Source: Macrostomum hystrix
Lineage: Eukaryota; Animalia; Platyhelminthes
Assembly (NCBI GenBank): GCA_950097015.1
Contig: CATNEN010000011.1
Span: forward strand, 4,402,001-4,466,000
DNA: 64,000 nucleotides
Direction: 5' to 3'
Each line of letters begins with the position of its first letter. Within the stretch, counting starts at the first letter, position 1. Below are positions 1 through 64,000 of this stretch, piece by piece. Position numbers and translations under genes: made by a program. Under the pieces are notes generated by a model that saw only the letters and a program-made list of their open reading frames with translations, was not told where the DNA came from and made no database searches.

Positions 1-284
1 CCCGAAACGTCAGCAGATGCATCTTCATAACCATCAAAGCAGATAGGGCTGCTTACTCTCGGAACATGTGCACATTGCGCAGCTTCAGTCTGAAGTCCTT
101 CTTGAAACTGTTCTAGTGTCAAGGGCACTTGAAAATCTTCATTTGGCCCAGAAGCAGGGTGGACAAACAGTTTGTCCTCTTCACTAGAGCTTGACAATGA
201 TGCGTCTCGCTTGCAACGCTTTGATTTTCTGGCGATAGAATATGTGTGCCTTGTGCCACGAAGGGATTGCTTTTTCTTCCGCGG
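1..284 (-). CDS. Probable first coding exon (N-terminus) of an EnSpm/CMC-like transposase, running off the window start
   Basis: Open frame after a TTTTCAG acceptor (AG at 286-285): PRKKKQSLRGTRHTYSIARKSKRCKRDASLSSSSEED...RVSSPICFDG. The basic, then Ser/acidic N-terminus resembles that of the transposase starting at 56047 (MPKRLVNKTRRYKKHK...SSSSEQ...NTSSPIPFD). No catalytic motif lies inside the window. Confidence 0.45.
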
Positions 285-1907
285 CTGAAAAAAGAAGGGA
301 GATATTTAAAGTTTGATTTATTAATACATAATACATTCATGATTTCCCCAGGATGTGCATAGTAATGCAAATGCATAGCATTTACCTGACATAAAATTTT
401 TTATTAGCACATAGTTGTAAACCTATATGCCCATTGCCCACTTAGAAACCCAAAATCATCTTAGCATTCAATGTACCCTAAAATTTTAATATACAATTTT
501 AATTAAAACCTCTATCTGTTACTTGCCTAAACCCTATATGTAAGCAACTTACAATCTGCATGCCCAGCAGCCCTGCAATAAAATGTTATGCACTTATAAT
601 TTTGAGATTAAATGTGCTTCTAAATGTAAAGCTTATTGTAGTCAACTGATAAGCATACAAGGCATATTATTATACCCCTCTAAAGTTAAAGATTAGTACT
701 AACTACATTTGACTCAAACGTATAAACATGGAATAGGCTACTCTATCATCATTGCATATGAAATAAGTAGTCAAAAGCAACTGCTTATATATGACAAGCA
801 TAGAAGAATTGAAATTGTCATTACAAAGGGCTGTACGATTTACACTCTGTAATGAGAAAAACAAAAAAGCAAAGGACACAAAAAAGCAACATACATTAGA
901 AAAGCTGAATTATTGAAAATGAAATGCTTTATTCCTACATACAAAACAAAGTTAATTAATCAAGCTTTATTAAAGAGTACACATTCTGCATGAATGCACT
1001 TTATATTGACATTTTTGTGAGAAACAAGGTTGAATTAAAAATACTATTACATTAATGCAAATTTTAAATGAGCAAAGAACTTAGTAAAATGGTCATGAGA
1101 GGATGTCAAGAGGCTATAGCTATTGCATTGAAGAGTATAATTGAAAAGTAAATTTGAAACACATTTCATAGATTCTATATATTAGATGGCACTTATTAGA
1201 AGTCAATGACATTTTTTATTTTAAAGTGCTTTAAAATAATGATTTTATTGAAAATTGATATTTTGCATTGCAGTTTCGCTATGGATATAAGACAAAAGCA
1301 TAGTTGCAACTTTTAAATTGAAAAAAATGAATAGCGCAAGTTCTATTGAAAACAAAATAGCATAAAAACTGCTGCACATGGCAGCATGTGGTAAACCATT
1401 CCAACAAGCACTTAACTTGAAGAGCATTGCAAATAAAAATGGAAAAGTGAATAAAAATGTACTTGTTTAGCAAATGTGCACAATATGCACTAAATTGAAA
1501 AAAACTTGTAAGTCATCATGAAATATTTCTTATTAGGGATTTCACATGTTTTAAATGTCAAATAAAATTTTAAAAGACAATTTGGCAAGCACTAAATATA
1601 AAACCCACAATAATCTATAGACAAACCCAATCCCTACAACTAAGCATATGTAAATATGCACAGCAATATAGATTGAGTCTATCATATTGCTATTATGGTA
1701 TACATTTTTATAATAGACCAGAGCCTAGTGCAACAAAACATGCTCCAATATCAAGTCTGTGCACTTCATAAAATGTTATAATGTTATAATGAAAAATGTT
1801 ATAATTCAAAGACAGCTTCAAGTATGATAAAACATTTTATATAGGCCATAGTGATTAAAAGTCTTGAAGAATCAGCAGTTGTTGAAAATGTAGACAATGC
1901 TAGACAA

Positions 1908-2957
1908 TTAGCCAATGCTTGGAATTTGGAAGTCATCCTTCCTAGAACGAATTCCTCGTCGTAGATCATTGCCAAGCTGGTTTATAGCATCCCGAGCAGC
2001 AACAATAGCAACTTCATCATTGAAGCGAAGCCTGCAGGCTTGAATGACCATATTACTCCGAACTGGGCTTAGAGCTGGCCGTGAAGTTTTAGTTTGCTTG
2101 CGTGGACAAAGAAGTCCTTGCTTTAGCTCATTATCATTCCATAATTTCCTCGCAATCAGGATCCCATACTCAGAAGGTGATAGATTGTTTGGACCAATGC
2201 GAACTAAATCAATGTCTTGAAACAAAACTGGCTCAACATTTGATATCTCAGTAGTCACAGATGAGCTTGATGCAGCATGGCCCTTTCCTAGTCCAAGCCG
2301 AAGCTTTCGTAGCTCTTGAACAATCTTCTTCTGGGTTGTCTGCTGGCGTTTAACTGCCATAAGAAGTTCCTTGTTGGTTCTGTTCAGCTTTTGGAGTTCT
2401 TGAATAATACTAGATTTCTGATCATCATGTTCTATTCTAGTGGCAGATAGCTCATTACTCTCAGTGGGTTGATCATCCTCTGAGCTGCTTGACTCAGACT
2501 CAGAGCCTATAGTCATAGATGCCAGCGTATAGCCTCTAGTTAGTATACCATTATCACTGTCATTGTCAACTGCATTGTCATCAATCTGATTATTTTCCAA
2601 TGTTGAGTCATTCAATGTTGAGTCAAGAGCTCCCAGGGACCTGTTAGCTAGAGCTCCAGTTTTTTGGCGATCATCAATTCTCTTGTCCAATTTCTTCTGC
2701 AGAGCCTTAGCTTCATCTAAGGTATGAGCTGTGCCCATCACATGACCTTGAATTCCATTCTTCAATTTCAGAATAGTCTTCTTTTCTAGCTTAGTAAGAT
2801 CTGTATCACGCAAATCACCTAGCAAAGTTGAATATGATGCTAGGCATGAAAATTGTTCTTCTTCTTTAAAGTATACAATGACATATGTGATAGGAGTACT
2901 ATCTTCACTCAGTAGCCTAGATGGATTTAAAGACTTCCGTCTAGTAGAAGAAGACAT
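1908..2957 (-). CDS. Transposon accessory protein, 349 aa: N-terminal beta-rich domain, acidic linker, coiled coil, C-terminal BEN-like domain
   Basis: C-terminal SEYGILIARKLWNDNELKQG..SRPALSPVRSNMVIQAC..AINQLG matches the BEN pattern and aligns with ORFs 52228-53220 and 45557-46516. N-terminal YVIVYFKEEEQF motif is shared with the other accessory ORFs. Confidence 0.8.
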   Translation of the reverse strand: MSSSTRRKSLNPSRLLSEDSTPITYVIVYFKEEEQFSCLASYSTLLGDLRDTDLTKLEKKTILKLKNGIQGHVMGTAHTLDEAKALQKKLDKRIDDRQKTGALANRSLGALDSTLNDSTLENNQIDDNAVDNDSDNGILTRGYTLASMTIGSESESSSSEDDQPTESNELSATRIEHDDQKSSIIQELQKLNRTNKELLMAVKRQQTTQKKIVQELRKLRLGLGKGHAASSSSVTTEISNVEPVLFQDIDLVRIGPNNLSPSEYGILIARKLWNDNELKQGLLCPRKQTKTSRPALSPVRSNMVIQACRLRFNDEVAIVAARDAINQLGNDLRRGIRSRKDDFQIPSIG

Positions 2958-3364
2958 TAGACAGAAGCCACTTCACTGAAAAAATAAGAGAAAATTCAAT
3001 AAAATTGACAGTGTAAATATAGTCAAGCAAGTTGCCATTATATTTTCTCTACTTTACTTTTACTTATCTAGATATTGGTCATATTTCTTTAGTTAAGTAT
3101 ATAATAAAATAAGAGGCCTACTTTCAAAGATAAAAGTAGAGTTAAAAAATGACAATTCCAGTTGCTATCTTAACATAATATAATTTAGAAAATCAATAAT
3201 TAATTTTTTTTTGCTTGCTACTATATACCATAGGTAGTGAAAAGGCCTTATAAATGAAGAAGATTATCTCTATGTATATAATTCTAATATAGGCCTACTT
3301 TGAAACATTTTATTAATCCAATAATATAGCAAAATGGCAAATATAGGAAAATCTGAAAAAACTG

Positions 3365-3669
3365 AAATTTGTATTAAAATTATTACCAATTGTTAGCATT
3401 AATATAGTTGTAAATATGGTAGGCTCATTATGAAACAGATTAGAACACAATAAGAGTAATTTAGTTACAACATTGTATGACTTTCTGGTGTTCAATGCTA
3501 CTGTAAAGTTCAAGTTGTAATACTCTCTCTCGAACAAATTCTAGACCTAGTCATTCTAACTGAAGGCTAATATAAATCTAAAAAGCTAGGCCAAACTAGC
3601 AAATCAAAGGCTTTTATAATATGTTTGATATTTGCCAAATCACTTGTTTTCTTTAAATCTTATAAAATT
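3365..3669 (+). repeat. 305-bp direct repeat, copy 1 (flank duplication around the Gypsy element)
   Basis: AAATTTGTATT...CTTATAAAATT, repeated at 7942-8246 with no differences seen by eye. AT-rich, no TG..CA ends. Confidence 0.95.
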
Positions 3670-3859
3670 TGTGGTCTAATGTATTTGTGTAGATAGCAAA
3701 GCCCGGGGTTACCACGAAAGCTAGAGCCGCAAACACTCTTAACGCGGTCCTCGCAAACAAACAGGTAGAACGAATTGTCTATGGGATATTTAGCTGCAAC
3801 GGTCAAATACTAGTTTCTATATAATGAAAGTACAACACATATAAAAGTACAACACATCA
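3670..3859 (-). repeat. 3' LTR (190 bp) of the Gypsy element
   Basis: Minus strand reads TGATGTG...AGACCACA and is immediately preceded by polypurine tract AGGGGG (3860-3865), just downstream of the pol stop. Confidence 0.85.
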
Positions 3860-3885
3860 CCCCCTGATCTCCGGATCACAAGAGA

Positions 3886-6800
3886 TCAAGGTTCGTAACG
3901 GACCGGTGCCGACTTCACCCTATTAGACCGTCGTGGTTCGGCATCCCGCTCGACAGCTCGCTCCACCCCAGGAGGCTGCGGTTGCGTGTCTGGTGCCGGG
4001 CGGACGTCAGCTACGTGACGGGGAAGGCCATCGACCTCCACCGTAGACCCTTGTCCCTGGCCCGTCACGCGTCCCCTAGGCCACTCGTCGGTGCATCTGA
4101 CGGCCGGCGGTTTAACAAACACTTCTGTTCCCACTGGCAGGGTGGGGTTTGCCTCCAAGGTCTCCAAGGCCTCAGGGAGAGACACAGTTGGCGGCTTCCA
4201 GTCATAGGTGCTGACCATTCTGCTGGGCACGCTGTCCTTGCGAGTGCCATCCTTTGGAGCCATGTTGTACCAGAACACCATTTCCAGTACGTCCTTTCCG
4301 GTTCTGGCTGCCATCCGCTTAATCGTCCGATGATTGCGCTCGACTATTCCGTTGCCTGACGGCCGGTGAGCGCAACGGAAGAGGAGCTGCACTCCCCAAG
4401 CCTCACAAAACGCACGGACCTCAGCGGAGCGGAAGGTCGGTGAATTGTCGAGAAGCAGCTGCCAGGGAGGGCCCCGCTCTCGGAACACCTGCACGAGTAT
4501 CCCGGTAATTGACGCTGTCCGCTCGTCGGTGAGTTTTCGCCACAGCGAGAATCTGCTCGGCCCGCAGTCAACAATGGACAGATAGCGGTCGTCCTTAAAG
4601 TGGGTCACGTCGCAGGCCAAGCGCCACCAGTTTGCATCCACCTCGAGTCTGCCATGGTCCCAAACCATCGGCGCAGGGTCTACGGACTTGCATCGGATGC
4701 AGTTTGCAACGATGCGCTCAACCTCTTCACGCAGTACCTCACGTTCAGGGAAGCACAGTTTGGCCAGGTAGAGCGTCCTGTCCACCCCGAAGTGGTGCTT
4801 CTCGTGGCACGCACGGAGATCCATGTCAACGGGGCGCAGCGCCACTGCACAGAAGGGCCGCTGGCGCAGCCACTGTTGCGGTACTCGCGTCAGTGCGTCT
4901 GCCTTGTTTGCTGAAGATGGCACCAGCGATGTCAGTAGCTCGAGCTCGCACTCCGACGCCGTGTCTCGGATTAATGATAGCCGTTTCCGAACCAGAGCTT
5001 CACCGAGACCTTTGACTCGCACGGGCTTATCGCCGACAATCAAAGACTGGAGCCAGCCGTGCACGGTTGCAGAATCAGTCAACACTTCAACTTTCCTCGT
5101 GCCCCAAGCGAGGGCAAGGTTGAGACCCTTAATGACCGCCTCAAGTTCGGCAAGATTGATGTGCGCAGCGTCGTCTTGTTTTCGCAACCACGAGGCGTCC
5201 TCCACGATTACGCCACCAATTTCGATGACGGCTCCAATGGCGATGCTGCTGGCGTCGCACCAGACGCGACAGCTCGAAGTCTCGTCAACGGTCCACACCC
5301 CAGCGACAGGATCTCGTTCCTGGACCATTCCGCTGATTTCTTGGGCGATCCGCATGGCAGACTCGCTGACGATAGCGTCCCACGCGATTGTGCTGGTGAC
5401 CCGCTTCAAGTAGCTGCATGCGACACGCAGCCATGCGGCGACGGGGAAATGGCCTACTAGCTGGCCGCACCAGGAGAATAGTTGCCGTCGTGTTGCTGGA
5501 CCTTTCAACTGAGAGAGGACATTGTCTCGTTTCCAGCAAATGACCCCATCCTCTCGACGGTAGACGCGGAGGCCGAGCACGCGGCCCCCAATGAGGCTCT
5601 CAGGAGGCTTGGCTTCTAGCCCGAACCGGGCAAGCAACCCAGTTACGCGTTCATTCGGAATCTTGCTATTGTTCACAATAATGTCGTCAATGTAAGAGTC
5701 CGTGGCCTCACGCACGTCGTCTTCCATCGACAGGACTTTGTTCACAACCGCCGTCATAATTTTTGGCGCCACGTTGAGTCCGAATCCTAACCGGGTGAGA
5801 CAGTAACGGCGGCCTTTGAACCTCACTACTTGGTAGCGCCAGAGACTGGGGTCCAATCGCAGTTGTAGGTAGGCCTTCCGCAGGTCGATGATACTCGCAT
5901 TCTCACCGAGCCGCCGCCAGGCCCGGAGCTTGGCGCCGCACACGACGCTTTCGGCGGTGTGGCTTGACACGTACTGGTTCAACTCGCGATAGTCGAGTAC
6001 AGGCCGCACCTTTGCTTTGTTGGTCTGCACCACTGCCATCAGAGGGATGACGCCGTCACTGTCACCTTCGAACGGTAGCAGCCAACCTCGCTGAATCCAG
6101 TCTTTTATCTCTGACTCATACTCGCCTACCGCCTCTGGTGGGACTCGGTATTGAGCTATCGTATTTGACAGTAGTGGGGCCTCATCCAGCCACTTCCATG
6201 CCACTGTCCACTCTCCATCGATAAACTTAGCAGAGAAGTCTTTTTCCTCAAGCACCAGGCACGCCTCGGTTAAAGTATTTTTCGCAAGCCTCGCTCCTCT
6301 TGCCGGACAGCTCACAGGTGACTCGACCTCTCCTGCCGGACAGCTCACAGGTGACTCGACCTCTCCTGCCGGACAGCTCACAGGTGACTCGACCTCTCCT
6401 GCCGGACAGCTCACAGGTGACTCGACCTCTCCTGCCGGACAGCTCACAGGTGACTCGACCTCTCCTGCCGGACAGCTCACAGGTGACTCGACCTCTCCTG
6501 CCGGACAGCTCACAGGTGACTCGACCTCTCCTGCCGGACAGCTCACAGGTGACTCGACCTCTCCTGCCGGACAGCTCACAGGTGACTCGACCTCTCCTGC
6601 CGGACAGCTCACAGGTGACTCGACCTCTTCTGCCGGACAGCTCACAGGTGACTCGACCTCTCCTGCCGGACAGCTCACAGGTGACTCGACCTCTCCTGCC
6701 GGACAGCTCACAGGTGACTCGACCTCTCCTGCCGGACAGCTCACAGGTGACTCCGCCTTTGGTTTTGAGAAAGCCTTGGCTACCGCAGCAGTCTCCAGCG

Positions 6801-7209
6801 CTAATGACTGCTCTTCAATACCGAAGCGGACACTGCGGCAATCTCGCTTCACAGAGACACCGCCCAATCGGCTGATGGCATCCATCCCAAGCAGCAAATC
6901 GAACCCAGGAAGGATGTCCATAACGATACATCGCAGCACTGGTAATTGGTGGCCTCGAACAGACAAAGTAACGTCAGCCTCCCATTCACATTCTGCTGAG
7001 TCACCATTCATCATCGTGACCCTCTCGTGAACGGGACGTTTTTTAACTCCAGTAACTCGTGAAGAAACGATGGACCGCGAACAACCAGTATCTACTAAAG
7101 CAGTAACGACCAAACTATTAACATGAACACTTAACGATTGTAGGTGCGCCGGTGCACAAGGAAGCCCGTTGGCGCAAACATTCCGCGCTTCCATCACTCG
7201 TTTTTTTTT
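3886..7209 (-). CDS. pol: Gypsy Pol polyprotein (aspartic protease, RT, RNase H, integrase)
   Basis: Protease LVDTGC; RT RPVLDYRELN, DLRKAYLQ, YIDD; RNase H WCDAS, ELEA, LTDS; integrase H-H-C-C zinc motif, CDVTHF, LLDNSP, GIVERNHRTIK. Frame is open. Confidence 0.95.
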   Translation of the reverse strand, partial: KKKRVMEARNVCANGLPCAPAHLQSLSVHVNSLVVTALVDTGCSRSIVSSRVTGVKKRPVHERVTMMNGDSAECEWEADVTLSVRGHQLPVLRCIVMDILPGFDLLLGMDAISRLGGVSVKRDCRSVRFGIEEQSLALETAAVAKAFSKPKAESPVSCPAGEVESPVSCPAGEVESPVSCPAGEVESPVSCPAEEVESPVSCPAGEVESPVSCPAGEVESPVSCPAGEVESPVSCPAGEVESPVSCPAGEVESPVSCPAGEVESPVSCPAGEVESPVSCPAGEVESPVSCPAGEVESPVSCPARGARLAKNTLTEACLVLEEKDFSAKFIDGEWTVAWKWLDEAPLLSNTIAQYRVPPEAVGEYESEIKDWIQRGWLLPFEGDSDGVIPLMAVVQTNKAKVRPVLDYRELNQYVSSHTAESVVCGAKLRAWRRLGENASIIDLRKAYLQLRLDPSLWRYQVVRFKGRRYCLTRLGFGLNVAPKIMTAVVNKVLSMEDDVREATDSYIDDIIVNNSKIPNERVTGLLARFGLEAKPPESLIGGRVLGLRVYRREDGVICWKRDNVLSQLKGPATRRQLFSWCGQLVGHFPVAAWLRVACSYLKRVTSTIAWDAIVSESAMRIAQEISGMVQERDPVAGVWTVDETSSCRVWCDASSIAIGAVIEIGGVIVEDASWLRKQDDAAHINLAELEAVIKGLNLALAWGTRKVEVLTDSATVHGWLQSLIVGDKPVRVKGLGEALVRKRLSLIRDTASECELELLTSLVPSSANKADALTRVPQQWLRQRPFCAVALRPVDMDLRACHEKHHFGVDRTLYLAKLCFPEREVLREEVERIVANCIRCKSVDPAPMVWDHGRLEVDANWWRLACDVTHFKDDRYLSIVDCGPSRFSLWRKLTDERTASITGILVQVFRERGPPWQLLLDNSPTFRSAEVRAFCEAWGVQLLFRCAHRPSGNGIVERNHRTIKRMAARTGKDVLEMVFWYNMAPKDGTRKDSVPSRMVSTYDWKPPTVSLPEALETLEANPTLPVGTEVFVKPPAVRCTDEWPRGRVTGQGQGSTVEVDGLPRHVADVRPAPDTQPQPPGVERAVERDAEPRRSNRVKSAPVRYEP
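6301..6752 (-). repeat. In-frame 33-bp minisatellite (about 14 copies) in pol, encoding (ESPVSCPAGEV)n
   Basis: Plus-strand unit TGCCGGACAGCTCACAGGTGACTCGACCTCTCC starts every 33 bp from 6301 to 6730. Confidence 0.97.
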
Positions 7210-7906
7210 GAAAATCGGCGCGCTGCGGGCATCGAGCAGCCACATGTCCCGCTTTTCCACAAACAAAACAACCTTGATTCGCTCGGTTGCGTTCCATGCA
7301 CTCTTTGCTCACATGGCCCTCCTTGCCGCACGAGTAGCACGACATCACTTTGTTGCGTGGGGCGAACTTTCCAGCGCTTCGCGCATTTCCTGCGCTCGAG
7401 ACAACACAGCAGGACTCGCGACTGATCGTTAAGTTTCTAGCTTTCTCCGCTAGTTCATGGAGTTCGAGCTCTTTTAGAGAGCAGGAAGCGATCAGCTGCT
7501 GACTGACGGTTGCTGGAAGCCCGCGGACGAATGCGCATTTGATCCATTCTTCCCCGGGGATCTCGTCCACTAGGCGTGCAAGCCTCGTGAGATCCGCGAG
7601 AAAAACGTCCACGGACTCCCCGGGGCCGAGCCTGCGTGACACGAACTCGTCGTATGCTTTGTACTTGTTTGGGCAGAACGCTGAGGTAAGAGCCGCTTTC
7701 AGAGTTTTGTAGTCCGACTTGCTTTCCTCGTTTAGTGCCTGGTACACGGCGAACGCACCTCCAGATAGAAATAGTGGGATGAAAGCAGCCAGGTCATTCA
7801 CTTTTTGGAGCTTGGCAACGAGTTCGAGCTTCTGTGCCCAGCGCGAAAAATCCTCTTCACCGTCGTACTGCTTGATTATGTCGCTGAATTTGACTGCGCT
7901 TGCCAT
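7118..7906 (-). CDS. gag: Gypsy Gag (262 aa)
   Basis: Two zinc knuckles, CYSCGKEGHVSKEC and CFVCGKAGHVAARC; lies upstream of and overlaps pol. Confidence 0.92.
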   Translation of the reverse strand: MASAVKFSDIIKQYDGEEDFSRWAQKLELVAKLQKVNDLAAFIPLFLSGGAFAVYQALNEESKSDYKTLKAALTSAFCPNKYKAYDEFVSRRLGPGESVDVFLADLTRLARLVDEIPGEEWIKCAFVRGLPATVSQQLIASCSLKELELHELAEKARNLTISRESCCVVSSAGNARSAGKFAPRNKVMSCYSCGKEGHVSKECMERNRANQGCFVCGKAGHVAARCPQRADFQKKTSDGSAECLRQRASLCTGAPTIVKCSC

Positions 7907-7941
7907 CGTTGCGTATTGCCGCGATAGCTTGTGTTTGTATT

Positions 7942-8246
7942 AAATTTGTATTAAAATTATTACCAATTGTTAGCATTAATATAGTTGTAAATATGGTAGG
8001 CTCATTATGAAACAGATTAGAACACAATAAGAGTAATTTAGTTACAACATTGTATGACTTTCTGGTGTTCAATGCTACTGTAAAGTTCAAGTTGTAATAC
8101 TCTCTCTCGAACAAATTCTAGACCTAGTCATTCTAACTGAAGGCTAATATAAATCTAAAAAGCTAGGCCAAACTAGCAAATCAAAGGCTTTTATAATATG
8201 TTTGATATTTGCCAAATCACTTGTTTTCTTTAAATCTTATAAAATT
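7942..8246 (+). repeat. 305-bp direct repeat, copy 2
   Basis: Matches 3365-3669. Confidence 0.95.
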
Positions 8247-10965
8247 AAGTTAAGTTTCTAATTTGTTTAATTATTTTGAGTTCCACCAAAGTATAGTTAT
8301 ATAGATATATATGGGCCTAAGACTAGGCCTACTGATATTTGTGTCCACTCTTGAAACATAAAACTTTGCCCTGGCTTAGGCCTATCCAAAAGAAAGGCAA
8401 CTTCTTAGCCAATGGCCACTGTCAGACTCTATGCCATGCGATGCCCACTGCCAGGCTCTTGTGGCTCTGTCCCAGAGTGGCATGAAGGATTTAAAGTAAA
8501 AGAAAGGCCTATGCTCCTGGCCAGGGCTTCACACTGTCAATCTTACTCATCCATGAAACTGAACTGCTACTGCAGATGTGTCTGGGCATCTCGCTTCATT
8601 GAGTTTAGAATAAAAATGGATGGATTCAGTGATATTACAAAAGGCACAATGTTAGGAATAAATATTTATTTAACCTTTGTATAGGTCCTATTTAGGTCAT
8701 CTTAGCTTAACAACATATACCTTCCCAACAATCAATAATCCCGATAGAATCCAATGAATGTTATTAAGACTAAAGCAAAGGCAAGGCTAGGCAAATTGCA
8801 ATGCAGCTCGAGCGGCAGCCATTGTGGTTTTTTTAACTAACTTGGTCAAATAAATCCTAAAGTTCCTATTTAAACAAAACTTTCCAATAATGATTAGTCA
8901 GAAACGTTTGCTTTATCAGATATTGTAAATAGGAAAAAATATTTAAAGATAACACAATAATTACAGAATTTATTGATTAGAGTCATTAAAGATAATAATT
9001 ATATCGTATATTTTTTTACTGCATTCTATAAAAAAAGATAAAAAAAACTCCATTCTGGAACAAATGCATGTGAATTTCTGACACTCTTGGATTTTTAGCA
9101 TTTGAATTTCCCAGAATAATGATGTATTTTTTGGCAGATGCTGTCGACTGATCATCTTGTCAACAGATATATAGCTGATTGTAAATTCTGCATTAATTTA
9201 TCAAAATCTACAAGACTCATATTTGCAAATGTACTCAAGATGTAAGGATATTTGGATATAGTATGTATACCCAGTCCGATACCCTGATTAAATAATTGAA
9301 ATGTAACTTATTTACCCAACAAGCATTCTTCGCATTATGGGTTATGGATAGTCTTATATTTTCTTGATTATATTAGCTAACTAAGAGGTCTATGACAAAA
9401 TATATTCGTAAACTAGTATAAGTGCCTAGTAAGAATTTACTATGAATGCAAAGAAAATGATTTTGTTAATAATACCATGAATCTTACAAAGAGTTTACAA
9501 ACAAACAAAGAATTGTGTAACCTTAGTATGAATAGGCAGTCTCCCGCCCACCCTACGATTTACTGCTTCCATACTATTGGGTACTGTTTTTTCTAGACTA
9601 TTTTCGGACGGGAAATTCATTCTAGGCGGTCCGAGCTCGATATCTTTTGAAGAAAAAAAGTTATGACCATTTTCTTACTTTTTTGTAATTTTATCGACTC
9701 TGACTACAGTCAGTAGTATATAGGCTGTCGTCGGTGTCCCAATAGATTTGAGCACAGTTTATCGAGTCGGATTCGATTGGAAATCAATCTAGAAACGATT
9801 TCCTATACGACTGAGTTGGTTTCATGATTACAAATGATTTCTACTCGATCTTATTAACCTGGAAAGTCACCTAGAAAATTTGACAAAATACACAGGGGAG
9901 ATACTGTACACTGGGTGACATTCTGACGCCGCAGGCTGTCTTTTAGACTCCGGTTTTCGACGGGGATCTCTTCTACGTCTATCCCAGAGTACGGGACATG
10001 AAATCCCATCAAGATCCATCAAAATTAATGGGCATCCCGAAATCACTTTTGTCAGTGGTACCCCCATCAAAAAGACTAATCATGCCAGGCAGGGGTGTAC
10101 TGACTTTGAGCGGACCCCATTTGAGAACCGCTTTATCTAGATAGATGAGACTGAGGTCGTCTGGTAGGCCAATAAATGGCGCGTCGGATGTTGTTGATTC
10201 CGTCGATAGATCTGCATTCGTTGTCTGCTGGCAGCCGGTCTAGTAAAGGGTCATAATCTATTCATAGCGCCATCCATTAGGAGTTACCTCTGACACTCTA
10301 GACATCATTTGACAGCCTTCTGGTGGGTATTTCTAGACGATCTTGGTGTCGTTAGAAAGCTCTAGACATGCTCTATCGACGTGCGTTTGTCCGAAATCAA
10401 TGTCACATGTGGTTGGCATTTTTCATTGGTTCCTAGTGACTTTGCGAAAGTGGCTAGTCAAACTCATAGACCCCCAACAACCGAATTGGGTCGGATAAAT
10501 TACTTAAAAATAATTGAAGTACACCTATTCCGATGATGTATTTCGAAATACATCGGAATAAATGAATTATCTTACCGACATTACGATAGGCTGAAAACGG
10601 ACCTAGGCAAAGTTGAAGGATTTTAATGATTACGTTCATTCCTTCATTTGTATATTATTGGCAAAATCATGACATTGGCAAAATTATTAATTGAGCATAC
10701 CACATCCTTAACTGTTTAGAATATTATATTATATTATATATTATATATTATATTATATTAGCACACACACTTTCATCAATATTTTTATCGATATTGTCAA
10801 ACTTAGAATTCCATCTGATCTACTATCAGTAGGATGATAAGCATGACGCGGTAAGAAATATATATATTGCCATTGCAACATCGAGTCAACATTGTATTAG
10901 TAAATAAACTTAGTACAACAACATAAAAGCAATGAAGACAACATTGCAAACACATGATTTGGCGC

Positions 10966-11740
10966 TATGGGAAACTTTCAAAGTACATTCAAGTAGTCTT
11001 GAGATGCCAACATTGGAAACTTTCAAAGTGCATCCAAGTAGAAATGAAAGGGTCCAACATTGAAAACTTTCAAAGTACATTCAAGTGAGATGCCAACATT
11101 GGAAACTTTCAAAGTACGTTCAAGTAGGCTTGAGATGCCAAAATTGGAAACTTTCAAAGTACATCCAAGTAGAAAAAAGGGTCCAACATTGAAAACTTTT
11201 AAAGTACATTCAAGTAGTCTTGAGATGCCAACATTGGAAACTTTCAAAGTGCACCCAAGTAGAAAAAAAGGGTCCAACATTGAAAACTTTCAAAGTACAT
11301 TCAAGTGAGATGCCAACATTGGAAACTTTCAAAGTACATCCAAGTAGAAATGAAAGGGTCCAACATTGAAAACTTTCAAAGTACATTCAAGTGAGATGCC
11401 AACATTGGAAACTTTCAAAGTACATTCAAGTGAGATGCCAACATTGGAAACTTTCAAAGTACGTTCAAGTAGGCTTGAGATGCCAACATTGGAAACTTTC
11501 AAAGTACATCCAAGTAAACATTAAAGGGTCCAACATTGAAAACTTTCAAAGCACATTCAAATAGTCTTGAGATGCCAACATTGGAAACTTTCAAAGTGCA
11601 TCCAAGTAGAAATGAAAGGGTCCAACATTGAAAACTTTTAAAGTACATTCAAGTAGTCTTGAGATGCCAACATTGGAAACTTTCAAAGTGCATCCAAGTA
11701 GACATTAAAGGGTCCAACATTGAAAACTTTTAAAGTACAG
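10966..11740. repeat. Minisatellite, about 18 units of 39-47 bp with core CCAACATTG(G/A)AAACTTT(C/T)AAAGT
   Basis: Recurring unit variants (GAGATGCC-type and AAAGGGTCC-type). Each unit contains the interrupted palindrome ACTTT-N-AAAGT. Confidence 0.95.
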
Positions 11741-11799
11741 AAATATTTACATGACACAACCACAAATAACATTTGACATTTTTATATGTATAGCCATAC

Positions 11800-11995
11800 A
11801 CGACAAACTTGCCAAGTACTTGCAAAGTATTAGGCATTATGAATCATTGAATACTTTTCAAGTCGACTAAAGTATATTCATTCATGAGAAACTTTCAAAG
11901 TACTTTATATATAGACAGTTTAAACTTTTAAAGTCAATTCATGTACGAAGTACCATTGCTGACTTGGAAAGTTTACAATGTTTTTTTTTCCCGGG
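11800..11995. mobile_element. Right terminus of an EnSpm/CMC-like element (element D) with ACTT-N3-AAGT subterminal repeats
   Basis: Ends TTTTTTTTTCCCGGG, like the ends at 44280 and 56622. Preceded by ACTTGCCAAGT, ACTTGCAAAGT, ACTTTTCAAGT, ACTTTCAAAGT, ACTTGGAAAGT. Partner end not in window. Confidence 0.7.
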
Positions 11996-12044
11996 AAGTA
12001 CATTTTTCACAGTATCTGAAAATATTAATAAATATTTGGCCCAA

Positions 12045-12320
12045 CTAACGTTTAGAAGCGCACATACAAAAAGACACAAATAGAAATGCCACGCCTTGCA
12101 AGCCATTGGTCAGCTTGAGGATGCTTTTTCGCTGCAGTCCAGTCAAGTCTGAACCTTGAATTGACTTGGGTAGCAATCCTGACGTTGATGGTAAAGTTGT
12201 GTAGGATGCGTCTTCCTTAAAGTAGATGAGACACAAAGGACACTCTACTGTTAGGAGCCTCGAAATTGTGCACCTGGCTTGAAGGACGACACAAACGCTT
12301 TGGTGCAGGGCTGGAGTCCA
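12045..12320 (-). pseudogene. Truncated N-terminus of a BEN-type accessory gene
   Basis: MDSSPAPKRL..RVSFV/LIYFKEDASY..DLTGLQRKSILKLTNGLQG aligns with 1908-2957 (YVIVYFKEEEQF..DLTKLEKKTILKLKNGIQG). One-base frameshift near 12235; cut off next to the 11995 terminus. Confidence 0.75.
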
Positions 12321-13666
12321 TTGTGGCTCTTTTCATTATAGGATCAAGACTGAAATTATGTAATGAATCACTTATATGTAAATTGAAATTAAAAGTATGC
12401 ATTACCCTTTTCCAGAATTTTTATATAAAAAATAATATATTTGCAAAATGGAACCAACATTTAGGACTCCCAAAAAATCATTTTTTAATTAAATAAGTAA
12501 AATATTTTTTTAATGTTTGTCATGACCTAACAACTTTGTTTAGGAATTATTTAGAGTGTCATGAGTTATGATTACCATTAAATTTATAGTTAAATTATGA
12601 TTACCATTAGATTACCAAAAAATAGCACTTGGCACAACTACAACTACTCTTAAAAGACTGCAAAAATATAATAACAACCATGGAATCACAATTTGTAATA
12701 CTTATTTACTATAAAAGAGCCTCATATAGTCAAGCAACACTTTCTGTGTATCATAGACAGACAATCTTATCATAACAGGATCCAACAGGCTAAAGGGGCT
12801 ACCTGATTTCAATCTGAATTATACTAATTGCCTTCTCATTTAGATAAATTCATTTCCCACATACCACTGAAGGTCCCTATAACCTACTGCTAAGTCAAGT
12901 AAGTCAAGAGAATGTTGGTTTCTGAATTGTGATTCTGAGAACTTAGGAGTAATTTTCTTAGACTAAATAGGGGGGAATTCTATGGGATAGGGTGGATATA
13001 GAAAGGAGACTACAAAAGAATGGATAGGCTGTTAAAGATATTTGAGTTATTGCCTAATTTCAATAATTCAATTCACTGGGTTTCAAAAATATGGAGTCAA
13101 TATGAATATGTCTATGGAAATAGATATAAAGTATACACATATTGAAATTATAATTTATTTAGGCAGCTAGTTAGCCTATCTGGTGGTATATTATAGTGTA
13201 AAAGAGATTGCCCTATTGAAAATATTTATTACAACATAATATTTTATTTTTCATAAATCTGATTTCTTTTTTTATGGGCCAAGCATTTTGGCTAGCCTAG
13301 AATTCCTATGCTTAATTATGTATTTTTCTTTTTTTAATATATCTAATTGAAGATTAGAAAGTATATTATTTTATTACAATAACTGCTTTGAAAAAGAACA
13401 ATCTCCTTAAATAGCTAGAAAAGAGCCACATACTTTTGATATCTACTGTAAGGAACAAAAATAAGTTGTAATAACTAAGTGCAATTTTTAAAACAACCAG
13501 TTAAGCAAATTTGTCCAATCATTTTTAAACACAATGCATATAAAAAGGATTGACATTTTTGTCTACTGATTTTGTAGACCTAATGCAAAAGGTGATTATA
13601 AAAAATATAAAATAACCATTCACAACCTATGCATATAGTACAATTTATAACTTTATGTAACGAAAC

Positions 13667-15810
13667 TTACCATGTTGTATGCAAAATGGAACAAGCATAA
13701 ACATTACTACTATTGGTGCCATAAACATTACATGGGATGGCAAATAGTTTAGATTTAACTTCGCTGGCTGGACATATCTTTAATGGCTTCTGCAGATTGC
13801 TTAGTTTGTAAACACCAACATTAGAAGAATTGAAAGGAAGACTAAAGTAGTTCTCACAGATAGAAAACTGACGATGTACAAGCAATGTTGTGTGATTAGT
13901 AGGATGATAAAGTATATTGAACAGCTTGCATGCCTTGATCGGAGCCTGACTCACATTGTCAGTAATTATAAAAAATGCATCTCGTTGCTTCAGAGTCAGC
14001 TTCATATCTTTGCTTACATGAACACACTTATATTGAACATACTGATTGCAGTAGTTAGGTAGCTCAGTTAAGTTAGAAAAGTGCTGCCCAGTCACACAAG
14101 GGAATGTGCTATCATCTAAAATATGATGCCCAAGGTACTGGTTGCTTTCTGCAACTCTGTTAGCTAGCTGTTCCAGAGGCAAGTATGGTGATCGAATTGT
14201 TCTTTTGATGTATCGATTGAAATTTTCAAAAATAAAAGATGAAAACTGTTCAATATGACCATGTCTTATATAGTCCTCCAAGAGATGCTGTAAACCATGA
14301 ACAACTGGACTGAAAAAACTGGATCCAAGAACATATTAATGGATACAAAAAAGCATCCAGAACTCTCTCAGCCAGTAGTGGCTGATTTTGTGACCAGTTT
14401 TTCTGAGTTTAACAGTCGTGCTGCTAGGTGTAGACACAGGAGTAAATCCATGAACCTTTGGTCCTTGACAAATTTAGGCAATACCAGTGGGATCAGATAG
14501 GTAATGAAAAGACGGATTTCAGTTGCTTTCCAGAGCCGAATATGATTAAAAGCTCTAGGTTTTCTTTGAAAATCAGATGGAACATATGGCCCAATTCTGT
14601 CCAAAAGGCAACTTAACTCTCGCTGGCAATTGAGATTAAGCCTTAACTGTAGAGGACCACTTTGTAGAATAACCAGAAGTTGAAGACCTACACCCTTGTA
14701 AAAAATATGCAATGAATCCATTGGAAATGCATCAACCATATCAATTGTTGTTTCTTCAAAAGCGGATGGTTCACGATGATGATGCTCTTCTTGAATATGG
14801 TTGTGAAACGAATTGTCTGTTCTACTCTCTGCCTTTAAATCAGGGAAAACAACACTTCTGGATTCTTGACTATATTGTCCTCGTGTTACACATCTGTCAC
14901 AAGAAAAATATCCAGTACATCCTGCTGTGTATTTGACAAACTTTTTGGCTGACAGGTCACAAAAAATCCATTTAAGTGAAACGGTATAGTTGCTTTTGTC
15001 TACATTAATAGTAGGATTTTGACTAAGTTGTTGCAGTTCATATACCAGATCTTTTAAAAATTGGCTTGACGAAGTGGGTTTATTACTGCCATAATAAACT
15101 CCAATTACAAAGACAGAACTTAAAATCTCAGAAATAGAACCAAGAATAACCCAGAAACTAGTAACAGAACTCTTAAAGAGAGGCACACCATCAATGTTAA
15201 TGACAAGAGACAATACTTCACTTTTAAGCTTAGTTGCAGCAATGCTTAAAATGTAGTTCAGTCCAGATAGCACACCAAAGTGACAATACTTTCCAGGTGC
15301 AAGATCAACAACCTGAAATTTGTCATTCTTCTTTTTACATTGAAACAATGTTCTAGCATCAGCAGGCAGTTCAGGAATCACAGTTTTTAAAATGTGCAAT
15401 AACTCTGTTATACCAACTGTAGAAACATTAAGCTTGCAAGCCCAATCTTTCAAGTCCTTTGGAACATTAGCAACAGCAGCACTTCTAATATCATTTTCTG
15501 ATACACTTGCACTAGACCCAGACTCAGATGACACAATGACAGAACCATCACATGTAGCTTCACTATATTGTTGTTGCTCTAGAACTTCATGCTCCTGTTC
15601 TTGCTGCTCTAGAATTTGGTTATCTTGCTCTTGCTGATCCAGAATTTCCAAATCTTGCTCATCAGGTTGGTTAAATAATTCAACTGAACCTTCATTGTCA
15701 TTTCCAACACTTATACTACTTGAAGAAGAACTGTCAGATTCAGCCAATAGAAACCTATTTATTTGACGAGATTCCCAACGTTTATTGCTCATTAATAATA
15801 AAAAAGTCAT
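13667..15810 (-). pseudogene. EnSpm/CMC-like DDE transposase, disrupted (element 1)
   Basis: INIDGVPLFKSS, IFCDLSAKK, CDRC, MDSLH, WKATE, FIFEN motifs. Reconnecting the two ORFs across 14282-14380 needs two frameshifts and passes one stop. Confidence 0.88.
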
Positions 15811-16019
15811 TGTAAATGTTTGTACTTCGTATATTTATAATGCTTTAATCTGAAATAAAAAAATACATTTTGTCTGATCTCTGTGCATGATGGTAGGGTT
15901 ATACAAATCATTTGTATAAATACATGAATTAATTTGTAATATTCCTTGAATATAGCTAGAGCACATGAAACAAATTATGCCAACCCTATTGCAATAAGTT
16001 CCAAAAACCCAAGGACGTG

Positions 16020-16138
16020 CACCACAGGTTCAAAAAAATCATGTCAAAAGTGCTTCGATCACACGCCACAGAAAAATCTCAATTTCTCCACAGAAAGTTA
16101 ACACACAAAAATTACAAAAAAGGGTTTCCATTACTGTG
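16020..16138. mobile_element. Probable 5' terminus (CACAG type) of element 1
   Basis: Ends ...TTTCCATTACTGTG (reverse complement CACAGTAATGG) about 330 bp upstream of the transposase, with repeated CCACAG(AAA) motifs. Partner end not found. Confidence 0.5.
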
Positions 16139-17296
16139 ACATTGTTGATTTTAGCAGCGTCACTGGCTGTTTCCCCAAATGACTGTTTTTGAATGCCTGT
16201 CTTCTCTCTCCCTGCAGAATGCCTGAGTGTCTATTTTTAGCTCTCCCTCTCTCTCTCCCTTTGTCATTGATTGTCTCTCTTGCTGCTCTGTAGGGCAGTC
16301 TATATTTAAGTCTATATCAGTTGTTTATGGCACAAAAAGTGTTCTGATATTGTTTGGATTTCTTGCAGCTTGATGATTTAAACATGTGTTCAACATTCAG
16401 AGTAAATATGACCTAAGAAGGGTTTATGACAAATAATTTAATAATACCCAGTGAACAGCTTGATCTCGATTCGACATCGAATCGTTATCTCGATTCGACA
16501 TCGCAGGAGTTTCCGGTACTTCGACATCGATTGGTGATAAAAATTCGAGGTGGAATCGATATCGATTTCAGCTCGATTCGATGTGGATTCGCGGTGGATT
16601 TAATGTTTCTGTAATATCTTACAGATTATTGCACGTTGAAGTGACACTGCTTTTCGCAGCAGATCATACGGAAATGACCATTGCTAAGCATACATTTTAG
16701 CCAATTGCCCCAACTTGGAAACAATGCACCCAGCTCAGTCACTCGGCTAAAATCAAAATAAGTAAGTGACAAAATTCATGGCATGGTTCATGACAAAATT
16801 CATACTTAACCTCACAGAAAATTAGGTAAAGGCCTCACACAAACTTATATTTACAGCTTGCATCGTATTTTGCATGATCGCGACAGAAAGCGTGAATCGA
16901 AATACTGAACCCCCTTTTAATTTTCCAAAACTATTGAAATTAATTATTTGAAAACCGTATGTCCAGAAGTATATCCCTATTTAGTCCTTAAATTTTACAT
17001 TACAGCGTCAGCGCTTGCAAGCAATCCAAAGTCCAAACAGCAAGCTTAAATGTTTGGACCAATTTGACTGAATTGCTTAATTTAGTTGCAGTGTTAGGAG
17101 TATGATGTCAACAAGAATTTAAGCATGTTAAGGCGCGGTGCCAGAGAAGAACTGGACTGGGAAAACCAATATGGGAACCGAAAGGCACATCCCAACGGAA
17201 TATAATTCTACATTACATATGGTATTGAACACAAAGATCTTAGATTCTTAGCATGACCAAATATATATAAAAAATAGCGGAGCAGTCTGCAACGGC

Positions 17297-19269
17297 CTAA
17301 TTCAGTCTCGGGCGCTTCCTCGACCCAACGTCCTGAAGAAAGCGGCCAATGCGGTTTTCTATCTCGGTGTACGATACTGAGTCGTTGGACATGGCATCTG
17401 GAAGGATCACAAAGTTAGAGTATAAAACACAAATTTTTCTATTAAAGAAACATTAATTCTTTAGTAGCTGCTTCTTTAGATTCTATATGTGAACTGCATA
17501 AAATGCTTAATATGTGAAAAGCTTGAGCTCTTTGTACTTTGCATCAGAATAACGTTTACTAGTAATTAACACTTACCAATGATTAGAGGCGCCACACATT
17601 CGTTAAAGCTTATTTTGTCCAACGGGCGACCGCTTTTTTTGTAGTCACGGCCTGTTCGGTTGAACTCCGATTGGAAGTCCAAATCTATTAGCGCAGAGAC
17701 CATTCGAGTGACCTTCTTGTCAGCGGTATTACCACCAATGCGTCGCAGGTGGCTGACCTGGTAAACAAAAATGTGGCACAAAGTAGGAGGCGTTAAAAAC
17801 CAAATTACTGTGCGAGGATCAACAAAATTACCAATCAGATGTGCTCAAAACTTGTGGCACACACTGTACTATGAAATCATACTTGCTTTCATACTAAAAT
17901 TATTTGCTTACTTTTCACTCGAGTCATTTGTAAGGGGGGAAATTAGATAATTCAAAAGTTTCGCAGCGCAAAATATACAGAGCTCAATTGACTTCCATAT
18001 GAATCCAAATTGACTTACAAGAGCAGTTCGGAAGTCGTTATTCTCAATACGCTGTCGGAATTCATCGTAGCCAGTCTTGTCACGCAGAGGAAGATTGAAC
18101 TGTCGCAAAACCTCATCAGGAATAGTCGTGACATGGCCCGAGCATGTCACCAGCTGTTTGAGCTTAGCAACTTCTGTGATGAGGATCAAAAGCAATTCGG
18201 TGTGGCCTTGCGGCGAGTAGGGATCGATACCTCGCTCTTCCATGGCGGCAATGTACTGGCCTAAATCGCGCTGATAACGGCCGTTAATCCCACGAGAGTG
18301 AATTGATTGAGATTCAGCACTTGGATGTTCGTCGAGACCAGTATAGTGCGTATCGTCCGGAAAAGAGTTGCAAGCCCCATTGCTTCGATGTGATAGACCA
18401 CCTGCTGGAATTTGTGCATTCGCTCTCGAAGACGCAGATAGTGCCGGTGAGAGCCCACGGGCCCTCGAAGACGCAGATGCTGCCAGTGAAAGCCCAGGGG
18501 CCCTCCACGATGCAGATAGTGCCGGTGAGAGCCCAGGTGCCCTCGAAGATGCAGATAGTGCCGGTGACGGTGAGAGCCCAGGTGCCCTCGAAGATGCAGA
18601 TAGTGCCGGTGAGAGCCCAGGTGCCCTCGAAGATGCAGATAGTGCCGGTGACGGTGAGAGCCCAGGTGCCCTCGAAGATGCAGATAGTGCCGGTGAGAGC
18701 CCAGGTGCCCTCGAAGATGCAGATAGTGCCGGTGAGAGCCCACGTGCCCTCGAAGATGCAGATAGTGCCGGTGAGAGCCCGACTGGAGGACCAGCGAGTC
18801 TAGGTGGCGAGTCCCGTGCTGCTTCACCAAATGTAGCACTTGTAGCCTCTTTGTCTCCATCATCGCTCTCGACATGCGATTCGAGATCTGTCGTCTCCAT
18901 ATCGGCAGCAGAAAAATAGGCCGTCTCGGGCGGCAGTTGCACCCTCCTGGTCGCCGATGCGAACTTGCACAATTTATTTAGGATTTCCTGAATAGGTACT
19001 TTACGTCTCTTGACTCTCTTGCAATGTTCCAGGCTTGCCTCCAAAAGCGCCTCAGCATTGGCTAGTTGAACAACTATAGCCCGGATAGTGTTGCCGTCCC
19101 ATTCAGTGTCCAGAACAATGCGAGACTTGGGATTTGATAAAAGTAGATCATAGTGAGAGCGATTCCAATCGGTATCGTCCAAACTATAGATGCTAAATGG
19201 ACAAAATTGTGAACCGTTGTCTCGGGGGAAGTACAAGAGTGCAAATTGAATTTCTTCGAAGTTCAGCAT
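17297..19269 (-). CDS. Spliced accessory gene of element 2 with a DUF4806-like C-terminal domain
   Basis: Predicted exons 19269-18019, 17757-17577, 17397-17297 with GT-AG introns and consistent phases. LRRIGGNTADKKVTRMVSALIDLDFQSEFNRTG..KISF motif is homologous to 38074-38280. Confidence 0.8.
18425..18780 (-). repeat. In-frame 39/45-bp minisatellite (about 9 units) encoding GLSP(SP)ALSASSRAP
   Basis: Directly visible in DNA and translation. Confidence 0.95.
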
Positions 19270-20010
19270 TCCTGAAAGGGGAATAAAGAAATAAGTGTAA
19301 AGAAACGTATTTCACAATCTTCTTAAAGTCTATGACATTGGCATATGCCTCAGGGGCGGATACAGGGGGGGGGCACGTCGCATTGACGCCCCTTAGCTGT
19401 GCGCCCCTTCAGTTTTTCCTCAGTTCTTCTTACCAGGGACTCGGGCAGGTAGAGCGGGGAACAGGACGCTGGCTAAAATAAAATTAGGATCCCGATGCGA
19501 AATCTCAAACCAATATACATCTTTTAGCAACTGTTTGTCATAGCTATAAGCAAAGTATTGAATATTGACCAAACAATGGAGTCATGGACAGATTCAAGAC
19601 GCGTTTTTGCTTTATTACGCTCGTACATAAAGAAATATACATTAATAGCAAAAAAGTATTATCTAAATAAGAACCTTCACGAACACAACATGAACATCAT
19701 ACACATGCACAATATTAGCAGAGAAAGTGTAAAATTATAATTCAATTTCAATTAAATACACGAGACTAAAATTCAGTCACAAGGCCAAACACGTCCATGG
19801 CATTAAATGGCCAAACAAGTCCATTAAGTTTAGAAAAAATTATAGGTTCGTAATTTACTGAAATTATTTGATTGTTAAAAACACATTTGAAATGAATTTA
19901 CTCTTGTCTTTCACACAGGGTGGTAAGTGCATCTATTAACATTTTTGCTTCCATCTTGGTAGACTTTACTCAGCCATGGACAAAAGTACACTGTCACTGT
20001 TTGGCCATTG

Positions 20011-21990
20011 TTAAAACCAATCAGAGTTAGCATATGGGATTACACAAAATTCATTGAGTGGACCATTGGGACAAGGAAGAAGAATACATTTAGCAATTGG
20101 CATTAATCTTGAAGCACGCTTGGATGTTAATTTGTAAATGCCAATACCAATATATGATGACTTGTATGGATGTGAATATAAATCAGCACAAAACTGCAAA
20201 ATTTGACCAGATATTAATTGCACACCATTACTGCATTCAACAGATGTGATCTTAACAACACGATTATTGCATACAAAGCAGCAGTTATCGGGACACTCAG
20301 AAGAAAAAAGCAAAGCATGGTTTCGTGGTGAAAGAAACACTTCACGGATTACAGACATGGTATTAAGAACATGCTTATAAACATTTTTAGTGCATTTAAT
20401 TCGCCTCTTTAAAATACCATTATAATTCTCAAATGGAAATGCAGACCAGCAGTCTAGAGGACCATGCTTCTGAACGAACTCTGGTATATGTGCTAGCATA
20501 TGCATATTAAAAGACTGCAACTTACCTTGATACAGATTTTGAGCATCATGGCAAAAAACTTCCATAGAGGACTTTGCTTGTTCAAACAAAAGAGATGAGA
20601 ACTTGACAGATACAAAACAGTATGTTGAAAAGTGCAATAGCAACAGATGTTGATAAAAATCTGGGGGCAAGAATTCCTTGAATAAAACAGGGGCAAGATA
20701 AACAACCAGTGTTCGAAATTCCACTGCTTTAAAATGTTCAAACTCCTTAAGAATTCGCAATTTGCGTCCAAACTCAAATGGCAAAAATTTACAATACACC
20801 AAAATCTTCTCAGACAGTTGGCTCTTTTGAGAGTCAGAGAGCTTGCAAGGCAGCCTAACACCTTTAACATTAGTAAAAAAATATGTACACATGCGCCGGA
20901 CAGCACCAAGACAAAGAGAGTGCATATAGTCAGGTGGAAAATCATCAACAAAATGAACTAGTCCCAGTAATGGTGACATACCATTCTGGTTCTTTTCTTG
21001 CATAGAACAATACATGACATTAGAACGTTGCTTAAAAATTCCATATGGGAAGCACATCCGTCCATCAATTTTCTTTCCTTCAACCTGACAATAAGGACAT
21101 GCCTTTTTTGCAGAATGGCCAAGTACGCACATTATAAATGATCTAGCAGGAGAATCAGCAATGACAATAACACGGCTAATCTTGAAGAACTTGTTACCAA
21201 TCTTTGTATAAGATTCTTTCAGAGAACGTAGTTCTGTGACAAAGTTAGACAAAAAGCAACTAAGTGATGGATGGCCAATGCCACAAAAAACAGCAATAGG
21301 AAGAGGAATTGGATATTTGCAACCAGAAATCAACAGCAGAATAGGCCATAGTCCAAGGTTAGAACTAGAAAATAATGGAACACCATCAAAGTTGACAAAA
21401 ATAGTTAAATCATTATATAGATCATTCAAAACAAGAAGTTCATGATCAATACAGAAAGAGATGTTCTTGAGCAAGCCACAATAAGCAAATTGACCATGTG
21501 CAATTGGAACATCAACAAATACATTGGTAAGCTTTGCCTTTAGAGTAGTAACTGAAAGAGGGACATTGAAACCTCGCTTTGACCACATTTTTAGCAAACA
21601 ATTCATTGCACGGCTTGAAACAGAAAAACTGACCATAAAAAGTAAAAGCTCATCAATCAAAGAAAGTGAAGCTTCATCTGTGGCATCTTCATCCAAGTCT
21701 TGTTGTTGTTGGGCTGTCCAATCAGCCTCAAACCCAACATCTTCAAGTTCATCCCCTGTCAGAATGGTCATTTGGCTTCCAGTAGCACTGCTTAAACAAT
21801 TAGGACCATCATCCAGTTGACCTGGACCAGAAAGTGATTCTTCTTGGTAGAGAGACAAGCCATGCTGTAAACTTTGTAGTACAGCCTGCTTAATACACTT
21901 GTTTGCATTTTGCCGAGTTGTCATAGCATCATCCTGCCATTTGTAGCTGTAATTAAAAAAAGTAAAAAGAAGTTCCTTAATTATTTTCAT
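20011..21990 (-). CDS. EnSpm/CMC-like DDE transposase, intact ORF (element 2)
   Basis: VNFDGVPLF, IADSPAR, CPYC, PDYMH, FKAVE, AFPFEN motifs with no disruption. True start may be MTTRQN after a splice acceptor near 21946. Confidence 0.92.
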   Translation of the reverse strand: MKIIKELLFTFFNYSYKWQDDAMTTRQNANKCIKQAVLQSLQHGLSLYQEESLSGPGQLDDGPNCLSSATGSQMTILTGDELEDVGFEADWTAQQQQDLDEDATDEASLSLIDELLLFMVSFSVSSRAMNCLLKMWSKRGFNVPLSVTTLKAKLTNVFVDVPIAHGQFAYCGLLKNISFCIDHELLVLNDLYNDLTIFVNFDGVPLFSSSNLGLWPILLLISGCKYPIPLPIAVFCGIGHPSLSCFLSNFVTELRSLKESYTKIGNKFFKISRVIVIADSPARSFIMCVLGHSAKKACPYCQVEGKKIDGRMCFPYGIFKQRSNVMYCSMQEKNQNGMSPLLGLVHFVDDFPPDYMHSLCLGAVRRMCTYFFTNVKGVRLPCKLSDSQKSQLSEKILVYCKFLPFEFGRKLRILKEFEHFKAVEFRTLVVYLAPVLFKEFLPPDFYQHLLLLHFSTYCFVSVKFSSLLFEQAKSSMEVFCHDAQNLYQGKLQSFNMHMLAHIPEFVQKHGPLDCWSAFPFENYNGILKRRIKCTKNVYKHVLNTMSVIREVFLSPRNHALLFSSECPDNCCFVCNNRVVKITSVECSNGVQLISGQILQFCADLYSHPYKSSYIGIGIYKLTSKRASRLMPIAKCILLPCPNGPLNEFCVIPYANSDWF

Positions 21991-24900
21991 ATCTTGTCCT
22001 GACTTTTTCTAATCAAACAGAGGCATGATTAAAGGATAAGGAGGTCATTAATAAATGATATTCTGATCTAAGATAGTTCATGATACTAAATAATATACTG
22101 CTTAACCTTCTCTCCTGCTCATGGTAAATGCCCACTGTGCATTTTAAAAAAAAATCAGAACCTTAACATATTGTAACTTTTATGTAACATAATAACATAA
22201 TAATATAATAATGTAACTTTTTATTTTTTGGTACATGTCACTAAAAAATTGCCTTTTGTATATGCCAATATATACCAAATTTCTTGAGTGTACCCCTGAA
22301 ATTTCTGGGATACATGCCTTCTTCAGGACTATGGGATATACATTGATGAAACCTATTTAAATTTCAACTATCAATTTATATAAATCTCTACTCTATAATA
22401 TAAAGTGTTTTAATATAAAAAGAAGATTCTATCTTTATTTTCACATTGAATTATTAGATAAAACAAGAAGATAAGAAAGTATTGACTAAATGTTGAAAAC
22501 AATTATTTTATAATAAGTAATGCAAAACATAGCTTATAATTATACTATGCCCATTTTTCTTATAAAAGGAAAATTTTTAGATGTAGAAATGATTTACTCA
22601 TGGCATATGGCATCTAATGCCTTTTAGTTTCCATAAATAATGATTAATATCTTCAAACTATGAATGATCCATTTGAATTTGAGTATTATCTTCAAGAATA
22701 CCTAATATAGGTATATGTACTATATGCTACCTTAAAAAATAAATAATGGCTAAGGCAATGAAAAAGGCTAAATGTTTATAATCATATTTATATATCAATA
22801 GTTTTGAAAAGCCTACTTTGTAGTCATAAATAGACCTATCTATAAATGCCTAGTACTAGTAAAAAGTAGTTATATTTAGTATTTACATTTTATAGTATAA
22901 TAAACAATACTTATATTATATTTTAAGTTACTTAGTCAATTTAGTTAATATAACTTGGCATTTGAGTAATAGAAGTATTAGTAGGCCTAATAATAGTAAT
23001 AGGCCTAGGGCTAGTTGTAATAGTACTAACTAGCAAAAATGCTAAATTATATGAATTCATTGATTCATCATTGTACTAAGTAGACATTCCAATTCCAAAT
23101 ACATTTATCAAACATAGACTAGACCTAAAGGCATACAATACCCATGTTTTAATTTTAGGTTTGAATCTATGAATTACAAACATTGAACCTTGGGGAAAAT
23201 TGTCTTAACTAACTTTTCAAACAGGCATTAGTCATGGCATAACCACAATGCATAACTTTTAACATTAAGCATGAGAATGTAAGATTGCATGAGGCACAAT
23301 TTCAAATCAGTTTCGAATTAATGATTAAATTGAAAAGCATAAACTGGCTACTATAGTAGCCTATATAACAGTGTCTGTGTCAGTTTAAATACTAGGCCTA
23401 TCAGTACTAAGCCTAATCTACTGACACTGAGCCCAGGAAAAAGTAACTTAAAAAATGTGCAGACATCATGCCAGGCCTAGGGTCTATGTAGTTGGTAAAT
23501 CGTTGCATCTGCGACTGCCAAGTCAAGTGCAATTGACAAAAAATACCATTTAAGAGATTAAATTAATAGACAGCATATTGCATAACATAGTCATAGCTCA
23601 TAGGGTGTGGCAAAATAACACACAAGAAACGATCAAGACAAGAATCGATTTGTGCACGATTTAGAACCCTGAAGACGAAAGCATATTACACCTGCTGATT
23701 TGTTTGCTTAATAGTCAAGCATGTATTATTATTTATATAACATACAATTAAAATATACTCAGAGTGATAACTGAATACAATAAACGCTGCAATTCGAAAA
23801 TAGAAAGAAATAGCCACTTGAAAATGTAAGCATACTTTAGTCAAAAACATTGTATTGCTCATTATTTCCGCGTCAAACAAATATACACTGCCAAATGCAT
23901 CTAAAGTAATCTCACAGGATGCATGCGGGCTGCAATAGTCTACATTTAATTTTTGTTTTCCATCGATTTGACAATGTATCAATGATAATAAAATCGCATC
24001 TGAATTTAAAATTTTTATGTGTTCACCTCGATTTTAAATACAAAATGGTAAGTTAAAATCGACGTCGATTTTTTGGGATTAGTTTCGATTACAATTCGAC
24101 ATCACTATATTTTGTTGATCTCTAATAAGACAATATAACAATTGATTTTCACAATGTTTGGGTGCAATCTAACTGTGAATTCCAGTTGCTGCTACAAAAA
24201 AATGATTTCGAGGTGGTGTTGTCGATTCGAGCTCGAATCGACGTCGGGCTGTTCACCGGGTATATCAGTGATCACTTCTACTCTAGCCTAATTGGTCACT
24301 GAATTCCAACCTACTTGGGATAAAAATGCAGTTGGGAAAATTGCTTTGAATGAAATGGCTTTTAGGCAAAATAGACTTTTGGATACTCCACAGGTATGCT
24401 ATTATGCTATGTACCAAGCCAATATGTTATATGTGCACCCCACCACCATGCTCAGAAATCAGATAGCTTGATAAGTGTACTGGACCCAATCCATGATAAA
24501 AAGACTGATGTAATACACAAGACTTTTGTTGCTAAATTCTTCTTAGGCTTACAATAAAGGTTAAGCATAAAGGCTAAGCTGACAACTAAAATGGCTAATA
24601 GGGCAATTTATCGAAATCTAGTTTTTTAATGAAATTTGTGATTGTGATAGTGATATGATACAAAAAACATAACTAAGCTTCTGTAAACTAGTTAGGACGT
24701 AAGTCATCCCAATCATGCCATCATGCCATCATATTTAAGAGCGTATGTATGCTTAACTTTCTATGTTTAAAAATATTTACTCACGTTCACCTCACGCGAA
24801 AAATTGACTGTCAAAGATGTGCAAAGAAGATTGGCCAAATTTAGTAAGACGCAAAGAAAATACGCATGCAAGTATATAATGATTTGAACATTGAAAACTA

Positions 24901-25511
24901 TAAATTATCAATTATTCATGGAAAAATCTAATTGCACTCTTATGAGGCGATTGAACTTTCTTCCTTTATTCTAGTGATCTACAAATTGTCCTTAATTATA
25001 TCCGAGTTAATAGAATTTAAACACAATAATTATGCCTTTTAAGAGTCAGACAAGCAAACAGAAAGTATAATAAAGTAGACTGGCTATTCTAAAATGATTA
25101 CAAGATCGATATGGACTACATTGTAAAGTTGAAACTATTTTAGTTTTAGTGTTTGTCCATTGACATACGTTAGGAATTTATAGTAGCAGAAAACGCAAAT
25201 ATTATATTAAAGCATAGAAAACGTTAAACAGGGCATTAAATGTGTGGATTTCAGTTGGCATAACGCAGCAATATTAGCAAAAAATATTACTAATTCAGTA
25301 CAATTACCAATTACAGAAAGCATAAAATGTAGTCACGTGGGCAGCCGTGCGTTTAACGATAAAGTTCTGAAATTCTTAAAAACACAAAAAACTAAAAACG
25401 ATCAGTAACTAAAATAATAAAGTGTCTGCAGTCTGCTGATTGATGAGACAGCAGAATCGGTTGCAACGTTTTTCAATACGTATGGTGCACGAGAGATCAA
25501 TCTGGCAATCG

Positions 25512-26058
25512 TGAGACTGAACTCGGATCGGCGAGACTGGACTCGGATCGGCGAGACTGGACTCGGATCGACGAGACTGAACTCGGATCGGCGAGACTGG
25601 ACTGGGATCGGCGAGACTGTGGCGGTGGTGTGGACGCAGAGTAATGTTTTGTCGTCATATAGCCAAGTAAAAAGTTAATTAGCTAAAAAATAAGGTCAGC
25701 AATTTTACCATTAGTGCAGCAGCGAAGGACGGGTGAACTTGCTACAGGTTTGGCAACGCGGCGACTGGACTGGGATCGGCGAGACTGTGGCGGTGGTGTG
25801 GACGCAGAGTAATGTTTTGTCGTCATATAGCCAAGTAAAAAGTTTAATAGCTAAAAAATAAGGTCAGCAATTTTACCATTAGTGCAGCAGCGAAGGACGG
25901 GTGAACTTGCTCCAGGTTTGGCAACGCGGCGACTGGACTGGGATCGGCGAGACTGTGGCGGTGGTGTGGACGCAGAGTAATGTTATGTCGTCATGTAGCC
26001 AGGAAAGCTAGCCAAGTAAATAGTTTAATAGCTAGAAAAATAGGTCAGCAATTTTACC
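25512..26058. repeat. Five 20-bp repeats (GAGACTGRACTSGGATCGGC) followed by about 2.7 copies of a 168-bp unit
   Basis: 168-bp period starting at 25595, 25763 and 25931. The array abuts the transposase stop codon at 26059. Confidence 0.92.
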
Positions 26059-28383
26059 TTAATCGTGCTCGCAACAAGTCAAAATCGGAACGAAAAACAC
26101 TTGATCAACAGAAGTAATGACAAGACACTTCTGCATATCATTTGTCTCTTGCATGTTGATAGATATGTTACTTTCGTTGACTAGGCTATCGTCATACTGT
26201 TCTTGTGTTGAAGAAAACAGGCGTCCTTGTTGAGTCGAATCGATGGATGTGATACAAATATATTGGTTTGTGTGATTTATGGCTTTAATCACGCCAACCT
26301 TATCAACTGAGTACCGAACAATGTAGCTAACGCATCTTCCTCTTCGCATAGGATTGTAACAATGAAAAATCTGATTTCCATTAAAAATGTTCGCGAGTTT
26401 ATGGTAGGTGATTTTTTCTCTTTCAATACTCGCAGCAGTTCCTGAAGATTCTGGTCGTGGAGATAAAAACTAATGATAGCTTGAAGACAAAACTTTTTTA
26501 CAATTTGTTCTCCATGGAAGCGTGTACCTTGGATAAAGCTTTTAAAAAAGCTCATTCTGGATTCAAATGAGAACATAGAGGTTTTGTCAACACTTCCGAG
26601 TCTACCTATTTGAGCTGGAATATGCAGCAAAAGGTGAACGTTCAGAGTTTGAAACCGATTCGGACAGCACTCATCCAAATCCTGTAGAAAGGCTTTAGTT
26701 TTATCTAATGCAACCGTGGCGTCTGTTGTGTAGAATCTATGCAGCATGCTTTCCAAAACGAGGAACAGATTCTTGGCACTAGCATCGCGCAAATGTGGAA
26801 CCAATATGAGCGAAATAGCGTATAGTGAAAAATTCTTATAATCATAAGCTCTCCATGAAGTCAACGTCGAGTCCAGAGTCTTAAATCAAGGCATGTCATG
26901 CGGAACAGCTTGCTGCTGAATACGGCGGTTAAGTGCTTCCAAGGCATGTCGTCCGATTAAGCTTTTCACTGCGTATTTTAGCATTTTTTACCATACCTTT
27001 ATAAAGCATGTGCATGGAATCAAGTATGATACTGGTAGGTATTTCCATTACATCGAGCAACGGAGAAGCAGATTTGATGCCAAAAACATCTTTTGCAGCA
27101 ATACGAGCTGCGTTGGCGCATTCGCGGAAGTCATTTACAGTTCGAAGTGGAAAGCTCTCTTGTAAGCCATACAACAAAACTGTTCCTCCTTTCTCTGTCC
27201 TTATACTGTTGCCTGGATCCAAACATTTCGGGCACGCAAAAAAGCCGTTGTGGGCATTCATCTTTACAACGCTAGCTAGGGCAGGTAAGTCGCACACAAT
27301 AAAAGTAAAACTAAGCAAAACACTAATTGTGACAGAATTCATAACAACATTCCATGACTTCGGAGCCTGTTCTAGTATGCACTTGATAATTACATCCATC
27401 TTTGGCTTCTCTTTGGATGTTCATAGACCGAGAAGAATCCCACATCTCTTAGTTTGGCGCAGACGCGGGTTTAGATTCAGAATAGTTGCTTGTATTGGCC
27501 ACATTGAATCCGACTTCGTGTTATAAAAACAGACACCATCAGCATTAAGCAGCAAGTGGATGTGAAAAGGTGTCTTCATTTCGTTAACGTGCTCTACAAG
27601 AACATCCTTAAATCCATATTTTAGTGACTGATAATGCTGCCTGATATCCTCTGAAAAGGATCTAACTATTAGAGTTACTTGCTTCTTCACGTCAACAATG
27701 TACAGCTCGCCAAATGAGCTGCTAGTGCATGCACAATTGTCGCTTAGAAGACTACAGGTCAGGCAGATTCGAAAGGACTGAAACCAAGTTCTAGCGTCAT
27801 CGATGTTAGAATAAACGGTTTCCTTCAGTGTTCGCGAATCAGTTCGGAAATTAGCACCAAAAAGTTTGCTAGCTTTAGAAATCCTTTAAGTCCGGCTTTC
27901 GTCATTTTGTGCCGAATTTGCAACAGTAAAAACGATGCTGCGAATACTATGTGTTTGTCACAAGTACTTGAAACTTTGCTTAGCGCCGCTAAAAAGTCTT
28001 CTTCTTCGCCTTCTTCAGTCTGATCATGATCAATCAAATCATTTTCGCTATCGATGCGCTCAATATTGTTGGTGTTTTGGATTTTGTCCGAGGACTGTGG
28101 TCGTGGATTAAGAGAGCGAACAGATTATGAGTTAGTCTAGAAACTGCTATGTAATATGTCTATAAATGAACTAAATAATAAAAATTATGCTCACAGGCGC
28201 CGTAACTAGCATCACCGGGTCAGCTGAGCTTGTGCGGTCAGACAGAAGCTGTCTCGGAACAGCTGAGTCCTGGCTGTTGGAATCATCACAGTCTTGCGAC
28301 TCCCATACGTAGCTAGTTGCCGGACGCAGACAATTTCGCTTGTAACGCTGCTGTGCATCCTGAAAGTCAAATGAGTTTATCAA
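26059..28383 (-). pseudogene. EnSpm/CMC-like transposase, multiply frameshifted (element 3; FEHD/CEHD-ending subgroup)
   Basis: LNADGV..SMWPIQATILNL, IVCDLPALA, CPKC, LDSMH, SMFSFES motifs and terminal CCEHD* spread over several frames. Confidence 0.85.
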
Positions 28384-29099
28384 CCGATGAACTGTTTAAT
28401 TTGTTAGAAATTATACCTTTCACGAATTAAAAAACCTTGGTTCTTTTTTTCTATACTGCATCCAAATAATTTAGGAAATGTTTTTATTACATACACAATT
28501 TGTTCTAAACCTCTATATACCTCTTTGGAGCGAATGTTAGAAATTGAATTATGTACTTAGGCTTAATTGTTGAAAATGAATTTTGCCAAGTTTTTATAGA
28601 AGGTATAATATTGGGAAGCTATAATATCACCAAAGGGGGTAAGAGTTGTTGAGTCATAGAAAATAACAAACGCATTGAAGACCTTAAAATTATTCAACAG
28701 ACGCACAATTTTTAATTCGCATAGTAGTGAAAATCAATGAGCATTGGGCAAAAGATGTTAGGGTCCGGATAGAAACTGGAAGCAGTCAGGGACACAAAGC
28801 GGCCTATACACAAATACCAAAAGATCTTAGCGCCAGACAGAAATAGGAGTGGTGGTCAGTTAATAATAGAAATGCAGAACTGCTCACAATAATTTCGGCC
28901 GAATTAACTGTAAATGGAGCCCTAGCTTCCTTTCCTGCCATAAGTCGGAACTATTACGTTAATTAAAATTATTGACGTATTTCGAAATTGGAAATTCGTA
29001 ATTCGAACAATAAATTTTGAAAGCGTAACAATGGCTCTATTTTTTTAAAGGGATTAAAAATTATCAACTCTCTTCCTTTAAATAATCTTTAAAAGTGAA

Positions 29100-30550
29100 G
29101 TACTTGCATTACCCAATGTCTGCTGCCTTGAAAAGGGTGAAATGCTGGTGTCCAATTGTGGATCATAGGATGGATCATTTTCAGCATCATCGGCTTCATC
29201 ACTTGAAGTATCTGAACAGTCAAAACCAGCTAAAAGATAGTTTGGATTTAAGTTTTAGCATAAACAATAAGCACATATTTACTCCAAAAACAAAAAGCAT
29301 CAGCACATGAATATTTATTAAGAGAAAAAATTAATATCTAAACATACCGGTTAAGTGATCTGCGAATTCGAATACATTTTCTGTGTCAAAGGCATCACCA
29401 AAGGCAGTAATCTTGCTGTCAAGAGCCCTTGAGAACTTTTAAACATGTTGCATTGTTGCTTTCACAAGAACTGTACTAAGTACAGTTTGGCCATTTTCAG
29501 TAAGACAAAAGCTAGATCCCTAAAATAATTGAAATATAAAGTTTACAATGCAAAATAATGTATTATACAATTAAACATTAGGAAAAAAATCAATTAATTA
29601 TAATTGTAGAGTAGTACAAATTAGATACTTGCCTTGGTCCAGTTTAGCTATTCAGATGGTGAAAACTATAATATTGTAGCAGTCCAATATTATTTTTGCG
29701 CTATACGGTATATCTTCAATATATTTTCTACGTGATACATATTATATATGCATATATAATTCATATATATATGCATATATATATGCATATTCATAATGCA
29801 TATGAATATTCTATATTCTATAGATATTTTTTATCTTCTAGTAAAATACGGTATTAAAACAAATCTTAAGGAACACTATATAAGTGAAAGAAATTTGTGG
29901 CTAGAAATACAACCCGCCAGTGAGCCAAGAAGGCAAAACTGAGTTAAAACTTTGAAAAATCAAACTGGTTGTGTTATTTACTAAAGTGGTACATTCGAGT
30001 ACGAAGATAAGTCGAGGATTGAGGCTGTGACCCTCTGATCCTGGAGAAACGCCCAGTTGAGACTGGAGAATAAGGAGACCTAGTGCCTTAGAGGGATAAA
30101 CCGCTCGTGCCAGTGCAGAAGCGCTACCTAGGAGAAGCTCACAACGTAAGAGTTGTGAAGTTAAAACGGCCCTTTTCAGGGCCATGAGTTAAAGATGTAC
30201 GGAGAGTGCGAATAGTAGAGAAAGAGATAAAAGAGCGGAAGAGGCCGAAAGATACGCTACCAAGAGAGAGAAAAAGTAGAGTGAGAAGCCCTGTTACAAC
30301 TTTAAATAAAAAGAAAAATAATATATAGACTGTTGCATATAATTGCTATAATTATTGTCTCTAGTAGTGCAATTAACTTAAGAAAACAAAGACATCTTAT
30401 TACCTTTAAGAATTTTGAATGTGTCAAAGGTATCACCTCACTATATGTCCGCGTTTTATTAAACCATAGCAGCACAAAAATATTTTGCAAACGTTCTGTG
30501 GCAAACTTGTCAAGATTGCCATTTCGCCTTCGCTTGGGTCTCTTGTCCAT
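29100..30550 (-). pseudogene. Spliced BEN-type accessory gene upstream of the element 3 transposase (N-terminal part)
   Basis: Predicted exons 30550-30404, 29519-29348 and 29229-~29100 join in phase: MDKRPKRRR..IFVLLWFNKTRTYSEVIP..|GSSFCLTENGQTV..KFSRALDSKI..|AGFDCSDTSSDEADD. The N-terminal motif matches YILLFWEAEQKYELLP of 53220. One internal TAA; BEN domain itself not clearly found. Confidence 0.55.
29896..30298. mobile_element. Probable solo LTR (about 400 bp) inside an intron
   Basis: TGT...ACA ends, higher GC than the flanks, no ORF. TSD is imperfect (AATT vs ACTT). Confidence 0.5.
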
Positions 30551-30613
30551 GAGAATAGCAGCCAGATTTTTAGGTCTAGAATAGTTTATAGGCCTACACT
30601 AGGTGTTGTTGTT

Positions 30614-30840
30614 GCTCGCACCGGCGGGACACAGTGCCTGTGAGGTATGAGTCAGTCCAGGCCCACGGGCTTTGGTCTGCGATGCCTCACACCTGCAGCC
30701 GTTTTTTGAGCAGGCCTGGCAGGAAGGAGACCTGTACCTTCGGGTGCAGGAATCCCTCCAACGCTGTCCCGTCAGCTGACCCATGGGTACACGTCCCGCG
30801 AGTGTTCAAGGCTGACCCTAGGGCAGCCGGACAGAATGGG
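30614..30840 (+). ncRNA. HDV-like self-cleaving ribozyme at the retrotransposon 5' end
   Basis: P1 GCUCGC(30614-19)/GCGAGU(30798-803) with G1-U wobble; P2 CCCAU(30780-84)/AUGGG(30836-40); P3 GGG/CCC around L3 UACACGU; P1.1 AC/GU; P4 GGCUG..CAGCC; J4/2 CAGA (catalytic C at 30832); long structured J1/2. Folded by eye. Confidence 0.8.
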
Positions 30841-31270
30841 CAACAGCGCTGGATGACCCATCCAGGGCCTCCGGCCAAACTGGGTACCTCTAGCCCCGGC
30901 TGGAGGGAAAGGTGTCACCCTTTGACCTTAACAGGGTATGTGGCTTGTCCGCATTTTTCGTGCACCTGTGCGTGATCAGGTACCTCTGGCTACGGCCCTG
31001 AGGGACAGGTGTCACCCTTTGACCTTAACAGGGTTTGCGGCCAGCCCGCAGGCCTCGGCGCCGGCTCAATGGCACCCTCCAATGTCCCAGTGTTGACCGT
31101 GCTGATGGACGCTTGGCCAGGGAGTAGTCTGGTCTCTTACGGTTCCTCCCGGTGGTCCTGGCATCCCACCCCGGGTTGTAACTTGTCTTTTTTGGCTGCC
31201 CCCGCTCAGTTTTGGGATCGCGGCTGAGCGGGTTATTCCTGCCTGTGTCTACAGGAAGCCCCTCTCTTCA

Positions 31271-32830
31271 TTGCAGCTTTCAATGGCTTCTAGCCCTTCA
31301 ACTGCTCCGGCCGAGGACACCATGGTGCCTGAGGCCATACACGCTGCGGCGCCCGGGCTAGCTGGCCCCGCGACCGCCACAAATGCCGCGCTGCCCAACT
31401 CGCGCGATGACCGGGGCGCTAAGCGCTCCACCACCTCTGGAGCGGCAAAACGCCGTAGGCGCATGCTGGCCCACGGCACGTCGGCTCCATTGACCAAGGA
31501 CCAGGCCCAGGCCAGAGGGGCCGAAGGGGCTCTGCCTAGGGCGGGGGCTGGGGCGGGGGGCCTTGTGCCTCCTGCCCAGGCTCCTGCACGGGGCGGAGCC
31601 CACGACGCCCCGAGGCCAGGGTCGCGGGCCAAGGAGGGCCCGGCGCCCATCCGGACGGCTGCCCGGCCCGAAGGAGAAGCGGAGGCGGAGGGCCCTGTGC
31701 CCACCGCCGACGCAGATCCCGAGGGTGGGGACGCCACCGGACAGGGCCCGGGACCACAAGCTACCTACGCCGCCATCGCACGTAGGCAACCTGCCGTCAT
31801 CATCACCGGCAGAGACGGGAAAAGGCTGAGCAGCGAACAGCTCAGCGACATTTGCCGCAACATAGATGCTATGTTGTGGCAACTTCAACTGAAGGGCGAG
31901 CCCCTGGCGGTCGGCGCAAGCGCTACCAGGGAATCGTGCTTCGTCGTCTGGCCCGGCGATGCGGAATCGGGGCGGCGGCTCCTCGAGTTGCTGCCCACGC
32001 AGAGCTGGGCGGCTGGCCTCGAGTTCCTACGGGAGAACGAGCCACCAAAGACCAAGCGACACCGTATCTTCGTCCCGGCGAAAAGTGTCGTCACCAGCGC
32101 TGAGGACCTCCGCAGGGGCCTCATCGCGATGAACCGGGAGCTGCCGACAGCGGGCCTGATCGTGCACCGCACGATCCTGCGCCCCGACGGCACCGGTTTC
32201 ACCGCCATTCTGGGCCTGTCCGAGCAATGGACACGCCGCTACCCAGATGGCGCCAACATTTGCATTGGTCTGTGGAAGACCAAAATCTTCGCCTTCGAGG
32301 CGGATAAAACCCGAGGTCAGACCGGGCCCACCACCGTACCGGCCAATGAAGGGTCCTCGGACCCCAAGGCTGGGACTGGGGGCAGGGCCCAGTCGTCCCG
32401 CCAAAAAAGGCCAGAGCGTGCCATCGCTGGCAGCTCTGAGCGTCGCCCCGCGCGTGTCACAAAGCGCCGGGGCCTTCTCCAGCGGGCCTCCGAGGTGGTG
32501 CGAACCGCCAAGATGGCCCAGCTGCGCGCTGAGATGCGCGGTGGCCCACCGGGGCAGGCGCCGCAACCAAGGGCTACGGGGGAGGCCTCAGAGGTGCCCA
32601 GCTCCATCGAGCAGGGCCCTTCGAGCGCCCCTCCCACGGCCCAGGGAGCGGTGTCGGCTCCAGTTGAGGGCGACTCTGGGCCTGGGCTCGGGGCCGGGGG
32701 CGGGGACTGGGCGGCTGACGCCGTCGAGTTCCCGTCTCCGGCTCGGGGCCTGGGCACGGAGGAGCCCATGGCTACCGACATCGACCCGGAGGAGGAGGAC
32801 CGCCTTCTGGCTGGGTCCCCCTCCAAGTAG
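31271..32830 (+). CDS. ORF1 (gag-like nucleic-acid-binding protein; central region resembles DUF4780)
   Basis: Long ORF ending 12 nt upstream of ORF2. A low-complexity Ala/Gly/Pro N- and C-terminus surrounds a globular core (RHRIFVP..LRRGLIAMNRELPTAGLIV). The exact start codon is uncertain. Confidence 0.85.
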   Translation: MQLSMASSPSTAPAEDTMVPEAIHAAAPGLAGPATATNAALPNSRDDRGAKRSTTSGAAKRRRRMLAHGTSAPLTKDQAQARGAEGALPRAGAGAGGLVPPAQAPARGGAHDAPRPGSRAKEGPAPIRTAARPEGEAEAEGPVPTADADPEGGDATGQGPGPQATYAAIARRQPAVIITGRDGKRLSSEQLSDICRNIDAMLWQLQLKGEPLAVGASATRESCFVVWPGDAESGRRLLELLPTQSWAAGLEFLRENEPPKTKRHRIFVPAKSVVTSAEDLRRGLIAMNRELPTAGLIVHRTILRPDGTGFTAILGLSEQWTRRYPDGANICIGLWKTKIFAFEADKTRGQTGPTTVPANEGSSDPKAGTGGRAQSSRQKRPERAIAGSSERRPARVTKRRGLLQRASEVVRTAKMAQLRAEMRGGPPGQAPQPRATGEASEVPSSIEQGPSSAPPTAQGAVSAPVEGDSGPGLGAGGGDWAADAVEFPSPARGLGTEEPMATDIDPEEEDRLLAGSPSK

Positions 32831-32842
32831 ACCTCTGCCTGC

Positions 32843-35800
32843 ATGATGATCCCCGGAATATCATGTCTGCAAGTTAACACCCAGCACTGCGTGGCAGCAT
32901 CAGTCAATCTGATGCGCACGACAGAGCGCATGATGCCGGGCCTTGTACTTGTGCAGGAGCCCTGGCTATCAAAGAACAAGCCAAGCAACATTCCTGCTGG
33001 CTATGACTGCTTCTGCATGGCAGACTCTGTCCGCCCTAGATCACTGATCTATGCCGCAAAAGCCTTAAATGCGTGGATGAGACCCGATCTCTCTAACGGG
33101 GACATCTGCGTCATCCAATCTGCACACATTGTGCCTAACAAGTTGACCCTCGTGGCATCCGCCTACCTGGCAGGCGACGCCCCCGTGGTTAGCGATACCC
33201 TCGTCGCCCTCTGTGAATTCGCCAGGGCACGAAACTTCGAGCTGCTCCTCGCGGGAGATGTAAACTCGCATCACACCCACTGGGGTAGCTCAAAAATCAA
33301 TGACCGCGGCGAAGAGCTCCTGGCCTTCGTCAGCGGCACGCCTCTAAACTTCTGCAATGTGGGCAACACGCCCACTTTCGACAATGGGCGGTGGGCTGAG
33401 GTGCTTGACGTCACCCTGGCCTCACCCGGCATCCTCCCAAGGGTGCTGGGGTGGGAGGTGTGGGAGACCGAAAGCTCGCTCTCGGACCACCGTTTCATCC
33501 GTTTCAACATCGGCACCCCCGATAAGAAGCAAAAGCCTATTTGGAGGCGTAATGTCAGAAATACCGACTGGCCCGCGTTCAGCCAAAAGCTGCATGAGGG
33601 CCTTCGGGATTCTGACCCCTCCATGGCCATGGAAACCACGCAGGACCTGGATGGAGTGGCTGCCCTGCTGGGCGGCGCCATCACAGAGGCCTACGAAATG
33701 GCTTGCCCGCTCAAAGCCTACAAAGGCAAAAAATCGGCCCCCTGGTGGAACCCCGAGCTCGGAGTCCTAAGACGCCGAGCTAAGGCTCTCCAGAGGAAGC
33801 TGAAAACCTCGCACGACCCTGATGACAAAGAGGCCTATACTCGCGCCATCCATGAGTTTAAGGGCCGGGTCAGAAGGGCAAAAGCGGACAAGTGGCGACA
33901 ATACTGCGAAGGGCTTGAGGGCTCGCGGCCCACGGCCCGCGTGGTAAAGGCGCTCACCAACGACCGCTTCTCCAAGCTCTCATCGATTAAAAAGCCGGAC
34001 GGCTCGATCACTGAGCGCCCGGAGGAAACGCTCGAGCTTATGCTAGGGCATTTCTTCCCGAGTGTACCGGCGCACTTCGGCCCAGACGACCACTCGCGTG
34101 GAGGTCAGGGCCTGGCTCAGTCACTCGTTACGAATGACCGCATCGTTCGCGCGGCTAAGTCATTCAATCCTTTTAAAGCACCTGGGCCAGATGGTATATA
34201 TCCGGCCTTTCTGCATGAAGCGGTTAAAAATGGCCGCTTCCTCCATCTCCTCTGCAGACTTCTACGGGCCTGCATCGTGCTGGGCTACGTACCAGCGCGG
34301 TGGCATGAAGCCCGGGTCGTCTTCATCCCGAAGCCCGCCAAAGGCGACTATCGCTCGGTCAAGTCTTATCGCCCGATAAGCTTGACTTCCACCTGCCTCA
34401 AGCTCATGGAAAGACTGGTGCTCTGGCGCCTTCTTACTGTAGAGCTAGGGCGGGCCCCGCTCTCACCAAACCAGCACGCCTTTCGGGCGGGCCGGTCCAC
34501 GGAGAGCGCCCTCCACTGCATTGTGGAGACTCTCGAGAAGGCAGTGCTGGGCAGCGGTTTTGCCCTGGCTGTTTTCCTTGATATTGAGGGGGCCTTCGAT
34601 AACGTTATTTTCGAAGCCTTTGAGAAGGCCCTGGTTTCCAGGGCCACTCACCCCCACCTCGTCCGTTGGGTCATGTACATGATCCGGAATCGCCACGTGG
34701 TGGCCCACCTCGAAGGCAGGGTGCTCTCGGCACCTGTCCTAAAAGGAGGGCCCCAAGGTGGCGTCCTCACCCCACTGCTGTGGAATCTCGTCATGGATGA
34801 GCTGCTAAAAAGCACTCGGCCTGACCCAGTCCTGAAGGTGGGATATGCCGACGATGTGACCGCCATCTGCGCGGGCCCCTCGGCGGAAACCACCAGGGAC
34901 CTCATTCAGGGCTTTATCAACAGGGCGGTGCGCTGGGCGGACCAATGCGGGCTCCGACTCTCTGAGTCCAAGACCGTTGCGGTTATGTTTACCAGCAGGC
35001 TGCGCTGGACCATTGAGCCTCTGACTCTCTATGGCAAGAATATTGCCATGAAAAAGCAGGTCCGGTGCCTTGGTATCCTGCTAGACCATAGGCTTAACTG
35101 GACCCCGCACATTACCACAAAGGCCAAGAGGGCCCTGGCCATTCTGGCGCAAGTCAGGCGAGCCGTGGGCACCACTTGGGGGCTAACCCCCAAAAACCTT
35201 TGGTGGATTTACACGGCGATCATTAGACCGTCAGTCGCTTACGCTGGCCTCATCTGGGCCAGTGCCATGAGCATCCAGAAAAACCTGGAGGCGCTTTATA
35301 GGGTGCAGGGCAGAGCCTGTCGCATGACGCTGGGCGCCCCACCCTCCACTCCCTTTGAAGGCATGAACGCTTTCCTCAACGCTACACCCATTGACATTTT
35401 TGTTAAGGGGGAAGCGGCAAAGTCCACCCGTCGTCTCCTTGATGCGGGTGTATCCTTCCAGAATTCGCGAGCCTTCTCGAAGCGCTCCCTTCTGCCCCAC
35501 TCTGACCTCTGCCTGAAAACTCTGGGCGAGTGCGGAGGGCTCACCATCCTTTCGGACGGGGCCCCGGCCACTTTACTCCGGAGCCACAGGTACAAAGTCA
35601 GCATCTTCCCTCGTAATGAGGTAAAGGACTGCTGGGATGACCCCGCAGTCCACTGTTACACTGACGGCTCCCTGATGAACGGTAAATCGGGATTCGGGGT
35701 GTGCGTCGCCTCGGGTGGCGAGGTCCTCTGGACCCACTCCCAACACTGTGGCAAGAGCTCAAGCGTTTTCCAAAACGAAATGCTCGCCATCAGCTTCTGT

Positions 35801-36547
35801 GCGGCTGAGCTGCGCCAGAGGCAGCTGGCTGGTCGGAGGATCTTTTTTCACTCCGACAGTCAAGCAGCCCTCAAGGCCCTCAGTCGCTGCACCTCTCGCT
35901 CCAGAACCACCTTGGACTGCAACAACCAGTTAAACGGTTTGGCGCAGTCTAACAAGGTGGAGCTGATGTGGATCCCTGGGCACGCCGGGCTCACAGGGAA
36001 TGAGATGGCGGACGAGCTTGCAAAGGCTGGAGCAGCCAGCTCCCTGATGGGCCCGGGCCCGGAATCCCCGATCCCCGCCTCCGTTGTCAACTCCAGCATC
36101 AACCACTGGATGGAGACCCAGCACCGGAGGAGGTGGTCCAGCACCCTGAACTGTCGCCAGTCCAGGGCTGCGGTGCCAACCCCCTCTAGTAACCTGCGTA
36201 AGGCCTTACTCAGGCTAAACCGCAGAGACCTGAGAGCAGTCACCATGGCCCTTTCGGGACATGGCTGCTTCACCAGACACCGCTACCTCCAAGGCCACGT
36301 GCCTGAGGAAACGTGTCCTTTCTGCTGCTCCGGCCGTGAAAACGCCGAGCATTTCATTTGCCACTACCCGGCCTTCACCCGGGCTAGGCTAAAACACCTC
36401 GGGCCGGCACCGACTCTTGCCGAAGCCTGCTCGCCCGAGAACATCCCTCAGCTCGCCCACTTCCTCCGGGATACCGGCCGAGCTGATTTCTTCCCAGCCT
36501 ATGGCGAGGAAGATCGCGCGGCGGAACCGACCGACGGACCACCCTGA
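32843..36547 (+). CDS. ORF2: AP endonuclease, reverse transcriptase, RNase H, C-terminal zinc knuckle (1234 aa)
   Basis: APE: LVQEPW, GDVNSH, PTF, SDH. RT: [34 protein letters not shown]. RNase H: YTDGS, SDSQAAL, WIPGH. Uninterrupted. Confidence 0.97.
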
Positions 36548-37703
36548 GCGGCACCGCCTCGCTGGAGGCCGTCTGGCTGCCAGGGGTTAGCGATATGGGC
36601 GGCAACAGCCGCCTCCTCGCTGCGTCCGTCATGGAGGCCCCCTGCCGCTAAGTCAAGTAAGTCAACACTAGGTGTTATAGCTACTAAAAAGCTGAAATTA
36701 AAAATAAGATAATTTTAAGTAGAAAATAAAGTAATGGCTAGTGATGTGTCTATTGTCTAACAGCTTTATTGCTAGTAAACTAGCTACTGCTACTAGCTAG
36801 CTACCCTGGTATAGCAAAGTAGATAGATAGCCCCACTAAAAAAGCTTGGTCGGATTCCGATCGGAAATGCAGCTCGGAAACCGAGTGGAAATTTGTCCCG
36901 GGAAATCCATTCGGATTCTGATCGGATTTGACGATCGGACTCATCCAGAGCTTTTCGTTTCACTTTCCGAGCTGATATAAATGACGAAGCACAAAGCGAG
37001 TACAAACATGCATGTGCTACAATGTAGCCGAAGATCAGTGTACACGCAGTCACGCATGTACATTTAGACAGCCCGATCCCGTCTGAAAATTCAATGACAC
37101 AAAGACCGGGTGTGCATCATTTTACATCAAATACAAAATTGCTCAATGGCAGCAGATGGAAAGGAATAATAAGTGTTTATTTAGTGTTTACAAAATAGAA
37201 CATTGCAGCAACGCGTGGTGGGCCACCAAAGCAGTCACTAATAGGGTGCAGGTTGGAGACAGTTCGACAAGTATTTTATAGTTGTTAGGTCAATTTGATT
37301 AGGCCTAGTGTAGTGCGGCTGGAAATGTTCTGTTAAAATTGCACTAAATATTTAATTGTTGCTATATAGTAACTATAGCAATTGCAAATAGCATTATTAT
37401 GTTATTAATTTCTACTTTTTTGACCCTTGAAAATAAAGCAAATATTAATTATAAATTATTTTAATCGTTGTCTAATTAAAATATAATCGCACCAGTTTGA
37501 AAAGCGCGCTGCAATCGAGTGAACAATTGTAAGGCGCTGCGCTGCGAGTGAACTGAAGACGTTAAATTGCTGTAGTGAAACTGTTCAAATTCGCGGCCTT
37601 CAAACCCAGTTGTACTACACTAGCATTTCGGTCTCGGAGCAGTTAAAATTTAAGTTAGCGCGAAGTTTCGACGAAAGGGACAATTTTTTACTATGCCACC
37701 AAG

Positions 37704-40214
37704 TTACATATTTTCCTCGTCAGTGCTGTCGGATATGCGTTGCACTCGCATCGTCGAGCGACGCCTGCTTGGAGTGGGGGCGCCATGCCCGCCGGCCACG
37801 TCCGATTCAGCTGATCCCTCGTGGCTTCGACGCTTCCGGACGCCATCGAAGAACCGTTCGATTGCCTTATTGATGTCGTGCAGCGTAAATGAAGAGCCCA
37901 ACGCGTCTGAAATTTGACAATCACAACATAAGCAGGTTGTCAAGTCCACAACTGTTGACCTGAGAGAAATACATGTATGAATTACGGCATGAATACGTAT
38001 GGTTATGGCAGTACCCACCCCGTACATTTATCAGTACGTTGTATCAGACAGTATATCACTATTGATATCACTATTAAGAATCAACTCTGGTAATTGGTAC
38101 ATATGCGACAGTAAAGCATAACCTACCCTTCACAATCCCTCCAAAGCACTTGTCGAAAGACATCTTGGAGTTCTCTTGTTGGCCACGGCCTCGGGCATCC
38201 TTGCCACCAGTGCGATTGAAGCGCTGCTGGAAGTCTCGCGCCAGAAGCTCGTTCATCGCATAGCGAACAGACTGAGTCACAGAAGGGCCCAGGCACTTTT
38301 TCTGAATGAACGAAGTCTAAAATTCACACATGAAAGCGTCTGGACCATTTCCCCGAGTCTACAGTACCGAAGTTCCGAACGCATGGTGGAAGTTTAATAG
38401 TAAGAGAAATGCTCATAAGATATTAACTAACCAGCGCAGTCTTGGCCTCCGCACTGGCAGAAATCTTCTCGACTGCACTGTTGAGGTCGGCCTCGTTTGC
38501 GACAGGAAGCCCGAATGGAATTTCGAGCGTGGGTGCCGCAGCAGCTCCCCGGAGACTGGACGACTCAATCGTGGCCTTTAGCTTCATGAGTTCGCGAATG
38601 CTCAAGAGCTGCAGACAGTAGAGCCCTGAATAATGAGTTGAAAGTTGCATAGTAAATTAACTTCAATTTACGTGCCAGTTCCAAGCTAGACGCTGTCGAT
38701 TTCATCCACCTAGCTGTTCAAGCAACGAGTGTGCGCTGGTCACCAGTTACATTTTGCGGCTGTTGTCAACTACTGCTATCTCAGCGTCAATAACAATAAC
38801 TCCATTACCTTCAACAGATCCCCACGTGTACCCACAAGCCTCAACCTGGCTTCTGGCTTGCGTTTCCAGCTGAGGCAGAGCTGAAAACTGTGGATTAAAT
38901 TTTCGTTAGAAACCGTGGCAAGTTCTGAAAAAAACTGTTGCAAGACTTCATGAAACGAGTTTTACAAATTACCTGCGCAGGCTGTCGCAGCTGTTCGCGC
39001 GAGAAGCTGGCTCTTGGGGCTGAAGTTGGAGTGCACGAAAACTGCCTAGACGGGTGTCGAGTAGGCGTCGAGCTTCCAGACGAATTGAGAGCTGCTTGAG
39101 GGTGCAGTCGCTCAAAGGCTGGGCTGTCGATCGACTGCGGTTCTGGTGGAGGTGCCATGGAGGTGCGGTTCTGAAGTTTCCTGACAGTGCTCTGCGCCAT
39201 TGTGCCGTCGTAGGCCTGGGTTGGTAAAGAAATGATTAGAATAGATAATTTTTTTCTCAGCACGTTAATCTGTAACATAGTAGGAGAAATGATATACTCA
39301 ACAGTAACCATACACGCATTGAATGAGATGATGCAGACATAACAGAGGTGTATAGATATAAACATAACAATGTGATGTGTGACAACAAGCCGTCACGCTA
39401 GCCTGGCATTGGGGTGAGGTGAAGACAGTGTTAGATTAGAGAAATTAAAGAAAAGAATAAAATCCAAACTATTAAAACTGTCTCAATCATTTTGTAATAT
39501 GTCTGGCAAACTGCCAAGTGCAATAATTTGAAATTAATAAGCATACTGTACTCCAAATGCATGAATACATAAAGACTATAAATGCTTGACATTTTTAAAT
39601 AGACACAAATGTAAGCACGTACTTCTGCAATTCCCGAAGCTTGCAGAGTTGGCAGTGGAGGGAGGCAAACAACACCAGAAGACCCAGACAATGATTCACT
39701 TCTCTGTGTGGGACCCCGGTTGGCTTGTCCATGGCTGGCTGCATCAGCAACCTACAATTATATTATTTTATATTTTATATTAACGCACGTGGCAGACCTT
39801 AGTTGTATACTAAATATTAAATTAAATATTATTTTACATTATACTTACAGCATCAATATCTGTTGCATCATTGTCTGTCTCAAGATTCTTCATAGGAGGA
39901 AATGTCTGTCTTTTGTTGGATCGAACACGATCTGGCAGAATCTTTAGTAGCTTGCTTGGACGATAGTGCTTCTCTTTGACCACAGCTCGTAGCATGGCTA
40001 CAGTGTCACTGGTGTCACAGGCATGTGGAACAACTTGCAAAACAATGAAATCTTCCAACTTGTCATTATATATTACCTGAATATGAACTTCTTCAAGTTT
40101 GTCCACTTGCCTCCATTGCTCAATAGTCCACTTAGTAAAAGAGCCAAGAAGGCAATCTTCCTCATCAGCTTCTATTACTTCATAGTCAGAGGTAAAATAC
40201 ACAATAAACTTCAT
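37704..40214 (-). CDS. Multi-exon accessory gene of element 4 with a DUF4806-like domain
   Basis: Exonic ORF pieces: MKFIVYFTSDYEV (40214), S/P-rich middle, FGLPVANEADL..KTALVS, SVRYAMNELLARDFQQRFNRTGG..KMSF, DINKAIERFFDGVRKR. Colinear with 17297-19269. Exact exon boundaries not all resolved. Confidence 0.75.
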
Positions 40215-40917
40215 TGAGTCACTGCAACAAGATTACTGAACTAAAGTTTTATTATTTAATGATTTAGCAACTGCACAAGACACTGCATGTACTAAGAAGG
40301 ACTATTTACTCATTGTGGTGTAATGTTGGCCAAGCAGTAACTAAAGTTTTTACAGCATAATATGGCACATAACATGTAATTATTCCATTGGAACAAGTGA
40401 GTTACAAATTTAGAGGATACACAAAAAATGTTTATTGAATTGTTCATAGGGGCCTATTGCTACTTGCTAACTTACTAGTAGACAACTTGTCAAAATACAT
40501 TTACACTAGAATTCTGCCACAAAAATCATAAATAGTCTGACTAGGACATTCACATTGAAGGACACATTACTTAAATAATACGTACTCATATTTGCAAGCA
40601 CTTAGGAAGGTTATAATAAAGCATAGAAATTATACAAAACAATAATAATTGTTTTTTGTAATAAAATTAATTAATAATAATAATAAAAATAATAATGATC
40701 ATCTTATTTCATACCATGATCCGAACAAATGCTTTAGTTTGTTAATGGCTATAATGGCTATACTACTTCAATATTATATAATATATATATGGAATTATAT
40801 ATTTTTTTATTCTAGACCTAATTAAATTATATTTGCTGACTGTATACACAATTACATTTGTAAACAACTTAGGCAAGACACAATTATGGACGATGGACTT
40901 CAGGCAAATAACTTGAT

Positions 40918-42828
40918 TTACTTGATGCAAGGAATGACCAGATAGTCTCCGCCAAAGGGAATTAGAATGGCCTTCTTAGAAGGTTGCAAGTTGGATACAA
41001 ATGTCTTTGAATGCTTATAGTAGCCTATGCCAATTGATTTTGATGGATATGGATAGGAATAAAGGCTTCTATCAAATGTGAGAACCTGGCCTGAAATAAG
41101 ACCATCATTTAAATTGGTGACAATGACAACCTTTCCATCAACAATAGCACAGTTATTAGGACTCTTATTAGTAAAACCAATGTCACCCAACTTGTCATTA
41201 GAATATAAAAATCTCACATTCAACAACTGGTTGACAGATTGGGCAAAAACATGATTGGTACAACGAATTCTCTTCTTGATCAATTGCAAGTAGTTTTCAA
41301 AAGGGAAAGCTGAAAACGTGTCAAGTGGGCCATACATTTGCACAAACTCAGGAAGGTGCAACAGAGCATGCCAATTATAAGAAACTACACTGTTGTAATA
41401 TAGGCTTGGTGCCTCAGCAACAAACTTTTTCAAACAAGCCTCAGCAGCATCAAAATAAATTTCACAGTACTCAGGTGAATTAAGGACTGAAATTGACCAA
41501 TGCAATAATAGATAATGATTAAAGTAGACCTTTGGCAAGGTATTCTTAAAAAGGAACGGACCAAAGTACAAAAGACATTGGCGGAATTCCGTTGCTTTAA
41601 AGTATTCAATGTCAGCAAAAGTGCGAAGCCGTCTTTGAAAATCTGAAGGAACAAATTCCTTAATATACATTATTTTTCTATTTATTTCCTCTTTTAATTG
41701 GGATGACAACTTGCAAGCAAGTCGAATGTGCTTTGCTCCAAGGAAGTAAAATTTGAGCAACTTCTTTACAACCCCTAAGTAGACAATATGCATTGGGTCG
41801 GGTACAAAATTGGAATACATTGGAACAATCCTGGCTAGTGGAGAAATACCAAGTTGGTTATTTTCACGCCCTTGTTCATAATCTTGATTTGTTCGAGCCT
41901 CTGCAATGGTATTAGAAAAACAAATTCTGTCACCTGTGTAATTTCCTACTTGACGACACCAACTACAGCCAAGATAACTGGAATGACCTTTCAAACATTG
42001 AATAAAGTTTCTAGCAGGTGTGTCACAGATAAAGACAATTGACTTAATAAAAATTCTTTTCATATTATAGTCAAAACCATTCTGTAGACCTGCAATTTCA
42101 GAACAAAACCTTTCTAAGAAGACATGTAGGTCAGGCTTTCCAATGCCACAAAAAAGGCCAAATGGCACAGGTCTAAAACAATTATTTACTAGCATCAATA
42201 TAGGCCAAAGATTGATTCTAGATGACTTGAATAAAGGAAGACCATCAACATTTACCCTTAAGGAAACAAAGAAGTTTGTAATTCCAGATGGAATTGTAAG
42301 GATTTTGGAATCAAGTAAAAATTTCAAATTGTCCACAATGGAGAGAAAGGCAACATGACCATTATTGACATTGAACCTCGTGATCTCTGTGCTTGGACAC
42401 TGCCTCTTAAGCATGTAGACAGAAGTGGGTATGTCAGTGAAGAAACGAGCCAAAAGCCGAAGTAGGTAATTCATGGCAGCACTAGTAATATTGAATGTTA
42501 TGTAAAACAATAGTAACTCTTGCACCAAAGTAAGTGGCGGAGGTCTATTATAGCCAAGAGAGTCATCTTGTTCTTCAACTTCTTCATCCATTTCTTCCTC
42601 AAAAAGAGCATGCATTTGGCTATCAAAGTCCATTGGCATTGGACCCACTGCATCAAAGAATGTCTCTTCAGGCTCAGCATTGCTCTTTGTATCTTCATTT
42701 TGTCCCATCACATTTTCTAGATCTAGCCTAGCCTCAATATTTGTAGCCCCAATCGTCGGAAGCTCTTGTAGTATTTCTTGCATTTCCCTGGCTACCTGTC
42801 TATTTGATGCACGACTTGGCAAAGCCAT
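40918..42828 (-). CDS. EnSpm/CMC-like DDE transposase, intact (636 aa; element 4)
   Basis: VNVDGLPLFKSS, ICDTPAR, CSWC, PDPMH, FKATE, AFPFEN motifs; colinear with 20011-21990. Confidence 0.93.
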   Translation of the reverse strand: MALPSRASNRQVAREMQEILQELPTIGATNIEARLDLENVMGQNEDTKSNAEPEETFFDAVGPMPMDFDSQMHALFEEEMDEEVEEQDDSLGYNRPPPLTLVQELLLFYITFNITSAAMNYLLRLLARFFTDIPTSVYMLKRQCPSTEITRFNVNNGHVAFLSIVDNLKFLLDSKILTIPSGITNFFVSLRVNVDGLPLFKSSRINLWPILMLVNNCFRPVPFGLFCGIGKPDLHVFLERFCSEIAGLQNGFDYNMKRIFIKSIVFICDTPARNFIQCLKGHSSYLGCSWCRQVGNYTGDRICFSNTIAEARTNQDYEQGRENNQLGISPLARIVPMYSNFVPDPMHIVYLGVVKKLLKFYFLGAKHIRLACKLSSQLKEEINRKIMYIKEFVPSDFQRRLRTFADIEYFKATEFRQCLLYFGPFLFKNTLPKVYFNHYLLLHWSISVLNSPEYCEIYFDAAEACLKKFVAEAPSLYYNSVVSYNWHALLHLPEFVQMYGPLDTFSAFPFENYLQLIKKRIRCTNHVFAQSVNQLLNVRFLYSNDKLGDIGFTNKSPNNCAIVDGKVVIVTNLNDGLISGQVLTFDRSLYSYPYPSKSIGIGYYKHSKTFVSNLQPSKKAILIPFGGDYLVIPCIK

Positions 42829-45556
42829 TAAATCAAATTAATCAATAAATGACAATACTTATTTATTATTAGAACTAGCTTTTGCCTTATATGTTTTTAG
42901 TACACAATGTAGTCAATTATTTTAATTTGCAGTCTCTTTCAATATGAGAAATCTAGGACTAGCACTAGATAGAATTTATAGAATTGGCCCTTGTTTACTA
43001 CTTTGCGATGGTCTGAATTGAAACTGGCTATGAGTATAGTACAATGTCAGTATATATTATGTATAGCTGGACAATTGGTGCCTATCATATACTGTACTCA
43101 AATATTAATAAGCTTCTGCAAGTGCCACTATGGTCAAAACTCACTATGCAGTATTGCAGTATACCAAATTGTTCTTTTTAGGTATAGTATAATAGTTTTG
43201 GCTAGCTGTTATCACAAATAAACAATAATAATATATTTTATTACTGAAATTAGCGATTATATAGTCCGCCAGTAAAAAATTCAAGCATACAAGATAATAG
43301 GAGACTAAAGAAATGCACTAAATGAACGAAAGGAGTAGCATACTAGTATAGTATTTGCGTGTAACCACAGATGAAGTTGCAGAGAGTTCAAAGTTGTGGT
43401 CTCACTGTCCTGTGTTGGCTAAAGGAGCTGTGTTCAAAAGAGCTGATGTTCCAAGCGAGCGCAAATTAGTGAAAATGGAAGTGTGCAAATTAAACTGGTC
43501 AATAGCTTCAACACTTGATCGCGTAAAACAAAGCTTGCTAGCTGTTCTTCTTGCAAATTGCGAGGGCGCAGAATTCCCGTCTAAAAGAGTTTTTTCTTCA
43601 AAGTGGACAGTCATCATACTAGTTGATAAGTATGCTGATATTTTTGCGAAGCTTGCGTTCAAAATTATTGTCGGAAAGTGACGGCTCGGGTGCAGTGTAA
43701 ATTCCGGTCGGAATATGGAGCCTCATATTCCGGTATGTTTCCGGGGTGCTTCCGAGAAGCAAAGAAAGCCAGGAAATACTTTGTGTAGTTTTTGGATGTC
43801 ATTGGAGCACATTTTTCATCGTTTTTTTGCTTGCAAATCTAGTTCCACCAGATTCCGATTGCCCTGCTAAAATCCGGCCAGATTCCGATGTCAATCCGAT
43901 AACCCGTTTTTAGTGGGGCTATATCCTAATTACATATACTAGTAGCTAAATTGTTGCAACGATCTCTTAGGCCAATTCTTAGCTACCTAGATACCTGATT
44001 TAAATATTTTTTACAAGGGAAAAAGAATGCTTGTGGTTAATAAAATATACTGTTTCTTTTTTTTACCACAAGTATTTGATGTATTTTTTGCATCTAGAAA
44101 CAAAATAAGAACCTAGATTACTAGTACAACCAGCTAGCTAGCTAGCTTAGCAGAAATCAATAAAAGCCTTTTGTTTTGTTGATGCCATGCTGATTTGACT
44201 TTTTGCTACATATTAAATTGTCTAATATTCTAATATATTCACAGAAAAAAGTTTTTATTTACATACAGCTAGATAACAGCCCCGGGAAAAAAATTATGCG
44301 AAACTTAGTAAGTGCTTAGTAAGCGCTAGTGTAGAACTTAGAAAGTACTTGCAAGTACTTATTAAGTACTTGCTAAGACTTGCTAAGTTTTGAAAGTTTT
44401 GGCGATAACTTTCGTTACTTTTTAAGTTTATTCTAAAGACTTAGTAAGCCAACAAAGTCTTTTTCCGATTTTAATAGGCTTAAATTTGCTTGTATTGGCA
44501 CTTTATGGATCCATTCCATGTGGCTGAAGTAGGACTGTTTACTGTAGCTTATTTTGATGCCGACAATTCCCAGGTTCAAAATGTGAAGCGATAAGGCGCA
44601 TGAACCAAACACACAAAATAGCGGCCGCCTGCAGCGCGTTTTAAAAAAATTGGAAAAATCACAAATTAATGCTCTTCAATGTTGTGTTACAATATGTGAA
44701 GTAATAAGGTAATTTCATGCTTTACTTGAAATTTATTTCCGAATAAGTGCATAAAAAATACAACAAATACTACAGTACATACAGAAATTAATTGGTCGTG
44801 AGTAAGCAGATTAGGTTCCAGAGGGGAAAAACTAATCCACGAAAAGCAGTAACGCTAATAATATGTGTTCAATAGATGTAAAAGCAAAGTAAAACCGCTA
44901 AAAAGCAAGTGAGGACTTCATTTTCTGTTTACTTGTTAGCAATTATATGCGAATTTATGACTTTGTTAATCTCTGATTAACAGTAGCTGTCCCAAGAGAG
45001 GGAGAGCACCTAGACAAGTTTATAAATTGTTCATGGACTGGGATGAACCAGGGAAAATGCCTTCTAGCGTGGGCTAAATATGAATTTCACACATTATGGA
45101 GATAAACATTATTTGAGACATTTTTACTTTACATTTATTTGGCACACTGGAGTGCTGCGGTTAAAACGTAGTTTCATAAAATTCATTGAATATATGGACG
45201 ATGTACGGTAGCTAGAAGAATATATTTTCTCCAGAATGTATGAAAGACATAATAAGCCAGTGTTTTGGCAATTAATGAACTTTTTAAAGTGGGGAAAATT
45301 ATTTCCCCATCCTTTGCAGAGCTACTGGCAGAAAATTTGCATGGGACAGTGACTAAATGCATTAATTTCTTGCAATCGAATCTTCTAATATAATTTATTC
45401 TGTAACTAAAAGCATTTTTTCTTTTTATAATGCAGGGGCTAAATAGAAATGATTTATGATTGAAACGTTTCCGAGTTAACTTGTAAGCCACGAGTGGATA
45501 AAACGAGTTAATGTTGAAAATGCATGCAAGCTGTCAATGAAACAAATGCTTTCGAT

Positions 45557-46516
45557 TTACTGGCCAATATCGCCACCACGCTGTCGTTTGCCTTGCTTTA
45601 TGTCATTGCCCAGTTGGTTGACGGCTGCGGTGGCTTCCAGGAGCATGTCCGGGTCATTTCGGAATCGGGCTTTGCAGGCTCTCAACCAGATGGCCTGACG
45701 CTCGGCATCAAGAGCAGGCCGGCCGCGTCGTCGCCTGCTGACTCCGAGTCTGCCGTTCTTGATCTCCTCGTCCGACCACAGCAGGCGAGCAGCTTCAAGG
45801 CCAAAAAGTGAAGGCGTGGAATTCCTGCCAGCACAATCCAACAGGTTTTGGCCGTTGAACACAGGCTCGAGATTGCCAATCTAGACTAGTTCGGCACCAG
45901 TCGTCTTCGGCTTGTTGGCACGCTTCAGCTCGCGAAAAATTGCGGCCAGAAGCTTTTCCTGCGCCGCGTTCTGCTGCACGATCTTTTTTAGCAGTTTCTC
46001 AGTAATCGCCGAGGTCAAGCTAGGAGTTTCGCTTGGTGTGGCAGCAGCAGCTTGAGCATGTGGCGCAGTGTCATCGCCGTTATTGCTCAGCGATGAGGCC
46101 GATGAAGTTGCCTCAAAGGGCGACTGCGGCCTGGAAGCTGGTGCTTCTTTAGAAAGACTCTGCTCAGCCAGGTTGTTGTTGCTTTCTTCCAAGACAACAG
46201 AGTCACTTCGCTGTAGAAAGCCGAAGCTTTCGTCACGGATATTGATTGGGCCGCGCTTCAGCTTATTTTCGAATCTGAGGAGCAGCTTCTCGATGTCAGC
46301 CTTATCATCGCCAGTTGCAACAACAGTTGCAGTGCTGCCATCTCGCAACGTCACACTCTGCTTTGGGCTTAGTCGTCGCGCGTTTGTATTGCACTTAAAA
46401 AACGATGAAGACGACGGCAGCAGCTCATACTTCTGCTCGCTCTCCCAAAAGAGGAGGATATAGCAGACAGACGATTCTGGCAGGCGACTCGAGGTTGGGG
46501 CCTGCGCTCGCTTCAT
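45557..46516 (-). pseudogene. BEN-type accessory gene with a single premature TAG (45881-45883)
   Basis: The ORFs 45881-46516 and 45557-45862 are in the same frame. The joined product aligns end to end with 52228-53220. Confidence 0.88.
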
Positions 46517-47651
46517 CAGAAGGCTGTAAAGGAAATAACTGAGAGGTTATTCAGAGTCTCGAACTTAAAATCTTACAAACTTGCTAAATTAAAAGCAACA
46601 ACTAAGATATGGATACATATGGATACATAAGATATGGAGCATTTACTCCAAACAGGGCGAACAGCTAGCCAGGCAAACGTGTGCCAACAAACAGACGAAC
46701 ACTCCTTGTTGAACGCCATAAGTAATACTATGCATTGTATGATTAGTGTATGCTGATAAACGAAAATATGAAGACATCATAAACGTGCACCATAAATCAT
46801 AAGATTATCCTAGTTATTCTCATTATATCGAAGTACACTATAAATAATAAAGCACACCCATCAGCCACAAACATAGACATAAACGACGCATACATATTGT
46901 TCAGAAAATACATACATGTTATATTGGAGTAACAGCAACTTACAATATTTCTAATACTAATAAAAAAGCCGGAAATGCCGCCAGTAATAAAATATGATTC
47001 CTTAGCTAAGTTAAACTTACATTGGTCCTGCTAACACTTGAAATTTAATTGTCTCAGAAACAATGCTTTCAGCTCTACTCAAATCAAATTACCTGCACAG
47101 AAACACCACGAGCACCATACGATGTTGATAGAGAAGGAAGCAAACGGCGAAGTGGAATAGCTGCTAAATTACAGCATTGGTACATTATATACAGTATAAC
47201 ATACAATATAGCATTTGCTTCGTTGGCAATATGCAGCTGCTTCTGCTACTTTGCTACTACTGACTATTATTCTGCAGCTTTTGTTAACATGGACAGGCTG
47301 CCCGCGGAGCGAGGACCAGGAGTGCTGGTGGTAGAATGATGAAGTTGAGGTTGCCGTGGATCGGAAACAGCAGATGTTTAAGGAGTAACGGACCGCCAGG
47401 GAAGGCGAGAAGGGGGAGATGCAGTTTGACTTCAGACTGACGATAGGTACGATTGAAGCCACCTTTGGAGAGGTTCGACTGTTTCTGCTATTCTATTGCT
47501 TATTTTACTGTCACAATAGCAGGAGTAGCGGAAGCATTAGGAGGAATGTGTAGTAGCAGAAAAAATGACTGCATTAGCAGGAATTAAGATGCAGTAGGAG
47601 CACGAGTCGTAGCATAACAATAGACAAAAATAGGTGGCTCGAAGTAGGCAC

Positions 47652-47830
47652 TTAATCGTGCTCAAAGTAGGCAGCCACTGGAACTGCAAAAAGCGTACTG
47701 GCACCTGGAAGTGCTTTGCACAGAATTGAAATAAAATGGTTCGCAAGTGTGTTGCACTTCAACACGCACGAACTGCCATCGGAAAGAATTGCACAAGTTG
47801 GCACTGTCTGAAGCAGATGGCGCACGTTGT
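47652..47830 (-). pseudogene. C-terminal remnant of the element A transposase
   Basis: CVLKCNTLANHFISILC..FAVPVAAYFEHD* aligns with CLIKCSTLINYFVSVKC..FAIPVVSDFEHD* at 53700. Confidence 0.8.
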
Positions 47831-50825
47831 CCGGTAGCGAAGCGCCCTCTGGGAACGTCGCGAGCAAATCACTAGCGAATCGCCGGCGAGGTTCGCTGGC
47901 GAATCGCAGCAGGTGATGTCCGCGCGAATCACCGGCGAATCGCTGACGATGCTTCGCTGGCGACAATCGCCAGCATTTCGTTCAAAATTCGCTTATTCTT
48001 TACAGTACTTTGTAATGAAATTTCGCATGACGACATCGCGGAATTAATTTCTGAGCCGTTTCCAAGCTTTCTTCGAGCTTTCTAAGATTTAGAATTCTCT
48101 TTCTAGAATTTTAATGAGACAAGGCTCAGTATATGCATCTTTTATAATAAATAAACATTGGGGTTAGCATACATTCTTCCACTTTCCTAAAAATGAAATG
48201 TTTCTTCTCTTGCTAATTGCTTAGGTTGCAATCACAGAGCCGTTACATAAACAAGTGGCGATTTGAAGTGGCAATCGACCAATCGTCTAGTGACGTCGGT
48301 AGATTTAGGCCCGGCCACAGCTGCTTATAAAATATTATGACCCTCAATTGTTGCAATGATCGAATTTCATGAACGAAAATTACGGACGTACAGATATAAA
48401 ATGAGAATTTAGAAAGGACAGTAGCTGCAAAAGGCAAAAAGTTTAGTTTATTACAGTCTATTGAAGACAAATAAAAAAGAAGCTAGCGATTGTTTGGCGC
48501 AATTGTTAGCTTATTAATATCGTCTATTTGAAGCTATGGCAAATTGAGCGAATTGCTAAAATGAATTTGTGAGAACTACAGACAAAATAATAAATTAACT
48601 ACTGTAAGAAAAAAAATTGACCTGATCGCCATCACGCATCAGTACGTAACTGTTAACGTGGCAAAAAATGAATCATTATTCACAAAGATTAGCTAACATC
48701 GCACTCATGACTCGTGCTTCTAAACAGAGTTAAAAAAATAAATCGTGACAATTATAAGTATTGCGACATTGTCACAGGTATAACAGATTTTTCGGAAATT
48801 TTTCCCATATAGAAAATTGGTCCGGTCAGGAATTTGATAAAAGTAAGTCTCACTTACTATTTGACCTTTCGAAAATTAATAATAATTGCGATGTTCGAGA
48901 GCAAGAGAGGTCAGTTTGAATGGCGACTATTAATTGTGTGTGGGAGGGCGATTTATGAGAGTGGAAGCTGTGATTATTTGGGGCTGGACTGTGACTGGAC
49001 ACAATATTTTTCTGGGACTTGGATGGTCTGGCATGAACATCATTTACTTTAACACTTTAAGTTTGCGTCACGATTCAGAATTTGCGGGTAAATTTAATAC
49101 TCGTAATTAATCTGATCCAATAATTGTATCACTGCATTATCGAATTCAATCGTCATCTGGCAAACATACAAAATCGTCTGTTAACTGAATGCCTAGCTTG
49201 CTTAACCAAAAATCGCCCTTAAAGTTTGTTAAAGCTGAATTACAAACACAATAATTAATACTCGTAAACTATGTGACGGATGTATACATATACACGGAAA
49301 GTGAAAACAGATTGCGTTCGTTCTTAGACAGAATCATTATCTATAACGGGCACAACAAAATATTCGCCTTGACGAGGGACGCAGATACAGGGCTGCAATG
49401 GCCTGCCAGAAACTATCCTTCTAGACAATTGATAAAAACCTATTCCTAGGGCACGCGAGTCGAATGGTACAGTATAAAGGCTACGCGCAAAATTAAGAAG
49501 AGTGCCTTTAATGACACCGTTATCATAACTTTTGACTCTAACAATCATACCATTATCCAGCAATGCACAATTGTTAGGAGAATCGCAAGAATAGGTTACA
49601 GAAGCTTTGCATTGATCGATATGCGCATTCCGCATGTTAAGCAACTGATTTACGGCTCTTTTGAAAGCGTGACGTCCGCCTGTTATTCGTCTTTTGAGTA
49701 CGCCAAGAAAATTTTCAAATTGAAATGCTGAAAAGCGATCTAAGCATCCAAGCCGTCTAGAATATTCTGACAAATGTAATAGGCAATGAACATTATAGGA
49801 AACTGCATGAGTACCATAGAGTCCAGCAAACTGAGAAACGAAAATTCGTAAGCATGCTTCTGCAGCCTCATGGTGCACCGAAAGTCTCTCCGAACACAAG
49901 CAATAAATTGCAAAGTGAAGGTGCAGAAAATGATTAAAGTATGCAAGTTGGAGTTCGCGATGAAAAATGTGAACTGCTGCGTACAAAAGCAGGGTTCGAA
50001 ATTCTGCCGCCTTAAAATTTCTTATTTCCGCAAAGGTGCGCAGCTTCCGGCAAAAAACAGTAGGTATATACTTAGAAAATTCATTCGCTGCTAAAGACAT
50101 GGTGTCAATTTGGGCTTGAGCAAGACGGCAAGCAAGGTGCCTTCCTTTTTCGGGTAGAAAAAACAGAAAACAAATTTTCCGCATAACACCAAGCAGCACA
50201 AGATGCATATATTCTGGTGGGAAACTAGATCGCAGAGGCACAATTGAAACTAGAGGAGAGAGGCCATTCTGATTGTTTTCTAAGTTGTTTGCATAGGAAG
50301 CGTCCGACCGAATTGGGCTGCCGGTTCCAACAAAAGCAACGCGATTAGAGTGATATTCTCCTTTTTGTTGGCAGTAGCCACACCCATAGTAACCCGTGTG
50401 GGACTTAATGCACTGAAGGAACGCACGGGCAGGAGCATCACAAACAAACACTATTTTAGCTAGACAAAAGCTGCAATTCTGTAGAATGAACATTTCATGT
50501 CTTTGAAGATCTGAGATCATATCCAGCAGGGGCACGATCAATTTTTGAAGGTCCGGTTTTCCGAGTCCAGCATACAATCCTAATGGGAAAGGTCCCTCAT
50601 TGTTAATGAGCACTAGTATAGGCCAGAGACCATAGTTGGAGCCAGAAAAAAAGTGGCAGACCGTCTACGTTAATTAAAAGAGTTAGAGGAATTATATGCC
50701 TAGCAAGGTTGTAGGACTTGAATGCTCCCTTTCTTAAAAGCAGACTGATGGTCTCCGTGAAAGAAAAATGGGCGTACTTGGAGTGGCTTACTTCGACGCT
50801 GTGGGCGACTCCATCAGGTTCCTCA
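47830..50825 (-). mobile_element. Left part of EnSpm/CMC-like element C, inserted into the element A transposase
   Basis: Starts TCCGGTAGC followed by GCGAATCGC-type repeats (47875-47975). Contains a transposase of the 20011/40918 type and degraded accessory-gene remnants (e.g. 48243-48330). Confidence 0.65.
49324..50825 (-). pseudogene. EnSpm/CMC-like transposase, N-terminally truncated, one frameshift near 50620
   Basis: INVDGLPLF, VCDAPAR, CGYC, PEYMH, FKAAE, AFQFEN motifs. Cut at the terminus starting at 50826. Confidence 0.88.
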
Positions 50826-52227
50826 CCCGGATAAAAAAAACATACCACACTTACTAAGACTTAATAAGTCATGTGCTTTAAACTTAGTAAGTACTTGGAA
50901 GTACTTACCAACTACTTAATAAGACTTTATAAGTCAAGTAAGTTTTAGGTACATCTTACTAAGTTTAGAGTATAACTTAATAAGTCATTGTAAGTCTTCT
51001 AAGCATTAGCCGCATCTTACTAAGTTTATGTGTAAAACTTAATAATATTAATCACGCACTTTGTACATGTAGAGACAGGTCATAGGTGTCAGGCGAAGAG
51101 CTAAACAATATTAATTTATAATGGCAATGTGCATGCAGTTTAAAGTATCTCTGCCCGTGATTGAAGGCGGCTATATGCCCATCGAACAGGATCAGATAAG
51201 ATTATGAGTAAATATAGGCAAAAACTCCAGAAATTATCTTCTTAAATGGTTTTCTGTATAGGCTTCATTGACTTTAATTATACTTACTGACTCCAATGCA
51301 CATTGAAGCAACCCAATCGGCAGTCGCAGGTAACAAGAAAAAACTTCGTGGAAAATATTTCGGCAGTTTTTAATCCAAAGTAAATAGCACTGGACTGTCC
51401 ATTGGACACGAGCAGAATAAATAAAATGCTAAATGTATTTCCTTTTTGACGACAAAGTTGGCAAATAATAAGTTTAAAGTAAGTTAAGTAAACAGTACAG
51501 TTAAAAAATACAAAATGCAGGCAGACTGAGCCAGGGAATTCTGGCATAGAATGCGAGTGACAGGAAATGTATTTAATGGAAATCGTTTGGAAATCTAGTA
51601 TATCATGTCTATATTGCCCAAAAGTAGAGTACCGAAGTTCAAAAACTGTCACGGGCATTGGTATAAGAATACAATCTCTTGTAGGGGCTACATGGAGGGC
51701 GATTTGGGGAGAGGGAGAGGGTGGAAGGGTGATTGTTGGGGAGAGGGTTGGTGGAGGTGTTAGAGTTGGAGGTCAATTCTGCACGATCATCTCAACCACC
51801 TTACCTCAGAGATTTTGTGTATTCAGATTTAACTTTACTGGGGCCACTGGCAGCTAGATACGTCACAAGAAGCTTTTTTGGAAGAAAAACCATTATGCGA
51901 AAGTTTGCGGACAGTTTCACATATAGATATAAAGCGATGCATAACATCTCGCCCAAAATGAACCATTGTAGAAAAAATCGATTACAGTACTATAAATCAG
52001 TTAACTCGTAATTTTGACATTTATGATCTATTTAGCATCATGCGATTGGCATAAATCTACAAACATTTCATTCAAATTTAATTTGGAATATAGGTTTTTT
52101 ATTTGTCCTACTTAACATGATTATGTGACAAAAGCCCAGCACACAAATCAAGCAAGAAGACAGTCATTAATTAAAGAAGCCAGTTTTCACAAAAAGATGA
52201 CTACATACAAAAGGGTGGTTCACACAG

Positions 52228-53220
52228 TTAGACAGCAGGATTCTTGTTGAGATGACGCACTCGCCGGTTATTTTTGATGTCCAGTCCTAGCTGGTTCACG
52301 GCCTGAGTTGCTTCATCGAGCATGTCTTCGTCGTCTCCAAACCTCTGCTTACAAGCCTGTAACCAAATACGTTGCCTGTCCTCGTCAAGGGCTTGTCTGC
52401 CTGTGTTCCGTTTGCAAGCGCCGATCCGACCAGCCTTCAATTCATCATCGGTCCAAAGACACCGAGCAACCTCAATTCCGAACATTGAAGCGGGGGCATT
52501 TCGCCGAACGCATTGCATTAGATCTTTTCCATCAAATAAAAGTGGCGTGGAGTCAACAGACTCGGGCACTGAGGCAGAAACAGCTACGCGACCTTTCAGA
52601 GCCAGCTTGTTTGCTTTCTTCAATTCCTTCAGAATTCCTGACAAAGTTTTATTCATCTCTTTATTCTGCCTCACTTGCACCCTAAGCAGATGAACTTGTA
52701 ACTCGGATTTGCTGGCGCCGACACTCTGAGACAGTGAGGCATTTTGCAAAGAAGGATCTGTATGCTCAACTTCATGCGCAACCTCATGTTCACTGTCACT
52801 GCTACTACCACTGTCATCATTTCCATTATCTTCAATGATGGACGATCCACATTCTGCAGCTTGATTTTGCTCGCGGGCCTCTTCAGCACCAAGCAACTGC
52901 GAATTTTGTGTAGCATTCAAAAATCCCATGCTGTCCGAAGATATGTTAAGGCGACCATTAGCGAGGCGCTTTTCAAGACGGATCAGTAACTTCTGCATAT
53001 CAGCAGGGTCAGGGCCAATCGCAATCACTTTAGCCACAGAAGAATCCCGCAACATCACAACATCGTTTTCAGCCAAATTCTGAGGATTCGAACCTGTCTT
53101 GAAGTACAGAGAGGAGGATGGAAGCAGCTCGTATTTCTGTTCTGCCTCCCAGAACAAAAGAATGTAGCGCACTGTCATGAGCTCGAATCGATTGGGCCTC
53201 TGTTTTGATTGGCTGGACAT
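52228..53220 (-). CDS. BEN-type accessory protein, 330 aa, intact
   Basis: YILLFWEAEQKYELLP N-terminal motif; C-terminal SMFGIEVARCLWTDDELKAG..GRQALDEDRQRIWLQAC..AVNQLG. Confidence 0.85.
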   Translation of the reverse strand: MSSQSKQRPNRFELMTVRYILLFWEAEQKYELLPSSSLYFKTGSNPQNLAENDVVMLRDSSVAKVIAIGPDPADMQKLLIRLEKRLANGRLNISSDSMGFLNATQNSQLLGAEEAREQNQAAECGSSIIEDNGNDDSGSSSDSEHEVAHEVEHTDPSLQNASLSQSVGASKSELQVHLLRVQVRQNKEMNKTLSGILKELKKANKLALKGRVAVSASVPESVDSTPLLFDGKDLMQCVRRNAPASMFGIEVARCLWTDDELKAGRIGACKRNTGRQALDEDRQRIWLQACKQRFGDDEDMLDEATQAVNQLGLDIKNNRRVRHLNKNPAV

Positions 53221-53699
53221 TCGCTGAAATTAGTCAGTAGAAGCAGATAGTAAGTGGCTGCAATGCGTATTTTGTCTCTAAACATGCAGTTGCACAAGGT
53301 TAGTGAAAATTAAAATTTTAGGACACAAAACAAGTTACAGGGAAATTTAGGATTAAATATCCATATGATAAAAACCTATGTCTCCAATTGAGCATTTCAG
53401 GCAACTTTCTGAACTGAGCTGCTGCATTTACAAAGCTTAATACTTGATCATTATTAACTGAATTATATTACCTTTTCATTGATAGCTTATAACCATAAGA
53501 AACTGATTATCAACGAATATAATACAAAGCAAATACTCTATAGGTAGCTAAAAGCTGAAATGGTGTCTAAACATCCAATAAAAGAAAAGCTATATGCATA
53601 TATTAGACAGTAGTCAGCAAATTGATTGAAAACACAATTTTGGGGCACAGGCATTGACTTTTAAATTTGTCAGTTCATTACATAAATTCATTGAATTAA

Positions 53700-56047
53700 T
53701 TAATCATGCTCAAAATCAGACACAACAGGAATAGCAAAATGGCTTTTTGTCTTAGAACACTTAACTGAAACAAAATAATTAATCAAGGTACTACACTTGA
53801 TAAGACATTGGCTTCTAGGAGTTATCATTGCCACTTGAGAATATGCTAACAACTCATTGTAGAATAGATCAGAAGAGTTAAGAAACATCTTGATAGCAGG
53901 TTGGCTGTCATATTGTTCCACCATACAATGGAAACCATTATTAAGAAGAAATATTTGCTTAATGTAAACAAATTTTGGACTCTGAAGACCATAAAATGCA
54001 AAGGAATATGATGTTCCATGGTTCTTTTGATCATTTTTGTCTATCTTAAACATTTTGCCATTGACAATGACAGCACTAAACTCCATATTGACATCTTCTT
54101 TGTATGTTGGCTTGTGTAGCTGATTCTTTAGGAAGGCTGTAACTCCATCTTTGTCCTTTATACAAGGCTTATCACTTCTAGTCTTAGTCTGCTGTGCAAT
54201 AACATTGGAATGGAAACGGAGAAATCGCCGAATAATAATTTTGGCCTCATCTTTGGATCCAGTGACAAATTTAGTTAGCTTTCCATAAAAACTTTCGAAG
54301 CTAAAGGCAGAATGAGTCCACAATGGCCCAAATTGCACTACTTGGTCAGGCAGATGGCAAAGTGCATGAAGTGAAAAAGTCATCGATCCAGGCCCAAACT
54401 CCTGTTTTATAATTGTCTGAAAACCATGAATCAATGTAGCAGCAATTTTGATATGTCTTTCTTCTACACATGATATGATGATAGCAAATTGATTGCAGCT
54501 GACAAAAGTGCATATGATGTGATGATTGGCACAGAATTGCAATTGCAATATACAACTGGGAGACAGAAGTATAATAAGAATGATTTCCATTCATTTGCTT
54601 TCCATCTTGCAATGTGTTGCAATCCTCTTGGACCACGTTTGAAACTAGTAGGAACCACAATTTGAGTACAAAGTTGAACTGATGCAGTTGATTCAAACAA
54701 GATATTTTACTTAATAAAAAAGTTGTTAGGGTTTTGGTTATACCCAGGTAGACTAAATGCATGATATCAAAAGGAGCAGCAATAGGAATGGGTAAGACTT
54801 TAGCTAATGGTGTTATTCCTTTTACTCCATACTTTGGACTTTTATCACTTCCCATCTGCATGTGCCTTGCGTGTGATTTCACATCACGTAATTCTGCCGA
54901 TTCTATTGGATAGGTCATCTTCCTAAATTCTTTGAGGTAAGTTCCTTTGGCTTTACAAAAGTTGCATCCAAAATAGCCATTGAAGGCTAACATCCGTAAG
55001 CATGCTGCCTTGGCTGGCAAGTCTGCTACAAAGCCAATAACCTTCAAATGAACAGGATGGCCAGATAATTCAAGAACAAAGGCATTAAGTTGCAAAGCTA
55101 CTTCATTCATGAATTCCTCAAATATAGGTTTCGTTTCACCATAACATGGCCAAGATAATATTCTCAAACCTTTGTCTAAACATTGGAGCTAGGTTGATAG
55201 GAATTGGAGTTATAGGCCAAATGGAAAATCCTTTAGACTTTTGAGCAGGTACAACACCATCACAACTAAGAAGACAATAAAGAACATTAGCAGATTCAGG
55301 TTGCTTCATAGATAGAAAAAACTGTCCATCAAGAATGTCACAAATGCCATTGGATGTTTTCCTTCTTTCAGGTAGTCTAAGGATGTCAGGAAACCTTTCT
55401 AGAAGCATTTGAATTTGCTTAGCCAAATCTAGAATAAGATAATGACCACCATTAGACGCTTTCTTTGCTTCAACATCAGTCATAAAGTCATCTAATTCTG
55501 ACCTTTTGAGTTGATACAATGTAGGGCACTTGTTAGGCATAGGCAGTGTAGTAGCAAATAGCTCAAGAATATCTTTTAGTCCAGCATCAGAGATCCCATT
55601 CTTTGTAGCAATTCTTAGAATATTGGCCTTGAAAGTTTCTACACCAATATCAGCATCTTTATATAGTTCATTATCCAAAAGACTTGAAGATGATGATGTT
55701 GAGTCTAATTGATTGCTGTTCACTTCAAAGTGCTCCACATTGTCAAATGGAATTGGTGATGATGTATTACGTGGTCTAAACTCAATTCCATGAGCCAAGG
55801 AAGAACTTGCCATTTCAACATCATGGGCCATAGATAAATTAGGATCATTGATAGGTCGGACATGGCATGGCACTGTCATCACACTAGCCATAGAAATCAT
55901 TAACATCAATGAACTAGTGCTTAGGTTGCCACTTTGTTCGCTAGAACTTGTACTATCTTTAGACTCAGGCTTTGAAGCCTTATATTTATGCTTTACATGC
56001 TTATGCTTTTTATAGCGCCTTGTTTTATTCACTAGTCTTTTGGGCAT
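53700..56047 (-). pseudogene. EnSpm/CMC-like transposase of element B with three frameshifts
   Basis: LSCDGV..SIWPI, VADLPAKA, CNFC, FDIMH, WKANE, AFSFES, FEHD* motifs. Frame changes near 55140, 54700 and 54480 (could partly be sequencing errors). Confidence 0.87.
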
Positions 56048-56921
56048 CTTGAGTCTAGAAAAGAAAAGAGATAATGTCATTTCTTTATATTTTTTTGTCA
56101 ACAAAAAGTTCAATTACATAATTTACTTTACATTTGTCAGCAGTGTTATATGTGTGTTTTATGTGTGAGCAGTGAAAATTTTGATAATCCAAAAACGGTG
56201 CAAATATTTGCCACGATTGTTCAATCTCATTTGCAATTAGAATGGATGGTGCGATCATATCTGCAAATTTTAATTTTATTTAGCGAAAATCTGTACGCTA
56301 TATACAAGATGAATGACGATGTACATTAAAATTTTATTGGCTACTGCCGGCACTTGACAAATTTAAGCAGAGCCGCGTCGTCACCTTGCGAAACTTATAG
56401 TAACCATGCAGTTACAAAAACTTAAGTAACTTTATTCCTATAAACTTGCAAACTTAGTAAGTTAAGAAGCATTCCTATAAGCCTATAAGCTTGCCAAAAT
56501 TAGTAAGCACTTACGAAAACTTACTAAGTTAAGAAGCATTCCATAAGCTTAGTTAGTTTAGTACGTCCTTAGCATAGCACTTTTAAGTCTTACTAAGGGT
56601 AGAATAATTTTCTTTCCCGGGGCATCACTTATAAGTCTTAGTGGACTTAATAAAGCTGTAGATGCTCTACATTTTTATTAAGTAAACCGTAAAGTAACAA
56701 GAGCTATTAGTTGTGACATAGTCATAGAGAACACGTAGTTGACATAACATAAATAGTAAGATCTCTGGCTTAGCAGTAAACTCAGGAACTATGAGATAAT
56801 TGAAAAACTCAAGCCCAACGTGGGCAATGAACAGTGACCATGAGAATATGCAAAGCTTTTTGTTGATAGCGTTAAGCCGTTAAGCAATCAACTGCAAGAG
56901 TATTTTAATTAAAAAATTACC

Positions 56922-58650
56922 CTGTGTTGGGCAAGTTACTTTAAAAAAAGTAACTTCCGGTCAAGTAACTTCCGGTTCTAAAGAAAGTAACTTCCGGTAG
57001 TAGTTCCGGTACCGGCACTCGAAAAAAAAGTAACTTCCGGTTCTTCGGCACCGGTACTTTCTACTTTTGAAAAATCGCGTGTTAAAGAAGGGCTTAATTA
57101 TGTTTTTATTATTAAAAAACTAATAAAAACATGCCTTTACAACTGCCAACTTGTCTAGAGTAAAACCAAGTGGAAAATGATTAAAATAAATTATTGAAAA
57201 CGAAAAATGAATATCTCAAAACCTATATTTTTATGGTTTTTGCTTCTTTTTCCAGCACTAAGGTTCAATCCTTGCTGTGGCAGTACTTTACCAATTACCA
57301 CTCAAAAGTTTGGCCTGCGCAACTAAAAAAGCTGAAAAGAATTTAGATCTGAATGTATTTTACACCATAACATTGCATTAAGTTTAAATTTGAATAAAGC
57401 GTGCGCAAATAGACTAAACGTGATCAGTAAAAAATGTAAATTCAAAAATTAAAAAATCGCGCCTCTGTTTGACGATAATTCGCGCCTGCCCTCAGAAATC
57501 GCATATTCGCGCCTCAATCACACCACTGAATAACTAACAACGCAAGTCTTACAAACTAATGACATCAAGTGACAACTCTAAAAAAGTGGAAAGAGTAGCT
57601 CTGTGGCGCTGCTGCCCTGCTGATAATTAACTTTATTAATTCAATAACCTTTTAAGCCCTGAAAAAACTACTTTGACATTTAGACAATTTAGCCTAGGTT
57701 AACAGCTGAGAAAAAAAGTTTGCATGCTTCTTAAAAGGAACCCCCGTAATTTAAACTTGAAAGCTTTAGCACTAGTGTAAAAGCTAGATATAGACAGTCA
57801 TGTTGCTTATCCAATTTTTCAAAGCAAAATACTTAGCTAGATGTGGCCATGGATGGTGTTGGGCCTTGCCATTAGGTGTCATCATCTCAATCTCATTCTC
57901 AGCAATCTCAGGATCAGTAAAATTAGAATTCAAAGCATTTTTCCTACTCCCTATCTTACTTCCAGTCCTAGACCTCTGGGTCTCAGCCTCACTTGCCTCA
58001 GACATCTCCGACACAACCATAGAAACCTCAGTTACCTCAGGCTCAACTCGAACCTCATAGTCATCGTAGGACTCAGACTTCCTCAGCCTCCATCAGCTCC
58101 CTGAGCTTAGCTATTAGTATACGGTAATTATTGAAAAGTTTAAAACAGTGCCAAATTGCCAATGTCAATGGCCAATGCCAATGCAATGCCCAATAAAATA
58201 GAATGGTGACCAGTCAGGGAAAGTGCCGTGTCAGTGACATATTGATGTACAAAGTTAAAGTCAAATTCAATGCTGCCTTTTTTGTACAAAGTAAAGATAC
58301 TAAAAAAACTGTTAAAAAGGAAAAAATTAAGTTACTCTTCAGTCTTCATTCTTCAATTTAATTTTTAAAGAACCAAGTTGTTAAAATTCACCAACTAAAT
58401 AAAATTCAACATTTCTCGGCATTTCTTACGACATTATGAACTGATGATATGAAAATTCTTTCAATTTGTTTTCTTTACTTTCTTTCTCTTTTTTTCTCTG
58501 CGTTTAAAAAAGTGCCGGAAGTACCGGACTTAACAAAAAGTAACTTCCGATACCCTAGTCCGGCACTACAAAAAAAAGAACCCGAAAAAGTGCCGCATTA
58601 AAAAACAGTAACTTCCGGCACAAAAAGTGCCGGAAGGTTGCCCAACACTG
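56922..58650 (-). mobile_element. Non-autonomous hAT deletion derivative
   Basis: TIR C(T/A)GTGTTGGGCAA at both ends, AAGTAACTTCCGG subterminal repeats, internal transposase remnants. No matching 8-bp TSD. Confidence 0.75.
57784..58093 (-). pseudogene. hAT transposase N-terminal remnant
   Basis: Acidic leader followed by HPWPHLAKYF, the start of a BED-finger region. A possible C-terminal FSCAGQTF remnant lies near 57310-57335. Confidence 0.55.
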
Positions 58651-59274
58651 AGTCCTTAGCTATTTCGGTAAAACACAGAAACATTTAAAAGTAACATTCA
58701 AAAGATCGACAAAGCAAATTTTGGTAATTTTTTAGAAAATAAAAAATAAAACACGGTGAAATTACTATATAATAGAAGAAAAAACATTTTACCAGGATAT
58801 AATGTATTTCAGCAGCCTGCTTATCTTAAATGACCTTGCAAGATCGTACAGTGGCCGGCAGATCTGCTAAGATGTACAAGGCAAAACAGATCTGGTAAAG
58901 ATGGTGTGAGCAGAATGTTATCTAGGGATACGGGTCAGATAAAGTTCAATCGCAAAGCTAGAAAGCATTGACTAAAAAGCCATGAGACCTATATAAGGAC
59001 AGGAAAATTTCAATTAGCTTGACATTTGTAAGCTTATCGCATGCCACAAGCCTGCGATCAAACTTCACTTTCGAGTACGTGCAACAGCGCACGCATGCAT
59101 GCATAGAAAGAGCAAATTGCACGTCTGCACATTTAAGAAACTGGTTAGTAAAATAAGTATGGAGAGATACCCAATAATGATGAGAAATGTGATTAACACA
59201 TAGCGAACAATATTAAATCAAATTATTACTACAATGTTTTATTGTGGGCAAAAAATAAAATGTACTATTATATA

Positions 59275-59533
59275 AATCAGCGTTGTTTTTGTGACTTCCA
59301 ACTAATAGACAACGCCTCCCTAACCACAACGCTATTCAACGCTATTCAACGCTAAATCAACGCCCACTCTATAATGGCGTATTTTACTAGCAAGGACGCC
59401 ATTTCCATTTGTATGCAATAGGTAGTAAGAAAAAAGGCACGTTTTCTTTAAAAACTGAAAAATACCGCACTCAACGGTGATACAACTAACAACGGTCAAA
59501 CAACGTTGTTCCAACGACGGCTGTCCCACTGTG
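59275..59533. mobile_element. Possible orphan CACAG-type transposon end with CAACG subterminal repeats
   Basis: Many CAACG(C/G/T) motifs ending in CTGTCCCACTGTG followed by TA. No partner end seen. Confidence 0.4.
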
Positions 59534-59945
59534 TAGTCCACCGCGCATAGTCCAAGCATGAAACGAGGTCATTTAATTAACAGTGCGGTAAATTCCGCAT
59601 AGTCCGCCGCATATAGCTATAGTCCACCGCATAGTCCAAGCCTGAAATGAGGTCACTTAAACAGTGTGGTAAATTCCGCATAGTCCACCGCTTAGTCCAA
59701 GCCTGAAATGAGGTCATTTAAACATGCGGTAAATTCCGCATAGTCCACCGCATAGTCCAAGCCTGAAATGAGGTCATTTAAACAGTGTGGTAAATTCTGC
59801 ATAGCTAGTCCACCGCTTAGTCCAAGCCTGAATTAATGAGGTCATTTAAACATGCGGTAAATTCCGCATAGTCCACCGCATAGTCCAAGCCTGAAATGAG
59901 GTCATTTAAACAGTGCGGTAAATTCCGCATAGTCCACCGCATAAT
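59534..59945. repeat. About 60-bp minisatellite, about 6.5 copies
   Basis: Unit TAGTCCACCGCATAGTCCAAGCCTGAAATGAGGTCATTTAAACAGTGCGGTAAATTCCGCA. Confidence 0.93.
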
Positions 59946-60361
59946 AAGGTTTGTTAAACAGTGCGGTTTTTTTAACATGTTATAAACAGTGCGGTAAAAT
60001 GTCGCTAACGCGTCCATACGCATGATGGTCATGAGGCAAAGGCAATTGCAAAGGCTATAGGTAGGCCTAGCTACATGATAAAAAATTTGGAAAGCATAAC
60101 AAAAGTCAATAAGAGAAACTGAGTTTTACTACTGCCTGGGGGTTGGTGGCAGAGCAGTTATTGTGTTTGCCTCTCGCACTCGCACCACAGTCCATAAGTT
60201 TGATTCCACAGTGAGGCTTAATATATATATTCATTTGGTGCGCAGCTGCAGAGAGAAGGCTTTTGGGGCTTGTTTGCAAATTATGCCCATGAGGGCCAAC
60301 ATCCAATTAGGCACTGGGAAATTTACACTGCCTGACTTTGAGAAAGTCAGGGCAGATGTAC

Positions 60362-60978
60362 CAGTGGCGTATCCAAGGGGGGGGGATGGGGGGGATACAT
60401 CCCCCCCGAAGGGCTGAAGAAAAAAAATTTAGGTAATGAATTTTTTACACTTTTGCTTATTTTATCTGTGACTGGAGTGACGGGAGCCTGCCTGCCAAGT
60501 GCCACTGCCAGTAAATGTACGAGCAGATTACAGAATAGTGAGAATACAGATGGCATAATGAGATTTGAAAAGACCCTTGCCCTTCATTTAGAGTTAAGTT
60601 CCTCAACTCTAAGTTCCTTGCCGGGGGGAGGGGGCAAGGGAGACGGGCGGGGGGAGGGTTGAAGGAAGGAAGCTAGCTATTTTTCAATTCCTGCCCTGTC
60701 TTATAGATTATATGTAATTATGTGATTAGCTAATTAACTGGAATAGAATGCATAGCTGGTCGACTTTTTACACGCTCAATAAAATAAACAATGATTGATG
60801 TTGATGTCTCATCCTTAGTAGCAACATTTAATTGAGTTAAACTTGGAGAGGTCCGGTCCTCATCAATTTTGTTTTATACGAGTACAATAAGGATAAACGA
60901 AAAACGAAAATAGAGTGCAATCGTTTTCAAAAGTACTTTTGCATCCCCCCCCGAAACAAAATCCTGGTTACGCGCCTG
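60362..60978. mobile_element. hAT-type MITE (617 bp)
   Basis: Imperfect TIRs CAGTGGCGTATCCAAG / CCTGGTTACGCGCCTG and a perfect 8-bp TSD AGATGTAC. Confidence 0.92.
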
Positions 60979-62072
60979 AGATGTACACACCTGTGAGCAT
61001 GTGCCTGCATACAGTATGTATGTGGGTCTAAAGTACTTCCCGGTCCGCAACAACCACGCCAGCTACCGAATTTTTAATATTGCCTGTGCCACATCTACAA
61101 CTTAACAATTTCTGTAAAGCGACCTTAGTTAAGCGTGTGCCATTGCTTTTCGGTGACCTTGTAGGCTGGGCTTCGACGCTGGGGGTGATTAAAAAACCCG
61201 GGAATGTAAAATACGGTTGCTGGAACGGTAGATGTTATTTTGTAATAAATTAATAAATAAATAAATTTGTAAGAAAAGAATAAATTCAAAATTCAAGACG
61301 TTGACCACCCGAGCTACTTTAAACTGCGCAAAGCAAATAAAATAATAGGAATCTCGAATATTGCCTTCCTCCTATGGGCTTATATATATTTTTGGAGGAA
61401 TCTCGAACATTGCCTTCCTCCTATGGGCTTGTATATATTTTTGTATATATACTTATATTTATATTTGTATATTTTGTTCCTATATATATATATATGTACT
61501 CTATAATTTAGTAAAGGTGGTGTTCTAATTTGTCGAAATATTACAGATCCTATACTAGCTATAAGCCTTGCAATGCCTTAGTTGCCTAGTTGAGGGTGAA
61601 GATGCATTTTTACAATGTATGTAGTATTTATAATATAATGCATGCTCCACGAAGTTAATGGTCCTTCTAAATATAGCTTTTTTCTATGGCCTTCTCTAAG
61701 CTGATTTTATAATAGGCCTTTTCCTATAGAAAGGATACTATACTATAAAAAACCTCTGCTAAGTTGTTTGCTTACCCAAAAGAAAGCAAAAGTTGTTTGC
61801 TAAAGAAAAGTAGGCTAATAAATGGATGCATAATTGTGAATATACAAAGATCCATCACCATGTTAATAATGATAGGCATAAAGGTAAATCTTGAAAGTCT
61901 AGTCTATTAATGTAAAAGGATTTATTTTGTCTATAATTAACCAAGGTGTTCTTTTGTCACATTGGTTTTTGGGGGTAAACTTTGAAGAAAAGTATACTGG
62001 TAGCAATCTTACTAAATATATTTAGCAGGAATCAAAATGTTGCACTGCAAATGATATTTTGGATTTGATACT

Positions 62073-62469
62073 TCGATCCAGCTTGTAACAACTCGATCCA
62101 ACCTCAATCCAACTTCGATCCAACTTCTAACAACTCGATCCAACCTCAATGCAACCTCGATCCAACTTTAATCCAACTTCTAACAACTCGATCCAACCTC
62201 AATCCAACTTCTAACAACTCGATCCAACCTCAATGCAACCTCGATCCAACTTTGATCCAACTTCTAACAACTCGATCCAACCTCAATCCAACCTCGATCC
62301 AACTTTGATCCAACTTCTAACAACTAGATCCAACCTCAATGCAACCTCGATCCAACTTTGATCCAACTTCTAACAACTCGATCCAACCTCAATCCAACCT
62401 CGATCCAACTTTGATCCAACTTCTAACAACTCGATCCAACCTCAATGCAACCTCGATCCAACTTCGATC
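62073..62469. repeat. Minisatellite of about 11-bp TCGATCCAAC-type subunits in about 55-bp higher-order units
   Basis: Recurring TTCTAACAAC-TCGATCCAACC-TCAAT(G/C)CAACC-TCGATCCAACT-TTGATCCAAC. Confidence 0.92.
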
Positions 62470-62572
62470 GAAGTATATTGATTATCGAATATGATGAAGC
62501 ATAGCGAAGTGTTATCATATATCCGCCAGTTCTTGTCTTCAGTTTCGTTTATTTCTTTTCACACTTTTTCAG

Positions 62573-63880
62573 GAGAAGCTGCTGAAGAGTTCCTGCGACG
62601 CAGACCTTCCGGATCCCGGGCCTGTTTTACCCTGTCCTACGCTGCCGTCTATTGTTGTCTTCTCTCTGTCTGACGGCCAAGCAATTGACACTGTTTGTCA
62701 ACGTCTCTGTGCGTGTACTCGAGCTTTTAGTGCCCTGAAGATTCGAGTTCGCGAAGGTTTCCGTCGATGCGGTCACGATCAAGTTGCTGTCGTACAGCTG
62801 GTCGCTGATTCGACTAAAGCAGCCTTCCTACACAGTGTTTACGGCAGCGGTGGAAAGTGCCAGGCGGAGCATAGAAGAAACGGAGCTATTTGGTTGCAAG
62901 CAGCAGTTCATCCAACAGTTCTAAGTCCGACTGAAAATGCTTCTTTCTCTTCGCGCCGTCAGCCTGCAATTTGGCGCTTGCCTTCAAGTCGGCCGGTACA
63001 GCGTTTGCGTCAACAGGTACTGCACGATATTCGGCAGTTGATTGCTGTCGCCGACATCACTGCGCTCCGAACACTATCTGCTTTTATTCGCTGCTTGTCT
63101 AGCATGCAGCGAATGCCTCAAAGGCGGCGACGACGAACACAGAACGGAAACCAACTGTATGCGGACGAGCGGCAGCAGGAAGAGGAAGAGAGGAAGAAGC
63201 AGCAGCAGGAAGAGGAAGAGAGGAAGAAGCAGCAGGAAGAGGAAGAGAGGAAGAAGCAGCAGCAGGAAGAGGAAGAGAGGAAGAAGCAGCAGGAAGAGGA
63301 AGAGAGGAAGAAGCAGCAGCAGGAAGAGGAAGAGAGGAAGAAGCAGCAGGAAGAGGAAGAGAGGAAGAAGCAGCAGCAGGAAGAGGAAGAGAGGAAGAAG
63401 CAGCAGGAAGAGAGGAAGAAGCAGCAGCAGGAAGAGGAAGAGAGGAAGAAGCAGCAGGAAGAGGAAGAGAGGAAGAAGCAGCAGCAGGAAGAGGAAGAGA
63501 GGAAGAAGCAGCAGGAAGAGAGGAAGAAGCAGCAGCAGGAAGAGGAAGAGAGGAAGAAGCAGCAGGAAGAGGAAGAGAGGAAGAAGCAGCAGGAAGAGGA
63601 AGAGAGGAAGAAGCAGCAGCAGGAAGAGGAAGAGAGGAAGAAGCAGCAGCAGGAAGAGGAAGAGAGGAAGAAGCAGCAGCAGCAGGAAGAGGAAGAGAGG
63701 AAGAAGCAGCAGCAGCAGGAAGAGGAAGAGAGGAAGCAGCAGCAGGAAGAGGAAGAGAGGAAGAAGCAGCTGGTTACAAAGACGAGAAAGCGAAATATGG
63801 AGATACTCAGTCGGACAGATCCCTTAGCTCCAAAACGAGCATTGCGGCAGCGTCTGCAGTTGGTCAAGAATAATCGGTAA
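62573..63880 (+). CDS. Possible terminal exon of an unknown protein with a long (EEEERKKQQQ)n tract
   Basis: Frame is open from a pyrimidine-rich TTTTTCAG acceptor at 62572 to TAA at 63880, about 107 codons longer than the ORF track. No recognisable domain. Confidence 0.4.
   Translation, partial: EKLLKSSCDADLPDPGPVLPCPTLPSIVVFSLSDGQAIDTVCQRLCACTRAFSALKIRVREGFRRCGHDQVAVVQLVADSTKAAFLHSVYGSGGKCQAEHRRNGAIWLQAAVHPTVLSPTENASFSSRRQPAIWRLPSSRPVQRLRQQVLHDIRQLIAVADITALRTLSAFIRCLSSMQRMPQRRRRRTQNGNQLYADERQQEEEERKKQQQEEEERKKQQEEEERKKQQQEEEERKKQQEEEERKKQQQEEEERKKQQEEEERKKQQQEEEERKKQQEERKKQQQEEEERKKQQEEEERKKQQQEEEERKKQQEERKKQQQEEEERKKQQEEEERKKQQEEEERKKQQQEEEERKKQQQEEEERKKQQQQEEEERKKQQQQEEEERKQQQEEEERKKQLVTKTRKRNMEILSRTDPLAPKRALRQRLQLVKNNR
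63170..63771 (+). repeat. T-free purine-rich repeat, units (CAG)2-4 GAA GAG GAA GAG AGG AAG AAG
   Basis: About 20 units, all multiples of 3 nt. Confidence 0.97.
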
Positions 63881-64000
63881 TAAAATCATATGGTAATGTG
63901 CTTAAAAAGGTATGCTAGTACATTTTTACGTCTCCGTTGCAGGCATCTTAGTAACCCTGAAGTCGTATTTTTCTGACAAAAACGTATCCTACATTTATTT

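Follow-up and report, generated by a model that had tools for sequence, protein, structure and literature searches.

To our knowledge, plant En/Spm and PIF/Harbinger are the only DNA transposons with two proteins whose workings are well understood, and an accessory end-binding protein of animal CACTA-type elements has been proposed, for SmTRC1, but never given a fold. Plant En/Spm (CACTA) encodes TnpD and TnpA, and its transposase belongs to the same superfamily as those of the elements studied here. As reported, TnpA is a second element-encoded protein that recognises subterminal repeats, the cis-determinants of transposition, and the accessory proteins and motifs of CACTA elements vary by family (PMC2613891, PMC1636069), as they do here. 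PIF/Harbinger (Harbinger3_DR) is an animal cut-and-paste system that needs two element-encoded proteins, and its Myb-like ORF1 protein binds a short subterminal motif and interacts with the transposase (PMC9710019, PMC2836001). In the flatworm Schistosoma mansoni, the inverted ends of the CACTA-type element SmTRC1 contain a CCC core, and the second ORF of this element, SmTRC-PrA, was proposed by its authors as a TnpA analogue (PMC1636069).

Here, we analysed a 64-kb stretch of the Macrostomum hystrix genome, referred to as the window. The elements in this flatworm DNA are two-gene CMC (CACTA/Mirage-like) cut-and-paste transposons, in which a second gene, the partner, accompanies the transposase, and like SmTRC1 they carry a CCC core in their inverted ends. 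The partner is likened to TnpA in its predicted role. However, TnpA lacks a BEN domain and arises from a single transcription unit by alternative splicing, whereas the window partner is a separate downstream gene, its mRNA trans-spliced in E2 to the host leader; target site duplications also differ, being TA in the window and 3 bp in En/Spm. PIF/Harbinger differs in its transposase superfamily and in its accessory fold, which is Myb/SANT and not BEN. SmTRC-PrA, likened to the window partners by description, has no recognised domain and is an alternative splicing product.

CMC elements are recognised by terminal inverted repeats, whose core in animals is CCC or CACTA-like, and a target site duplication of 2-5 bp (PMC12730594, PMC1636069). 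The autonomous units of the window have CCC-type inverted ends at both boundaries, with TA target duplications in E2 and E4. E2 is complete (16447-24260, minus strand), with ends CCCAGTGAACAGC... and its imperfect inverse, so that its termini read CCCAGTG.../...CACCGGG between flanking TA dinucleotides. Similarly, E4 is complete (36829-43920, minus strand), with ends GCCCCACTAAAAA... and the inverse. Element D (50826-56622, minus strand) has a degenerate left terminus and a right terminus that is the inverse of GCCCCGGGAAAGAAAATTAT. Of element A, the right end lies at 10970-11997, with the terminus TCCCGGGAAAAAAAAA. Element B is a remnant (44278-46560, minus strand) with the left terminus GCCCCGGGAAAAAAATTAT, and a further remnant, element C, occupies 46561-50825 on the minus strand.

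Six CMC-like transposase ORFs or fragments, all on the minus strand, were found at 14368-15810, 20011-21990, 26289-27573, 40918-42828, 49324-50797, and 53700-56113. The E2 transposase (T2, 20011-21990) is intact at 659 aa, and RNA contigs show no intron in it; the E4 transposase (T4, 40918-42828) is intact at 636 aa. The 5'-truncated transposase of element C (49324-50797) belongs to the T2/T4 clade. The element 1 transposase (13667-15810) falls in a divergent CMC clade, with 25-28% identity to T2/T4 and with the motifs DGxPLF, CDxxA, and CxxC. The D transposase (53700-56113) is frameshifted across three overlapping frames and matches DUF1258 (E = 5.5e-6) and Transposase_21 (E = 0.0047), and the T3 fragments (26289-27573) were recognised by DUF4218 (E = 5.7e-5) and tblastn. 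The Pfam scores are all below the gathering cut-off (DUF1258, 26.5 bits; DUF4218, 23.4 bits; Transposase_21, 16.6 bits) and are concordant across paralogs. An alignment of T2, T4, T5, and T1 contains the CMC hallmarks DGxPLF, CDxPAR, CxxC, HxxxH, and FPFEN, of which the T1 ORF lacks the last part. As judged from these motifs, the autonomous units encode predicted DDE transposases with CxxC and HxxxH hallmarks.

A sequence-only reading of this DNA had claimed that almost every element carries a co-oriented second gene. This holds for E2, E4, and D, in which the partner lies 3' of the transposase after gaps of 742, 704, and 480 nt, respectively, and BEN-type copies also occur in A, B, and element 1. 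The wording is too strong, because no partner was detected for the transposase remnants of C and T3: a profile HMM search around element C (46.5-49.3 kb) and around the transposase fragment at 26-27.5 kb found no partner gene. Element C had also been called DUF4806-type, and without a partner gene it cannot be placed in that class.

The BEN-type partner of D (52228-53220, minus strand) is intact at 330 aa. The partner of A (1908-2957, minus strand) is an intact ORF of 349 aa that matches the A1 and A2 profiles and, at 26% identity (E = 1e-20), is paralogous to the D partner; no transposase matching it was resolved inside the window. The copy in B (45560-46516) is frameshifted, and that of element 1 is an N-domain fragment (12048-12332, minus strand) truncated by the end of element A, with 45% identity to residues 13-71 of the A partner by tblastn and an HMM E-value of 1e-7. 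The DUF4806-type partner of E2 (17297-19269, minus strand) comprises exons 19269-18019, 17757-17577, and 17397-17300, followed by a stop codon at 17297-17299. The E4 partner, also DUF4806-type and multi-exon (37704-40214, minus strand), has its N-domain exon at 39834-40214, and its last three exons have boundaries at 38432, 38301-38127, and 37906-37707. Its exons are homologous to the E2 partner (E = 1e-5) and match by profile HMM, and within the C-domain the introns of the two genes agree in position and phase.

This gene pair recurs in diverged families beyond the window. In L002/L003 of M. lignano, a T2-like transposase is followed by P0002 between inverted ends TCCCCACTGG with motifs GAGGTCGAWTCGA, and in L005 an intact 606-aa transposase is followed 259 nt downstream by P0004 and then by a GTCGAWTCGAC array. 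The partner ORFs might instead be host genes, captured by an element or lying next to it, that play no part in its life cycle, since BEN and DUF4806 also occur as host genes (PMC10723407) and partner homologs at L001, L004, and L006 lie on short contigs without a transposase. However, the partners of E2, E4, and D sit inside the inverted ends, the intron positions of E2 and E4 are conserved, and the order and spacing of transposase and partner recur in at least five families that are only 35-56% identical. The host-gene explanation is thus disfavoured, and we consider it very improbable.

The two genes of E2 may be expressed together. The two introns of the E2 partner, whose splice sites were read from the sequence, are confirmed by RNA contigs, one of which carries both joints. 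A tail of the spliced leader joins the partner transcript at 19272, 3 nt 5' of the ATG (run X3). The tail comprises 22 nt identical to nt 13-34 of the published M. lignano leader (PMC8629364). Both the RNA support for the introns and the spliced leader on this mRNA are new. In M. lignano, operons are recognised by trans-splicing of the downstream gene to the leader and by a same-strand gap of less than 1 kb (PMC8629364). A leader and a gap of less than 1 kb were likewise found here, with the leader evidence coming from E2 only. The leader joined 3 nt before the start codon suggests that the transposase and partner of E2 form an operon-like unit. RNA-library contigs span the intergenic region at 19365-20240, in libraries that may contain DNA. 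Moreover, all five partner ATGs are preceded within 3-19 nt by a Y-tract and CAG, an acceptor lying 19 nt 5' of the ATG in the A partner, and the ATGs of T2 and T4 are not. The leader evidence indicates that the host trans-splicing machinery processes a transposon gene.

The AF2 model of the D partner contains a Tudor-like barrel (residues 15-90), a disordered stretch (94-168), a helix (171-209), and a BEN fold (222-320), the last modeled with pLDDT values of 85-93. For this C-domain, the best 11 Foldseek matches are all BEN-DNA structures, and the best 12 PDB matches by VIA are all BEN (Z 7.1-9.0, 86-99 residues aligned), after which the scores fall to 5.0. The BEN structures among these matches were solved bound to DNA targets, some of them with methylated DNA. 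As described, the BEN fold is globular and built of five helices with a loop in the middle (PMC10789644). Collectively, the model indicates that the C-terminal domain of the D partner has a BEN fold, and the structural check of the earlier domain assignment was passed. The shared architecture proposed for the partners, a beta-rich N-domain, a disordered linker, a long helix, and a helical C-domain, is likewise seen in both AF2 models (D partner and P0002), and in structure searches the N-domains of both partner families resemble Tudor barrels. The predicted fold is that of host BEN-solo factors (Insv, Elba/Bsg25A, BEND5/6, BANP, and LIN-14), which have a C-terminal BEN fold like that of the D partner (Z about 8) and bind short DNA targets in solved complexes. 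In contrast, these factors act in transcription or as insulator proteins and are not transposon genes, and Pfam and HMM searches detect no sequence similarity between them and the partners.

In Pfam searches, no ORF of the window matched BEN (PF10523), the partner ORFs being followed up to E = 10, and DUF4806 reached only E = 0.21 in one exon (17566-17781), a low score because the domain is spread over three exons. HMM profiles of both C-domain families gave only chance matches against PDB sequences. The E2 and E4 partners form a second family whose database relatives reach Pfam DUF4806 (PF16064); among four full-length relatives, P0009 scores 27.9 bits, P0002 24.5, P0007 22.8, and P0004 14.5, and P0009 alone passes the gathering cut-off of 25 bits. 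For the E2/E4-type protein P0002, the C-domain was modeled with pLDDT values of 47-77 and gave no BEN match by Foldseek or VIA-wide; these searches are uninformative because the model is poor in this region. Comparisons by hhalign of the DUF4806-type with the BEN-type family found no relation, whether run on single exons, on full domains taken from relatives in the database, or on N-domains (best E = 0.017, probability 2.7%). PMC10723407 (citing Pan et al. 2023) and PMC10789644 class DUF4806 as a subtype of BEN, and the two partner types therefore probably form one superfamily. A word-indexed protein search recovered no relative of the E2 partner and one of the D partner, and in an Atlas feature search clusters of BEN and of DUF4806 appeared at 0.84, a result that serves as a lead only.

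The motifs are specific to each family and terminal. ACTT-N3-AAGT, said to be common to the BEN-type elements A, B, and D, has 34 exact matches in the window versus 1.67 expected, all within four terminal clusters at the ends of these elements: 23 sites in A (mostly in one 45-nt tandem array), 5 in B, and 6 in D. Its half-sites are invariant and its 3-nt spacer is variable, as would fit a dimer making its contacts at the half-sites. The motif given for E2, CGATTCGA-NN-TCGAATCG, is also borne out, with exactly two occurrences versus 0 expected, approximately 20 nt inside each terminus. The left palindrome, CGATTCGA-CA-TCGAATCG, lies at 16467-16484, with more TCGAWTCGA copies up to 16600, and the right one, CGATTCGA-GC-TCGAATCG, at 24223-24240. 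In E4, TCGGA-type words are approximately 40-fold enriched at the ends, where ATCGGAW/TCGGAA words cluster in the terminal ~100-300 nt and ATCGGAW is enriched locally only; the enrichment thus agrees with the sequence-only reading, but the supposed palindromic array does not, as ATCGGAW is asymmetric. In element C, the motif GCGAATCGC is present as claimed, in three copies at 47860-47950. A partner encoded inside the element, combined with family-specific arrays in both subterminal regions, is the arrangement that a TnpA-like accessory end-binding protein would have.

From these observations, we infer that the motif of each family is probably read by its BEN-family partner. The transposase could also be the reader, because motif, partner type, and transposase clade covary in every case seen, a caveat raised earlier that continues to apply. 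Motifs would then be contacted by the unannotated N-terminus of ~200 aa of the transposase, and the partner would serve as a chromatin tether through its Tudor-like barrel, in nuclear import, or in repressing the promoter of its own element. Motif type indeed tracks the transposase clade (T2, T4, and T5 versus T6 and T1) as tightly as it tracks the partner type, and the Tudor-like N-domain common to both partner families would suit a tether. However, the sole recognisable DNA-binding fold sits in the partner, Pfam found no DNA-binding domain in the transposase N-termini, and the pairing of the half-sites suits a BEN protein that reads as a dimer. We therefore regard reading by the transposase as unlikely.

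Alternatively, the partner might act as an anti-silencing or self-regulatory factor, VANC-like or resembling TnpA as suppressor/activator, that would bind the arrays to alter chromatin or methylation and be dispensable for cut-and-paste. The motifs TCGAWTCGA and ATCGGAW contain CpG in an AT-rich genome, some of the solved BEN matches are complexed with methylated DNA, and TnpA itself has dual roles (PMC1636069, PMC2613891), whereas ACTT-N3-AAGT has no CpG; such a role appears quite improbable. End recognition by the partner remains the favoured reading, and we think it fairly likely that these two-gene CMC elements combine leader-resolved, operon-like expression with a dimeric BEN-family partner that reads the arrays and marks and helps join the ends. 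Spliced-leader trans-splicing would resolve the operon-like unit from which transposase and partner are co-expressed. The partner would dimerise via its long helix, and its BEN domains would read the paired half-sites (ACTT/AAGT or TCGA/TCGA) in the subterminal arrays. Bound there, it may mark the ends of its own element and help bring them together for the transposase, a role that would correspond to that of TnpA in plant En/Spm and of the Myb-like protein in PIF/Harbinger.

Our literature search pairing the BEN domain with EnSpm, Mirage, Chapaev, or CMC found no paper. A predicted fold, the BEN-family domain, is now assigned to an animal CMC accessory protein, along with the motifs that it is predicted to recognise in at least three families, and the question of what reads the ends of animal CMC transposons thus becomes directly testable. 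These natural protein-motif pairs are also offered for the study of BEN specificity. Furthermore, a transposon origin is suggested for some orphan BEN and DUF4806 genes, of which Hydra has dozens of copies (PMC7642931). More speculatively, BEN-family proteins could serve a large branch of animal CMC transposons as dedicated subunits for end recognition, with a specificity that co-evolves with the subterminal arrays and with co-expression with the transposase in flatworms through the host operon and spliced-leader machinery, and host BEN-solo and DUF4806 factors could be repeated domestications; we hold this generalisation to be a doubtful one for now.

The only nucleotide similarity found between the elements of the window is that of the left end of B to the left end of D. 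The left end of B and the right end of D were also considered as the two ends of a single element, and this pairing was rejected, since a degenerate left end and arrays belonging to D itself lie at 50826.

The window is AT-rich, transposon-packed DNA. Apart from a Gypsy-type LTR retrotransposon (3365-8241; 300-nt LTRs, 100% identical) and a LINE (31271-36547), both outside the present finding, the remaining long ORFs all lie on the minus strand, and tblastn separates them into transposase-like genes and a second gene family. The Gypsy-type element sits inserted within the transposon element A, and its pol ORF carries a 33-nt tandem repeat in 13.8 near-perfect copies (6297-6753).

The transposase-like ORFs found by tblastn are T1 (14368-15810), T2 (20011-21990), T3 (fragments, 26289-27573), T4 (40918-42828), T5 (49324-50797), and T6 (53700-56113), all on the minus strand. 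Pairwise tblastn identity is 34-42% among T2, T4, and T5; T1, T3, and T6 are farther off, at 22-30%. Their alignment contains DGxPLF, CDxPAR, CxxC, HxxxH, and FPFEN. These motifs make up the DDE core, including its C(2)C and H(3-4)H, by which the CACTA-Mirage-Chapaev (CMC) group is defined (PMC12730594). Pfam matches to DUF1258, DUF4218, and Transposase_21 all fall below the cut-off, yet they are consistent across the paralogs.

The element E2 spans 16447-24260, with ends CCCAGTGAACAGC... and an imperfect inverse copy, and TA on both flanks; E4 spans 36829-43920, with ends GCCCCACTAAAAA... and TA flanks; and D spans 50826-56622. B (44278 to about 46560) retains only its left end and partner gene, the C remnant between B and D contains T5, and element A has an end at 11997 in TCCCGGGAAAAAAAAA. 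Animal CACTA elements have already been noted to carry a CCC core in their ends (PMC1636069). The second gene, or partner, of E2, E4, and D lies within the inverted ends and on the same strand as the transposase, whose stop precedes it by 742, 704, and 480 nt, respectively. The claim of the sequence-only reading that nearly every element has a co-oriented partner thus holds for these three, but a search of the C remnant and the surroundings of T3 found no partner exon.

By tblastn, the BEN-type partners occupy the minus strand at 1908-2957 (A), 45560-46516 (B), and 52228-53220 (D), with a fragment at 12048-12332. The Pfam BEN model, by which their proposed identity was to be recognized, misses these proteins; structure supports the proposed fold for the D partner. 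Its model, built from five homologous rows, is confident in a beta-rich N-domain (15-90), a long helix (171-209), and a helical C-domain (222-320; pLDDT 85-93), while residues 94-168 are disordered. With this model, the top 11 Foldseek matches are BEN domains (BEND6, Insv, BANP, NACC1, Bsg25A), and BEN domains fill the first 12 places in VIA, with Z 7.1-9.0 over 86-99 residues, before a drop to Z 5.0 in the row that follows. At Z about 5, the resemblance of the model's N-domain to Tudor barrels is no more than suggestive.

The partners of E2 and E4 are homologous, and two introns within the C-domain are common in position and phase. Because this domain is divided over three exons, Pfam was searched exon by exon. 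Nine relatives were recovered when the final 104 residues of E2 exon 1 served as query in an exhaustive HMMER search. Against Pfam DUF4806, the proposed assignment, P0009 scores 27.9 bits, above the cut-off of 25, and P0002 and P0007 score 24.5 and 22.8 bits; in the window, DUF4806 appeared on one exon only, at E 0.21. The E2 and E4 exons align with the relatives over the N-domain, helix, and C-domain and share a conserved GIDPxSxxGHTHLL motif. DUF4806 is described as a BEN subtype in passages of PMC10723407 (citing Pan et al. 2023) and PMC10789644. Fold searches with the P0002 model, which is poor in the DUF4806 domain, gave no BEN match, and profile comparisons between the two partner families found no relation. 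The P0002 N-domain matched Tudor entries (2mam, 7dm4). The N-domains of both families (D partner 15-90; P0002 1-63) independently match the same Tudor-barrel entries (ARID4B, RBBP1, KDM4; Z about 5), and these modeled similarities hint at a chromatin-reading module.

The subterminal motifs differ among elements. ACTT-N3-AAGT has 34 exact sites in the window against 1.67 expected, all at the ends of A, B, and D (10974-11972, 44303-44427, 50859-50985, 56452-56529), as had been proposed; its spacer varies and its half-sites are invariant. The E2 motif CGATTCGA-NN-TCGAATCG was likewise confirmed, with its only two exact occurrences, at 16467 and 24223, each lying about 20 nt in from an end, and five of the seven TCGAWTCGA sites (0.19 expected) lie in the E2 ends. 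For E4, the proposed TCGGA-type motif is enriched in the ends (TCGGAA, 9 vs 0.23 expected; ATCGGA, 7 vs 0.13), but ATCGGAW is asymmetric rather than palindromic, and its window-wide count shows no enrichment. The C remnant indeed has three copies of GCGAATCGC (47860-47950).

Collectively, the best reading is that the partner would act as a BEN-family accessory DNA-binding protein, analogous to plant TnpA or Harbinger Myb-like proteins, that reads the subterminal arrays. The transposase itself is another possible reader, because motif, partner type, and transposase clade co-vary in every case: the clade changes together with motif type just as partner type does. No paper linking BEN domains and CMC elements was found in the searchable literature.

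The pair recurs elsewhere. In M. lignano (GCA_002269645.1; L002/L003), the P0002 gene lies about 920 nt downstream of a T2-like transposase that shares 42-56% identity with T2, and the unit is enclosed by TCCCCACTGG... inverted ends, with GAGGTCGAWTCGA motifs inside them. L005 holds an intact transposase of 606 aa, then P0004 after a gap of 259 nt, and farther downstream a GTCGAWTCGAC array. Both the gene pair and a motif of the TCGAWTCGA type are therefore retained in families that share only about 35-56% protein identity. Further partner homologs come from environmental and marine metagenomes, where they sit on short contigs (L001, L004, L006).

Three metatranscriptome runs yielded contigs that match E2 at a level of at least 99%. 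In the E2 partner, RNA contigs are joined at 17397/17577 and 17755/18017 (the second equally placeable 2 nt rightward); both joints are GT..AG on the minus strand, just as predicted, and one contig bears both. In run X3, a 22-nt tail is attached at 19272, 3 nt upstream of the partner's ATG, and its sequence equals nt 13-34 of the spliced leader of M. lignano (PMC8629364). A pyrimidine tract and CAG lie 3-19 nt before the ATG in 5/5 partners and are absent before the T2 and T4 ATGs. With gaps below 1 kb and a leader-joined partner, the E2 pair fits the published M. lignano operon criteria; a polycistronic precursor is putative, and DNA carry-over in the RNA libraries is possible. The same tail also occurs at the exon 3 acceptor, 17398 (run X8), which points to an internal exon as an alternative trans-splicing target. 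Near-identical E2 RNA is present in runs X1-X4, labeled wastewater metatranscriptomes. Within the E2 partner gene, the coding sequence for the disordered linker is a 39/84-nt tandem repeat (18425-18780; SPALSASSRAPGL units), and the 12-15 positions at which RNA contigs differ from the window fall precisely within it; therefore, expressed copies vary there.

A minus-strand ORF at 1-310 extends past the window start; since the last three bases of the M. lignano leader are ATG (PMC8629364), the leader could provide its start codon. Just downstream of the T3 fragments, 25513-26001 holds five copies of the 20-nt unit GAGACTGGACTCGGATCGGC and then 2.4 copies of a 168-nt unit, which may be the end array of another family. 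Beyond the end of the finding, arrays of AAGTAACTTCCGG units, 61-nt repeats, and 22/42-nt repeats (56938-57060, 58528-58617, 59534-59943, 62073-62465) probably belong to other transposons.

Follow-up and report, generated by a model that had tools for sequence, protein, structure and literature searches.

HDV-like ribozymes that define the 5' ends of LINEs have been described (PMC3774820, PMC3185411). R2 elements that are cut at their own first base show variable 5' junctions with added bases, and the J1/2 loops of silkmoth R2 ribozymes measure 216-498 nt (PMC3774820). In drz-Agam-2-1, the P1.2 domain joins P1 and P2 and makes cleavage faster, by as much as three orders of magnitude (PMC4908430). 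In the design descriptor that has been published, U, C and G are fixed positions of L3, P1.1 is C-G/C-G and J4/2 reads C-R-R-A (PMC6326823). Among natural ribozymes, P1.1 is made up of G-C and U-U in CPEB3 (PMC4836649) and of a single pair in L1TcRz (PMC3185411). Crystal structures of fast ribozymes show U:A and C:U in Caenorhabditis briggsae, and U:A and U:U in Ackermannviridae (PMC13635239). Hence, a U:A or A-U pair in P1.1 is compatible with fast cleavage.

The window studied here is the whole 64,000-nt stretch of DNA that was analysed. Judging from its sequence, the region 30614-30840 is highly likely to be an HDV-like self-cleaving ribozyme, located at the 5' terminus of a young, active LINE of a Macrostomum-type flatworm. 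By analogy with the systems above, we infer catalysis at G30614 and a role in retrotransposition. The sequence-only reading had proposed that an HDV-like ribozyme sets the 5' end of a LINE, and the descriptor statistics, the exactness of the boundary and a conservation above that of the ORFs all support this proposal. The assignment to the HDV-like class is further strengthened by compensatory changes in a distant relative, found in P1, P1.1, P2 and the J1/2 closing helix, and by the invariance of the proposed catalytic positions.

The host sequence is a GC-rich block (58-62% GC, compared with about 35-40% for the genome) corresponding to an intact non-LTR retrotransposon on the + strand, at 30614-36665. 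Its complete 5' UTR is 669 nt long and, downstream of the ribozyme, extends over 30841-31282 with two repeat units of ~97 nt (about 30884-31077). ORF1 (31283-32830) has no Pfam match, and its Macrostomum lignano relatives are named DUF4780. ORF2 (32843-36547) carries Pfam domains for an AP endonuclease (Exo_endo_phos, PF03372/PF14529), a reverse transcriptase (RVT_1, PF00078) and an RNase H (RNase_H, PF00075). The nearest named proteins are those of M. lignano, with 45-72% identity, so the source is a species related to M. lignano but distinct from it. The 3' UTR (36548-36665) ends in a short TAAGTCAAG-type repeat. Directly past this tail lies the 3' copy of the TSD (36666-36676), an 11-mer identical to the 5' copy, cactaggtgtt, at 30597-30607. 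The ORF2 domains, the 11-bp TSD and the presence of at least 40 genomic copies identify the host as an autonomous non-LTR retrotransposon. As a correction to an earlier reading, the TSD of the window copy stops 6 nt short of G30614. The six intervening bases, gttgtt (30608-30613), are absent in the other 28 copies and were probably added during 5' joining.

Two further features of this neighbourhood can be mentioned. The 97-nt tandem units (GGTACCTCT...GGTGTCACCCTTTGACCTTAACAGGGT...), located 3' of the ribozyme, are two in the window and about eight in the sibling copy L033 (~594-1345); they are also kept in L031 (1-190), a contig from another species. These units resemble the promoter monomers of mouse L1. 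Besides, a second GC-rich block, at 3886-7906 of the window on the - strand, is an LTR-type retrotransposon. It encodes a gag with two CCHC zinc knuckles and a 1126-aa pol with aspartyl protease, RT, RNase H-like, DUF7047 and integrase domains.

The nested double pseudoknot is complete at 30614-30840, in the order P1-J1/2-P2-P3-L3-P3'-P1'-P1.1-P4-J4/2-P2', and every element listed by the sequence-only reading was found in place. P1 has 6 bp, formed by GCUCGC (30614-30619) and GCGAGU (30798-30803), the latter strand being invariant in the family. Cleavage is predicted 5' of G30614. In agreement with the G1-Y rule for cleavage sites (PMC6326823), this residue forms a G.U pair with U30803 at the base of P1. 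P2 pairs CCCAU (30780-30784) with AUGGG (30836-30840), which ends the ribozyme. P3 is made of GGG (30785-30787) and CCC (30795-30797), invariant in 15/15 family sequences, and closes the L3 loop UACACGU (30788-30794), which has the U..CG positions conserved in the published descriptor (PMC6326823). Among the 15 sequences, U30788 and C30792 are invariant, and G30793 is found in 14 (A in L069). The dinucleotide GU (30804-30805) completes P1.1 with the pairs C30790-G30804 and A30789-U30805. Both are Watson-Crick, with a composition unlike the viral C-G/C-G, and the A-U pair is retained in 13/15 sequences. Then come the P4 hairpin (30810-30828), with GGCUG (30810-30814) facing CAGCC (30824-30828), and J4/2, GGACAGA (30829-30835). 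The latter contains the putative catalytic cytosine, C30832, invariant in 15/15 sequences and directly followed by AGA and then by the AUGGG strand of P2. The CAGA motif thus fits the C-R-R-A rule, and the locus agrees with the published descriptor except for one P1.1 pair (PMC6326823).

J1/2 (30620-30779) forms a structured peripheral domain of exactly 160 nt, as had been proposed, and its closing helix and the two hairpins named earlier are all present. The closing helix has 9 bp (GGCGGGACA at 30623-30631, UGUCCCGUC at 30765-30773) and encloses three hairpins, at about 30638-30692, 30692-30724 and 30726-30755. The minimum free energy of J1/2 in the window copy is -78.1 kcal/mol (z = -3.77), and none of 200 shuffles was as stable.

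A descriptor was used to scan both strands of the window. It combined a 3-bp P3, a 7-nt L3 of the form U.C.CG., a P1 of 6-7 bp that terminates in G.U, a P1.1 of two Watson-Crick pairs, a hairpin at P4, C-N-R-A, a P2 of at least 4 bp and a J1/2 of up to 200 nt. The single match was 30614-30840. Dinucleotide shuffles gave no match, either in 100 shuffles of the window (both strands, 12.8 Mb) or in 1000 shuffles of the element (6 Mb), for a total of 18.8 Mb. There was still none when the 5' strand of P1 was dropped, leaving the 3' core only. As the descriptor was composed after the candidate was known, these figures overstate significance somewhat; the match is clearly not due to chance.

Standard models had been expected to miss such a variant, and this is what was observed. 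No HDV-clan match was obtained with Rfam at gathering score in the window, nor at E<=10 in the isolated 451-nt region 30500-30950. The version of the ribozyme found in the distant relative L079 had no Rfam match at E<=10 either, and a search of the whole genome with RF00094 returned nothing. The 160-nt J1/2 insertion probably accounts for the Rfam miss. A metagenome scan with the conserved J1/2 hairpin was blank. Finally, a pattern scan of the genome for a GGG/CCC P3 together with a non-A residue at L3 position 2 gave only four distinct sites, versus one control match. These GGG-UBCNCGY-CCC-N6-7-GG matches are all on the - strand (G000 C1:8066190, C3:15151772, C7:11857328 and C39:8428220). Each has a canonical P3/L3/P1.1 core in which L3 position 2 is a pyrimidine or G, and may be a further HDV-like ribozyme.

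The position of the predicted cleavage site was compared among genomic copies. A search of the 220-Mb, 42-contig assembly, in which the window belongs to contig 11, with 30560-30900 as DNA query gave 40 scored matches among 210 candidates. These have 96-100% identity, and nearly all the alignments start at query position 55, that is, at G30614. In all 29 near-identical copies with a locatable start, the element begins exactly at G30614, as GCTCGCACCGG, and the upstream DNA is unrelated. The proposal that the predicted cleavage G coincides with the 5' boundary of the element therefore holds well beyond the window copy. The 14 extra copies from sibling subfamilies included in the alignment start at the same G, also with unrelated flanks.

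Within the genome, L068, L070, L071 and L075 (G000 C33, C39, C30 and C38) have a common upstream flank, ACTATTACGAGCGTTTGATT, and are thus duplicates of one insertion rather than independent events. In three of them, an internal rearrangement after nt ~134 removes the ribozyme core. As to the base preceding G1 (position -1), T occurs in 12 of the 29 copies (L001-L029), C and A in 8 each, and G in only 1. G is therefore marginally depleted (about p = 0.02 against a 19% G background). Cleavage of the HDV ribozyme is slowest with G at -1 (PMC1874588), and a link between this preference and the depletion is speculative.

Sibling subfamilies were retrieved from the same genome with an ORF1 relative (P0001, 53% identical) as probe, and the window copy was aligned with 14 further copies (15 sequences). 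Nucleotide identity to the sibling L033 is 100% in P1, 96.7% in the 61-nt core and 91.8% in J1/2, compared with 74% in the rest of the 5' UTR, 60% in ORF1 and 72% in ORF2. The ribozyme is thus the best-conserved portion of the element. Because the core helices are invariant in the 15 sequences, this alignment is uninformative on their pairing, for or against. Variation is found in J1/2, where one pair of the closing helix is compensated, being A-U in 9 sequences and G-C in 5, and where the CCUGUACC/GGUGCAGG hairpin has a pair that passes through A-U, G-U and G-C. Core deviations are each confined to one copy, and these copies appear decayed. U30805 is replaced by C in L072; L069 has A30789 changed to U as well as the G to A change in L3; L068 has several core changes and an insertion; L073 and L036 have one P4 mismatch apiece.

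Some copies deserve separate mention. L046 (710-4524), compared with window 30614-34800, has 95-97% identity in the two ORFs and in the 5' UTR outside the ribozyme, and its ribozyme core is 100% identical, but J1/2 reaches only 88%; J1/2 would then be either faster-evolving or exchanged between lineages. L032 and L035 are 5'-truncated copies. An alternative P1 considered in L034 was dismissed, as it sits in the flanking DNA of a 5'-truncated copy.

A more distant comparison was provided by a word search with ORF2. It retrieved P0003, 62% identical, encoded on a Logan contig of 6.5 kb that comes from a different sequencing run (locus L079). The first base of this contig is G1 of an equivalent fold. 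A relaxed descriptor found a single HDV-like fold in L079, at nt 1-237, with a J1/2 of 163 nt. The background of this relaxed descriptor was 31 matches in 1.95 Mb of shuffles, and 0 of 300 shuffles had a match at nt 1. Pairs were compared by coordinates, since MAFFT misaligned P4 and J4/2 of L079.

All the compared pairs are preserved in L079 despite the changes, although, the L079 fold having been located by descriptor, they are partly satisfied by construction. P1 is GCUCGC/GCGAGU in the window and GCCUGC/GCAGGC in L079, with two double changes and replacement of the G.U pair by a G-C pair (G1-C194). In P1.1, both pairs are double-changed, from A-U and C-G to C-G and U-A. In P2, CCCAU/AUGGG is replaced by CUCAGA/UCUGAG, with double changes in four of five pairs. 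P3 is GGG/CCC in both, L3 is UACACGU in the window and UCUCCGU in L079, and P4 is retained as a hairpin of unrelated sequence, with a stem of 5 bp in the window and 11 bp in L079. The J1/2 closing helix keeps its 9 bp with five double changes, and both J1/2 domains are closed three-hairpin multiloops. Folding of the L079 J1/2 gives z = -2.15, with 6 of 200 shuffles as stable. The J4/2 of L079 reads C-U-G-C, departing from the C-R-R-A rule. Of all the computational evidence, L079 argues most strongly for pairing of the first six bases with a segment 180 nt downstream, a pairing by which the cleavage site would be fixed.

As to the covariation check that had been proposed, within the family the core helices do not vary and only J1/2 does, whereas compensatory changes appear against L079; core covariation is consequently based on the L079 lineage alone. 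Concerning other relatives, P0004 has an ORF2 54% identical to that of the window element. In L080, L081 and L082 (ORF2 32-33% identical), the relaxed descriptor found no HDV-like fold; these sequences may lack their 5' ends. Word searches with ORF1 led only to M. lignano UniRef entries and to L031, a short contig whose first bases already fall within the 5' UTR repeats.

One part of J1/2 behaves differently. Hairpin 1 (30638-30692 in the window, 26-82 in L079) is about 80% identical between the two loci, with the pattern GGUAUGAG...CCAGGCCCANGGGCU..GGUCU.CGAUGCC, in contrast to P1, P2, P1.1 and P4, which are all altered in L079. Its CAG/CUG stem covaries with L079 (GGG/CUC). The ribozyme model does not explain this conservation at the sequence level. 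One suggestion, to which we give a rather low probability, is that hairpin 1 is a sequence-specific module within the ribozyme, serving for example to bind proteins encoded by the element or as an internal promoter. If so, it would couple 5' processing to RNP assembly or to transcription. The J1/2 domain would then be more than a "pinch", making a larger analogue of the dual element Pr77 of L1Tc.

By analogy with R2, RTE and L1Tc (PMC3774820, PMC3185411), the element would be transcribed either as a segment of a longer RNA or from a start site that lies upstream and is imprecise. The resulting RNA would fold as the nested double pseudoknot, in which the stable 160-nt J1/2 would most likely hold P1 and P2 together, like the P1.2 domain of drz-Agam-2-1. 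C30832 and a bound Mg2+ would then catalyse scission 5' of G30614. Removal of all upstream sequence in this way would make each new full-length copy start at the same G.

Three other explanations of the locus have to be weighed against this ribozyme model. That a GC-rich sequence would resemble the fold by chance could be argued from the way in which the fold was found, by eye and with a free 160-nt gap, and from the blank Rfam result. This reading hardly deserves credence: it is effectively refuted by the shuffles, which remain blank even for the 3' core alone, by the coincidence of the site with the first base of the element in 29/29 copies, and by L079, which keeps the fold with compensation. 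Internal promoters starting at +1 are found in many LINEs. A precise transcription start directed by such a promoter, within the first ~230 nt, could set the 5' end and leave the HDV-like fold incidental or vestigial. No part of the element is better conserved than these 227 nt, and a promoter or a site of protein binding would also account for this. The similarity of hairpin 1 to L079 goes beyond what the ribozyme model requires, and the lack of an Rfam match points the same way. However, promoter function at the DNA level predicts no compensation between the first 6 nt and a site 180 nt downstream, nor in P1.1 and P2, and for this reason we consider a promoter acting without a ribozyme very improbable. 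It also leaves the match-free shuffles unexplained. In L1Tc, the promoter and the ribozyme occupy the same bases (PMC3383444), so the two functions can coexist; an internal promoter may likewise be present within the ribozyme bases here, as in Pr77 of L1Tc.

The fold may also be real but dead or very slow, on account of its A-U pair in P1.1, its 6-bp P1 and its long J1/2. In that case, it would act as a structured element of the 5' UTR, for instance in protein binding or translation. The slow cleavage of CPEB3 has indeed been attributed to a weak P1.1 (cited in PMC13635239), the J4/2 of L079 breaks the C-R-R-A rule, and activity at 30614 is itself a prediction made from sequence. Against this, every position of the catalytic core agrees with the published descriptor (L3 with U..CG, a G.U pair where cleavage is expected, C-A-G-A), natural ribozymes with a weaker P1.1 are among the fastest known (PMC13635239), and a stable J1/2 domain speeds cleavage (PMC4908430). 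Moreover, the family is young, its 29 copies having near-identical 5' regions, all of which terminate where cleavage is predicted. An inactive fold is thus very improbable, and an active HDV-like ribozyme is the reading that we retain.

How unusual this ribozyme would be can be judged from its described counterparts. The sequence-only reading had called the A-U pair of P1.1 atypical. The A-U and C-G pairs are real and covary, L079 having C-G and U-A, but the atypicality was overstated, U:A being known in fast ribozymes. Nor is the 6-bp P1 a departure, as had been suggested, since a P1 of 6 or 7 bp is usual (PMC4908430). Similarly, the long J1/2, also presented as unusual, has structured equivalents in R2 and drz-Agam-2-1 (PMC3774820, PMC4908430). 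What the locus adds is a well-supported HDV-like ribozyme in a young, high-copy LINE family of a free-living flatworm, which extends HDV-like 5' processing to one more animal lineage and one more LINE with two ORFs and an RNase H. The locus also reveals a natural swap of P1.1 composition between relatives (C-G/A-U versus U-A/C-G), which supports the view that the viral two-G:C descriptor rule is too strict. In addition, it illustrates that HDV-like ribozymes whose J1/2 carries a large insertion escape the Rfam models.

Among the known systems, drz-Agam-2-1, from an RTE element of Anopheles gambiae (PMC4908430), shares with the window element an HDV-like core at the 5' end of a retrotransposon and a large folded J1/2 with a closing helix beside the core, which in drz-Agam-2-1 acts as an accelerating "pinch". 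However, J1/2 is a 160-nt three-hairpin multiloop in the window and a single P1.2 helix in drz-Agam-2-1, P2 has 5 bp instead of 12, and the host is a flatworm two-ORF LINE with an RNase H, not an RTE element. The R2 5' ribozymes of Drosophila, silkmoths and others (PMC3774820) have their site at the exact 5' end of the element, as predicted for the window, together with added bases at the 5' junction, a long J1/2 and a highly conserved P3/L3/P1.1 core. In contrast, R2 has a single ORF, is site-specific and is transcribed together with 28S rRNA, whereas the window LINE inserts at dispersed sites and would therefore have a different upstream transcript at each copy.

L1TcRz/Pr77 of the trypanosomatid L1Tc-ingi elements (PMC3185411, PMC4035085, PMC3383444) is likewise an HDV-like ribozyme at the very start of a dispersed LINE, one with APE, RT and RNase H in its ORF2; it has a non-canonical P1.1 and is also missed by standard descriptors. 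In contrast, it additionally functions as an internal promoter, and it is only 77 nt long with one pair in P1.1, compared with 227 nt and two pairs in the window. The CPEB3, C. briggsae and Ackermannviridae ribozymes also do without the viral two-G:C P1.1 (PMC4836649, PMC13635239), but they are compact, at about 68 nt, and do not form the ends of retrotransposons, and both P1.1 pairs of the window ribozyme are Watson-Crick (C-G and A-U), unlike theirs. The general picture of how HDV-like ribozymes work is unchanged, and the locus very probably represents a known trick in a new LINE family, rather than a new kind of ribozyme.
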